From Chiloscyllium plagiosum (taxonomy: Eukaryota): a DNA stretch of 61,051 nt. The notes below the pieces were generated by a model, which worked only from the letters and a program-made list of their open reading frames with translations, was not told the DNA's origin and did not search any database. The position numbers were made by a program, and so were the translations under genes. The stretch is from positions 30,908,413 to 30,969,463 of the forward strand of contig NC_057746.1 in NCBI RefSeq assembly GCF_004010195.1, given 5' to 3'. This document shows positions 1 to 61,051 of the stretch, piece by piece. Numbering within the stretch: the stretch's first letter is position 1; every line of letters begins with the position of its first letter.

Positions 1-628
1 TACAGGGAGAGGCTGAACAGGCTGGGGCTGTTTTCCCTGGAGCGTCGGAGGCTGAGGGGTAACCTTATAGAGGTTTACAAAATTATGAGGGGCATGGATA
101 GGATAAATAGACAAAATCTTTTCCCTGTGGTTGGGGAATCCAGAACTAGAGGGCATAGGTTTAGGGTGAGAGAGGAAAGATATAAAAGAGACCAACTGAA
201 CAGGCTGGGGCTGTTTTCCCTGGAACGTCAGAGGCTGAGGGGTAACCTTATAGAGGTTTACAAAATTATGAGGGGCATGGATAGGATAAATAGACAAAAT
301 CTTTTCCCTGTGGTTGGGGAATCCAGAACTAGAGGGCATAGGTTTAGGGTGAGAGAGGAAAGATATAAAAGAGACCAAAGGGACAACTTTTTCACACAGA
401 GGGTGGTACGTGTATGGAATGAGCTGCCAGAGGATGTGGTGGAGGCTGGTACAATTGCAACATTTAAGAGGCATTTGGATGGATATATGAATAGGAAGGG
501 TTTGGAGGGATATGGGCTGGGTGCTGGCAGGTGGGACTAGATTGTGTTGGGATATCTGGTCGGCATGGACAGGTTGGACCGAAGGGTCTGTTTCCATGCT
601 GTACATCTCTATGACTCTCTGACTCTAT
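1..628 (+). mobile_element. CR1-clade LINE (HER1-like) 3' end with a 183-bp internal tandem duplication
   Basis: ORF2 C-terminus LNRLGLFSLE..RLRG.LIEVYKIM..FFTQRVVRVWNELP; 3' tail (tgactcta)n-like; 13-195 is repeated at 196-378. Confidence 0.9.
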
Positions 629-629
629 T

Positions 630-3600
630 TGCCACCTGGAAGTTTCCTCCAATTTTGAGAAGATACCATTTTTAATCAGCAATTCAAGAACCAGGGGAAT
701 CCTTATCAGGATTTATGAAGAGACTAAGATGACTTGGAGAGGCATGTGACTTTGGTTTAACTCTTAATAGGCTGCTCAGAGCACATTTAGTATGTGGGAT
801 TAATAATGTAACCATACAAAAGTGCCTAATAGCTGAAGCACAACTCTCCCCAGTCCGACTGAGCTTGGGGAACACCACTGCAGTGAAGACAATTGCCGAG
901 CCTCACTCAGGACATATTCTCAACAGAGGGACCTTCGGTCAGCCCAAGGCAAAATCCAAAAACAAAACCAAGCCTCAGTTCAAATTCTCTTCATGATTCG
1001 GGCTGGCAAACCTTTGTAGTTGCTGCTGATACGCAGACTCTCAACAGCAAAAGAGTCCTACTAGACTGAAATTGCATGAGAGGACACATCACCCGGTATC
1101 CAGGAGATTGCACACTTTGGATAGTCCACCTGCATCTGGTATGGAACAGTCAAATTGCTTAGCAACATCCAAATCGGAACCAATCAAAATAAATGACTGG
1201 TTACATGGTCACCTGGTGGTTATGGAGGTTGATACAGACGGAACAATTTCAATGATCGCACAACCAGTCATGAACAAACTTCACCTTGGACTTAATTTTG
1301 CACGAGACATCAACTAGATTCCTATATCAGGGAACCTTTCCAGGTTAAGGGGACACTTTTGGTTCCAGGGTCTTGTGAGAAGCAGCTGGTTCAGTTCCCA
1401 CTGACTGTAGTAAAAGGGTCAGGCCCAAGCTGGATGGGGTGGAATTGGTTGAGAAAGATTCACCTCGACTGGCTTAACATTTCTCGATTAGAAAATGGCA
1501 GCCTGAATGAAGTCCTCATGACAGAGCTGGAAGTTTTTAAGGAAGGTTTAGGGAATGGAGACAGGGCCACCCTGCATGTTGACCAGGAAGCAATTCTGCA
1601 AAGGTCACTCAGTGCCATTTGCTCTATGGGCAAACATAGATGGAGAAATCAGAAACCTGGAAAGTGAAGGAGCTACCAAACCAGTCCAGTTTGCAGAATG
1701 GACAGCACCGGTCGTACTGATCGTGAAGCCCAATGGGTCGGTTTGCCTTTGTGGAGATTTGAAACAAACAATAAACCGCTGTTCACAGCTGGATAAATCC
1801 CCAATTCCTCGCACAGAGGATTTATACACAAAGCTGGAGGGGAGGTGGGCTGTCCTTCACAAAACCAGACATGAGTCATGCATTCCTGCAATTGTGACTC
1901 AAAATGATTCCCAGAAATATGCTACAATTAATACCCATAACAATTTCCCAGAACACGAGTCTGCCATTTGAAGTATCATCAGCCTGTGTAATTTTTCTAT
2001 GGACAGCAGAGAATAATTTACAAGGTCTACCTCAGGTCGCCATTTATTTAGATGATGTGCTAACAACAGGGAAGACCAATAAGGAGCACTGAGAGAACTT
2101 GGACACAGTCCTTGAATGTTTCTCCCAGGTGGGCGTATGCCTTAGAAGGGAAAATGTGTGTTCCAAGCTCCCTAAGTGACCTACTTGAGCTACAGAGACG
2201 AGAAGATTGGGTTACACTGACTGGAAGATGAAGTGAGGGCGATCAAAAGTGCCCTTGTTCCCATGTCTGTACCTGAGCTGAGGGCTTTCCTTGGGCTGGT
2301 GAATTATTATGGAACGTTCATCCATAATCTGGCCTCCATCCTGGCACTTTTGCATCAACTCCTAAAAAAGGATCTGCCTTGGAAATGTTTGCATCACGAA
2401 GCCATAACTATTTCTTCACTTCCCTGAAAGCTATCACCCTCAAAGGTATTCGCACACAATGATCTCAAGTGAGTTCTGGTAGTGTCAGTGATATTTCCCC
2501 GGATGGTCTCGGGGTAGTATTAGTTCATGGTTGGCCCAATGGAGAGGAACACCCAATAGTGTATGCATCCAGGACTTTGGCTAATGCAGAGCGTAAATAA
2601 GCCCAGATAGAGAAGGAAGGTTTGATGGCCATAGTTGGACTCAAGAAGTTCCAGCAATACCTTTCTGGACTTGGATTTGTAATCATAATGGCTCACAGAA
2701 CCCTGCTAGGTCTACTTAAAGAGGACAAGGCATTGCAGCCCATACCTTCAGGCTGAATTCAGCAGTGGGCTCTAATATTACATCCATACGATTACAAGTT
2801 GAAACACTGTCTGGGAGGCCAGGTAGCAAGTGTGGATGCATTGAGCTGCTTCCCACTGGCAGATATACATCCAGTGGTACTGCCACTGCATGAGTCCAAA
2901 ATGGTTTCAAATTTCCAGTCACAGCTGACAATATCAGACACAGAAAGATCTGGTCCTGGCTAAACTGAAATAGCTGGTGGTGATGGGGGAAACCAAAGGG
3001 CCATCATACCCAGAACTAAAACCTTTCTGTATCCGGAGAGATCAGATCACAGTAGAAAATGGCATATTATTATGGGAAGCAAGAGTAATTATCCTGAGTG
3101 AAGGTTGTCACCAAATATTGGCTGAACTTTACCAGACTCTTCCAGGGCTTTACAATATGAAAATGTTGGCGAGACTTTTTGTGTCTGGTGGCCAGTATTG
3201 GATGCATTGATGGGGCAGTGCCCAGAGTGCCAACAAGGACACAACATTCATGGGAATGACCAGGTAAACCACGGACTCAGTTATATGACAATTACACAGG
3301 TCCTTTCATGGGCTCAATGTTCTTGGTCATTGTGGACACCCACTTAATGGATGTGTATCGCGTTCATTTGTCAAACGCGATGATAGCAAAACTGCGCACG
3401 TCTTTTGCAACACAGGGACTTCCGGAAGTGTTGGTCACAGATAATGGGCCATCATTCACTAGCAGGGACAGTGAATACTTACTAAAGTCAAATAGCATTC
3501 AACATATAAGAACAGCTCCATACCATCCATCATCCAATGGTCTGGCAAAAAGAGCAGTCCAAACTTTGAAAGCAGGCTTAAAGAAACAACCTGCAGCCTA

Positions 3601-4505
3601 ACCAGAGACCAAATTGTCCCAGTTTCTATTTGATAAGAGGACCATGCCTCATGCAGCTACAGAAATAGCACCAGCAGAGTTGCTGATGGGGTGAAGACTC
3701 GGCACCAGGTTAAACCTGATCTTCCTGGACCAGGGTGGAGGCAGGGGGAGGGTAAAACAGCATCAGGAATACCAGTGACAGACAAAGACTCCGCTAAATG
3801 ACAGAAACACTTCACTTTAGAGAACAATGTTTGGTGCAGGAAATGACCTGAATGACCCTGATTGGTTGAAGTGAGGTCAGGTCCACTGATGTACAAAGTT
3901 TGGGGAGGTGCAACAGTCCTGAACAAGCATGTGGACCACATGAAAGCTGCAAACTCCCAAACAGGGCGGAAGCAAAATGTGCCCAGCTCCTGGGAACAGT
4001 CAGAAAGGCTGGCAGGGCCTATGGGCTCTCCCTCAGCACTAAGGGTTGAAGAGACCTCAGAATCAAAGATGGACATAATGGACGTTGCCACCTGGAAAAG
4101 AGAATGAATTTCTTCCGAGATGGTTGGGGTACAAGAGGAGAGCTGCTGTATGTTACACATTGCCCTTATCCAAGGCAGAATCGGAGGAATCTGAGCCGGT
4201 GGCAAAAACACTTCAGGCAGAGCTGCAAGGGAAAGAACTGGCCTGTGTCCTCAGGCTCACAGGGAGAGGGATGTAGTGATTGTGATGAGCTCGGCCAGGT
4301 TGATTAAAAAGAAAAGAGTTCCCTGATTGGGGCTGTTAATCTGGTCCAATCAAGGAGTCCTGGCTGACAGATATAAACAGGAGTGTCAGACCTCCTGTCA
4401 CTCCGAGTGCTGGCTGTGAGGGAGCTGGATCAGTTTCAAGGACTTTCCAAGTATAAGCAAAGGGTGGCTTGGTGATGGGATACAGGCCTCTGTGGAGTTA
4501 TTTCA
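630..4505 (+). mobile_element. Degenerate Ty3/Gypsy LTR retrotransposon (gag-pol remnants plus 3' LTR)
   Basis: Protease-like MEVDTDG; RT motifs WTAPVV..KPNGSV.LCGD and IYLDDVL; LRAFLGLVNYYG; integrase VTDNG..APYHPSSNGLAKRAVQTLK; many stops and frameshifts; no 5' LTR seen. Confidence 0.9.
4272..4505 (+). repeat. 3' LTR of the Gypsy element
   Basis: Polypurine tract agggagaggga (4261-4271) directly followed by TG...CA; TATA-like atataaa at about 4371. Confidence 0.75.
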
Positions 4506-5290
4506 GTGAGGATGACGGAAAGAGTCTGTGGAGGAATATAGACAGATTAGGTGAATGGGAAAAACCTTAGCAGGTGGAAGGGAATGTGAGGGAATGTGAG
4601 GTTATACACTTTGGCAGGAAAGATAAAGTAGCTGGATGTAATTTAATGGATAGAGACCACAAAAAGCTACAGAAGAGAGAGACTTGGCAGTCGTTCATGA
4701 ATCACAAAAAGCATTCATGTTCTGTGGATTACCGCGAGGGCAAATGAAATGTTAGCGTTTGTTACAAAGAGAATGGAGTAGAAAAGTAGGGAGGTTTTGC
4801 TAAAACTAGACAAGGCATTAGTCAGACACAGCTGCAATACTGTGAACATCTTTTACAATATATGGACCCCTGGAGGTGGTGGTCACAGGTAATGGGCAGC
4901 AGGGACTTCAAATATTTCCTAACATCAAATGGCTTTTGAAAGGATAAGTATTTTGGCATTAGAGGCCTAAAGAGAAGTTTCACTGGGTTGATCCCAGGCA
5001 TGGACGGGCTATGATATGAGGAGAGGTTGAGTAAATTGATCCTGTATTCATTGGAATATAGAAAATGAGAAGTTGCCTTTATTGAAATCTACCTGATTCT
5101 TCGAAGACTTGACCGGGTAGCTGTGGAAAGACATTATTCCTCCTCTTGGACAGCCTCGGACCACAGGGTATAATCTCAAAGTAAACAGTTACACATTTAA
5201 GAACAAGACAAGGAGGAATTTCTTCTCTCCGAGAATTGTGAATCTGGGGAATTCTTTACTGCAGAAGGCTGTTGAGGTTGGGTCATTAGT
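4506..5290 (+). mobile_element. Old CR1-like LINE fragment
   Basis: Degenerate ORF2 3' motifs (tgtgaggttatacactttggcagg; ggaatttcttctct...gtgaatctggggaattc). Confidence 0.7.
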
Positions 5291-5608
5291 GAACTCCCAC
5301 AGAAATGTCCTGGAGTGGAGATAATTGATCTTGAACAATCACAATCATCTTCCTCTGTGCTTGGAATGACTCTAACCAGTGGAGAGATTTCCCCCAATTC
5401 CTATTGACTCAGTTTTGCTGAAGTTTCTTAATGCTTCTTTATGTTACACCAAGTTACATGCTATATTGATGTCAAAGACAGTCTGAGCCATTATTATCCA
5501 GCTTTCTTTTTAACTAAGAGCTTAATTATATATCTTTGGTATTTGTATTCATAACAATCCAAATAACAGAATATAAATACAGAACAAAGAAACTGAGCTG
5601 AGTTTTAC

Positions 5609-8600
5609 CAGGTTTAATAGCTTCCACCATTTCTCTCCACACTGGAAATGGTAAAATGATATTCAAGCTTTCAGTGGACAGGACACCATCTGTTAGTGAC
5701 AGTGCATTACCAGTGTCATGGCTCATCCTGTAAATATTAAAAAGATTATCATAAATTCATTGAAAACCTTTCTGAGCAATTTCACCAACTTGCACTGAGT
5801 TTCAGTAAAGTGCATGTCCTACCTCATCTTCCCAGATACTTCCTCCTGAAATAAACAAAACACAAATCTGAGTTGACAGAGACTGACTGTCTTTATCAAA
5901 AAAATAGTAATTACACTCACATTGCCCCAAGCTGCTGTTCCTGATTGCTGGAACAGAATAAGAATGGCACACAAAACATCCTGAAGCACTGGAGGAAGTA
6001 AAGTCAAAATTAAGGAATTGCAAAGGGTGCCAGTAAACATTAACCAACTTCACTCAAGAAAAGAGAAGATCTGACTTAGATGTTAAAAATTATGAAAGGA
6101 TTAATCTGTTTGATTCAGTGAAGATGTTTCCACCTCAAAGGAACCAGAAAATCTGTGTTCAAATACATAATCCTGTTAGAGCAGCCCATGATTGAGAGCA
6201 GCACAAAATGGCCAGTGGATGCCCATGACAAAAGCAGCAGAACATGGCTTACAGTAGCTCTAGAGAACTTGGTAAAATATTTTGCTGAAGATGTTTCCAC
6301 CTCAAAGGAACAGAAAATCTGTGTTCAAATACATAATCCTGTTAGGGCAGCCCATGATTGAGAGCAGCACAAAATGGCCAGTGGATGCCCATGACAAAAG
6401 CAGCAGAACATGGCTTACAGTAGCTCTAGAGAACTTGGTAAAATATTTTGCTTAATATGTCTGTCTAAGTTATAACAACGGTAGCTCTGTGAACCCAAGA
6501 TAATAGAATTGAGATGGCACAGCAGGCCTCACAGTTATCTGAAGATGCAGCTGCAGTTGCTTACACAGGAGACATATATAAGAGCATTTCACATAAGAAA
6601 CCTACATTTAATTTGTAAATCTGTTACAAATGTAGATTTTAGTCAAGATTCTTCAAATAATGATAGGCATAGATTCTGAATTAGTTATAGATTTACACAC
6701 TTATATAAAGAAAATCCCACTTACAGCATGTGCATAGAAGTTGTTATAATTATAGTTACAAGATAGAAGTGCTGTGTTTGATTGACATTCCAAGGTTGGG
6801 TGAGAAAGAAACTGCTCACAATCCTTAGCTAAAGAATTCTAACATTAGGTATGACCATAGAACTTTATTGGAACTGATGTAACAAATTTTATAACAATTC
6901 ATAAAAATTAGCATCCCTTATATCACCAATAGCAAGATTAGTATGAAAAATGAATTGCATGACAGAATTCAAGAGGTCCTTAGTGATAAATTATTGGCAA
7001 TGAATGGAGCTGGCAATTGTCTGAGAAGGAGTATGGCTAACAGGATTGAATATAGCATCCATTGTGAAAAGCCCCAAGAAGGGGCATAAGAGAATCTGGG
7101 AAGCTTCATGAGAACATAGAGGCCTGTGGGTTGACCACGCACCTGTCCATCTCTGTCCACGCAGTCACAGTATTTCTGAAATTGGAAGGGCAATTAATGA
7201 ATTAATTAATTATGATTGGTCTGCAATTGCTAAAGGCAGGCTGGAAATGTGGAAAGAAATGTATGTCTTTACTTTACTCATTGAAGAGCTCTGGATTTTC
7301 AGACGGTCTCTTGCCACCTGTGAAATTTCAATAAACTCTTTGATGCTAGAAGTATTGAATGATTTATTTGGTCATTCTGCCCCAACAATCTAAATCACAA
7401 ATAAATCGAATGGGGAGTTCATGAGAAATATCTTTATTGAGATAGTGAAGAGGGAAGTGAAACAAAATAGAGTAAAATAAAAGATTAGAACACCTCAATA
7501 GTATCAGGGATAGCAAGGATATAAAGAGCTAAAGCAGAATAGTCCATAGTATGGAAAGTTACTCACAGAGAACTGCATCCCACATGGGAAATGAAAAATA
7601 CAAACAATGCCTTTTCCCCTTTAAAATACTGACTGCTAATAAAACAAACACAAACTCTAACTCTCTGGGTTGTTGCAATACAGTGCAATTTGACACATAG
7701 AATTCCCAAAGTTTCAGGTCGTAACACAAAACCATGTCAGTACTAGGAGAAAGTGAGGACTGCAGATGCTGGAGATCAGAGCTGAAAGTGTGTTGCTGGA
7801 AAAGCGCAGCAGGTCAGGCAGCATCCAAGGAGCGTCAGTACTAGCCAATAAACCATACGCAAAGGAACTGAACACTGGCAAAGTTAATTCTCAGGTCCAA
7901 TTCCTGAAGAGTCAGGTTTGCACCTTCTGACCAATCAGGACATGAAATACCATTTAGCGACACCTAATTGGAAAGTCAGGTATTTAACTATGAGGAAGTT
8001 GTGTTTTAATTTTTTTTAAATTAGGTTTAATTTGACTAAATGCAAGGTATGCCATTTTGATAAAGCAAAGACAGGATTTATACAATTAAAAGTAGGGCCT
8101 TGAGCAGTGTTGTAAAACAATGACACCTCGGTTTTCAAATTCATAATTCTTTTGAAGGTTTCCTCACATGTATACACGGTGGTTAAGAAGCCATTTAGAA
8201 TGTTTGTCTTCATTGCTCAGCCCTTTAAGTATCGGAGTTGGAACATTATGTTGAGGTTGTACAGGACATTGGTGAGGCCTCTTCTGGAGTACTGTATCCA
8301 GTTGTGGTCTCCATGATATAGGAAGGATATCGTGAAGCTGGAGAGTTCGGAAGAGATTTACCAGGATGTTGACAGGAATGGAGGGTTTGAATTGGAAAGA
8401 GAAGCTGGATAAGCTGGAGTTTCTTTCACTGGAGGTTGAGATGTGACCTGAGAGGTTTATAAAATAATCAGGGGTACAGATAAAGTGAATGGCAGGTGTC
8501 TTTTCTCTTGGGAAGGGGATATCAAAATTAGGGGACATACTTGTATGGTGAGAGGTGAAACTTTAAAAAAAACTATAAGGGGCAACTTCTTTCACACAGA

Positions 8601-11600
8601 GAGGAGTTTGTGTGTTGAATGAACTTACAAAGGAAATGTGAATGTGGGTACAGTTACATTTAAAAGACATTTAGACAAGTACATTAATCAGAAATGTTTG
8701 GAGAGATATGGGCCAAGGGCAGGCACATGGGACTAGTTTAGTTTGGGATTATGGACAGCCTGGGCTGGTTGGACCGAAGGGTTTGTTTCCATGCTGTGTG
8801 ACTCTGTGTTTCCATGGTTTTCAGACAGCAGACATTGAGTATCAAATATCTTTACCTCATTTAACTCTCGTAAGGCTGTATTTTATTGAAAGGATACACA
8901 GCCATGTTAAGGTTTAGTTAGCAGTTGGAACCTGTCAAATGTACCCAGCCCAGTGATAAGTAGATTGTCTGCCCAGAATGAAGTATGTAACTGTGCTTTG
9001 TGCATAAAAATCCAGACTATTTGAAATGTGCTCCTCAGGGATACAATGGCCTGCCTGTAGGACAGGGGTGGTGGATACCTGCCTTAGCAGCCTGAACCAG
9101 GAAAAGGCCTTTGACAGGACATCACACACCGACATGTGGGACTTACTCTCCAAAATGGGCTTTGGGAGGGAATCTGCAATCGAATCCGACTGCTCTACAC
9201 TAACATCCTTAGTGCAGTCTCAATTAATGGGTGGGAATGAGACAGCTTCCCGATCAGATCCGGACTCAGGCAGGGCTGCCCACTCTCTCCTGCCTTGTTT
9301 GTGCGTTGTATACAGCCCTTTGCTGAGTCCATCAGGAAGGATGTGAGCCTGAGATGGGGGTGACTATTCCAGGCAGCGGAGGCCTACAAGGGAAAGCCTC
9401 CCTGTACATGGATGATGTCACTGTTTTCTGCTCAGATCTGCTGTCAAGTGCACAGACTCATAAGCATCAATGACCAGTTTGAACTGGCCTCAGCAGCCAA
9501 GGTAAATCAAGGCAAGAGCAAGGCCATGTACTTTGGGAACTGGGCTGACCAATCCTTCATGCCTTTCACAATCAGGACAGATTACCTGAAGGTGCTGGGA
9601 ATATGTTCAGAGGAGCTGAGGCATGCACCAAAACTTGGGAGAAGAGTATTTCCAAGGTAAGACAGAAACTGGTCCTTTGGGAGCACCATTTCCTCTCCAC
9701 TGCAGGTTAAAAACCTGGTTATTAGGTGTGAGATACTTTCACTGTTGTACGAGGGGCAGGACGGGCCCATTCCCAGAACCTGCATTGCTGCAGTTACCCG
9801 AGTCATCTTCCACTTCATCTGGTGGTCTAAGCTGGACATGTCACAGGGACACCATGTAAAAACCTCTGGATAATGGGGGGAAGAACGTACCCAAGATCAC
9901 CCTTATCCTAATGGCCACCTTTGTGTGTGGCTGCATCAAGCTGCACCAAACACCAAGTCTCACTATGTACTGAGGTTCTACCTGTCCCTGGTGTTGGGAA
10001 GGGTGGGACTGGCCTTGTATTAGCAGAGCACTCCAAGTAGTTGGACCGTTCCATATCACCTCACCTTCGTGGAGAAATTTACAAACAAAATCACCTTTAT
10101 CCACAATTCATCAGCACATATCATCCTCGAGAGCCTGGAGGAAATGAGTGGGTGGGTCTTGTCGGCTTGTTCCTTGAGCAGATTGTCAAAGGCATTGCCA
10201 GAACTTCTCAACAAGCATCAGGATGTTGCTTGGTTGCAGGTGAGAAGGGTACTACCTGTGAGATCTTTCATATATACCCGGACTTTCTCTGCCTGCAGTG
10301 GCTTTTGTCAAATTTCATCCTGAGTAGCTCGGTGACTTGTGACTCTGTGTTGTACGGTCTGTTCCCTGGGACACACAGTGAGACAAACATCGACTGCACC
10401 AGGAGGACCATCAACTCAGTGAAAGATGCTCTTTGGTCTGATCGAAACCTGTCAGTCTTCCAGGGCAAGGAGTTGACCCCAACTGAGTGTTACAGACTGG
10501 CATATTCCAAGTCCAGGACCACGTACTGAGGGATGCACTAAAGCCTAGGGCAGCTGCTGCAAGGCCCAGTGTGTAAAGACATAATCTAAAAACCTTTCTG
10601 AAGTTAGATGGAGGTGCACTCAGTTATCAGACCCTCCAGTGCCTCAAATGTATGTAAATATTGTCTTGTACAAGTAAGAAATGCACTGGGTTTGTTTGTC
10701 CACCCAGATATAACTATAACATGTAAAAGATATCTGGGTGGACATATGAAGAGGAAGTGTTTAGAGGGATATGGGTCAAATGCAAGCAAATGGGATGAAT
10801 TAAGTTAGGATATCTGCTCGGTATGGACAATTTGGACTGAAGGGTCTATTTCCATCCTGTATCTCTGACTCTGACTCTATATGTAAAAACTGTACAGAGT
10901 CGAACTGCTCTAGTCATACGAAATGTATGTACTGTATAAAAAGAATTTTATGAATAAACTATATTTTTGAAATACACCAACTTGTAATTTGAACTGTTTT
11001 CCACATGTATGTGAATAAATCACTTGCATCTTGGGTGGAGCTGTGAATTGTCGACTGCTTTTTAATTTAGCCTTTTAATAGTGATGAGAATTTCAATAGT
11101 GAAAGCCACCATCATCAACGAGATTGAGGAAAATGTATGAAGCGGGAGAGTAGACAAACACATGAGGGAAAGAGGAGCAGAAAGGGATATTGGAGGAATG
11201 AGGGAGGATGGGAGCAAGTTTATGAGGATCACATTCTGAGTTTACTTTCCATGAACTAAAATTAAATATAATCCCTCACCTGGAGAAATATCACTCCGTC
11301 TTTTTGTTCCAACTGTTTTTCCAACTTTGAGAGTTTCTCCTGAAAAGAATTTAAATTCTTTTGAATTTTGCCAAGATTTTGCTGCATTGTTCTGAGAATG
11401 TTTTCCTCTTGTTCCCTGAGATCTCGGAGTAAACGCTGCTCTTTCTCAGTGAGAAACTGGTGCATTTTGGTGAACTCGGATTTGATGTGAGTCTGCAGAT
11501 TTTGGGATTGAACCTACAAGAGCAAATATAGAAACAATCTGCTTCTGCAGTAAAACACAACAAAGGAAGGAATCAAATTTGGAAGCTGAGCTCAGGGAAA

Positions 11601-12203
11601 TTTTACCCGAATTTGGGAAATCTTCTGTTTCTGCTGCCGCTCCATTTCGAGAGCCGCCGATTTCTTCCCTGTGAGAGATTCCAAGGAAGATTTCACCCGA
11701 TCCTGGGATTGGGAGAGAAAATCAGAAAATAAAAGTATTAGACCATGAAAATGTGATAAAATAATCAGGGTATGGAATCTGTTTCCTTTTACCTTGTAGA
11801 TTCCAACCGCTTCTTCAATCGGGATGAAGCGGTGCTCCCTGTGTTCCCGGGAAACTACACAAATCACACAAATCAATTTCTTGTCAGTTTCACAAAAAAC
11901 CTTCAGTTCTTCCTGATGTTCCTCACAGTGACGTTTACTTCCCTTCTCTTGCGGATTCAGATTTAACTTCCGAACTTTCTCAGATAGATTCGCTAAGGCC
12001 CGGTTTCCTCTGAGGGATCTGTCCGGAAACTCCTCTCTACATTCCGGGCAGGAGATTCTCTCCTGCCTTTCCCAGCTCTGGGTGATACAGGAGCGACAGA
12101 AGTTGTGTCCACAATCCAGTGAAACCGGATCGGTGAAGAAATCCAGACAAATGGGACAGATTACCTCCTCGGTCAAACTCTGGAAATGGTGTTTGAAATC
12201 CAT
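5609..12203 (-). CDS. TRIM-A, RING/B-box/coiled-coil E3 ligase (TRIM39/RFP/NF7-like). Exons 12203-11793, 11702-11607, 11513-11280, 5845-5823, 5727-5609; PRY/SPRY exon not seen in the window
   Basis: C3HC4 [26 protein letters not shown]; B-box CEEHQE..FCETD..CVIC..H; GT-AG exons of 411/96/234/23/119 bp, all open in phase. Confidence 0.88.
6119..6451. repeat. About 167-bp tandem duplication (2 copies)
   Basis: tgaagatgtttccacctcaaagg...aaaatattttgc at 6119-6285 and 6286-6451, with one indel and one substitution noticed. Confidence 0.9.
7747..7833 (-). mobile_element. Short Penelope-like terminal fragment, truncated before the hammerhead motif
   Basis: Reverse complement of the element at 53742-53829; 11-bp TSD gtcagtactag (7736-7746, 7834-7844). 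Confidence 0.75.
8010..8810 (+). mobile_element. CR1-like LINE 3' fragment
   Basis: aggacattggtgaggcc..tggagtactgt; 3' end gaccgaagggtttgtttccatgctg. Confidence 0.8.
9030..10970 (+). mobile_element. Tx1/L1-clade LINE ORF2 and 3'UTR remnant, interrupted by a CR1 3' end (about 10729-10880, TSD atgtaaaa)
   Basis: SLNQEKAFD, agggctgcccactctctcct (QGCPLS), ctgtacatggatgat (YMDD); homologous to 55110-57900. Confidence 0.8.
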
Positions 12204-12204
12204 G

Positions 12205-12343
12205 CTGTTTGGTATTCCTGATGAAGGGCTTTTGCCCAAAACGTTGATTTTGCCTGTCCTCGGATGCTGCCTGAACTGCTGTGCTCTTCCAGCACCACTA
12301 ATCCAGACTCTGGTTTCCAGCATCTGCAGTCATTGTTTTTACC
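12205..12343 (+). mobile_element. Penelope-like short insertion with a degenerate hammerhead motif, located at the TRIM-A start codon
   Basis: ctgatga-agggc-tttt-gccc-aaaac-gtt; 15-bp TSD tgtttga(a/t)atccatg at 12190-12204 and 12344-12358; absent from paralogue C. Confidence 0.8.
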
Positions 12344-12388
12344 TGTTTGATATCCATGTCCACCCTCATCACTTCCTGATTCAAACTA

Positions 12389-12407
12389 TTTTCAGTTTCA
12401 GTTTCCC
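12389..12407 (-). promoter_or_regulatory. ISRE/IRF-binding motif upstream of TRIM-A
   Basis: ttttcAGTTTCAGTTTCCC matches AGTTTCNNTTTCNC; three GAAA cores at 6-nt spacing; ETS-like acttcctg nearby. Confidence 0.55.
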
Positions 12408-14229
12408 TGCGCCGCAGAACACATTCAGCTCAGTCACTCCCTCAGGGAGGTCAGTGCAATCCTCAAGGAATTCTTGTTATTGGCTGCTCTCGGCCCCGCC
12501 CACCCTGAGAGGCGGAGACAGCCCCCAGAGCAGAATGAGGAATAAACAGCGTTAGAGCAGCGACAGGGAATCCCTGAAGCCGGGAGGTGAGAGGGAAGGT
12601 CGGTTGGGAGTGGGGTAGGTGGGTGAAGAGAGGATGGGAGGGGGTGGGGATGTTGTCCTGGGAGTGACTGGCAGCCTGCTGCTCTCCTTCATATCCTTCA
12701 GTCCCAAAGCAGCCCCAGGCACGGATGGCCAAGTTGCGTTTAACTTTGTGGGCAACACAAGCTGAAACATATTGTCCAGCGCCTCCTCACCTTTCCTTTA
12801 CAATCCCCCAGGATCCTCTCAATCCTCACTTCGGGAGTCACTGCACAGAACTGAAGAGCCTCATCCATGGTCCCATTCTGGGAAATCTCCCCTTGCACCA
12901 TCCCTTCAGCCTTGACATCCTTCTGAAAGGCTGTAGCTTGTGCAGGAAACCAGTGGGAATCCTGTTGGTGATGTTTCCACCATTTCTCCAGGCTCACTGC
13001 TGGGTCAGTCCAAGGAAACTCCCCCCAAGGGAGATTCAACCCTAAGGGCTTCCATAAAACCGGACACACGGCAGCAATTCCCTCTCAGATTCTATCTCCC
13101 TCTCCTGGAGAGGGGGGATAGGGAGTGCCTGAGGGTATATGAATAGGAAGGGGTTGGAGGGATATGGGCCGAATGGCCTACTCCTGCACCTATTGTCTAT
13201 TGATCACCCAGGATCTCCTCAATGTACCATAGAGCCAGTATCAGAGCACAGAGCCCAGGACTGCCATTCTGCCCAGGACTGCCATTCAGCACAGCAGCCT
13301 TTCCCAGTCATGGGCTCAGTTCCCAGGAGGTTAGTGCTGTGGATCCTGTTGGCTCACCTCCCACTGGGCAGGCCCCCGGGAAACATTGCAGCAAACCAGG
13401 AGCCCATGGTGGCAGCTGGCTGTGCGCCAGCCCCAAAACTAATCCTCCTCATCGGAGTCCTATTGCCTCGGGACCAGAACATGTGTATTCCCCTGGAGTG
13501 AAATTCAATCCAGTTCTTGGGGCTGGAAGGAGAAGTCCACATCCTAGCCCATTTCTTTCTGAAAACATGGTTTTTGCCACCTGTTCATGAGTCCATATTG
13601 TCCACTCACCTTGTGCATCGCTTCAGAAACAGCTCACCATTCCTGCAGCACACTGCCCAGACATGGGACAAGCTTTTCCTGATCTAGAGATGGAGAGAAC
13701 AACAGATTTCTTCGGATTTCTGTTCCGAGTTCATTTATGAGCCTCCCGTCAATTCCTCAGGGCCCTCTCCTCCTCCAAGACACTTTCTCCTGACAGCCCA
13801 TTGGTCTCCTCACACATGAGATTCCCGAGGCCCAGAAGTTTCAGTTAAATGTTGTGTGGACATGATGGGGAGTGAGCTGCAGCAAAGTGCAGTCCTCATT
13901 GATGAGCCCCTCGGGACTGTCTGTCCCTCTATCCTCAGGCAGGGAGGCTTGCTCAGCACGGCCAGGGCTTTAGTAAACCACCTGTTTGTTTCAGGAATAT
14001 GTTCCCCTCTTCAGCTTTCTCCTCATGGGCCATCTTGAACATCCAGGGGTGGTGAGCTGTCTCCCAGTGACCGTGCTGGAGGTGACTGACTCTCTGCAGC
14101 TGAACTTTGTCCAACTCCCTCCCAGCAGCCGCTGGATGTGTCTGGGGAAGTAGTCCTCTGAAACCATTCCTGCAGCTCGGAGAGAGGCCGTTCCTCAGAT
14201 CACCCAAAGTGTGCCTGCTGACAGGATGG

Positions 14230-14343
14230 ACAGGAGAAAGGGCTTATGCCCTTCCTGAAGAAGGGCTTATGCCCAAAACGTCGATTCTCCTGTTCCCTGG
14301 ATGCTGCCTGACCTGCTGCGCTTTTTCAGCAACACATTTTCAG
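14230..14343 (+). mobile_element. Penelope-like short insertion with a hammerhead motif (G12>A)
   Basis: ctgaaga-agggc-ttat-gccc-aaaac-gtc; 15-bp TSD ctgctgacaggatgg (14215-14229, 14344-14358); empty site at about 30475-30490. Confidence 0.85.
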
Positions 14344-16159
14344 CTGCTGACAGGATGGTCTTGCTTTAATGGGGAGGCTGAATGGAACATTAAACTGGTT
14401 TCATCTGGTGGGAAGGAGTTGCCAAAAATGAAGAGGAAACCAAGTGTTAGTTTGTGAGAAATGTCTTTCCCCAGAGATTGGTGAGAATGTGGGGCTCACT
14501 GATGCATCGTGTCATTGAGAGGAATTTCTGGAGAAATGGAGGATGTTGATGGGTTTTAACAAGCAGAGGCTGGAGAACTGGATGTAATGGACTGTTTCTG
14601 TGCTGTCCGTAACAGAGAATAATCTGTCAGCGATCGCCCTTCCCTCAGTTACTCTGTGCCAGCTGCTGTCTCCCCATCACTGTTGTGCCTGAGAGCAGAT
14701 CCCTCAGTCCAGGCTGGGGCGCCTCCCTGCTCTGCATGGTTCAGTATCACAGCAGTCGGTGCATTGACCCACTGAGCAATCAGGGCCACACACAGGGAGC
14801 TCAAAAATCAAACTGTGATCAAAGCACAGGAACAGATCCAATCAGCACAGAGAGAGGGAGAGAGAGACCCTGATCATCTCCTTTCTCTCTCCAGAAATAA
14901 GCAACACTGGAACCTCGATCATGCTTTAAAACTGGAGTCCCTGTTGATCTGGAAATAGGGAGATAACTGGGTTTCCCAGACTTAGTCTGGCACTGACGTC
15001 TTGATCCTTGCGTTAAAATGTCAAGATGTATCAAATGCTAAAATGTCATGGATTCAGAGACAGGAGAATGGGAAAGCAGCTGAAAATGTGCCTGAAGGGA
15101 CAGGATAAGCTGAATGGAGCAGAATCACAGTGCAGTCACAGCACATTGGGGATAACATAGACTTAAAGGTGGAAGGTATTTAAATATTTTGTGTATATCC
15201 ATCATGCTGCAATGGAAGATCTGTCTTTGTTGTTTAATAAGTCTGCTGTTTCTCCTTGTGTAATAATGTAACTAGTTGTGAGGTGAACCAATGTGCTGAG
15301 CTTCAAGCCAGGAGGGAGGTAGATGGAGTTCTAAACGAAGAAGAATTCAGTCTAAAGATATCATTGCTGAACAAAACAGGGACACACACAGAGAAATGTC
15401 AGGGCCTGTCACCTCAGAGAGGACTTCCCTTGCCCACAGCAACAGGACTAGAGCCTGTCACCTTTGGGATGTGTGAATGGCCCCTTCGTGCCCTCCTCTG
15501 ATCCAGCAATCACCCCCATTGCTGGCCTGTGCCTGGAGACTGCCCTCTGCTGGAAGGAACATGTGATCACACGGAGGTGGTCCTGCATCTGCAGGGGAGC
15601 ATTGATGACCCACTCAGATGGCCTGGGTTAAGGCATTGCTTTATCTGTCAAGGGAGCAGGGTCAGGAAGAGTATAAACTCCATCCAAGAGGTCTGGTGAA
15701 GGTAATGGACACAAAATTTCCATTGTACCCAAACCAGAGCTTCTAAAGTCTCATCATGATGATATTGGTTTTATACTTTCTATCTCTATTGCTGACACCT
15801 CATCAGTTCAACCACTTTATCCAACCACTCTGCAAACCTCATCAGTGCTCCTCACCAGCCTCCATATCCCTCTAATGCTGCAATCCGATTAGAATTGGAC
15901 ATTTTCTGTTCTCCAAAATGCAAATGCTCATGCTCCAGCATCATTATATACAAATGTACCGGTAGAAACTTCAGGGAAATTGGGAGAATCTTACCTTTTT
16001 GTTAAGTCTATGTCCAGGAGGGAATCTCGGCATGAGACCCCAATGAAGATTCTAACCATATCTGACCAACTCACCACAGTAATTACCAACACCACCCCAA
16101 CGGTATCTCCCATGGCTGATTTCAGCCTCACCTTACCATGCACCATTTCCTGAACAACA

Positions 16160-16930
16160 TAGACAGGATGGTGAAGGCAGTGTTTGGTATGTTTGCCTTC
16201 ATTGGTCAGTGCATTGAGTTCAGGAGTTAGGACATCATGTCACAGCTGTACAAGACATTGGTACATGTGGAGTCACATGGAAGGTAAGGATGGCAGATTG
16301 GTCCCCTATAGGACATTAGTGAAACCGGATGGGTGACCATGACTAAGACAAGCTTCACTCTCCTGATTTATAAATTGAATTAATATTCTCATGAGATTTG
16401 AACCCAGATCCTCCACAGGGTTCAAATATCATGAGAATATTCAAAGTGGTGTGGCCATTTTGAGAATATTGCACTCAACTCTGGTCTCCCTGCTGCAGGA
16501 AAGATGCTGCTAAACTTGAAATGGTTCAGAAACGTTTCATAGGGATGTTGTTGGGAGTGGAGGTCCTGAGCCACAGGGACAGGCGGGGCCTTCCCTCCCT
16601 GGAGCGGCAGAGGCTGAGGGGCAACCCTACAGAGGAGCATGGAGAGGGCGGATAGCCAGGGTAGGGGAGTTCAAAACTAAAGGGCATAGGTGCAGGGTGA
16701 GAGGGGGAAGATTCAAAAGGGGCCTGAGTAACATGCAGAGGGCAGTGTGTGTATGGAACAAGCTGTCAAAGGATGTGGTGGAGGCTGGCACAATCACACC
16801 ATTTAAAAGGCATTTGGAGATGTACCTGAATAGGAAGGGTTTAGACAGACATGGCCCAAATGCTGCCAAAATGGGACCAGATCAGTCCAGGATATCTGGT
16901 CGGGATGGACAAGTTATTTCCAAGCTGCAT
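16160..16930 (+). mobile_element. Decayed CR1 fragment with an internal reverse-strand SINE piece (about 16262-16420); duplicated at about 32520-33290
   Basis: QRAVCVWNKLSKDVVEAGTI..FKRHL motif. Confidence 0.7.
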
Positions 16931-17813
16931 GACCCGATGAGCAGTCGGGATTACTGGTCCAGTCATATTCCCACCATCTCCTCCTGAGTTTTGCAGTAAC
17001 ATTAAGCACGACAAATCACAGGAGGGAAGTGGACAGAAAGCTCATGTTGAAACGATAATGTGATAAAATGAATATCATTCATATGGTCTTGCCAGAACAA
17101 AACACTTGATGGGAGGGCCAGGAGCTTAACAACCACCACCAAAAATAAAATGTAATTTTCTTCAGTGAGTTATGTTCCAACAGAGATCGGGGGATAGAAT
17201 GTAGGGAGAATATTTTTCACTCAGNNNNNNNNNNNNNNNNNNNNNNNNNNNNNNNNNNNNNNNNNNNNNNNNNNNNNNNNNNNNNNNNNNNNNNNNNNNN
17301 NNNNNNNNNNNNNNNNNNNNNNNNNNNNNNNNNNNNNNNNNNNNNNNNNNNNNNNNNNNNNNNNNNNNNNNNNNNNNNNNNNNNNNNNNNNNNNNNGGGG
17401 GGGATGAAGAAATGATTTCAGATTAAAATATTCTTCACCCGGTGACAGTTTCCGAAATGCTGCAATTGTAATTTCTCACTGAAGTTGTAAACTTGTTCCG
17501 GAAGCTGCCATCCTCTTCCTTTCTGTAAACGGTCAAAGGTGAGACATCGCAAAGTTTTCTCAACAGAAATCGCGTCGCTTTCAAGTGCCGTTTAATTCCA
17601 TCTTGGGGAAAGTTTACCCGAGGGAGCTGCTCCAGTCACATCCAGCCGACGGCGAATTAGTCCGAGACTCTGCGATGGACGGTGCCGATGGATACAGAAA
17701 GGAAGCTCTGTATGAACTATCACCATCTCGGTGCTGCCTGAGCTGAATGTGTTCAGCAGCGCAGGGACATTGGAACTGAAAGGGGTTTGCATCAGGAAGT
17801 GCTGAGGGCGGAC

Positions 17814-19820
17814 ATGGATTCCAGACAGCAGGTCCTGAGACTGACTGAGGAGGCAGTTTGTCCCATTTGTCTGGATTTCTTCACCGATCCAGTTTCACTG
17901 GATTGTGGACACAACTTCTGCCGCTCCTGTATCACCCAGAGTTGGAAAAAGCAGGAGATAAACTCCTGCCCGGAATGTAGACAGGAGTTTCCGGACAGAT
18001 CCCTCAGAGGAAACCGGGCCTTAGCGAATCTGGCCGAGAAAGCTCGAACATTAAATCTGAATCCACAAGAGAAGGAAAGTAAACATCAGTGTGAGGAACA
18101 TCAGGAAGAACTGAAACTGTTTTGTAAAACTGACAAGAAATTGATGTGTCTGGTTTGTAGAGATTCCCGGGAACACAAATCTCACAACTTCATGCCGATT
18201 AAAGAAGCTGTTGGAATCTACAAGGTAAAAGGAAACCGATTCCATCCTCCAACTATTTCATCACATTTTCATGGTATAACACTTTCATTGCTTTTCTCTC
18301 GCAATCCCAGGATCGGGTGAAATCTTCCTTGGAATCTCTCACAGGGAAGAAATCAGCAGCTCTAGAAATGGAGCAGCAGCAGAAACAGCAGATTTCTCAA
18401 ATTCAGGTAAAATCTCCCTGGGTTCGGCTTCAACATTAGATTTGGCCATTTGTGTTTTTTCATGGAAAAATATTGTGTTGGTGTTTCATTTCACAGGAGG
18501 AATCCAGCAGCCTGCAGACCCACATCAAATCCGAGTTCACTAAAATGCACCAGATGCTGACTGAGAAAGAGCAGAGTTTACTCCGAGATCTCAGGGAACA
18601 AGAGGAAAACATTCTCAAACCAATGGAGGAACATCTTCAAGAAATTCAAGAGAATTTAAATTCTATTCAGAACAAGCTCTCAAAGTTGGAGAAACAACTG
18701 CAACACACAGACGGAGTGATATTTCTGAAGGTGAGGGATTATATTTCAGTGAAAGTGTGACTGTGAACAGTCCCAGCATGATGCAGACACCCATCCTCCT
18801 TCATTCCCCCGTCACTATCTCCCTCTGCTCCTTTCTCCCTCATGGGTTTCTCCACATTCCTGTTCAATACATTTGTTTCAATCACACTGTGTGACAGTGG
18901 ATTCCACATTCTCATCACTTTCTTGACAAAGAAATTGGTTCTGAACTTCCCTTTGGATTTATTTGTTCCATGATTACTTTTACGGATCCGTATTTTCAGA
19001 TTCCCTCCAAGTGGCAGCATCTTCATTGAATCCAGCAAATCCACTCTGTCATCTTTTCAACATCTGAATCAGATCTTCTGTTTTATCGAGTCGCTTAATA
19101 TCACCAATTAACTTTTGCACTTGTTGCTTTTTAAAATATTTTCTCCTGGTCTTCAGTATCCTTCGTGTAATATCCTCTTTCTACTCCATGTTCGCAACAA
19201 TGAGAACAGGGGAGATGGTGGGTGTAGTGGTAATGCTGCTGGACTAGTTTTCATAGATGGTGAAAGTTAACTTCAACAAAACATACCTGACATTTAAGAG
19301 AAAGGATCACCTAATGGTGACCATGTAAACATTGTCGATTGTTGTAAAACCATTTGATTCACTATCAGGGAAGACAATCTACTGTCCTTCCCTGGTCTGG
19401 TCTCCATATGCCTCCAGACCCAGCAATTAGATCACTGTTGGGATGGGTAAGGAATGTTGGTTAAGCCAGTGACACTCATACCCCATGTATTAGTGTTTTT
19501 TTTAAAAATGACAGCTCTTAATAGGATGTAACAATGTGAGTGTAATTGTTGCTTTCTGGATACAGACTCTGTCAACTCAGATTGGTGTTTGGTTTATTTC
19601 AGGAGGAAGTATCTCGGAGGAGGAGGTAGGACAAGCACTTTACTGCAACTGATTGAAAATTAATGAAGTTATTCAGGAAAGTCTTTCTGGTGAATTTATG
19701 ATAAACTGTTTAATATTTACAGGATTAACGATACGATTGATAATGTCCTGTCGACTGAAAAATCCAACATCCTTTTACCGTTTCCAATGTGGACAGAAAT
19801 AGTGGAGGCCATTAAACCGA
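17814..19820 (+). CDS. TRIM-B, RING/B-box/coiled-coil. Exons 17814-18224, 18311-18406, 18497-18730, 19603-19625, 19723-about 19820; exon-5 donor mutated, no B30.2 exon seen (truncated gene or pseudogene)
   Basis: Intact RING and B-box; 411/96/234/23-bp GT-AG exons; exon 5 has an in-frame deletion and ends ccga|ataaag where paralogues have cctg|gtaaa. Confidence 0.8.
19208..19490 (+). mobile_element. tRNA-derived Deu-domain SINE (SacSINE1-like), degenerate
   Basis: Head ggtgtagtggtaatg..ctggactag; body ctaatggtgaccatg..attgtcgattgttgtaaa..cctggtctgg..ctccagaccc. Confidence 0.55.
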
Positions 19821-20199
19821 ATAAAGGTCAGACCAGTTCCTTTGTGCTGATTATAATTTATAATTTAAATTGTTATGTATACAAATATCAAAGAGAGTAT
19901 ATTTAAGCACTCAATCATCCAGAAACCTGGATTAATCTGGCCTTGAATGTCATTGACATCAAGGCAGCATGTGACCAAGTGTGACACCAAGAAGCCCAGT
20001 GAAACAGGAGTCAATGGGAATCAGGCGGAATTCTCCACTGGTGGGAATTGTACTGAACACATTGGAAGATAGTTGTGATTATTTGGAGGTGGATCATCTC
20101 CACCGCTGGCCTTCACAACAGCAGCTCCTCACGTCTGTGTCCTCGGCCCAACAACCTACTTCAGCAGGAATGCTCCCCCCAGCATCATGTCAGAGATGG

Positions 20200-20975
20200 G
20201 GCTGTTTGATCATGATGCGTTGGTCAAATGGGCAGATCAATAGCAGATGGAACTTAATCCTGAAAACTGTGAGGTGATGCACTTTGGAAGAAGTAACAAG
20301 ACAAGGGGGTAGTTAATGAATGACAGGACACTGTCAAGCTCAGAGGGATCTAACGGTGCTTATCCATAGATCAGTGAAAATGGCTGAACATGTTAATAGG
20401 GCAGTTAACAAGGTGCTCCCCGTTATCAGTTGAGGCACAGATGATAAGAGCAGGGAGGTTATGTTGAAGCTGTACAGGATTTTGGTTTGGCCACAGCTGA
20501 AGTACTGAGTGCAGTTCTGATCTCCTTACAATAGAAAGTATGTGATTGCATTGGAGGGGGTGCAGAGGAGATTCACCAGGATGTTGTCTGGGTTGGAACA
20601 TTTTGGTTATGAAGAGAGGTTGGATAGGCTTGAGTTGTTTTCTTTAGAGCAGGGAAGACTGAAGAGGGAGAGGAAGCAGATGTTCTCCTTAATAGCAGAG
20701 TCAATAATGAGGGGATTTAGTTTTAAGCTGAAGGGTAAGAGGTTTCAGGAGTATTTGAGGAAACCCTTTCTCCCCCAGAGGGTGATGGGAATCTGGAACT
20801 CACTGCCTGGGAGGGCATGAGAGGGGGAATCACACAACTTTTATAAAAGTATATGAATGAGCATGTGAAACGTCATAGCATCCAAAGCTCTGGGCCAAGA
20901 ACTGGCAAGTGTGATTCCTGTAGTGCAAGACCAGTGGGTTGAAGGGTCTCTCCTGTGCTGTATGACTGTGTGACT
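20200..20975 (+). mobile_element. CR1-like LINE 3' fragment
   Basis: ALEGVQRRFTRML.GL..GYEERLDRLELFSLE. Confidence 0.85.
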
Positions 20976-21449
20976 CACATTCAGTACGTGTGCTTTATTT
21001 ACTGTTATATGGAAATTATACATTCAGTAGACTCATGTGACAATTTACAGGGCAATTGGCTGAGAAATGCTGAATTCTCACCTGGTCATTCAGATTATTT
21101 TCTATTTTAGCCATTTTTTTTCTTGAAAGTCTCTTCAGCAAAATGGTTGCTGCCCCTGGGCTGGGCTGTTGTGGAAATAATGCTGAGCTGAACAAAATAT
21201 TGTGTGTCCATCAGCAACAGGAAAGGCTGTAGCTTCAGTGTGAGAGCAGAAAGAGGGGAGTGAAACAGGGAAATAAAATGTGTTGATAAGAGACTGAGAA
21301 AGACCTTGCTGTTACATAGCTCCATGTTATTTCCTGGGGATTCCTGAGCACTTCATAATCAATGGATTATTTTTTGACAGGGGATTAATGTTGTTAGCAA
21401 CTTTTGAAATTGCTCCTGATATTGATTGGATTGGATTTGTTTGAACAGG

Positions 21450-23140
21450 AGAGATTCACAGTGGAGGACACGAATAACATGGCAGTAATTGACAAAGAGA
21501 TGAAGGTAGGCGAGGACCTGGAAACAATCATTATCACAGAAGTGGTGGCATTGGGCATCTCATGGAGCTCATGGTAGACAAGTCTCCTGGCCCTGATGGG
21601 ATGTCTCCCAGAGCACTAAAAGAGATGGTGGGAGAAATAGCAAATGAACTTGTGGTAATTTTCCAAATTTCACTGGGGCAGGTCCAGCAGATTGGAAAAC
21701 AGCAAATGTGATGTCACTGTTTAAAAAGAGAGGTAGATAAAAGATGGGGAATTGTAGACTGGTTAGCTCAACTTCAGTATTGGGGAAAATGCTTGAGTCT
21801 GTTATTGTGGAAGAGCTGGCAAGGCATTTAGATGAAAATTGTCCCCTTGGGCAGAGGCAATATGGATTCATGAAGGGCAAGCCACGCTTAACCAATCTAC
21901 TGGAATTCTATGAAGACTTTACGAGCATGACGGGCAACGGTAACCCAGTAGATGTGGTGTAACTAGATTTGCAAAAGGCATTTAACAAGGTGCAGCACAA
22001 AAGGCTGCTGCATAAGATAAAGATGCAAGGCATCGGCAATGTACTGGTATGTACAGAGGATTGGTTAACCAACAGGAAGAAAAGAGTGGGGATAAATGAG
22101 TGCTTTTCTGGCTGACGATCAGTGACTAGCGGTGTGCCTCAGGGGTATGTTGAGACTGCAATTATTTACAATTTACACAGATGATTTGGAGTTAGGGACC
22201 ATGTGTAGTGTGTCAAAGTTTGTGATGGCCCCAAGATGAGCAGTAGAACAAAGTGCGCAGAGGACTGTGAAACTTTGCAGAGGGACATAGTTTAAGTGAG
22301 CAGGCAAGGGTCTGGCAGATGGAGTACAATGTAAATAAATGTGAAGTCATTCATTTTGGAAGGAATCACAGTAAAAAGTACTATTACTTGAATTGTGAAA
22401 AATTGCAGCATGTTGCTGTGCAGAGGGATCTGGGTGTCCTTGTGCATGAACCACAGAAGGTTGGTCTGCAGATGTAAAAGGTAATTAAGAAGGCAAATGG
22501 AATTTTGTTCTTCATTGCTGAAGGGATTGTGTTTAAAAGCAGGAAGCTTAAGTTGTAGCTGTATAGGGTGTAGGTGAGGCTACATCTGGGGTACTGTGTG
22601 TAGTTTTGGTCTCCTTACTTGAGAAAGGATGTACTGACACTAGCGAGGTTGCAGAGGAAGTTTACCAGGTTGTTTCCGGATTTGAGGGAGTTGGCTAAAA
22701 GGGAGAGACTGAGTAGACTGGGGATTATATTCATTGCAATTTAGAAATGTGAGGAGAGATCTTATAGAAACATATAAAATTATAAAGGGAATAGATAAAA
22801 TAGAAGTAGAGAGGATGTTTCCACTGGCAGGGGAAGCTGGAACAAGAGGACATCGCCTCAACATTAGGGAGAGCAGATTTAGGACTGAACTGAAAAGCAA
22901 CTTCTTCACCCAGAGGGTTGTGAATCTAAAAATTCCCTGCCCAATGAAGTAGCTGAGGCTTCCTCAGAAAATATTTTTTTAAGGTAAGATAGATACATTT
23001 TTGAACAAAAAAGGAATTAAAGTTTATGGTGACAGGGCAGGTAAGTGGAGCTGAGACCACAGAAAGATCAGCCATGATCTTATTGGATGGTGGGGCAGGG
23101 TCAAAGGGCCAGATGGCCTCCTCCTGCTCCAAGTACTTAT
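21450..23140 (+). mobile_element. CR1-like LINE ORF2 (RT) remnant to the 3' end
   Basis: KSPGPDG, NCRLVSSTSVLGKMLE, QYGFMKGK..LTNLLEF, RDLIETYKI..FFTQRVVNL. Confidence 0.9.
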
Positions 23141-23429
23141 GTGTCCCCAGAACATTACCTGGGCATCTGGATTAACAATCTGGACCACTTCCTCCCCTCA
23201 CAGGTAACTTAGTGCCATTCAGTTCATGGATGGAACTGTGATAGCTTTGTCCTGGAGCTACCACACATCCTCAAAATATTCAGCTTAAATAACCTCTCCT
23301 CAGGTTTCGTCCCAACACTGTGGGTCTGGGACTGAAATTAACATTTCACTCCAATATAATGTGACTCACTAAGTCCATTATCCACTTCTCAGGAACACTG
23401 CTGTACACAGCCATCCTGTTCCAAAGTCT

Positions 23430-24101
23430 TCTCAGAACCCAGGGATAAAACGAAAGCAATAGGTTGTTTTTACTCAGTCATGGGAGTGTGGAATGGTGTC
23501 ATCAGACAGGACCACAGTGGGTAGCCCTTGTCTCCTAGGAACCAGCTTGTAGGACACCTGGGCCCTCAAACACAGCAGGGACATGAGAGTGCTCCAGGGT
23601 GTAGAAACCATGGCAGCTCCCAGGGTACTGGGGACACACCTTCAGGAAGTGGAACTGGTGATTCCAGACAATCTGCATACTAATGGATTGGAAGCACTTC
23701 CTATTGATGAACTCCACTGCATTGTCATATCGCCCTCTCAATGGGACATGACTACAGCTGATGGTGCCCTGTACCTGGGGGAAGACAGCGATGTTCCTGA
23801 ATCCTACTGCCTGGGCTGAAGGACTGACCTTGACGTGGGGAAACGAGAGCAACTGCTGAGATCTTGTACAGATGGCACTGATCCATTTGTGGGTGGGTGA
23901 CTGAGAGATCCCACACAGATCCCCAGTGGCCCCCTGGAAGAAGCCAAACACATCAAGGTTCCGCACAGCTGTCCCCTTCTCAGACACCAGAAGAGGAAGG
24001 GCCCTCACTTCCTCAGCTCTCAGGGCCCGATCCAGCAGCTGGGACAATTCAGTCACGAGGTCCCGGGACAGACAGAGGCTGCATTGTCAGGTTCCAGGCC
24101 T
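23430..24101 (-). mobile_element. PIF/Harbinger transposase (HARBI1-like DDE nuclease) remnant
   Basis: FPQVQGTISCSHV..FINRKCFQSISMQIV..VCPQYPGSCHG aligns by eye to GAIDCTH..NRKG.HS.NVQ..PGS.HD; catalytic Asp positions altered. Confidence 0.8.
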
Positions 24102-25002
24102 NNNNNNNNNNNNNNNNNNNNNNNNNNNNNNNNNNNNNNNNNNNNNNNNNNNNNNNNNNNNNNNNNNNNNNNNNNNNNNNNNNNNNNNNNNNNNNNNNNN
24201 NNNNNNNNNNNNNNNNNNNNNNNNNNNNNNNNNNNNNNNNNNNNNNNNNNNNNNNNNNNNNNNNNNNNNNNNNNNNNNNNNNNNNNNNNNNNNNNNNNNN
24301 NNNNNNNNNNNNNNNNNNNNNNNNNNNNNNNNNNNNNNNNNNNNNNNNNNNNNNNNNNNNNNNNNNNNNNNNNNNNNNNNNNNNNNNNNNNNNNNNNNNN
24401 NNNNNNNNNNNNNNNNNNNNNNNNNNNNNNNNNNNNNNNNNNNNNNNNNNNNNNNNNNNNNNNNNNNNNNNNNNNNNNNNNNNNNNNNNNNNNNNNNNNN
24501 NNNNNNNNNNNNNNNNNNNNNNNNNNNNNNNNNNNNNNNNNNNNNNNNNNNNNNNNNNNNNNNNNNNNNNNNNNNNNNNNNNNNNNNNNNNNNNNNNNNN
24601 NATATGTAAAAACTGTACAGAGTCGAACTGCTCTCGTCATACGAAATGTATGAACTGTATAAAAAGAATTTTATGAATAAACTATATTTTTGAAATACAC
24701 CAACTTGTAATTTGAACTGTTTTCCACATGTATGTGAATAAATCACTTGCATCTTGGGTGGAGCTGTGAATTGTCGACTGCTTTTTAATTTAGCCTTTTA
24801 ATAGTGATGAGAATTTCAATAGTGAAAGCCACCATCATCAACGAGATTGAGGAAAATGTATGAAGCGGGAGAGTAGACAAACACATGAGGGAAAGAGGAG
24901 CAGAAAGGGATATTGGAGGAATGAGGGAGGATGGGAGCAAGTTTATGAGGATCACATTCTGAGTTTACTTTCCATGAACTAAAATTAAATATAATCCCTC
25001 AC

Positions 25003-25961
25003 CTGGAGAAATATCACTCCGTCTTTTTGTTCCAACTGTTTTTCCAACTTTGAGAGTTTCTCCTGAAAAGAATTTAAATTCTTTTGAATTTTGCCAAGAT
25101 TTTGCTGCATTGTTCTGAGAATGTTTTCCTCTTGTTCCCTGAGATCTCGGAGTAAACGCTGCTCTTTCTCAGTGAGAAACTGGTGCATTTTGGTGAACTC
25201 GGATTTGATGTGAGTCTGCAGATTTTGGGATTGAACCTACAAGAGCAAATATAGAAACAATCTGCTTCTGCAGTAAAACACAACAAAGGAAGGAATCAAA
25301 TTTGGAAGCTGAGCTCAGGGAAATTTTACCCGAATTTGGGAAATCTTCTGTTTCTGCTGCCGCTCCATTTCGAGAGCCGCCGATTTCTTCCCTGTGAGAG
25401 ATTCCAAGGAAGATTTCACCCGATCCTGGGATTGGGAGAGAAAATCAGAAAATAAAAGTATTAGACCATGAAAATGTGATAAAATAATCAGGGTATGGAA
25501 TCTGTTTCCTTTTACCTTGTAGATTCCAACCGCTTCTTCAATCGGGATGAAGCGGTGCTCCCTGTGTTCCCGGGAAACTACACAATTCACACAAATAAAT
25601 TTCTCGTCAGTTTCACAAAAAACCTTCAATTCTTCCTGATGTTCCTCACAGTGACGTTTACTTCCCTTCTCCTGCGGATTCAGATTTAACTTCCGAACTT
25701 TCTCAGATAGATTCGCTAAGGCCCGATTTCCTCTGAGGTTTCTGTCCGGAAACTCCTCTCTACATTCCGGGCAGGAGATTCTCTCCTGCTTTTCCCAGCT
25801 CTGGGTGATACAGGAGCGACAGAAGTTGTGTTCACACTCCAGTATAACCGGATCGGTGAAGAAATCCTGACAAACAGTATAACCGGATCGGTGAAGAAAT
25901 CCTGACAAATGGGACAGATTACCTCCTCGGTCAAACTCTGGAAATGCTGTTTGAAATCCAT
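25003..25961 (-). pseudogene. TRIM-C, duplicate of TRIM-A frameshifted by a 35-bp tandem duplication in the RING. Exons 25961-25516, 25425-25330, 25236-25003; downstream exons not seen
   Basis: cagtataaccggatcggtgaagaaatcctgacaaa twice (25840-25874, 25875-25909); exon 1 is 446 bp instead of 411. Confidence 0.85.
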
Positions 25962-25992
25962 GTCCACCCTCATCACTTCCTGATTCAAACTA

Positions 25993-26011
25993 TTTTCAGT
26001 TTCAGTTTCCC
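25993..26011 (-). promoter_or_regulatory. ISRE/IRF-binding motif upstream of TRIM-C
   Basis: Identical to 12389-12407. Confidence 0.5.
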
Positions 26012-26400
26012 TGCGCCGCAGAACACATTCAGCTCAGTCACTCCCTCAGGGAGGTCAGTGCAATCCTCAAGGAATTCTTGTTATTGGCTGCTCTCGGCCC
26101 CGCCCACTCTGAGAGGCGGAGACAGTCCCCAGAGCAGAATGAGGAATAAACAGCGTTAGAGCAGCGACAGGGAATCCCTGAAGCCGGGAGGTGAGAGGGA
26201 AAGTAGGATGGGAATGGGGTAGGTGGGTGGAGAGAGGATGGGAGGGGGTGGGGATGTTGTCCTGGGAGTGACTGGCAGCCTGCTGCTCTCCTTCATATCC
26301 TTCAGTCCCAAAGCAGCCCCAGGCACGGATGNNNNNNNNNNNNNNNNNNNNNNNNNNNNNNNNNNNNNNNNNNNNNNNNNNNNNNNNNNNNNNNNNNNNN

Positions 26401-26717
26401 CTGATGGGTGAGTGCTGAACCAGAGGACACAGCTTAAAAATATGGGGTAGACCATTTAGGACAGAGATGAGTAGAAACTTGTTCACCCAGAGAGTGGTGG
26501 CTGTGTGGAATGCTCTGCCCCAGAGAGCAGTGGAGGCCCAGTCTCTGGGTTCATTTAAGAAAGAGTTGGGTAGAGCTCTCAAGGATAGTGGAATCAAGGG
26601 TTATGGGTATAAGGCAGGAACAGGATACTGATTGAGGATGATCAGCCATGATCATAATGAATGGTGGTGCAGGCTCGAAGGGCAGAATGGCCTACTCCTG
26701 CACCTATTGTCTATTGA
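26401..26717 (+). mobile_element. CR1-like LINE 3' end
   Basis: ttcacccagagagtggtgg..gtggaatgctctgccc; tail ggcctactcctgcacctattgtctattg. Confidence 0.8.
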
Positions 26718-27052
26718 CTTGGAGATCAGTGATCACCCAGGATCTCCTCAATGTACCATAGAGCCAGCATCAGAGCACAGAGCCCAGGACTGCCATTCAG
26801 CCCAGGACTGCCATTCAGCACAGCAGCCTTTCCCAGTCATGGGCTCAGTTCCCAGGAGGTTAGTGCTGTGGATCCTGTTGGCTCACCTCCCACTGGGCAG
26901 GCCCCCGGGAAACATTGCAGCAAACCAGGAGCCCATGGTGGCAGCTGGCTGTGCGCCAGCCCCAAAACTAATCCTCCTCATCGGAGTCCTATTGCCTCGG
27001 GACCAGAACATGTGTATTCCCCTGGAGTGAAATTCAATCCAGTTCTTGGGGC

Positions 27053-30000
27053 TGGAAGGAGAAGTCCACATCCTAGCCCATTTCTTTCTGAAAACATGGT
27101 TTTTGCCACCTGTTCATGAGTCCATATTGTCCACTCACCTTGTGCATCGCTTCAGAAACAGCTCACCATTCCTGCAGCACACTGCCCAGACATGGGACAA
27201 GCTTTTCCTGATCTAGAGATGGAGAGAACAACAGATTTCTTCGGATTTCTGTTCCGAGTTCATTTATGAGCCTCCCGTCAATTCCTCAGGGCCCTCTCCT
27301 CCTCCAAGACACTTTCTCCTGACAGCCCATTGGTCTCCTCACACATGAGATTCCCGAGGCCCAGAAGTTTCAGTTAAATGTTGTGTGGACATGATGGGGA
27401 GTGACTTTGTGGGAAACACAAGCTGAAACATATTGTCCAGCGCCTCCTCACCTCTCCCTTACAATCCACCAGGATCCTCTCAATCCTCACTTTGGGAGTC
27501 ACTGCACAGAACTGAAGAGCCTCATCCCTGGTCCCATTCTGGGAAATCTCCCCTTGCACCATCCCTTCGGCCTTATCATCCTTCCGAAATGGCAGGCCCA
27601 GAATTGGCTGCAGCTTGGACGGGAGACCAGTGGGAATCCTGTCGGTGTCATTTCCACCATTTCTCCAGGCTCACTGCTGGTTCAGTCCAGGGAATTCCCC
27701 CCCCAGGGAGATTCAACCCCAAGGGCTTCCATAAAACCGGACACGCGGCAGCAATTCGCCCTCAGATTGTATCTCCCTCTCCCAGAGAGGGGCAGGGGCA
27801 GGACCTGACGGGACATGAGTTCTCCATGAGACCCAGTCTCCTTCACTTCAATGGGCACCGCATTCTCACCTCGCCATCCAATTGTATTGGTAAGGTCCTA
27901 TGGAGTGTTGCCGAACAAAGAGACCTTGGAATGAAGGTTCATAGCTCCTTGAAAGTGGAGTCGCAGGTAGATAGGATAGTGAAGAAGGCGTTTGGTATGC
28001 TTTCCTTTATTGGTCAGAGTATTGAGTACAGGAGTTGGGAGGTCATGTTGTGGCTGTACAGGACATTGGTTAGGCGACTGTTGGAATATTGCGTGCAATT
28101 CTGGTCTTCTTCCTATCAGAAAGATGTTGTGAAACTTGACAGGTTCAGCAAAGATTTACAAGGATATTGCCAGGTTTGGAGGATTTGAGCTATAGAGAGA
28201 GGCTGAACAGGCTGGGGTTGTTTTCCCTGGAGCGTCGGAGGCTGAGGGGTGACCTTATAGAGGTTTACAAAATTATGAGGGGCATGGATAAGGTAAATAG
28301 ACAAAGTCTTTTTCCTGGGATCGGGGAGTCTAGAACTAGAGGGCATAGGCTTAGGGTGAGGGAAAAGTTATAAAAGAGACGACGCGGCAACTTTTTCACA
28401 CAGAGAGTGGTACGTGTATGGAATGAGCTACCAGAGGATGTGGCGGAGGCTGGTACAATTGCAACATTTAAGAGGCATTTGGATGGGTATATGAATAGGA
28501 AGGGTTTGGAGGGATATGGGCCAGGTGCTGGCATGTGGGACTAGATTGTGTTGGGATATATGATCAGTGTGGACAGGTTGGACTGAAGGGTCTGTTTCCA
28601 TGCTGTACATCTCTGTGACTCTATGACTCTATCTATTCACAGGCTGAAAGAGGATTCAGTGTCAGCAGCAAGGACTTACCAAAGCCTCTGATGACATCAA
28701 GCTAGGTGGTAGGGTGAAATGTGAGGAGGATGTTAGGAGAATACAGGGTGACCTGGACAGGCTAGGTGAGTGGACCAATGTATGACAGATACAGTTTAAT
28801 GTGGATAAATGTGTGGTTATCCACTTTGGTGGACAAGGTTCCCCATGGGAGACTGATTAGCAAGGTTAGATCTCATGGAATACAGGGAGAACTAGCCAGT
28901 TGGATACAGAACTGACTCAAAGGTAGAAGACAGAGGATAGTGGTGGAGGGTTGTTTTTGAGCCTGGAGGCCTGTGACCAGTGGAGTGCCACAAGGATCGG
29001 TGCTGGGTCCACTACTTTTCAACATTTATATAAATGATTTGGATGTGAGCACAAGAGGTACAGTTGGTAAGTTTGCAGATGACACCAAAATTAAAGGTGT
29101 AGTGGACAGTGACGAATGTTACCTCAGAGTACAATGGGAACTTGATCAGATCAGCCAATGGACTGAGAAGTGGCAGGTGGAGTTCAATTCAGATAAATGT
29201 GAGGTGCTGCACTTTGGGAAAGCAGATCTTCTCAGGACTTATACACTAAATGGTAAGGTCCGAGGGAGTGTTGCTGAACAAAGAGACCTTGGCATGCAGG
29301 TTCAGAGCTCCTTGAAAGTGGAGTCACAGGTAGATAGGATAGTGAAGAAGGCGTTTGGTATGCTTTTCCTTTATTAGTCAGAGTATTGAGTACAGGAGTT
29401 GGGAGGTCATGTTGCGGCTGTACAGGACATTGTTTAGGCCACTGTTGGAATATTGTGTGCAATTCTGGTCTCCCTATCGGAAAGACGTTGTGAAACTTGA
29501 AAGGGTTCAGAAACGATTTACAAGGATGTTGCTAGGGTTGGAGGGTTTGAGCTATGGGGAGAGGCTGAACAGTCTGCGGCTGTTTTCCCTGGAGCATCAG
29601 AGGTTAAGGGGTGAAACTAATACAATTCTAACAGGACTGGACAGGATAAACTAGGGTAGGAATAGGTCCAGTCAAGGATAGTAGTGGGAAGTTGCGTGTG
29701 GAGGCGGAAGAGATTGGGGAGACACTGAATGAATACTTTTCTTCAGTATTTACTCAGGAACAGGGCATTGTCGTCGATGTGAATTGGAAGGAGAAGTCCA
29801 CATCCTAGCCCATTTCTTTCTGAAAACATGGTTTTTGCCACCTGTTCATGAGTCCATATTGTCCACTCACCTTGTGCATCGCTTCAGAAACAGCTCACCA
29901 TTCCTGCAGCACACTGCCCAGACATGGGACAAGCTTTTCCTGATCTAGAGATGGAGAGAACAACAGATTTCTTCGGATTTCTGTTCCGAGTTCATTTATG

Positions 30001-30136
30001 AGCCTCCCGTCAATTCCTCAGGGCCCTCTCCTCCTCCAAGACACTTTCTCCTGACAGCCCATTGGTCTCCTCACACATGAGATTCCCGAGGCCCAGAAGT
30101 TTCAGTTAAATGTTGTGTGGACATGATGGGGAGTGA
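27053..30136. repeat. 352-bp direct repeats (27053-27404, 29785-30136) flanking a 2.4-kb block
   Basis: Both copies run tggaaggagaagtccac...gatggggagtga at a constant offset of 2732. Confidence 0.85.
27890..29784 (+). mobile_element. Two or more nested or adjacent CR1 LINE fragments
   Basis: TSGVPQGSVLGP..KFADDTK; LLEYCVQFWS; 3' tail at about 28610-28632. Confidence 0.9.
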
Positions 30137-33100
30137 GCTGCAGCAAAGTGCAGTCCTCATTGATGAGCCCCTCGGGACTGTCTGTCCCTCTATCCTCAGG
30201 CAGGGAGGCTTGCTCAGCACGGCCAGGGCTTTAGTAAACCACATGCTTGTTTCAGGAATATGTTCCCCTCATCAGCTTTCTCCTTATGGGCCATCTTGAA
30301 CATCCAGGGGTGGTGAGCTGTCTCCCAGTGACCGTGCTGGGGGTGACAGACTCTCTGCGGTTGAACTTTGTCCAACTCCCTCCCAGCAGCTGCTGGATGT
30401 GTCTGGGGAGTGGTCCTCTGAAACCATTCCTGCAGCTCGGAGAGAGGCCGTTCCTCAGATCACCCAGAGTGTGCCTGCTGATAGGATGGTTTTCCTTTAA
30501 TGAGGAGCCTGAATGGAAGGTTAAACTGGTTTCATCTGGTGGGAAGGAGTTGCCAAAAATGAAGAGGAAACCAAATGTTAGTTTGTGAGAAATGTCTTTC
30601 CCCAAAGATTGGTGAGAACGTGGGGCTCATTGACACATAGTGTCATTGAGAGGAATTTCTGGAGAAATGGAGGATGTTGATGGGTTTTAATGAGCAGAGG
30701 CTAGAGAACTGAAAGATCAACGTGGATGTATTGGACTGTTTCTGTGCTGTCCATAACACAGAATAATCTGTTAGCAAACTCCCTCCCCTCAGTTTACTGT
30801 GCCAGCTGCTGTCTCCCCATCACTGTTGTGCCTGAGATCAGGTCCCTCAGTCCAGGCTGGGGCGCCTCCCTGCTCTGCATGGCTCAGTATCACAGCAGTT
30901 GGTGCATTGACCCACTGAGCAATCAGGGCCACACACGGGGAGCTCAAAAACCAAACTGTGATCAAAGCACAGGAACAGATCCAATCAGCACAGAGAGAGG
31001 GAGAGAGAGACCCTGATCATCTCCTTTCTCTCTCCAGAAATAAGCAACACTGAAACCTCGATCATGCTTTAGAACTGGGAGTCACAGTTGATCTGGAAAT
31101 GGGGAGATAACTGGGTTTCCTAGATTTAGTCTGGCACTGAAGTCTTGACCCTTGCGTTAAAATGTCAAGATGTATCAAATGCTAAAATGTCATGGATTCA
31201 GAGACAGGAGAATGGGAAAGCAGCTGAAAATGTGCCTGAAGGGACAGGATAAGCTGAATGGAGCAGAATCACAATGCAGTCACAGCTCATTGGGGATAAC
31301 ATAGACTTAAAGGTGGAAGGTATTTAAATATTTTGTATATATCTATCATGCTGTAATGGAAGATCTGTCTTAGTTGTTTAATAAGTCTGGTATATCTCCT
31401 TGTGTTTTCATGTAACTAGTTGTGAGGTGAACCAATGTGCTGAGCTTCAAGCCAGGAGGTAGGTAGATGGAGTTCCAAACGAAGAAGAATTCAGACTAAA
31501 GATATCATTGCTGAACAAAACAGGGACACACACAGAGAAATGTCAGGGCCTGTCACCAAAGAGAGGACTTCCCTTGCCCACAGCAACAGGTCTAGAGCCT
31601 GTCACCTTTGGGATGTGTGAATGGCCCCTTCGTGCCCTCCTATGATCCAGCAATCACCCCCATTGCTGGCCTGTGCCTGGAGACTGCTCTCTGCTGGAAG
31701 GAACATGTGATCACACGGAGGTGGTCCTGCATCTGCAGGGGAGCATTGATGACCCACTCAGATGGCCTGGGTTAAGGCATTGCTTTATCTGTCAAGGGAG
31801 CAGGGTCAGGAAGAGTATAAACTCCATTCTAGAGGTTATTGGTACGGTCACCCCTTCCTTTAATCACTTTAGCACTTCAATCAAATATTCTCTCAACCTT
31901 CTCCTCTGGAAGGTGGACAACCCAGCTTCTCCAATCTTTCCATGTTACTGAGGTCCCTCACCCCGGAAACATTTTCAAACTTCTCTGCTCTCTCTCAAAG
32001 ATTTCACATCCTTCTGAAGGTCTGGTGAAGATAATGGACACAAAACTTCCATTGTACCCAAACCAGAGCTTCTAAAGTCTCATCATGATGACATTGGTTT
32101 TGTACTTTCTGTCTCTATTGCTAACACCTCATCAATTCAACTACTTTCTCCACCCACCCTTCAAACCTCATCAGTACTCCTCACCAGCCTCCATATCCCT
32201 CAAATGCTGCAATCCGTTTAGAATTGGACATTTTCTGTTCATTTCAACATTTTGATTCTATTCTGTTCTCCAAAATGCAAATGCTCATGTTCCAGCATCA
32301 TCTCATATACAAATGTTCCGGAAAAAACTTCCGGGAAGTTGGGAGAATCTTACCTTTTTGTTAAGTCCATGTCCAGGAGGGAATCTCGGCATGAGACCCC
32401 AATGAAGATTCTAACCATATCTGACTAACTCACCACAGTAATTACCAACACCACCCCGACGGTATTTCCCATGGCTGATTTCAGCCTCACCTTACCATGC
32501 ACCATTTCCTGAACAACATAGACAGGATGGTGAAGGCAGTGTTTGGTATGTTTACCTTCATCGGTCAGTGCATTGAGTTCAGGAGTTAGGACATCATGTC
32601 ACAGCTGTACAAGACATTGGTACATGTGGAGTCACATGGAAGGTAAGGATGGCAGATTGGTCCCCTATAGGACATTAGTGAAACCGGATGGGTGACCATG
32701 ACTAAGACAAGCTTCACTCTCCTGATTTATAAATTGAATTAATATTCTCATGAGATTTGAACCCAGATCCTCCACAGGGTTCAAATATCATGAGAATATT
32801 CAAAGTGGTGTGGCCATTTTGAGAATATTGCACTCAACTCTGGTCTCCCTGCTGCAGGAAAGATGCTGCTAAACTTGAAATGGTTCAGAAAAGTTTCACA
32901 AGGATGTTGCTGGGAGTGGAGGTCCTGAGCCACAGGGACAGGCTGGGACTTCCCTCTCTGGAGTGGCAGAGGCTGAGGGGCAACCCTACAGAGGAGCATG
33001 GAGAGGGCGGATAGCCAGGGTAGGGGAGTTCAAAACTAAAGGGCATAGGTGCAGGGTGAGAGGGGGAAGATTCAAAAGGGGCCTGAGTAACATGCAGAGG

Positions 33101-34104
33101 GCAGTGTGTGTATGGAACAAGCTGTCAAAGGATGTGGTGGAGGCTGGCACAATCACACCATTTAAAAGGCATTTGGAGATGTACCTGAATAGGAAGGGTT
33201 TAGACAGACATGGCCCAAATGCTGCCAAAATGGGACCAGATCAGTCCAGGATATCTGGTCGGGATGGACAAGTTATTTCCAAGCTGCATGACCCGATGAG
33301 CAGTCGGGATTACTGGTCCAGTCATATTCCCACCATCTCCTCCTGAGTTTTGCAGTAACATTAAGCACGACAAATCACAGGAGGGAAGTGGACAGAAAGC
33401 TCATGTTGAAACGATAATGTGATAAAATGAATATCATTCATATGGTCTTGCCAGAACAAAACACTTGATGGGAGGGCCAGGAGCTTAACAACCACCACCA
33501 AAAATAAAATGTAATTTTCTTTCAGTGAGTTATGCACCAACAGAGATCGGGGGAGAGAATGTNNNNNNNNNNNNNNNNNNNNNNNNNNNNNNNNNNNNNN
33601 NNNNNNNNNNNNNNNNNNNNNNNNNNNNNNNNNNNNNNNNNNNNNNNNNNNNNNNNNNNNNNNNNNNNNNNNNNNNNNNNNNNNNNNNNNNNNNNNNNNN
33701 NNNNNNNNNNNNNNNNNNNNNNNNNNNNNNNNNNNNNNNNNNNNNNNNNNNNNNNNNNNNNNNNNNNNNNNNNNNNNNNNNNNNNNNNNNNNNNNNNNNN
33801 NNNNNNNNNNNNNNNNNNNNNNNNNNNNNNNNNNNNNNNNNNNNNNNNNNNNNNNNNNNNNNNNNNNNNNNNNNNNNNNNNNNNNNNNNNNNNNNNNNNN
33901 NNNNNNNNNNNNNNNNNNNNNNNNNNNNNNNNNNNNNNNNNNNNNNNNNNNNNNNNNNNNNNNNNNNNNNNNNNNNNNNNNNNNNNNNNNNNNNNNNNNN
34001 NNNNNTGATGGACGGTGCCGGTGGATACAGAAAGGAAGCCCTGTATGAACTATCACCATCTCGGTGCTGCCTGAGCTGAATGTGTTCAGCAGCGCAGGGA
34101 CAGC

Positions 34105-34115
34105 GAAACTGAAAG
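34105..34115 (+). promoter_or_regulatory. IRF-E-like motif upstream of TRIM-D
   Basis: GAAACTGAAAG about 30 bp before the ATG, at the position homologous to the motif in A and C. Confidence 0.45.
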
Positions 34116-34146
34116 GGGTTTGAATCAGGAAGTGCTGAGGGTGAAC

Positions 34147-36055
34147 ATGGCTTTCAGACAGCAGGTCCTGAGTTTGACCGAGGAGGTAATCTGTCCCATT
34201 TGTCTGGATTTCTTCACCGATCCAGTTTCACTGGAGTGTGGACACAACTTCTGCCGCTCCTGTATCACCCAGAGCTGGGAAAAGCAGGAGATAAACTCCT
34301 GCCCGGAATGTAGACAGGAGTTTCCAGACAGATCCCTCAGAGGAAACCGGGCCTTAGCGAATCTGGCCGAGAAAGCTCGAACATTAAATCTGAATCCACA
34401 AGAGAAGGAAAGTAAACATCACTGTGAGGAACATCAGGAAGAACTGAAGCTGTTTTGTGAAACTGACAAGAAATTGATCTGTGTGATTTGTAGAGATTCC
34501 CGGGAACATAAATCTCACAACTTCATCCAGATCACAGAAGCTGTTGGAATCGACAAGGTAAAAGGAAACACATTCCATCCCCTGATTATTTTATCACATT
34601 TTATTAAAATTATTTTATTAAAATACTTTTATTTTCTGATTTTCTCTTCCAATCCCAGGATCGGGTGAAATCTTCCTTGGAATCTCTCACAGGGAAGAAA
34701 TCGGCGGCTCTAGAAATGGAGCGGCAGCAGAAACAGCAGATTTCAAAAATTCGGGTAAAGTCCCATGGAGATCAGCTTCAAAATTTGATTTGTTCATTTT
34801 TTATTGCAGAAACATCACAGAAAAGATCACAAAAGCGCTTCACAGGAGGCTCCCAAGCGCTGAGGATGTCACCTAGACAGGGGACGAAACGTCTGCAACA
34901 CAAATTCCCAGCTCGGCGAACAGAACCACAACAACGAGCACCCGAGCTACAAATCTTCTCACAAACTTTGCAGAAACATATTGTATTTATATTTCCCCTG
35001 ACAGGAGGAATCCAGCAGCCTGCAGACCCACATCAAATCCGAGTTCACTAAAATGCACCAGATGCTGTCTGAGAAAGAGCAGAGTTTACTCCGAGATCTC
35101 AGAGAACAAGAGGAAAACATTCTCAAACCAATGAAGCGAAATCTTTGTAAAATTCAAGATAATTTAAATTCTCTTCAGGAGAAACTCTCAACGTTGGAGA
35201 AACAGTTGGAACGAAAAGACAGAGTGGTATTTCTGAAGGTGAGGGATTATATTTCAGATTAGTTCAGTGACCGTGACTGTGAACAGTCCCAACATGATGC
35301 AGACACCCATCCTCCTTCATTCCCCCCGTCACTATCTCCCTCTGCTCCTTTCTCCCTCATGGTTTTCCCTACTTTTCTGTTTATACATTTGTGTCAATCA
35401 CACTGTGTGACAGTGGATTCCATACTTCCATCACTTTCTTGATAACAATATTTCTCCTGAAATCCCCATTGGGTTTATTTGTAATTAGATTATGTTCATA
35501 TATTCCAGTTTTCAGGTTCTTTAGAAATGGAAACATGTTGATTAAATCTATGGGATCAATCCCTTTCATAATTGCCAGCTTTCAAATCAGATGTTTACTT
35601 CAGTAAAATACATTAATGTTTCCTTCAATCCTTTACAGTTGTTTGAATTTTTTTGACCTTCTCCTGCTCTTCAATATCCTTTGTGTCACATCCTCTTTCT
35701 ATTCCATGTCTGAAATAATCAGACTTGACAATGCTCAGCAGGTTGTAACAATGTGAGTGCAATTGCTGCTTTTTAGATATGGACAGTCAGTCTCTGTCAA
35801 CTCAGATTGGTGTTCTGTTTGTTTCAGGAGGAAGCATCTCGGGAGAGGAGGTAGGACATGTACTTTACTGAAACTCAGTAAAATTACTCAGGGAAGTGTT
35901 TGTGATGAATTTACAATAATTATTTTGTTTTGTTTGCAGGATTAGTGATAATAGTAATGAGCTCTCACTAACAGATGGTGCCCTGTCTCCCGAAAATTTC
36001 AACATTGTTTTACCATTTCTTGTGTGGAACGAAATGCTGGAAACTATTAAACCTG
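34147..36055 (+). CDS. TRIM-D, RING/B-box/coiled-coil. Exons 34147-34557, 34659-34754, 35005-35238, 35828-35850, 35940-36055; B30.2 exon not seen
   Basis: Intact RING and B-box; 411/96/234/23/116-bp GT-AG exons open in phase. Confidence 0.88.
34816..34967 (+). mobile_element. Penelope-like short insertion (second family) in TRIM-D intron 2
   Basis: 12-bp TSD ttgcagaaacat (34804-34815, 34968-34979); contains a hammerhead motif; absent from paralogous introns. Confidence 0.8.
34857..34896 (+). ncRNA. Minimal type-I hammerhead ribozyme motif with intact core
   Basis: gcg-CTGAGGA-t-gtcacct[agac]agggga c-GAAAC-GTC-tgc: conserved core, 6-bp stem II with one mismatch, palindromic ACGT in place of stem III, 3-bp stem I. 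Confidence 0.7.
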
Positions 36056-36567
36056 GTAAAGCTCTGATAAGTTGCTTTGTTTTGATTCCTGTTTTAAAAT
36101 TTGGATTGTTATGTGTATAAATATTAATGACAGTATAATTAATGCTCAGTTATAACTAAAGCTGGATAATAATGGCTTTCACCGTCATTGATATCGACAC
36201 AGTATTTGGCTTGGAGCTCTCCAAAACTGAAGTCAACAGGAATTGGGGAAAACTCTCCACTGGTTGGAGTGAAACTGAGCACAAGGGAAGATGGCTGTGA
36301 GTGTTCAAGGTCAATCATCTCAACTCAAGGACATTTCTGTAGGAATTCTCAGGGGAGTGTTTTTGCCAGAAATCTTCAGCTGCTTCCTGAATACATTTTC
36401 CCCCATCCTGGGGAGGGGGATGGGTGGAGATATTCTCTAATAATAGGACAATATTCTGCCCCATTTGAGAAAGAAACTGACACCACAGTGAACCTGCACA
36501 GTTACTGCCTTTGCTGTTTGAATTCATGTATCGCTGGACATCGGAGTGTGTCTGGGAAAATTAAGTT

Positions 36568-38162
36568 AAAAATCACACAACATCAGGTTGTAGTCCAACA
36601 GGTTTATTTGGAAGCACACTAGTTTTTGGAGCAACGCTCCTTCATCAGGTGGTAGTGGAGGACACAATTGTAAGGCACAGAATTTATCGCAGAAGTTTAC
36701 AGTGTGATGTAACTGAAATTATACATTGAAAAATACCTTGATTGTCTGTTGAGTCTTTCATCTGTTCAAATACCATGATAGTTTCACTTCTTTCATGTGT
36801 AAATCGCAAAATCTTTTCTTAAAAGTTGCATTCTCAGGTTAAATGTAACAATTGGTGTTAGCTGGACAATATGTTGAAGGTGTTAGCCCCCTGTATTCTC
36901 TGTCTGTGCCATGATATTTAGATTGATTCTAAACTAAGTAGTGAGATAATAGAGTTTTACATGAATTCATGCAGTTTTTGAACAAAGTACAATGTTACTC
37001 TGCAAGTACAAATTCACTCCACAAAATACATATATATATGTGTGCATGTGGGTCTTTGTGTGTGTGTGTGTGTCTGGGTTGGGAGTGTCGTGAGTGTGAG
37101 AGAGAGTGTATAAGTGTACATATGTGAGTGTAGAGTGTCTTAAGTCTGTGAGGGGGTGCATGTGTGAGTGTGGGAGTGTGTGTGTGTGTGTGTGTGTCTG
37201 GGGTGATGGGTTGTGAGTGTCTGTGTGAGAGTGTATATGTGTGTGCGTGAGTGTAGAGTGGTTTAAGTCTCTGAGAGGATGCATGTGTGAGTGTGGGAAT
37301 GTGTGTGTCTGTAAGGGTGTGTGTGAGTGTCTATGTATATGTGTGTCCGTGTGTATGTGTGTATAGGAGTGCCTATGTGTGTGTGTNNNNNNNNNNNNNN
37401 NNNNNNNNNNNNNNNNNNNNNNNNNNNNNNNNNNNNNNNNNNNNNNNNNNNNNNNNNNNNNNNNNNNNNNNNNNNNNNNNNNNNNNNNNNNNNNNNNNNN
37501 NNNNNNNNNNNNNNNNNNNNNNNNNNNNNNNNNNNNNNNNNNNNNNNNNNNNNNNNNNNNNNNNNNNNNNNNNNNNNNNNNNNNNNNNNNNNNNNNNNNN
37601 NNNNNNNNNNNNNNNNNNNNNNNNNNNNNNNNNNNNNNNNNNNNNNNNNNNNNNNNNNNNNNNNNNNNNNNNNNNNNNNNNNNNNNNNNNNNNNNNNNNN
37701 NNNNNNNNNNNNNNNNNNNNNNNNNNNNNNNNNNNNNNNNNNNNNNNNNNNNNNNNNNNNNNNNNNNNNNNNNNNNNNNNNNNNNNNNNNNNNNNNNNNN
37801 NNNNNNNNNNNNNNNNNNNNNNNNNNNNNNNNNNNNNNNNNNNNNNNNNNNNNNNNNNNNNNNNNNNNNNNNNNNNNNNNNNNNNNNNNNNNNNNNNNNN
37901 NNNNNNNNNNNNNNNNNNNNNNNNNNNNNNNNNNNNNNNNNNNNNNNNNNNNNNNNNNNNNNNNNNNNNNNNNNNNNNNNNNNNNNNNNNNNNNNNNNNN
38001 NNNNCACTCACACATGCACCCCCTCACAGACTTAAGACACTCTACATATGCACACATATATACTCTCTGTCACACTCACGACCCCCCAACCCAGTTGCAT
38101 TCTCAGGTTAAATGTAACAATTGGTGTTAGCTAGACAATATGTTGAAGGTGTTAGCCCCCTG
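36568..38162 (-). mobile_element. Penelope-like element 3' region (third family) with a degenerate hammerhead at 36617-36651, (TG)n-rich tract and inverted segment
   Basis: Reverse strand reads cac-CTGATGA-aggagc-gtt-gctcc-aaaaacta-gtg; 38005-38090 is inverted relative to about 37075-37175; about 70-bp direct repeat at 36824-36893 and 38093-38162. Confidence 0.6.
37040..37386. repeat. Imperfect (TG)n microsatellite running into a gap
   Basis: Directly visible. Confidence 0.9.
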
Positions 38163-38169
38163 GTAATGC

Positions 38170-39705
38170 TTAGAGGGATGCCAGAGAAGGGGAAGCCTTT
38201 AAAAACCTACAGAGGATGACTGAAAAAACAACAAGGGAGAAGAAGTTGAAATATGAGGGTAAACGAACAAATCATATTGAAGAAGATTGCAAGAGTTTTT
38301 GTTTAGATGCATAACAGGTAAGAGAACAATAAGAGGGACATTGGACTGCTAGAAAATGAAGCTGGAGAAGTAACAATGACAAAGAAATGGGAATGGAACT
38401 GAATAGTGCTTTGTATCAGTCTTCACGGTGGAAGGCACCAGGAGTATACAAGAACTTCATGGGAATCGGGGGCAGAGATGAGTGGAAGTGCATGGTAAAA
38501 TGGGGCAAAGGTAGCATCAAGGGAAGGTCATGCCTGACAAATCTGCTAGAATTCTTTGAGGAGGTAATGAGCACCTGAGACAAAGGAGAGTCAATGGATG
38601 TTATCAATCTGGACTCCAGAAGGTCTTTAACAATGTGCCACACAGGAGACTGCTAAGTAAGAAAAGAGCCCGTGGTGTTTGAGGCAAGGTACCAGCATGG
38701 AGAGAAGCTTGGCTGTTTGGCAGGAGGCAGAGAGTGAGGATAAAAGGGTCTTTCTCAGGACAACAGCCAGTGACCAGAGGTGTTTCACAAACGTCAGTGT
38801 TGGGACCACAACTTTTCACTTTATAGATTAATGGTGTAGATGAAAGAACTGAGGGCATTCTGGCTAAATTTTCAGATGAGACAAAGTAGAGGGAGAGGTA
38901 ACACTGAGGAGGAGGGAGGCTGCAGAAGGATCTGGACAGGTTAGGAGAGTGGGCAAAGAAGTGGTAAATGGAATACAATATGGGAAAGTGTGAGGTCATG
39001 CACTTTGTAGGAAGAATAGAGACATAGACTATTTTCTAAATGGAGAGAAAATTCAGAAATCTGAAGTGCAAATGGACTTGGGTGTCCGGGTTCAGCATTC
39101 TCTTAAGGTAAACTTGCAGGTTGAGTTGGTAGTTAGGAAGGCAAATACAATATTGACATTTATTTCGAGAGGACTGAAATATGAAAGCAGGGATGTACTT
39201 CTGAGGCTTTATAAGGCTCTGATCAGACCACATTTGGAGTATTGTGAGCAATTTTGGGCCCCATGCTTCAGGAAGAATGTACTGGCCCTGGAGAAGGCCC
39301 AGAGGTTCACAAGAATGATCCCAGGAATTAAAGGCTTAAAATACGAGGAATGTTTGAGGACTCTGGCATATACCCAGTGGAGTTTAGAAAGATCGGGGGA
39401 ACCAATTTACAGAGTACTGAATGGCCAGGACAGAGTGGACATTGGGCGGCTGTTTCCATTGGTAGGAGAGATGATGACCCAAGGGCACAGCCTGGGAATA
39501 AAGGGAAGATCCTTTAGAATCTTCTTCAGCCAGAGAGTGGTGAATCTGTGGAATTCACTGCCACAGAAGGCTGTGGAGGCCACGTCATTGAGTCTATTTA
39601 AGATTGAGATAAATAGGTTCTTGGTTGTCAAGGGTATCAAACGTTACAGGGAGAAAGCAGGAAAATGGTGTAGAAAAACTTATGGAGCTGTGATTGAATG
39701 GTGGA
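38170..39705 (+). mobile_element. CR1-like LINE ORF2 remnant
   Basis: KGRSCLTNLLEFFEEV; RPHLEYCEQFWAP; FFSQRVVNLWNSLP. Confidence 0.88.
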
Positions 39706-39709
39706 AACA

Positions 39710-40814
39710 ACTCTCCCTCCTCACTCGGGGAGGGGGGACACGAACCCCACAGTCCATCGTAACTGGACCAGACCCCTCAGGGGCTGAGGTGGGTGGGTAA
39801 GGCCGCTCAGGACTTGTCCAAGCCACAAGAACAGGAGGGTGACAAGGTCTTGTCTGTGGTGACTGGGGACTGAGGTGGGGGTTAGTTACCCTGAGGGTAC
39901 CCTGAATGGTCATGATGAAGGAACAGGCCTCCTCCCTCCCTCCCAGGCCTTTATGTCAGGCACCACCCCCATCCTGATTGGGGAATGTTTTCCCAGATAC
40001 ATGGAGGGGTGACCCAGCAATGGGAGTGCAGCAGATTTCTGAACCGCTGTCCACCAGGGGGGCCTCAGATTTTCATCAACATTTTAAGAGAGTCTAGTAT
40101 AGTCCAAGACTTGGAGGTTCCTGCAACGGATCCTCCTGCTGTCGACCCTGGGGGTGAGATCGAGGCAGGGGTGTGCCTGCCCGGTTACCCTGGGACAACA
40201 CCTTTCACTCAATGTGGGGGATGGTGTCAGGGGTCAGAGGTGATGACCTGGAGGAGAACTGGGTGTTGGTCAGGAGCACCACTGAATTAGAAGTGGTGCT
40301 CGCGGATGAGGTCCCCCTCATTCCCATCGGAGAACTCCAGGAGATTTTCCAAGCGGTGCTCTGTCACTGAGACAGAGTCTGGTTGGAGGTAGATCGGTGG
40401 ACTTTTCTACTGTTTCTGGTCATGTCTCCCCGCCAGCTCTTGGTAACCGCGGGAATGGACAAGAACACAAAGAGGTTGTGCCAGGGATTCCTTTGCAGTG
40501 TCCTTAGGGAGTGGAAGGGAAAAAGCGTCTGTCCGCTACCCCACCCCTACCCCGCTCACTAAGTTGGGTTTCATTGTTTTAACTGGTGTGGTGGTACATA
40601 CTGCAGCCATGAAGACATCCATTGCCAACCTCAATGTTAACAGTAGCGGGAAGGCTCAGCACAGATTCTATATCCTCTCCCTCCTCAGGGAATGGAAGTA
40701 CACGGTGAGCCTCCTGCAGTAAACCCAGACCATTTCAGGAGATGAAGCTTCGTGGCTCCTGGACAGGCAGGGAAGGGTCTTCATGAGTCACCTGACCTCC
40801 AATTCTGATGGGTG
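39710..40814 (+). mobile_element. Probable Tx1-like LINE fragment (ORF1 end and start of the ORF2 endonuclease)
   Basis: MKTSIANLNVNSSGKAQHRF..LREWKYTVSLLQ resembles an APE N-terminus. Confidence 0.55.
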
Positions 40815-41944
40815 NNNNNNNNNNNNNNNNNNNNNNNNNNNNNNNNNNNNNNNNNNNNNNNNNNNNNNNNNNNNNNNNNNNNNNNNNNNNNNNNNNNNNN
40901 NNNNNNNNNNNNNNNNNNNNNNNNNNNNNNNNNNNNNNNNNNNNNNNNNNNNNNNNNNNNNNNNNNNNNNNNNNNNNNNNNNNNNNNNNNNNNNNNNNNN
41001 NNNNNNNNNNNNNNNNNNNNNNNNNNNNNNNNNNNNNNNNNNNNNNNNNNNNNNNNNNNNNNNNNNNNNNNNNNNNNNNNNNNNNNNNNNNNNNNNNNNN
41101 NNNNNNNNNNNNNNNNNNNNNNNNNNNNNNNNNNNNNNNNNNNNNNNNNNNNNNNNNNNNNNNNNNNNNNNNNNNNNNNNNNNNNNNNNNNNNNNNNNNN
41201 NNNNNNNNNNNNNNNNNNNNNNNNNNNNNNNNNNNNNNNNNNNNNNNNNNNNNNNNNNNNNNNNNNNNNNNNNNNNNNNNNNNNNNNNNNNNNNNNNNNN
41301 NNNNNNNNNNNNNNAATTGATGATAACAGCAGGGGTTTCAATCCCCAATCAGGCTGGTGTGGCTTTGTAATCTGACTCCTTGCCTGAACCACAATGGGTT
41401 GGGATTACATTCAGTCAGTCAGCTGAGGAAAAGTTTGGAACTGATGTTGCTTAGAGGGATGTGAAGCGTACTCTCATCTGGGGACCATCGGGAAGCAGGG
41501 GAAGGAGAGCATTGCATTTGCAATACTTCTCTAACAACACAGACTAAATTACAACTGAGAATTGAAGATGTGACTCAAATACTGGTGTGGGAGTATTTTA
41601 CACATGGGGCACAAACACCAGTGCTAGAGAAAAGTGGAACGGTACCATAAAGATAGGCTGCTCTGGAAACATACAAGAATTAGAGTTCTGGTGATTCTAA
41701 ACTAAAAAAATGAGTGCAAGGCTTTATAGATGAGGAAATTTAAAAAGGTAACAAGGAAGAATCGTGCAATCACGTGGAGCAGTGACACAGATAATGATAG
41801 AGAAAGGAAAGGAGTTTTGAGAAGGATGGTTCTCATGGTTATGGAAGGAAGTTCAGAATAGCATGAAACAGAAAGAAATATTGTAAAAATCTGTAAAAAA
41901 TTAATGGTTGCTCAACAGATTGGGCAGAAATCAAGAAATCAGGC

Positions 41945-42262
41945 AGTTAGATAGGCTGGACAGCGAGAGCCTTTTTCCTCAGATGGTGATGGCCAGCATG
42001 AGGGGATAAAGCTTTAAATTGAGGGGAGACAGATATCAGAGGTAGTTTCTTTATTCAGAAAGTAGTAGGGGTGTGGAAAGCATTGCGCGCAACAATAGCG
42101 GACTCCCCAACTTTAAAGGTATTTAAATAGTCATTGGATAGGCACATGGATGAAAATGGAATCGTGTCAATTAAATGGGCTTCAGATTGGTTTCACAGGT
42201 CAGCGCAACATCGAGGGCTGAAGGGCCTGTACTGTGCTGTAATGTTCTGTGTTCTATGTTCT
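41945..42262 (+). mobile_element. CR1-like 3' end
   Basis: Tail gggctgaagggcctgtactgtgctgtaatgttct..gttctatgttct. Confidence 0.75.
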
Positions 42263-42976
42263 TTTAAACAGCAAAAAATGACTGTAAATCATTATTAAAT
42301 GTAAATATTTTCATCTGTTAACTATGAAAACTTAAAAAGGAAAATAATCAGTTGTAAGCAGAGAATGAGAGAAGGCTAGTTCATAAAGTTAAAACATAGT
42401 GAGAGTATATATAAGCATTGGAATAAGAACACTCTAACTGAAATTAGTGATAGTCCTCTGGAGAGTGAGTCCTGGAAATTGACAATGGAAACAAAGGAAT
42501 TATGGAAGCATTGTCAATATTTTATGTGTAATTTCACAGTAGAAGACTTTGAAAACTTCCCAAAGATAACTGAAAGTCAAAAGATGATGGTGAGGTAAGA
42601 ACTAAAAACAATCATCGACATGAGAGAAAAGATGTAAGAGAAACTATTTTGCCTAAAAGATAACAAATCCTCAGGGTTAGTTGGCTGCAATCTTCGGTTT
42701 TAAACTAATAATGACAGCGATAACAGAAGTGTTAGCTAGAGTCATCAGAATCTCTGGAGATTCTGGGAGAGTTGAGTGGATTGAGAAATAGCAAATGTTA
42801 TGAAAGTTCATAATACTTCATTGTTACCTGAGAACCTGGATTCTAAAGTGGAAGAAAGAATGATTTTAATCTTTTAGTCCTGAGAAGTATTTTTTCTTTC
42901 AAGGCGAAAAAGTTATTCTAAACTTTTAATTCAAAACAGTATTTGTCAGAAGTCATGACTTTCTTTTGTTAAATGA

Positions 42977-43585
42977 TGTGATGATGATGCTGCTTTAACA
43001 AGGTGATGTTGTTCTTGGTTTTTCTTTTAGAAAGGTTGTAAAAGACACAAACTCTGAAAACTCTGGGTTTGTATGGGATTTCGGGCCAATTTGATTATAG
43101 CAAAGAGATACTGCTTCAGGCAAAAGGCTTTCAAGTTTAAAAAAAAGCACTTGTACAATGAAAGGGGAGCAGCCAATGCTCCCAGCTCAGCTTTACTCTG
43201 GTTTGGTTTGAATTTAGCACAGTAGTGTTTTGAAGCTGCTGGACCCAAAGAAGCAAGTCCATGCTGATCCCCCTCTCTCTGACATCTTTCCTGTGTTTGA
43301 TATTACCTTTTGTGTCAAAGGTGTTTTTAGGGATTGTTGCAGGTATTGGGAACAACATCATGATCTGTTGGGTTTTCAGAGAGGTTAAGTTATTCGGTAC
43401 TCTGTTCTCTTTTAATTGTGTTTCATTCAGTAATCTTGTAAATAAATTGAGATTTTTGAAACCCCAGTGGGTTGCCAGCTGCTCACTCCCGTAATATCTG
43501 CATTATACTTGCTTAAAACAACTAGCAGTGTTAAGGTTTGGGCCACTTTCTTGAAATGTTTTGAGGTCTGGCCGAGTCCAAAACA
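42977..43585 (+). repeat. Solo LTR, about 609 bp
   Basis: TG...CA termini, 4-bp TSD ATGA on both sides, internal aataaa at about 43440. Confidence 0.6.
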
Positions 43586-44019
43586 ATGAACAGCAAGTCA
43601 CCCAGGGATATAACTGTCAATGTGCTTGTTGACTTGATTTTTATGATCATCAGAGAAGAAAAGAGAGGGAGAGCCTTAAGCCAGTTGATATAGGGGTAAG
43701 AGGCCCATGAGAGCAGAGGTGCTGTAATTAGAGGCAGTCGGGACTGAAGAGAAGTCATGTTATGTTTTAAAGTTTATAAGAAATAAGGCTCCAGAAGCAA
43801 AAACTGGGATATCAGAGAGGGAGGCATCCCACATGGCTGTTGAAGACACAACATTATGGAAGCAATGTTAAGTAATAGTGATCTGAGTTAGTAATTTATT
43901 CCAAGGACCTTACGGAAAGACATTCACTGAAGAAAATAGCACCTAGTGACTGTACAGATATTTACCAACAGGAAACCATTTACAGCCATGACAACTGAGC
44001 AAGAATCTTTAACATGGGG

Positions 44020-45040
44020 AGAAGGGTGAATCTTCATTGGAGTTTGAGTGGCTGTGAGAGTTTTTCAGGCATAAATTGGTTGAATCTTTCTGCTTTTTGT
44101 AGTGGGATCTTCCAAGAGATATTAGCACTTGCTTTGTATAATATAGTTCACGTTATTCTTCTGTACTGTTTTGCTATAAGTACATTGGGAGCCTTCTGTG
44201 AACATATTCAGTGACTGGTCTCCATGGTAAACAGAAGACAACTTATGATCCATCTCGGTAGTTTCACGCTGATACATTGTCTCATATCATCAGACGGCAT
44301 CATAACAACATTAGGGCTATTTGTGAGATCAAAAATCTTTTAAGTTAAGAGTAATCTATGATGTGGAGAGAATATGTGGAGGGAAAGGAGGTATAGTCAG
44401 GAGAGTTTTGTAAAGTGTATTTCATGGATTGGAATTTTGAAAAAATGCTGTGACAGTTTCTGAAACTTTCTGGCATTGGAAAAGGCAATTGTAGATTACT
44501 TGAAATTATTAACTAAGGTTGCACTGAGAGGCTGAGTAAAAATATTAGAAACAGAAGTAAACACAGGATTTCAGAAGGATGATATATTTAAAAACATTTA
44601 CAGACAAAAAAAATGAACATGTAAAATGAATGTATCACTTCAAGAATTAGAAAAGATTCAGTCTGAAGTGAGAAAAAGAAACATTTAAATTGCAGGTAAA
44701 ATAGAAGAAAAGACACAGGGACATGGAAAGAGAAATGGAAAGAGAGAAAATGACAAAGGAAAAACAATGAAATGTGGAAGACTTGAACTTTAAGCAGAAA
44801 GAGAGAGAGAGAGAGAAAGACAGACAACTTAGAACCTGCCTACAGTGTGGCAATCAGGGTGAATATTCATTGGATTTTGAGTGGCTGTGAGGATTTTCCA
44901 GGGATAAAGTGGTTGAACCTTCCTTTCTATTGTTTATAATGAGACTTTTCAAACAATTTTATCTCTTGCCTTGTGTAATATAGTTTGTGTTATTCTGTAC
45001 ACTAAATGTTAGTGTTCTTTTGCAATAGGTACATTGGTGT
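44020..45040 (+). mobile_element. Possible internally deleted LTR element: diverged direct repeats (about 44020-44220 and 44857-45040) around a purine-rich gag-like stretch
   Basis: Both repeats start agggtgaat.ttcattgga.tttgagtggctgtgag. Confidence 0.4.
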
Positions 45041-45049
45041 TTTGTGGGA

Positions 45050-46030
45050 AGTATGAGGTTGTGCAGTTTAGCAGGAAGAATAGAGGAACTAAATAATATT
45101 GAAATACCAAAAGACTGCAGAAAGCTACAGCACAGAGGAATTTGGATGTCGTTGTGCATAAATCATAAAAATATAGTTTAAATATTAAGCAGGTAATAGG
45201 AAGTAAAAGGAATGTTGGTCACTGTTTGAAAGGGAATGGAGTATACAAAATGGAAGGTTTTGCTGAAAACATACAAGGTACATTACACAGCACCCAGAAT
45301 ATTGTCAGCAGTACTGGTTCCCTTACATCAGTTTTGTAATTTATGGGTGACACCAACAACATCAGCTCCAATTGCTGCAATGATTGAGATTACCATGAAG
45401 AAGTTTCTTTGTAAACCTCTTCCCTTGCCGATTGCATGGTGGCTCTCATGTTAAACCACCACCTGTCATCTCTGCTCAGTGGGAGAGCAGCCCTATGATT
45501 TCATAAGGACACGGTGACGTTACCTTTACTTGTTTTTAACCTAAGGAAAGATGTAATAGCATTAGACACAGTCCAGAAACATTTCACCTGTTCCCAGGTT
45601 TGCAGGGATTTTATAATGAGGAGAGGTGAAATGTTGCTGTACTTCTTGGTGTTTCGAAGAGTGAGCGGAGACCCTGCTGAAACATATTATATTCATAGAA
45701 GGCGCAACAATATAGATAGAGCATAGAACAGAGAGCGGAGATGGTTTTCCCTGGTGGGAAAGTCTCAACCCAGAGGACACAAACTCAGAATAAGGTGTGG
45801 TCCATTAAAACAGAGATGAAGAGGAACTTCTTCTCTCAGATGGTAGTGAATCTGTGGAGTTGTTTGCCACAGGGAATATTCAAGGATGAGATAGACAGAT
45901 TTATAATCAATAAGAGCATCAAGGGATTTGGGGAAAAGTCAAGAAAATAGCATTCATGATTATCAATCAGCCATGATCACACTGAATGGAGAATAGACTG
46001 GACAGGCTGAATGGTCTTTTTTCTGTTGTT
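45050..46030 (+). mobile_element. Old CR1-like fragment with an interrupting insertion
   Basis: KTEMKRNFFSQMVVNLW. Confidence 0.7.
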
Positions 46031-47020
46031 CCATATTATGGTCAAAAAGAGGGTGCTGAAAGATGTTTTACCTCATTTCAAAAGGTGGCTAAGAGATGTT
46101 TGGGCCTTCATGTTAGAATGGGTCCAAATAGGCAAAGCTATGAATGTGTACAGTGGCCTGTTCAGTACAGCAGTCTGCAGATTATTAAACTGCTTAATGG
46201 GCACAAAGCTGATGAATTTGTCTCTGAAGAATATTAATTTAAGAATGAAAGCCAAACAGATATTTATAGAATTGTAAGAGAAAAGAAATGTGATGGAATC
46301 AGTGGATTTGATCACTGAAGCTAGAGAAAACATGTGAGAATGTGAGAGAACTCATGATTTGGGAACAAATCTGAAATAGAGTTCTGCTTACTCTTAAGAT
46401 TTATCCAGATGAGCATCAATTATCAAGAATCCAAGAAGCACAGGTTCTAGTGGATAGCTATAATATCTGACAGGCAGTTTCACTTCGCGAAATGGTCCTG
46501 TGGGAATCCACAAGGAAACTGGAGGAACAGAAAAACTGGTGATGGAAAACTTAGTGATGTTTTGGGGAACAAACAGAAAATGTCAAAAATACTGAAAAGG
46601 AAATTCTAGAATCTGAAATTGAAACAAAAATGTGTCAATTATAATAAAACTGAACAGGCTTAACCTCAATGCTGGAACTGAAATGGGACAATGATTGCAG
46701 AATCAGGAATATAGAAGGAATCCCAGGAAAGATGTTCTCAGGAAAGGAGATGGCCATTAAATTTATTCCAGTGATACAGATGGAGTGTATTCACTGAGAG
46801 TCTGCTCGAAGGGAGAAATGAGGTAGGACAGTCAAGAAAACTCTTTCTCGTACATTGTAAAAGAAAAAGACCATTGGGGTCCGTGAATTTTAATATCAAA
46901 ATGAGAGCTATGTCACTGTACTGTCCACATACACCTGAACCACCACCAGCAGCAGCAAGTGTCACAGACTGCAGGTCCCAGCCGGCAGGAGGCAGTGTGG
47001 GAGATTATGGGGTGGATGTG

Positions 47021-50000
47021 TCAGTGACCTTTCAGCCCGCAGATTGTCAGGGGGCTAGAATTCTTTCCGCTGTCGTGTGGCCCCGGGTGGAACAGTGGGA
47101 AGAGCCTCTCAGTGAAAGTGTGGCTGAAAGTGTGGAGATGGGACATGGTGTCCGCATTGTAAAATGACACCTGGCCCCCCTCATAGTCCAGGAACACGCC
47201 GACCTTCCGGGGATTCCCACTCGGGGACAGCGCAGTCACTGGATCAGTCCCAGCCAGGTACATCTGGTCATGTCTCAGCCACACAGTCCAGTATCCAGAC
47301 TGGGGACACAGATCGATTCTCCCCTTCCTCACGGCATTCCCTCGGGTCACTCCCACACGCCACCAGGTCTTCCCCCCCACCTCCACCTCCCAGTAATGTC
47401 TCCCTGATGTGAAGCTCTCCGATGCCAGCACACAGAGCCAGCGGTCAAACCTGTCCGGGGAGTCAGGGAGCTCCTGCAGTGTGTTGCCGACTCTCACACT
47501 GGTCCGGTCCTCAGACAGGATCAGCCGGGGGTGCGCTGTGTTCGGATCCAGAGTCAGACAGGCTGGAGCTGGGGGGGGGGGGGGGATATGTATAAATAAC
47601 ACAGTCAGCCATCGAGTTCCTCTCTGTCAGTCTCCCAACCGCCTCCCTCGGGAGATTCCCGGGAATCCCAGGGTTTCTGAAGGGATCCAGGTTCTGTCAT
47701 TAGCTGTGGGTGTGCGCTCAGTCCCCACACATCACCTTCTCTTCTGGCACTAACTCCGGATTCTGCAAAGTTGTAGCAGATTTCACAAACTACTGGTTAC
47801 CTGGGGACAAGCTCCAACCCTCCATCATCACAATGTGATGCTGTCATTTTGTATCGGCATCAACGCTGGAAGATGCAGCATTGTACAAGAACACTGACGG
47901 TTAGATACGCGGGGGATAGACACTGGGGAATATTAAAAATAATAAGCTCCGTTCATATTAAAATATAATTAATATTGCACACCAAGACTGAAACTGCAGG
48001 CTTTTAGCAGGAAAACGAACCATCGAAGCAGGGAAACAGGTGAGGGAGGAATATTGGATCAGACAGAAATTGCTGGAGAAATTCAGTCGGTCTGTCTGGC
48101 AGCGTCAGTGGAGAGAAAGCAAGGCCTGAGTTTCAAATGCAGCGAGGGAAAGGTGATATTTAGACCGATCATAGGGCGGTGCTGAATGGGTCGGTCCAGA
48201 CGGAGCTGAGAGAGTGAAAGTTAGACAGAGGGATGGTTGCTAGTAACCAGGGAAGATGGAAAGCTGACAGTAGGGACATGTGCGGGTTGTTCTGAAAGGA
48301 GCTCGTGTCATAGCGGTGTGGGGTGAGTCCCAACAGGCTGCAGAATCCCCTGTTGGGCAGTTCTTCCGGCTGGCGCTGAGCTTCACTGGAATACTGCTGT
48401 AAACCCGAGACAGAGGTATTGGTCAGGGAACAGGCTGGGTGGTGAATTGGCAGGCCAACTGGGAGCTCAGGCGCTTTTCTGTGGATTGAAGTAGGTGTTC
48501 TGAGAATGGGTCACCCAGTTTAAGCTTCCTTTCCCCAATGTAGAGGAGACATCCCTGATGAAGGGCTCATAGCGGAAACATCGACTCTCCTGCTCCTCGG
48601 ATGCTGCCTGCCCTGCTGTGCTTTTCCAGCGCCACACTTTAACACAATGTAGAGGGGTCATTGTGAGCAGCGAGTGCGGGAGACCAGCGGTAAAACGCTG
48701 CTTCACCTGGAAGGTATACAGTATTTGTGTCCTTGGACACTGAGGAGGGAGGAGGTAGATGGAAAATGTGAGGCTCACTACTGGGCACACTGCTGTCCTT
48801 TAATAGTGAGAGACTGGGGCAGTTCAATCCAGAGCCATGGTTTAAATTCCCACTTTGGAGCGTCACTCTTGCTCTATTATATTTGGGGGGAAAAGGCGCC
48901 ATAGGAAACCTCCATCATTTCGTTTATTGTTTAGTTGCTAAGACTTTTCATTCACTGTGTAATTAATCAAACTTTCCCATCACCTGACTTCACTGTAAAG
49001 GAGGTCATTGTAAAATGGCAAACTGAGAAAACATAATTTTTTTAAAAAATCAATAGACAACCGAGCTGTCAGATAAAACATTTCTCCCTAAAACTGCCCG
49101 GAAACTGCCCCTGCGTCTGTCTGTGCAGAAAGTGCTCCCCCCTAGTGATGGAGATGGGACATGGGGCTCACATTGTAAAATGATACCTGTCCGCCCTCAC
49201 AGTCCGGCGATACCCCGATCTTCCGGGGTCCAGAAATGTCCCCGAAATCTCTCTGAACCCGTGTCCTTGGTATTCCGATCTATCACACGGAATACTGATC
49301 TCCCCAGTCTGCTGCAACCCCCAGGCCCCTGCGTTAAAAACACCCCGTCCGTCCAGAACACCGGATTCTCAGGACCCTCAGCTTCCCATTCCCCCGTGTT
49401 TCCCACTTCTTTGTGCTCTCCAATTCCCTGCATTTACCGTTTCTTTGCGGTCCCCATTTCCAGGAGTTTTCCAGGTCCTTGTGCTTCCCACTCCCCCGTG
49501 ATTCCTAGTTCCATGAGCTTCCCAATTCCCTGTGTTTACCATTCTCCAGTGGTTCCCAGTTCCCTGTATTTCCCAGTCCCCCGTGATTCCCCCGTGGTCA
49601 CCTGCCCCCTGGGGTTCCCAGTTCCTTGTATTTCCCACTCCTCTGTGGTCCCAGCTCTCTGCGTTTCCTACCAGTTCCTTGAGCTTCCCAGTTCCCTGCC
49701 CTGTGATTCCCCAGACCCTTGTGGCTCCCATTTCCCTTGGTTTCCCAGATCCTGTGTTTGTCAGTGCCCTGTGATTCTTACTCCCCTGTATTTCCCAGTT
49801 CTCATATTTCCTACTCCCATGTCATTCCCAGATCCTGTAATTCCCCGTTCCCCGTGTTGCCCATTTACCTGTAATTCCCAGTCCCCTGTGTTTCACACGC
49901 CCAGTGATTCCCAGCTCCTTGTGTTTCCCAGTTCCCTGTAATTCCCAATCGCCTGTGTTGCTCAGCCCCCTGTCACCCTCAGCCCCAGCGGAGTGACCTC

Positions 50001-51957
50001 CCAGTCATTCAAGGGTTACACAAAGTGACAGCGTATGATGCAGGTCAGGGAACAATCCCAGATCATCATCTCTAAATTCCAAAAACGGGACCAGCTCAAA
50101 AGGACTAGGGGAGAGGATAAAGAAGACACCAGCGGAAGAGAAGACCAAACGAACAAAGTCAGAAAGACAAGCCGCTGACGAAAAGGAGTGTGGAGATAAA
50201 CTGAACTAAAATGAAACTGGGCTGAGCGAGTGGAAGCCAGAGCAGATCCCACAGGGGGGAGGGAGGGAAACAGCTGGCATGGGGAACCTGGGAAGGGAGA
50301 GAAAAAAATACTGTGGACTTCTGGTTCTATTCAGGAGAATGTCGCCATCCTTTCAAAAGATGCTCTACGATAGAATTGGGCGGTCTGTCTTGCATAGAAA
50401 TACGATAACATTTCGGAGAAAGGAATCAACCTGAGATTTACCAGGATTAATGACAGCGACCATTTCTCTCCACACTGTATACTGTAATGGTCCGTGGAAT
50501 TTACCGATGGACAGAGCGGGGTCTGCGCTTGGCAGTCCATTATCCCGGTGAGTCACCCTGCACACAACAAAGGCCTTGTTATGGATTGACCAGAACCATT
50601 TCCTTAAATTATTTTACGAAACCGTGGAAAATTGAACTAGGAAGTATGCCTTACCTCCCCTTTCGACAGGATTCCTCCTGAAATAAATCAAACACAAATC
50701 TGAGATTGCAGACACGGACTCTCTAAATCCTGACACCAACCTTCTACACCCAGATTCGGAACCTTGAACAGCCCGGTGATAATATCGCTAAGCCTTCACC
50801 TCCCCAGGAGCTCTGAATAATGGGCAAAATTGATGATTTATATCAGTCCCGTTGATCTCCCTGCCCTTTTTTAACTTCAATTTCCCACCTGATATAGAAT
50901 CGGTCCCGCTTTCTGGTTCACTTGCTTCTGCAAAGTTGAGAGTTTCTCCTCAATGGAATTTAAATTCTCCTGTATTTTCCAAAGATTCTCCAATAACGTT
51001 TTGAGAATTCGCTCCTCTTCTTCCCTGAGATCTCGGAGTAAAGTCTGTTCTTTCTCAGTGAGAATCTGGTGCATTTTAGTGAACTCTGATTCGATGTGGC
51101 TCTGCAGGCAGTTCGCCTGTTCCTGTGGAACGAGATGTGAAACATCACTAATGTCCCACCTTAAAGTGAACAAAACTAACCCAGATCCCAGAGAATCAGC
51201 TCAGGGAGATTTTACCCGAATCTGGGAAATCTGCTGTTTCTGCTCCCGCTCCATTTCTAGAGCTGCTGATTTTTTATCTGTGAGAGAATCCAAGGAAGAT
51301 TTCACCCGATCCTGGGATTGGGAGAGAAAATCAGAAAATAAAAGTGTTAGACCATGAAAATGTGATGAAATAATCAGAGGATGGAATGTGTTTCCTTTTA
51401 CCTTGTAGATTCCAACAGCTTCTGTAACCGGGATGAAGCGGTGCTCCCTGTGTTCCCGGGAATCTCTACAAATCACACAATTCAATTTCTTGTCAGTTTC
51501 GCAAAACAGCTTAAATAATCAGGGGATGGAATCTGTTTCCTTTTACCTTGTAGAGTCCAACAGCTTCTTTAACCGGGATGAAGCGGTGCTCCCTGTGTTC
51601 CCGGGAATCTCTACAAATCACACAATTCAATTTCTTGTCAGTTTCGCAAAACAGCTTCAGTTCTTCCTGATGTTCCTCACAGTGATGTTTACTTTCCTTC
51701 TCTTGCAGATTCGGATTTAATTTTCGAGCTTTCTCGGCCAGATTCGCTAAGACCCGATTTACCCTGAGCTTTCTGTTCGGAAACTCCTGTCTACATTCCG
51801 GGCAGGAGTTTCTCTCCTGCTTTTCCCAGCTCTGGGTGGTACAGGAGCGGCAGAAGTTGTGTCCACAATCCAGTGAAACCGGATCGGTGAAGAAATCCAG
51901 ACAAATGGGACAGATTACCTCCTGGATCCAACTCTCTCGTTGCTGTCTGGAATCCAT
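47021..51957 (-). CDS. TRIM-E, full-length RING/B-box/coiled-coil/PRY-SPRY (B30.2) protein, predicted 475 aa (TRIM39/TRIM27-like). Exons 51957-51547, 51311-51216, 51122-50889, 50677-50655, 50557-50442, 47568-47021
   Basis: 411+96+234+23+116+548=1428 nt in phase; PRY-SPRY motifs [42 protein letters not shown]. Confidence 0.92.
48060..48790 (-). mobile_element. Old Penelope-like element 3' part (GIY-YIG remnant) in TRIM-E intron 5
   Basis: Reverse strand cctctacattgggga (LYIG) and FQVKQRFT; terminus acagaaattgctggagaaa..ctggcagc. Confidence 0.55.
48547..48644 (+). mobile_element. Nested Penelope-like short insertion with a degenerate hammerhead
   Basis: ctgatga-agggctcatagcg-gaaac-atc; 11-bp TSD caatgtagagg (48536-48546, 48645-48655). 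Confidence 0.75.
49140..49380 (-). pseudogene. Degenerate second SPRY exon remnant
   Basis: Reverse translation [27 protein letters not shown] vs [27 protein letters not shown] in TRIM-E. Confidence 0.75.
49381..49975. repeat. Degenerate pyrimidine-rich minisatellite (ttcccagttccctgtg-like units)
   Basis: Directly visible. Confidence 0.8.
51368..51657. repeat. 145-bp tandem duplication of the B-box 3' end and 5' splice site of TRIM-E
   Basis: Copies 51368-51512 and 51513-51657 differ at about 4 positions. Confidence 0.9.
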
Positions 51958-52854
51958 GTTCACCCTCAGCACTTCCGGATTTAAAGCACTTTCGTTTCTC
52001 TCCTGCACCTGAGGCAAACACCTGCAGCTCAGTGGTTTCACGGGAAGCGATATCTCACCAATTCTGGAAAACGAAGTTATCTTACAGCACAGGAGGCCAT
52101 TCAGCCCGGCGTATGTCCGTGCTGAATGCTTGAAATCTCTCTCCTGTTTGCTCCTCACAACTCAGTTTTACCTGAGAAGTAGACGCCTAAAGTCCATGAC
52201 CTTCGGAAGTCGCTGAGAATCTTTTGTCACGGGCACTCGATGACTACAGGCATTCTATCCAACAAACAAACCAAAGGTATCTCTTGCACATAATAGACCA
52301 CATTCACATCCTTTTAAGTCCCCGGAAGGGTCCAACACCTGAACGGATCTCCATTTAACTTCAGTAGAAAGAGCTCAGTCTAGCCCCACTGCGCCATTTT
52401 TGAGAAAAAAAATGTTTATCCTCATTCTCCCCAGTTCTTCTGTAAATGATCTTCAGTGTCTGAGACCCCCCCCCCCCCCACACACACACACACACACTTT
52501 CCAGAGAAGACAAATCCATCCTGATTATCTCACCAAGCATTTTAATCTGAGATAGATGTTAGGTAAGGGATATAGGCCTAAGGGCAGGTGAATCCTCATT
52601 GAATGGCAGAATAGGTTCGAGGGGCTGAATGGCCTACTCTTCTTCCTTAGATCCTCCGTCAGCCTCTCGCCATTGTGAATCCTTGGTTTAGACCCTCCCT
52701 TTCCCTTCAAGACATAACCTTCTCTGCTTCAGGGAAGCAGTCCCAGAATTTTAATACTCTCACATAACCTGAAGGCCTTTGGTCCTCGAGTGAGCCTCTT
52801 CGCTGACCTGTATCAGCCCTTGACACTTTCCTGAAAATGCGATGCACTCAAGTG

Positions 52855-52904
52855 TATAAATTAACCCTTGATTCAGGCCAAATTGAATCAAGGGTTAATT
52901 TATA
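52855..52904. repeat. Perfect 21-bp inverted repeat with 8-nt spacer
   Basis: tataaattaacccttgattca-ggccaaat-tgaatcaagggttaatttata. Confidence 0.9.
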
Positions 52905-53249
52905 TTGGTTAAGGATCTTAGTCCATGATCTGGCTGAGTATTTGTAGCCGTCCTCATTAAAACACCAACTTCCTAAGTGTTAGCGAGCAGTGTGGGGAAT
53001 CCCGACTCAATGTCAGTGTTCCCTGGTCAAACCAGCCGTTGCTGTGCCTGGGTTCAGCTCCGGTTTCTATTCACAGATATGGCGCTGACAAGTTGCTGCC
53101 ATCTGCAGGAAGTCATGTCGCATTACAAGGGGAAAGTATAACCTCTGACCGTGCGTGTGCCACCCAGCATTAGAGTCAGTGAGGTGGTAGAAAAGCTGAA
53201 AAAAGGGACGGACGACGGAAGGAGCAGATGAGAATCTCTGCAGAAGATA

Positions 53250-53445
53250 ATAAGACATTGGAGCAGAAATTAGGCCATTGGGTCCATCCAGTCTGCTCCG
53301 CCAGTCAATCAGGGCTGATAGGTTTTTCAACCTCATTTTCCCACTTCCTCCCCATTACCTTTGATCCCCTTGGCAATCAAGAACTTAACTCTGTCTGTTT
53401 TAAATATACTCAATAATATGGCTTCAGCAGCCTTCTGTGGCAATG
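53250..53445 (-). mobile_element. CR1-like 3' end, reverse strand
   Basis: LPQKAAEA..LSIFK..FLIAKGIKG. Confidence 0.7.
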
Positions 53446-53670
53446 GATTTGCATCATCACAAAAACATTGTGGGCAAGAGATTATGCAGTCTTCCATTAT
53501 ATTCAAACCTTGGCTTGATGTCCCATTGCCAGGCCCCATGATTAAAGCAGGAAGCAGAAAGGAAGCGACCACTCAATGGACAGCTGCATTCTTCTCTCCC
53601 TGTCAGGCTTTTGTGCTCAAATCCCACTCTAGGAGCATGTATTTGGAAAGGCAAGGTCTGATTAGGGATA

Positions 53671-53710
53671 GGAGAATCGACGTTTCGGGCATAAGCCCTT
53701 CTTCAGGAAG
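53671..53710 (-). ncRNA. Minimal hammerhead ribozyme motif with intact core
   Basis: Reverse strand cttc-CTGAAGA-a-gggc[ttat]gccc-GAAAC-GTC-gattctcc; stem I is weak. Confidence 0.6.
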
Positions 53711-53829
53711 AAGGGCTTATGCCCGAAACGTCGATTCTCCTGTTCCCTGGATGCTGCCTGACCTGCTGCGCTTTTCCAGCAACACATTTTCAGCTCTGAT
53801 CTCCAGCATCTGCAGACCTCACTTTCTCC
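53672..53829 (+). mobile_element. Penelope-like short insertion with an inverted 5' end forming a palindromic hammerhead pair
   Basis: 15-bp TSD tctgattagggatag (53657-53671, 53830-53844); 35-bp perfect inverted repeat 53670-53704 / 53707-53741. Confidence 0.85.
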
Positions 53830-55109
53830 TCTGATTAGGGATAGTCAACATGGCTTTGTGCTTGGGAAATCATGTCTCACAAACTTGATTGAGTTTTTTG
53901 TAGAAGTGTAAAAGAGGATTGATGAGGGCAGAGCAGTGATGTGGACTTCAGTAAGGCGTTTGACAAGGTTCCCCATGGGAGACTGGTTAGGAAGGTTTGA
54001 TCTCACGGAAAACAGGGAGGACTTGCCATTTGGATACAGAACTGGCTCAAAGGTAGAAGTCAGAGGGTGGTGGTGGAGGGTTGTTTTTCAGACTGGAGGC
54101 CTATGACCAGTGGAGTGCCACAAGGTTCGGTGTTGTGTCCACTACTTTTCATCATTCATATAAATGATTTGGATGTGAGCATAAGAGGTATAGTTAGTAA
54201 GTTTGCTGAAAAAATCAAAATTGGATGTGTAGTGGACAGCGAAGAGGGTTACCTCAGATTACAACAGGATCTGGACCAGATAGGCCAATGGACTGAGAAG
54301 TGGCAGATGGAGTTTAAGTCAGATAAATGTGAGGTGCTGCATTTTGGGAAAACAAATCTTAGCAGGACTTATACAGTTAATGTAAGGTCTAGGGAGGGTT
54401 CTGAACAAAGAGACCTTGGCGTGCAGGTTCATAGCTCCTTGAAAGTGGAGTTGCTGGTAGATAGGATAGTGAAGAAGGCGTTTGGTATGCTTTCCTTTAT
54501 TGGTCAGAGTATTGAGTACAGGAGTTGGGAGGTCATGTTACGGCTGTACAGACATTGGTTAGGCCACTGTTGGAATATTGCGTGCAATTCTGGTCTCCTT
54601 CCCATTGGAAAGATGTTGTGAAACTTGAAAGGGTTCAGAAAAGATTTACAAGGATGTTGCCAGGGTTGGAAGATTTAAGCTATAGGGAGACACTGAACAG
54701 GCTGGGGCTGTTTTCCCTGCAGTGTCAGAGGCTGAGGGGTGACCTTATAGAGGTTTACAAAATTATGCGGGGCATGGATAGGGTAAATAGACAAAGTCTT
54801 TTCCCTGGGGTTGGGGAGTCCAGAACTAGAGGGCATCAGTTGAGGGTGAGAGGGGAAAGATATAAAAGAGACCTAAGGGTCAACTTTTTCACACAGAGAG
54901 TGGTACATGTATGGAATGAGCTGCCAGAGGAAGTGGTGGAGGCTGATACAATTACATTTAAGAGGCATATAAATAGAAAGGGTTTGGAGGGATATGGGCC
55001 GGGCGCTGGCAGGTGGAACTAGATTGGGTTGAGATATCTGGTCGGCATGGACGGGTTGGACCGAAGGGTCTGTTTCCATGCTGTACATCTCTATGACTCT
55101 ATGACTCGA

Positions 55110-57900
55110 TGGCAGACAAGCTTCTCTCTGAGTCTCCAACAGACTGGTGGGAAACTGACAAAAGGTTCTTTATCCTCAAAGGTATTCGGAAGGTGAGAGA
55201 GAGAGGCGGGGAAAACTGTTCACACTCCAGAAAGCCAGGCAGACGCTGCTCCTGCTGCAGATGATGGAAGTGGATGTTACGGAAGATCTCCAGGAGGTGA
55301 GGAGCCTGCAAGCCTCACTCTCTGCCTCCAAGATAATTTTCCGGTCTAGGGTCTACTCAGTGGAACAGGATGAGGCGTGCTCACGTTTCTTCTTCCAGAA
55401 GGTGCACAGGGAGAGCTCCGTGCTCAGCAGACCGAAAGAAGAAGTTGGCTCGGTAACGTCATCTCAGGCTGACATCCTGAGGATCTGCAAATCCTTTTAT
55501 TGCCAGTCTGTTTGACCCAAAGCCCAGAGGCAGCTTTCCTGTCCTCGATCACGGAGAACTTAGACAACAGAACACGGGAGAGGCTGGACCAGCCGCTATC
55601 TTTGGGAGAGCTGACAAAGGCCCTCAAGTCCATAGAAAAGAATAAAACTCCCAGAAGCGATGGCTTACCGATTGAGCTCTATTCCGCTCTGTGGGACTTT
55701 ATTGGCCAGGACCTGCTGGAGGTGTATGTCAGTATGCTTCGGGCAGGTACTATGAGTGAATCCATGAGGAAAGGCATCATCACCCTCATCTACAAGCGGA
55801 AGGGGGAGAGGGAGGAAATCAAAAATTGGAGACCAACCTTACTGTTAAATGTGGACTACAAAATCCTCTCTAAGGTCATTGCCAAATGGGTTAGGTCTGC
55901 TCTGGGGTCAGTGATTCACCCTGACCAAACCTGTGCAGGAAAATCACTGAGAGTCTTGCACTCCTCAGGGATATGATCGCCTAAGTGCAGGACAGTAGGG
56001 TGGACACCTGTCTGATCAGCCTGAACCAGGAGAAAGCCTTTGACAGGATATCACACACGTATGTGAGAGATGTTCTCTCCAAAATGGGCTTTGGGGAGGG
56101 ATTCTGCAATTCGCTCTGACTGCTCTACACCAACATCGTCAGTGCAGTCTCAATCAACGAGTGGGAATTTGAAAGCATCCCGATCAGACCCAGAGTCAGG
56201 CAGGGCTGCCCTCTCTCTCCTGCCTTGTTTGAGTGTTGTATGGAGCCCTCTGCCGAGTCCATCAGGAAGGATGCGAGCCTGAGAGGGGCGACTATTCCTG
56301 GCAGCGGGGGCCTACAGGTTAATGCCTCCCTGTACATGGATGATGTCACAGTTTTCTGCACGGATCCACCGTCCGTGCACAGACTCATGTGCATATGTGA
56401 CCAGATTGACCGGGATTCAGGAGTCAAGTTAAACCGAGGCAAAAGCGAGGCCATGCTCTTCGGGAACTGGGCCAACCAATCCTAGATCCCCTTCACCATC
56501 AGGACTGACCACCTGAAGGTGCTGGGTATTTGGTTCGGAGGGGCTAGGGCATGCACCAGGTCTTGGGAGGAGCGTGTCATTAAAGCGAGTCAGAAATTGG
56601 GCAGATGAGAGCACCAGTCACTCTCCATGGCTGGTAAAAACATGGTTATCAGGTATGAGTTGTATGTGGCTCAGGTCTGGCCTACTTCACGAACCTTTGC
56701 TGCCGCAGTAATCCACTTCATTTGGAGGTCAAAGATGTGCCGTATCCGAAGGGACATCAGGTATAAATATCTGGGCAAAGGGGAAAGAACACAGCCAATG
56801 CTACCCTCACCCTGATGGCTACCTTTGTGTGTGGCTGCATCAAGCTGCGCATACACCCTTGCTATGCAAACACCAAGTGTCACTACGTACTGAGGTTCTA
56901 CCTGTCCCCGGTGTTGCGAAGGATGGGCCTGGCCTCGCTGCCACAGAATGCTCCAAGTAGTTGGACCGCTTCATACTACCTGTCCCTCATGGAGAAATTT
57001 GTGAAGAAAAACACCTTTGACCACAAACCAAAAGAGAAAATGCTGGAAAGTCTCAGCAGGTCTGGCAGCATCTGTAAGGAGAGAAAAGAGCTCCACAGTA
57101 ATTTGCTTTTAACCTTTGACCACAAGTCCACAGGAAGTGGTCAGCACGTAGTGTCCTTGAGACCCTTCAGGAAAAGGAGAGGGCGGATCCTATCGAGCGG
57201 TTCCCTGAGCAGACTGTCAAAGTCATCGGCAGAATGTTTCATCACCAGAACTTTCCAACAAGCATCAAGACATGGCTTGGCTGGTGGTGAGAAGGGCTCT
57301 GCCTGTGAGATCCTTTATGCAGGCCCGGACTCTTGGCCACACCGCACACTGCCCTCAAAGCGGCTGCGGGGGGGACGAGACTGTCACACACCTCCTTCTG
57401 GAATGTGCCTACACAAAGGAAGTCTGGAGAGGAATGCAGTGGTGTTTGTCGAGGTTCGTCCCGAGCAGCACCGTGACGCGGGACTCCATGCTCTACGGTC
57501 TGTTCCCTGGGACGCACACCGAGACGAACATCAACTGTGCCTAGAGGAGCATCAACTGTGCCTAGAGGACCAAAGATGCTCTTTGGTCTGCCTGAAACCT
57601 GCTTGTCTTCCAGCTGAAGGAGTTGACCCTGACTGAGTATTGCAGACTGGCACATTCCAAGGTCCAGGACTATGTGCTGAGAGATGCACTAAAACCTAGG
57701 GCAGCTGCTTTAGTGAGAAAGACCACTGTGTAAGGCCCTTCTGCCAAAGAGTGACAAAGGTCCATTCAGTATTTGGGCCCTGCTGATGCTTCAGCTAAAT
57801 GCCAAGAGATTGGTTGTAAATATGCAGAATGCTGAACGTCAAGGCTTGTTCTCTCTAAATAAAGAGAGTATAGATCTGAATGGTTTCATTAACTGTAATG
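55110..57900 (+). mobile_element. Tx1/L1-clade LINE ORF2 remnant
   Basis: KTPRSDGLPIELY..KNWRPTLLLNVDYKILSK..HPDQT; SLYMDDV; zinc knuckle CPQSGC..ETVTHLLLEC. Confidence 0.9.
57027..57111 (-). mobile_element. Short Penelope-like terminal fragment inside the Tx1 element
   Basis: 14-bp TSD acctttgaccacaa (57013-57026, 57112-57125); atgctggaaa.tctcagcaggtctggcagcatc. Confidence 0.65.
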
Positions 57901-57903
57901 CAC

Positions 57904-60122
57904 TGTTACGACACAGGTAAACTCTCCTGCTTAATTTGGGATTTCTTTTGCTACCTTCACTAATGCCACTGGCTTAGCTTCTTTTACATCTTCTTTTCCC
58001 ACAGTGCCTTTCTTTAACGACCAGCACTGTGTCTATACATGTCACACTTTACCACAGTAGAAACATCTTTTCCCAGTGCCCTTCTGAAATTACCAGCACT
58101 GTAATTTTCTGTGTCCCACTCCATTACAGTGAAAACACCTGAGGCCTTTCACCTCCTGTCCACCCTCTTGGGCTTCTTCTTTAACTTGTGGTAAACTCTT
58201 AGCTGTGCACTCGACTCTTGGTTTCATAGTGTAGGATCTCCCCTTCTCCCAACTTTTATCCCTCACAGGACGAAAGTCTGGCCAGAAGCTTGTCTTACGC
58301 ACCAACATGCACTCACCTGCTAATTCTGCTGCCCTTCTCACTTCCTGAACTTTCTGTCCCCCATGTGAATTCTTACCATCTCTGGAAGTGAGTTTTTAAA
58401 CTTCTCCAGCAGAATAAACTTGCTTCACGCCTCAAAGGTCCTATCTATTTTTAAAGCACGCACCCACCTATCAAAGTGACTATGTTTTATTCTTTCAAAT
58501 TCAACATAAGTCTGACCTAGTTCTTTCTTTGTGTTTCTGAACCATTGTCTATGTGCTTCTGGTACCAATTCATAAGCACATAAAATAACCTGTTTAATCT
58601 CTTCATAATCTCTTGACACCTCACCAGCAAATATCTCACTTATTCTGCCTACCACTTTAGACTGAATTAGCATTACCCATAAATCCTCGGACCACTCCAT
58701 CTGCCTAGCCAATTTATCAAATGAAATAAAGAAGCTTCTACATCTTTCTCATCAAAATGTGGCAGAGTTTTGACATAAATATGTATCACAACTTTCAACT
58801 TTAATCTCCATCCTGTTAACTTGACTTTGCTGTCTAAGTTGTGACTTCTCAAAGTTCAAATTCTCTCTTTCTCTCTCCCTTTCTTCTCTCTCTCTGTGCT
58901 CAGCCAAGGACCTTCTCTCGCTCTCTCTTTTCCCTCTGTCTCTCTCTTCTCTCTCTCCTCTCTCTCTTTCCCTTTCTCCCTCCCTTTCCTTATCTTTTAA
59001 CTCCATTTTTCTCAATTGTAATTTTAGTTTTTCTACCTCTACTGCACTTGTCTGTTTCTCTGACACACCTAGTGTTTGAGTAACCCCTTTACAATGTCAG
59101 CTTTACTTTTGTCCTCAGTTAAACCCAAATCTAACTTATTTGTTAATTCTAAAAGTATGGCCTTTTTCTTTCCTTCTAAACTTTCCCAGCAAACTTGAAA
59201 ACCATCTTCAAATCCCAAAACCTCTTTTGCAATTTTTCTCTCACTTTTAATTTAATCAACCACAAGTCACCGAAATTAAACAATTTGTCTCACCTGTGTT
59301 TGATTTAAAGATCTAGAACATTGACCTGCAAGTGTTTAAATCTGCTGGGATCTTTTGTACTCCAAATCTATTCAAATGTGTCTAAACCTGTTCAAATCAT
59401 GGATCCGAGCCCCCAAACTGTTATGACACAGGGTAAACCCTCCTGCTTAATTTAAAGCCAGCAACACAGAAAAGATTTATCCTGTGCATTAATCTGTAAA
59501 AATTAAAGTGGACAAGAACTATGCAAAGTAAAAATTAACAACTTTATTTCTTAAAGTATAACAAAGAATAATCAACTAAACACTATTTACAATTTCTTTC
59601 TCTAACCTATCTTTTACCTTCCCTTCTATATTACCAGTGTGATAAAACTCCCAATTAAGATTTACAAAACAACACTTCTTATTTCAAAATGAGGCAGCTG
59701 TTGATTCTTGTCTTTGGATCTTCCTGTGCCGTATTTTCTCCTTGTTAGGAATTTCTGCATCACAGGTTACTGATCGAAAAGGGACTTTTAAGACAGAGGA
59801 TTTTTCAAGCAGTCTGGTACATGCTAGGTTTGGCATTTCTCCTCTCAAGTGTTTGGTTTTTCCCCGTTCTTATACCTCAGAGCATCGGATTGTGTCATTG
59901 GCTTTTAAGATTGTCAATATATTCAATTCAAACTGGATTAGAATTTAATATTTTTTGGGGTATAATTTAAAGTTATTGACCAAATTCGAATTTGTTTTTT
60001 GTCTCCAGGCAATCAGCTAATCGAGTTGTTCGACCGTGTGTTACACTGTTACCTTATTGAGATCACTTGGTGCTGTGTCCAGCAGTTCTGCTGTTTTTAA
60101 TTCTCTTATAGGTACACCCACA
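57904..60122 (-). mobile_element. Gmr1-like Gypsy element: 5' LTR (about 60122-59419), tRNA-Pro-type PBS, SCAN-domain gag with CCHC knuckle; pol deleted, 34-bp stub of the 3' LTR
   Basis: AYELVPEAHRQWFR..FDRWV (SCAN-like); CFHCNGVGHRKLQC; tgggggctcg adjacent to the LTR end; LTR terminus repeated at 57904-57937. Confidence 0.8.
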
Positions 60123-60823
60123 TAAAGATTTATTTTTATGAAGAAAGCATATTTTTACAATAAATAAAATCTGGGACTAAAGCTCCAAGGCAGTGCTATT
60201 GAAAGGAGAGCTCTAGTATTTCTCACAAGGGGAAATATCCTTTCAGAACCTGGAATACTTTGCAAACGACAATAAACATTGTCAGCTATAGGTGGCGCTG
60301 ATGGTTCTAGTATGACTTGAATGGTGAAGCCTAGTGAAAGGTACTCCCTAGTGAATGGCATAGCCTATTGGCAATGTCTTGTTGAGATTAGCTTTGATGC
60401 AGAGGGACAAACTCAGAGGAACAGGAGGAGACCATTCAGCACTTCTCCCCCCCCTCCCAAAGGCGACAATGTTATTACATTAGATCATAGCTGAATTGTA
60501 TCTTAATTCTATTCACTCACATTATCTCAAAACTGCCTAAGCTAAGCAATCTTTAGAACAATGTTTGAATACTGAGAGTTTTGCAAAGTGAGTTCCTCAA
60601 TGAAAAAAAATTTCCATCTAAAATCCCTACCTCTTACCATCACTGAACTTCCTGGTTATGGAGTGTTCACTATGGGAACGGAATTTACCAACCCACTCAA
60701 TCTAGAACACTTCCCTCTGTGCCCTCTATTAAAATAAAACGGCCCCAGCCAGCCTAATCTCTGAGCAAAATTAAAACTCTCCAGTCCAGACAACATGATC
60801 ATAAGCTTCCCTGTCTCCTCTGG

Positions 60824-61051
60824 GACAACAGGGTATGGGAAACACAGGGGGCTGGGGACATCAGGGTAAGGGATACACAGGGGGCTGGGACAACAGGGTA
60901 TGGGAAACACAGGGGGCTGGCGACAACAGATAATGGGAAACACAGGGGACTGGAGACAATAGGGTGTGGGATACACAGGGGGCGGGGACAATAAGGTATG
61001 GGCTACACAGGGGGCAGGGGACAACAGGGTATGGGAAACACAGGGGGCTGG
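60824..61051. repeat. 33-bp minisatellite, about 7 copies, running off the window end
   Basis: Unit gacaacagggtatgggaaacacagggggctggg. Confidence 0.9.

What the first reader, a model, noticed from the sequence alone, without database searches (positions are those of the whole stretch)
7736..57125. At least three families of very short, TSD-flanked Penelope-like insertions, most carrying a hammerhead motif
Seen: 85-160-bp insertions at 7747, 12205, 14230, 34816, 48547, 53672 and 57027, each with an 11-15-bp TSD, plus a longer copy at 36568. Six of these eight carry CUGANGA..(G/A)AAA cores with different stem II sequences that mostly retain pairing (gggc/gccc, ggagc/gctcc, gtc.cct/agg.gac; disrupted at 48547). 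In five copies the 5' end lies within about 45 nt of the ribozyme motif. Inference: these are either non-autonomous retrozyme-like units or insertions whose 5' ends are set by self-cleavage. Several are recent enough to differ between the duplicated segments.
Basis: partly seen in the sequence, partly recalled or inferred. Interest (0 to 1): 0.7.

Follow-up and report, generated by a model that had tools for sequence, protein, structure and literature searches.

The report
Truncated Penelope retroelement ends with hammerheads
The short inserts are real, but they are the cut-short tail ends of ordinary Penelope-like jumping genes in what is likely a shark genome; most keep the part of their small hammerhead ribozyme motif that self-cleavage would have removed, so the ribozyme did not set their ends.

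Summary
All seven short inserts and their 11-15-bp TSDs are real, and six of eight copies carry a minimal type I hammerhead motif. They fall into four families (A, B, C, D). Core-bearing copies keep 36-78 nt (one about 760) upstream of the predicted cut, which a cleaved RNA would lack. The 34816 insert is not non-autonomous: its two halves encode the C-terminus (GIY-YIG end) and the N-terminus of an autonomous Penelope/Poseidon RT-endonuclease ORF (98% identical bamboo-shark protein). 3' ends sit at two sites about 36 nt apart, the known PLE 'tail', so 85-160-bp copies end near the motif largely by geometry. Laid reads show no depth drop at family D's cut; family B drops 4-5-fold in contigs, but this is confounded. 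One residue is open: 4 of 5 family A copies break at the motif's front edge (post hoc P about 0.05), perhaps the RNA start. Most window cores are mutated. Two inserts are absent from 94-98% duplicated blocks. The scan already noted this many times elsewhere in this genome. Known kind, low interest.

The parts
7736..7844 (-). Family A copy 7747-7833 with 11-bp TSD; no core, starts about 10 nt 3' of the predicted cut; long 3' end (with tail)
12190..12358 (+). Family A (divergent subfamily) copy 12205-12343, 15-bp TSD; core 12218 with G12>A; 41 nt 5' and 98 nt 3' of cut; absent from duplicate at about 25947-25962
14215..14358 (+). Family A copy 14230-14343, 15-bp TSD; core 14255 with G12>A; first 22 nt are rearranged (9 nt inverted from downstream, then a second stem II); short 3' end 61 nt after cut; absent from duplicate at about 30475-30489
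34804..34979 (+). Family D (Poseidon-type) copy 34816-34967, 12-bp TSD; intact minimal hammerhead 34860-34893; encodes the last about 15 codons of a GIY-YIG ORF (stop inside stem II) and, from ATG 34866, the first 35 codons of the RT ORF; AC-rich stem-loop 34910-34948
36563..37386 (-). Family B long copy; core 36648 (G12>A here, intact in laid reads), cut about 36620, AATAAA at about 36602-36607, 3' end 36563-36566; runs at least 738 nt upstream of the core into an N gap; no TSD found
38005..38162 (.). Probable rearranged 5' side of the family B copy: inverted piece of 37074-37170 followed by a direct repeat of 36824-36893
48066..48118 (-).
   Evidence: nhmmer E=0.003
48536..48655 (+). Family A copy 48547-48644, 11-bp TSD; core 48555, stem II broken; 36 nt 5' and 62 nt 3' of cut
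53657..53844 (+). Family A copy 53672-53829, 15-bp TSD; 5' fold-back: 34-bp inverted arm holds the full core (53706, - strand), forward arm starts inside the core; long 3' end about 97 nt after cut
57013..57125 (-). Family C copy 57027-57111, 14-bp TSD; no core; about 18 unassigned 5' bases, then the 3' stem-loop module shared with family A

Best explanation
These are 5'-truncated insertions of the terminal module of four Penelope-like element (PLE) families, likely made by target-primed reverse transcription that starts inside an uncleaved element RNA just downstream of the hammerhead motif and stops early. Shown: TSDs, solo state, a minimal hammerhead motif 5' of a stem-loop, and two fixed 3' ends about 36 nt apart. 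For family D, the insert is the ORF-end/ORF-start junction of an RT plus GIY-YIG ORF. Taken from anole Poseidon (PMC11167929) and inferred here: the endonuclease makes a staggered cut (11-15-bp TSD), and RT primes internally at one of two sites at the stem-loop, 60-100 nt 3' of the cut site. It then copies through the intact motif and ends after 85-160 nt, sometimes folding back or switching template (53672, 14230). Because the start is fixed this close to the motif, any short copy ends near it. The copies are likely dead on arrival, and their cores then decay, mostly at CpG. A-C are assigned by shared architecture; their parent ORF was not found.
For: Five sense-core copies keep 36, 41, 53, 78 and about 760 nt 5' of the cut. 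Window 34818-34970 translates to a peptide 98% identical over 92% of 51 aa to the N-terminus of P0001, a 656-aa RT protein of Chiloscyllium punctatum. In another frame 34829-34873 matches the last 15 aa of P0015, which is 92% identical to P0001 over 223 aa. The P0015 model matches telomerase RT (Z 13.5, rmsd 4.8, 248 aligned) and, at residues 328-416, the GIY-YIG domain of I-TevI (Z 9.5, rmsd 2.5, 86 of 92). ATG is at the start of stem II, 28 nt before the cut, and the 3' end at +102 to +105; anole PAc has 26 nt and +111-118. Family A 3' ends are 61-62 or 96-98 nt after the cut. Family D 3' ends pile at 34970 (297 and 353 contigs), and joints also show ends at 34930-34935. Family B ends pile at 36563-36566 (2318 contigs over three listed positions in X1, 2479 over four in X10), with a tail-like consensus beyond 36563. 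Family D depth upstream/downstream of the cut is 0.91 (X1), 0.53 (X10) and 0.93 (RNA X21), and 66 contigs continue upstream of 34822 in family sequence. 235 RNA reads run on from 36617 into an intact family B core, and no pile of molecule ends was listed. The 5' inverted arm and the tail are described PLE features.
Against: No parent ORF was found for A, B or C, so 7 of 8 listed copies are assigned by architecture only. Family B contig depth falls to 0.19 (X1) and 0.26 (X10) just upstream of the cut. This may be real truncation in the motif, but the window copy diverges from the family exactly there (414 and 451 loose ends at 36617 continue as family hammerhead, agreement only 0.62-0.64). The poly(A) single-cell library is poorly suited to show 5'-OH or cyclic-phosphate ends, and its reads probably come mostly from dead copies in host transcripts.
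Confidence: 0.85

Rival explanations
1. Refinement for family A: the 5' ends are run-off points. The element's mRNA would start a few bases upstream of the hammerhead core, RT primes at the 5'-proximal stem-loop and falls off the RNA end, then joins the target or folds back.
For: 4 of 5 family A breaks lie within -13 to +2 of the core (P about 0.05 post hoc), two of them with fold-back or template-switch junctions. D. virilis Penelope starts transcription 46 nt before an intron whose 3' end maps at helix I. Anole PAc product length follows the template's 5' end. Earlier scan notes report the same pile (unchecked leads, not support).
Against: Family D does not stop there: depth is nearly flat over the 75 nt upstream of the cut in X1 and X21. 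The family B window copy runs at least 738 nt upstream. n=5, and the upstream family A consensus is unknown. No cap or TSS data.
Confidence: 0.4
2. Refinement: RT stalls or slips at the hammerhead fold (stem II hairpin and helix I) on a longer RNA, giving a truncation and inversion hot spot at the motif.
For: Breaks at or inside the core in 53672 and 14230; duplication of stem II at the 14230 junction; family B depth drop at the motif.
Against: The motifs fold no better than shuffles (z -0.7 to -1.6; +0.7 for the broken 48555). Breaks lie past stem II rather than before it, and family D, with the longest stem II, is read through.
Confidence: 0.2
3. One reading: hammerhead self-cleavage trims the RNA, and the cut end becomes the 5' end of the insert.
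For: 7747 begins about 10 nt after the cut and the family-like part of 57027 begins within about 4 nt of where a cut would lie by family A spacing. The family B depth drop coincides with the cut bin. Family cores are intact in laid reads (B) and at 34860 (D).
Against: 6 of 8 copies retain sequence that cleavage would remove. There is no drop at family D's cut in X1 and X21. The family B loose ends at 36617 are short (median 23-24) and continue as hammerhead, not as unique flank. In anole PAc, cleavage is not needed, and no reads ended at the cut.
Confidence: 0.05
4. The A, B and C inserts are a non-autonomous, retrozyme- or SINE-like family with its own transcription unit, mobilised in trans by PLE proteins.
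For: No ORF parent was found for A-C; lengths are similar; family B has its own poly(A) signal, used in RNA (422 and 643 reads with poly(A) at 36588 and 36591). A preprint reports retrozymes in one chondrichthyan genome.
Against: All copies are solo, none in tandem. 5' ends differ in every copy. The motif is minimal, not canonical. The family B poly(A) site lies 25-28 nt upstream of the genomic 3' ends, so that RNA cannot template these copies. Family D is coding.
Confidence: 0.08

Closest known systems
Poseidon of Anolis carolinensis (PAc; Frangieh et al. 2024, PMC11167929)
   Same: ORF start at the base of hammerhead stem II, cut 26 (here 28) nt after ATG, two 3' ends at an AC-rich stem-loop about 110 nt into the ORF (here +65-70 and +102-105), uncleaved RNA as template
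   Different: Shark family D also has the ORF stop inside stem II, so ORF end and start overlap (not stated in the parts of the paper read). Families A-C have no long ORF starting at the core.
[quoted passage not shown]
   Same: Type I core, unpaired base before stem II, G10.1-C11.1, no helix III but a palindrome after GAAA, several families per genome, mostly single motifs in truncated PLEs
   Different: Sharks are not named in the parts read (supplement not opened); stem II is shorter in family A (4 bp) than in the Schistosoma motifs (7-8 bp).
Insertion units of EN+ PLEs (Arkhipova et al. 2013, PMC3846280; Craig et al. 2021, PMC8557442)
   Same: High 5' truncation, inverted 5'-truncated arm, optional 30-40-bp tail, pLTR that includes the first ORF codons, TSD
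   Different: TSDs are longer here (11-15 bp against 8-10 bp in the rotifer examples), and the copies are extremely short.
Non-LTR retrozymes (Cervera and de la Pena 2020, PMC7229834; Li et al. 2026 preprint 10.64898/2026.07.22.740005)
   Same: Type I hammerhead in a short repeat related to PLE pLTRs; TSD longer than 4 bp
   Different: Retrozymes are tandem 150-450-bp units with a ribozyme in each unit (canonical in the 2020 definition), giving circular RNA; these are solo, minimal, of variable 5' end, and coding in family D.

Membership tests
Canonical EN+ Penelope-like element (Penelope/Poseidon) | Single ORF with telomerase-like RT | tested here: met
   Family D only, through homologs P0001 and P0015; the ORF body is not in the window
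Canonical EN+ Penelope-like element (Penelope/Poseidon) | C-terminal GIY-YIG endonuclease | tested here: met
   P0015 328-416 against I-TevI 1ln0: Z 9.5, rmsd 2.5, 86 aligned; Pfam GIY-YIG only weak (E 0.16, below cut-off)
Canonical EN+ Penelope-like element (Penelope/Poseidon) | RT/EN parent ORF for families A, B, C | tested here: inconclusive
   Two short-peptide searches of family A found nothing meaningful; B and C not searched; no genome held
Canonical EN+ Penelope-like element (Penelope/Poseidon) | Minimal type I hammerhead in the terminal repeat | tested here: met
   Families A, B, D (intact B core in laid reads); family C copy lacks that part
Canonical EN+ Penelope-like element (Penelope/Poseidon) | Optional 30-40-bp 3' tail (two RT start sites) | tested here: met
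   A: 61-62 against 96-98 nt after cut; D: 34930-34935 against 34970; B: shared consensus beyond 36563
Canonical EN+ Penelope-like element (Penelope/Poseidon) | 5' truncation with adjacent inverted segment; TSD | tested here: met
   53672 fold-back, 14230 junction, seven TSDs
Canonical EN+ Penelope-like element (Penelope/Poseidon) | Partial-tandem full-length copy with pLTRs | not testable with these tools
   No assembly held; P0001 and P0015 ends are compatible with it but give no DNA context
Non-LTR retrozyme | Head-to-tail tandem units, each with a hammerhead | tested here: not met
   No tandem array at any of the loci in the window; elsewhere in the genome not tested
Non-LTR retrozyme | Canonical type I hammerhead with helix III and loop-loop contacts | tested here: not met
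   Motifs are minimal, with no helix III
Non-LTR retrozyme | No coding capacity | tested here: not met
   Family D encodes both ORF ends; undecided for A-C
Non-LTR retrozyme | Self-cleavage and circular RNA | not testable with these tools
   Only a poly(A) library and contigs were laid

The most novel reading that the evidence does not exclude
The swarm of 85-160-bp stubs is the in vivo footprint of a PLE 'strong-stop' step. RT primes at the stem-loop near the 5' end of the element's own mRNA, runs off at a transcription start right at the front edge of the hammerhead, and normally jumps template to build the pLTR-ORF-pLTR tandem; stubs and fold-backs are failed jumps. Thousands of natural junctions would then map the PLE replication intermediate, and the D-to-B tail-to-tail joints would show one PLE family homing to another's 3' ends.
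Probability: 0.3. Interest if true: 0.55.

Novelty: new member of a known kind. Interest (0 to 1): 0.2.

Why it matters
As it stands, this adds shark examples of a described kind. It gives modest in vivo support, from another lineage, for internal priming on uncleaved RNA as shown in vitro for anole Poseidon. It argues against the ribozyme defining insert ends. It would matter more if the family A front-edge pile proved to be a transcription start, because how PLEs build their pseudo-LTRs and what their hammerhead does are still open, and this genome holds thousands of junctions to test both.

Tried and rejected
No whole genome was held. Rfam gathering search gave 0 hits. A family A/C motif scan gave 0 matches in viral contigs and 81 in metagenome contigs; the best element alignments to those were at most 40 bp, and I treated all 81 as chance matches. 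A family A motif gave 0 matches in prokaryote genomes. Parent ORF for family A: one frame gave no hit; another gave one weak hit (E about 0.001, 36%, a 58-aa tandem repeat protein), rejected. A PDB sequence search with the endonuclease stretch gave 0 hits. The single-sequence fold of that stretch failed (pLDDT 39) and was not used. Foldseek listed only polymerases among the rows shown. No RNA holder was listed by the run search, and run X22 laid 0 reads. Loose ends at 36660-36661 in RNA were considered as 5' ends and rejected: they resemble variant versions of the upstream family sequence. A TATAAA upstream of 34822 with a start near 34838 was considered for family D: one gene-model junction (P0002) and 3 inversion contigs fit, but RNA and DNA depth do not drop there, so it is left as a weak lead. 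A formal covariation count was not run: three stem II types are too few and MAFFT put family B out of register. Summed contig depth was not used as a copy number. Searches for a shark-specific description listed none by title or abstract start. Supplements of PMC4209133 were not opened, and those of the bioRxiv preprint are closed; either may list these families.
Full report
Setting. The window is vertebrate-type DNA with a cluster of TRIM-like exons and LINE fragments (labels recalled from the translations, not from a family search). The family D peptide matches Chiloscyllium punctatum proteins at 98-100%, so the host is likely a bamboo shark or a close relative. No genome was held.

Observation. 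Seven inserts of 85-158 bp are bounded by 11-15-bp TSDs; at 1864 random positions such a repeat occurred in 0.6%. The eighth copy (36563 to at least 37386, minus strand) has no TSD that I could find. Six of eight carry CUGANGA-stem II-RAAA. A descriptor made after seeing them finds 5 in the window and none in 200 shuffles. The copies fall into family A (7747, 12205, 14230, 48547, 53672), B (36568), C (57027) and D (34816). A and C share the 3' module by BLAST and B aligns to it more loosely; D matches none of them. A decayed ninth copy lies at 48066-48118. Empty sites are clear for 12205 and 14230 in blocks 94-98% identical; these blocks could be duplicates or two haplotypes.

The motif. It is the minimal type I hammerhead of metazoan PLEs (PMC4209133; I read parts 1-2 of 4, results and discussion): one unpaired base after the core, a G-C closing pair, no helix III and a short palindrome after GAAA. 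Stem II differs between families and pairs in each (4 bp in A, 5 bp in B, 3+3 bp in D). That is three types read by eye, not a covariation statistic, and the folds are no better than shuffles. In the window three cores have lost G12 by a CpG-type change and one has a broken stem II; only 34860 and the inverted arm of 53672 are intact.

Cleavage does not set the ends. The cut lies 3' of the core, so an RNA trimmed by it lacks the core. The sense-core copies keep 41, 53, 78, about 760 and 36 nt 5' of the cut, and the forward arm of 53672 starts inside the core. Only 7747 (about +10) and 57027 (near the cut by spacing, no family reference) are compatible. I laid three informative runs on 34744-36993 with bin edges at the D and B cuts (a fourth, X22, laid nothing). 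For D, depth upstream over downstream of the cut was 0.91, 0.53 and 0.93, and 66 contigs continue upstream of the window copy in family sequence. For B, contig depth falls to 0.19 and 0.26, which counts against a simple picture. But the window copy diverges from its family at that spot, and the loose ends there (414 and 451 contigs, 235 RNA reads) continue as hammerhead rather than as unique flank, with agreement 0.62-0.75, so a minority of true ends cannot be excluded. No pile of molecule ends was listed, though a poly(A) single-cell library is a weak test. Only 18 of about 2200 loose-end rows and 15 of 184 joint rows were shown.

Family D is a piece of an autonomous element. Frame 3 of the insert matches the N-terminus of P0001, a 656-aa RT protein. 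Frame 2 matches the last 15 residues of P0015, which is 92% identical to P0001 over 223 aa. The P0015 model matches telomerase RT and, C-terminally, the GIY-YIG domain of I-TevI (Z 9.5, rmsd 2.5, 86 aligned). The ORF stop and the next ATG both lie in stem II. This is the layout of anole Poseidon (PMC11167929; parts 1-2 of 4 read): ATG at stem II, cut 26 nt on, RT starting internally at two sites of an AC-rich stem-loop at +111-118, and cleavage not required. Here the figures are 28 nt and +65-70 or +102-105, the first inside the predicted AC-rich loop. No parent was found for A; B and C were not searched.

Why 5' ends lie near the motif. 3' ends are fixed: 61-62 or 96-98 nt after the cut in A, about 40 or 74-77 in D, and about 55 in B with a longer form. 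The 36-nt difference is the PLE tail (PMC8557442 and PMC3846280, passages). With such ends and lengths of 85-160 bp, a copy falls within 45 nt of the motif with P=0.87. In B, RNA is polyadenylated at 36588-36591, upstream of the genomic 3' ends, so that transcript cannot be their template; this fits internal priming on read-through RNA (inference).

What stays open. Four of five family A copies break between -13 and +2 of the core, P about 0.02-0.07 under simple length nulls chosen after the fact. Two of them have fold-back or template-switch junctions. Run-off at a transcription start just before the motif is my preferred reading (0.4), with precedent in D. virilis (PMC2377424 passages; PMC4209133); stalling at the fold is next (0.2). 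Family D does not show it. Earlier notes on other pieces of this genome report the same pile for larger samples. They raised my weight on it, but I could check it only on my five copies.

Comparison and verdict. The inserts work like, and for D are, 5'-truncated insertion units of canonical EN+ PLEs. They fail the retrozyme tests of tandem arrangement, canonical ribozyme and non-coding state (PMC7229834 passages; preprint 10.64898/2026.07.22.740005, parts 1-3 of 5). The preprint also notes that most PLE insertions are 5'-truncated and hold a single terminal repeat. My searches listed no paper on these shark families by title or abstract start; unopened supplements may hold them. New member of a known kind; interest 0.2.

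Noticed in passing
laid runs X1, X10 on window 34930-34970 and 36563-36568 (table 5): Family D 3' ends are joined tail-to-tail to family B 3' ends in 31 contigs (X1) and 12 (X10) among the 15 joint rows shown, at several different offsets. This may be a cross-family insertion preference for AT-rich PLE ends, or short-side mapping noise (21-25 letters).
   Followed up: partly
window 36588-36607, minus strand: Family B carries an AATAAA used for polyadenylation in RNA (422 and 643 reads at 36588 and 36591), with about 8:1 sense bias; copies may donate poly(A) sites to host transcripts.
   Followed up: partly
window 34860-34893: The family D ORF stop codon and the next ATG both lie within hammerhead stem II, so the element has no untranslated spacer; motif, ORF end and ORF start overlap.
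   Followed up: yes
upstream of window 34822 (loose-end consensus); P0002; X10 joint at 34838: A TATA-like word lies about 31 nt before a point where one gene-model junction and three inversion contigs break; depth does not drop there.
   Followed up: partly
P0001 homolog list: Apart from shark proteins, the closest named relatives of the family D ORF are flatworm proteins (Dicrocoelium, Schistosoma, Spirometra; 40-53% identity); may reflect database content or old horizontal transfer.
   Followed up: no
window 10879-17202 against 24602-33562: Blocks 94-98% identical holding TRIM-like RING/B-box exons, separated by N gaps; recent duplication or two haplotypes assembled in series.
   Followed up: partly
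window 48066-48118, minus strand: Decayed extra copy of the A/C 3' module without clear TSD.
   Followed up: partly
window 38005-38162: Inverted and direct pieces of the family B upstream region beyond the N gap, probably a complex 5' junction.
   Followed up: partly

Follow-up and report, generated by a model that had tools for sequence, protein, structure and literature searches.

A probable passenger hammerhead motif in a Penelope-type insertion within intron 2 of TRIM-D

Does a hammerhead motif that lies in an intron cut the pre-mRNA of the gene that carries it? The stretch of Chiloscyllium plagiosum DNA analyzed here (the window, 61,051 nt, to which all positions refer) raises this question at TRIM-D, whose second intron (numbered from the first coding exon) contains a 152-bp insertion at 34816 to 34967 with a hammerhead motif on the sense strand, the gene itself being on the + strand. 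The initial annotation of this DNA had suggested that cleavage at the motif tunes TRIM-D. Features of the locus are collected in Table 1.

Table 1. Features of TRIM-D and of the insertion in its second intron
Feature	Position	Strand	Basis or remark
TRIM-D coding exons 1 to 5 (34147–34557, 34659–34754, 35005–35238, 35828–35850, 35940–36055)	34147–36055	+	open frame
Host intron 2 of TRIM-D	34755–35004	+	250 nt; 86 nt in closest paralogue
First target-site duplication copy, TTGCAGAAACAT	34804–34815	+	single copy at the closest paralogue's empty site
5'-truncated 3' end of a Penelope/Poseidon-type retroelement	34816–34967	+	family match ~34819 through 34970
Junction bases CAC, absent from family form	34816–34818	+	copy-alignment columns
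Final codons and TAG stop (34874–34876) of RT/GIY-YIG frame	34819–34876	+	long copies end in TEDVT and stop
Predicted competing 7-bp hairpin, 34834–34840 with 34855–34861	34834–34861	+	RNA folding
Minimal type-I hammerhead, predicted cut after C34893	34857–34896	+	motif match, fold
Hammerhead stem I	34857–34859 with 34894–34896	+	
Hammerhead core CUGAGGA	34860–34866	+	
Hammerhead stem II	34868–34885	+	bulged U34867 precedes; GAAA 34886–34889
ATG and first 35 codons of next ORF copy, start inside hammerhead	34866–34970	+	L099 frame
~36-nt "tail" between two alternative 3' ends	34935–34970	+	opposite-strand partner ends
Second target-site duplication copy	34968–34979	+	initial three bases are the element's own end

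TRIM-D, its paralogues and the insertion site

TRIM-D is a RING/B-box/coiled-coil gene whose first exon carries the RING and B-box domains. One reading of the locus takes TRIM-D for a silent or truncated duplicate with no output for the insertion to affect: the + strand from 36056 to 47000 yielded no PRY-SPRY exon, although two downstream assembly gaps (618 and 500 N) could hide such an exon, and exons 1 to 5 keep both an open frame and their GT-AG sites. This reading, on which the RNA reads described below also bear, is possible but unlikely, and it is compatible with the insertion being a mere passenger. The sole full PRY-SPRY in the window (47024 to 47626, − strand) belongs to TRIM-E; none was seen in the window for TRIM-B or TRIM-C, for which gaps may hide them. 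Elsewhere in the window, exon 1 of TRIM-C (25761 to 25955, − strand) changes reading frame close to where the RING begins (a frameshift or an assembly error), and the end of TRIM-E exon 1 (its B-box part, 51402 to 51563, − strand) occurs as a tandem duplicate.

The left flank of the insertion, used as a query, returned 63 candidate loci; 40 of these were scored and 30 fetched, including the TRIM-D locus itself. The insertion was matched in none of the 29 other fetched TRIM loci (the best 30 of 63), which agrees with the initial annotation that it is absent from the paralogous introns; neither its position nor its sequence is conserved among them. Intron 2 measures 86 to 94 nt in the 28 other loci in which it could be measured, 9 of which contain the 12-mer of the flanking repeat exactly once. 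The closest paralogue (C37:30803353) is 94 to 95% identical over the gene, with intron flanks matching at 60/61 and 36/37 positions, and represents an empty site with one copy of the repeat. Since the site is empty in a paralogue that is ~95% identical, the insertion would be younger than that duplication, the latest TRIM duplication found; precise loss of the insertion from the closest paralogue is an unlikely alternative.

Two candidates for an allelic empty site were considered and rejected. Contig C64537 (L092) is 97.7% identical over 34967 to 35477 and has an empty-type junction, but ~610 nt are missing upstream, where it is 94.8% identical; it looks like another broken paralogue and thus shows no polymorphism. 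In this 2.1-kb contig, the absent stretch begins in the middle of exon 1, takes in exon 2, and ends at the T-run of intron 2, with the junction at ~511 to 516. The other candidates, empty-site contigs from sequencing run X17, have intervening letters that resemble those of other paralogues.

The 12-bp direct repeats that flank the insertion, TTGCAGAAACAT, are 100% identical. However, the TTG at 34968 to 34970 belongs to the end of the element and is common to at least 27 of the 29 other fetched copies, so the target-site duplication is either 12 bp with a 3-base microhomology or 9 bp. At the 5' junction, the CAC at 34816 to 34818, together with the preceding AT and the following AGAA, repeats the element's own ATCACAGAA, and it likely reflects a short slip.

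The element family

Querying the assembly with the 152-bp insertion gave 588 first-look candidates (40 scored, 30 fetched), of which the best 30 are 96 to 100% identical to it. These best 30 of 588 copies share the 3' end and vary in 5' extent, with 152 to 624 nt shared. Sequence upstream in the longer copies encodes a GIY-YIG endonuclease (EN) and, further up, a reverse transcriptase (RT): Pfam RVT_1 is matched in L035 (E 6e-9) and GIY-YIG in L044 (E 0.002; at 18.8 bits a weak match, below the curated cut-off of 22.6), and in L060, both regions lie within one open frame. Translations inspected by eye contain VVYKIPCKDCTKHYIG, with CxxC between GIY and YIG, and after it two motifs that bear histidines; this is the CCHH pattern, with its cysteine pair between GIY and YIG, that characterizes EN+ PLEs in the available text of PMC8557442. 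By eye, the RT-EN linkers of L044, L056, and L060 contain no extra CX2-5CxxC zinc finger, the feature that marks Neptune/Nematis in the same text, and the family therefore points to the Penelope/Poseidon EN+ PLEs, a clade assignment made by domain features. At the sequence level, the RT and GIY-YIG regions of the longer copies show the Penelope origin of the insertion and bear out the initial annotation in ascribing the motif to the minimal, dimer-type hammerheads of such elements.

This coding content also excludes two other identities. A stand-alone 152-bp SINE or retrozyme was rejected because other copies run upstream into endonuclease and RT coding sequence. Likewise, a non-LTR retrozyme (a fixed-length, nonautonomous tandem unit) does not fit a single copy here and, among the best 30, shared extents of 152 to 624 nt that reach into EN coding sequence. 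Animal non-LTR retrozymes, as presented in the accessible part of a 2026 preprint (bioRxiv 10.64898/2026.07.22.740005), are similar in being short hammerhead-bearing sequences that are related to Penelope pLTRs and often occur as monomers; unlike them, the insertion is not in a tandem array, and the fetched copies show a continuous range of 5' extents up to RT-coding length, as in truncated autonomous elements.

The hammerhead sits where two reading frames of the element meet. The stop codon of the RT/GIY-YIG frame falls within stem II, and the ATG at 34866 to 34868 overlaps A9-U-G10.1; in L099, the frame opened by this ATG continues into the RT N terminus (with one stop in L099). Among the 21 loci examined, L099 alone has a same-strand hammerhead upstream of RT. 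In most long copies, the hammerhead is found at the ORF end, and L054 contains a direct partial tandem. At many loci, copies are accompanied by opposite-strand partners that mostly end at insert positions 113 to 124, often 118 to 120; these inverted partners stop ~35 nt short of the main end, leaving a one-sided tail. The window copy has the tail and lacks the inverted partner. Loose ends among the RNA reads and contigs aligned to the insertion lie at 34933 to 34935 and at 34970, matching the limits of the tail.

The nearest described relative in these respects is the Poseidon element PAc of Anolis carolinensis (Frangieh et al. 2024, PMC11167929). Both combine RT with a C-terminal GIY-YIG and an AT-rich target, in both, the base of hammerhead stem II is where the ORF begins (the cut lies ~25 nt past the start codon here and 26 in PAc), and two alternative 3' ends delimit a tail of 30 to 40 nt. 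The 3' ends differ in place: counted from the start of the ORF, they lie at ~69 and 105 nt here, unlike the main site of PAc at 111 to 118. Moreover, the window copy is a 150-nt stub that lacks coding capacity, and the family is known here solely as sequence.

Taken with the known mechanism of such elements, these features suggest that the insertion arose by target-primed reverse transcription, which is the likely route. The GIY-YIG endonuclease of the element would have nicked a T-rich intronic site, reverse transcription would have been primed at the outer 3' end (34970) with three bases of microhomology and halted after ~150 nt, and repair would have duplicated 9 to 12 bp of target. The hammerhead, which spans the stop codon of one ORF copy as well as the ATG that opens the following one, would simply have been carried along: its retention in so short a stub would follow from its place 75 to 110 nt from the 34970 end.

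The hammerhead motif and its predicted folding

The elements named in the initial annotation could be located exactly as it had described them: CTGAGGA at 34860 to 34866, GAAAC at 34886 to 34890, GTC at 34891 to 34893, the ACGT palindrome at 34889 to 34892, a C at 34893, and around them a 152-bp sense insertion flanked by target-site duplications. Every base of the conserved core (CUGANGA, GAAA, and NUH) is intact. The motif has the extra base (U34867) between 9 and 10.1, the pair G34868–C34885 (G10.1–C11.1), and the ACGU palindrome at 15.2 to 16.2 that mark minimal hammerheads (min-HHRs). Stem II contains an A/G mismatch and is directly preceded by the bulged U34867. Stem III is absent, A15.1-C15.2 leading straight into G16.2-U16.1, and a lone copy would therefore need a partner RNA or element protein. 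Stem I of the window copy is 3 bp long, with G-U as its first pair. The gcg/ugc stem I reported in the initial annotation is indeed that of the window copy, but it is not the form of the family, which has A at 34859.

This anatomy corresponds to that of the metazoan PLE pLTR min-HHRs, as described in the available text of Cervera and De la Peña 2014 (PMC4209133): type-I topology with a short helix I and a long helix II, an unpaired base between 9 and 10.1, G10.1–C11.1, a palindromic 15.2 to 16.2, and no helix III, in copies that are mostly single, dispersed, derived from truncated elements, and present in thousands per genome. The helix I of 3 bp, with a G-U start in the window copy, differs from the 4 to 5 bp of Schistosoma min-HHRs in the same text, which names neither the present family nor its host among its min-HHR cases. 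There, single Schistosoma min-HHRs showed no detectable cleavage, and dimers and trimers cleaved at low levels.

Rfam returned no match at gathering score anywhere in the window and, in 34500 to 35300, only two unrelated sub-threshold matches; its models probably overlook a motif that has no stem III, so the miss would not count against a hammerhead. The core with the spacing of the window copy had 7,240 genomic matches versus 8 for the reversed control, and the motif is therefore not a chance occurrence. An exact 37-nt motif was found 3,738 times (1,805 + 1,933) in the 3.56-Gb assembly versus none for its control, and the core is intact in 52 of the 76 distinct copies that were aligned, a sample that favors close matches. 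With exact and core motifs in the thousands, an intact core is, as far as these counts indicate, the normal state of the family.

The window holds no second copy of the family and, hence, no dimer partner in cis. Two hammerhead-like motifs, at 48555 (+ strand) and 53706 (− strand), were considered as cis partners and rejected, as they sit outside the TRIM-D exons found. Both are of the form CUGANGA...GAAA (48555 to 48597, + strand, antisense inside TRIM-E; and 53706 to 53662, − strand, upstream of the first coding exon of TRIM-E). They share similar downstream sequence, do not resemble the family studied here, and are likely the ends of a second hammerhead-bearing repeat family.

Folding predictions, which omit protein and Mg2+, set the window copy apart from most of its family. 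The G34859 prefix occurs in 31 of the 3,738 exact 37-nt motifs, the family majority having A, and this G completes a predicted hairpin that captures the 5' strand of stem I together with core bases C3 and U4. The competing hairpin has a predicted probability (P) of 0.98, in the insert alone and in intron 2. Across copies, its median P is 0.98 in 8 G copies versus 0.013 in 65 A copies. For growing transcripts, P is 0.94 at prefix 34865 (that is, as soon as 34861 has been made) and 0.60 to 0.98 across eight prefixes. In the context of intron 2, stem I has a predicted P of 0.000 and stem II of 0.62. The failure of helices I and II to form in these predictions lowers the case for an active ribozyme and leaves that for a hammerhead motif as it was.

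Forcing the catalytic fold is predicted to cost 9.6 to 10.0 kcal/mol in the window copy, 9.4 to 10.7 in 4 other G copies, and 6.1 to 6.3 in 8 A copies, which puts the window copy at a predicted disadvantage of ~3.4 kcal/mol relative to most of the family. The A>G change at 34859 would thus destabilize stem I and tie up the core in the competing hairpin. However, most A copies are likewise given a low stem I probability (median P, 0.006), so the predictions rank copies and do not prove inactivity. Selection for a disabling G34859 was considered and rejected: two substitutions in the 149 nt of one copy cannot show selection. In all 8 G copies folded, A>G at 34859 is predicted to switch to the core-blocking hairpin, forming with the A copies a natural on/off pair.

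RNA reads, possible effects on TRIM-D, and published systems

RNA evidence, which is weak, came from 4 of 24 sequencing runs (X19 gave 200 reads, X20 none). All X19 reads on the insertion carry family letters (A34859 in 48/48 and G34832 in 29/29) and, hence, none derives from the window copy; these reads continue into the element or into foreign flanks. Those over 34838 to 34960 are in a ratio of ~8:1 for the hammerhead strand and pass through the predicted cut, a ratio that may reflect A-rich priming. The exon reads of X19 carry letters that are not those of TRIM-D (G at 34326 in 9/9, A at 35068 in 5/5, and G at 35103 in 7/7) and so come from paralogues or related species, which gives some support to a silent TRIM-D. 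Set against this, two X17 contigs match 34112 to 34197 and 35104 to 35239 without difference, making expression of TRIM-D possible. The joint of exons 2 and 3 is covered by one X19 read and one X17 contig, which fit the empty paralogues equally well. No read or contig in the 4 runs is assignable to the window copy or to TRIM-D's own splice junction.

Could the insertion nevertheless alter TRIM-D by changing its splicing, with catalysis playing no part? It has roughly tripled the intron relative to the 28 other loci and has moved the T-rich tract away from the acceptor, leaving the upstream TTGCAG (34804 to 34809) behind that tract; as read from the sequence, use of the AG of this hexamer would include an in-frame TGA at 34861 to 34863. 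On the other hand, both splice sites and the last 37 nt of the intron are kept (36/37 identical to the paralogue), 9 paralogous loci have the same AG at their empty site, and no joint to 34810 appears among the reads, though those reads are not from TRIM-D. We consider such an effect improbable, but should the insertion act on TRIM-D in some way, a change in splicing would be a more likely route than cleavage.

Cleavage of a fraction of TRIM-D pre-mRNA, lowering its output, would call for help in trans, either from element RNA pairing through ACGU or from ORF protein. The intact core and the sense orientation are in its favor, as is the presence of family RNA in the poly(A) run X19, mostly of the hammerhead strand (depth, 79 versus 7 over 34879 to 34919). 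Precedents exist as well: the PAc hammerhead did not cleave without ORF protein, and protein-assisted cleavage was shown (PMC11167929), while the HDV-like intronic ribozyme of CPEB3, which is functionally conserved in mammals and has a half-life of 2 to 3 min, can modulate its host mRNA (available text of PMC10919898). Yet the trans helix is just 4 bp, with a predicted −1.7 kcal/mol, the competing hairpin is predicted to form before the remainder of the motif is transcribed, and the insertion occurs in a single paralogue and shows no trace of conservation. Nor do X19 read ends pile up at the cut site, depth being flat at 64 to 67 reads over 34890 to 34894 on the main strand (weak evidence, as these are other family copies in a fragmented library); for PAc too, no RNA-seq ends were found at the cut site (PMC11167929). 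We judge trans-assisted cleavage very improbable. Its extension, a young and accidental link between transposon and TRIM output in which expression of the Penelope family would be the condition for any cutting of TRIM-D pre-mRNA, is very improbable too.

The window motif resembles the CPEB3 ribozyme and the amniote intronic hammerheads (accessible portions of PMC10919898 and PMC6765202) in that a motif of the self-cleaving type lies within an intron in sense orientation. It differs from both, the latter titled ultraconserved, in being multicopy, limited to one paralogue, devoid of stem III, and predicted to misfold. In reporter work (Dye 2006 and Fong 2009, as summarized in the available text of PMC2995048), introns with slow hammerheads continued to be spliced even when cut, and a fast HDV ribozyme prevented splicing. 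Our searches for a shark or TRIM case, by title and abstract opening, found no publication on this locus or family, although the kind of element is already well described.

Weighing these readings, we conclude with a probability of roughly 0.87 that the insertion is a 5'-truncated Penelope/Poseidon-type end whose hammerhead is likely an inert passenger and that TRIM-D pre-mRNA is left uncut. The hammerhead would be slow by class, present in one paralogue only, and a predicted misfolder. Against this conclusion stand the core bases, all of which are intact, and the place of the predicted cut: the intron has 250 nt and the 3' splice site is only 111 nt away, so any cleavage would fall at a sensitive place near the acceptor. 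A regulatory role in TRIM-D, as advanced in the initial annotation, is unsupported, given thousands of motifs in the genome, a lone copy here, its predicted misfolding, and its restriction to one paralogue.

A further point against the passenger conclusion comes from Xenopus: according to the available text of the 2026 preprint (10.64898/2026.07.22.740005), ~43% of retrozyme copies overlap introns, and introns hold fewer of these related retrozymes than expected; this deficit allows that some intronic copies may be mildly harmful.

As found, the insertion matters little, being one more truncated Penelope copy among thousands. The filled intron and the empty 86-nt intron of a near-identical paralogue form a clean test pair, to which the natural A/G variant can be added. 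If trans-activated cleavage were true, expression of the transposon could affect host pre-mRNAs through thousands of intronic copies in sense orientation, and it would bear on whether Penelope hammerheads ever cleave inside cells.
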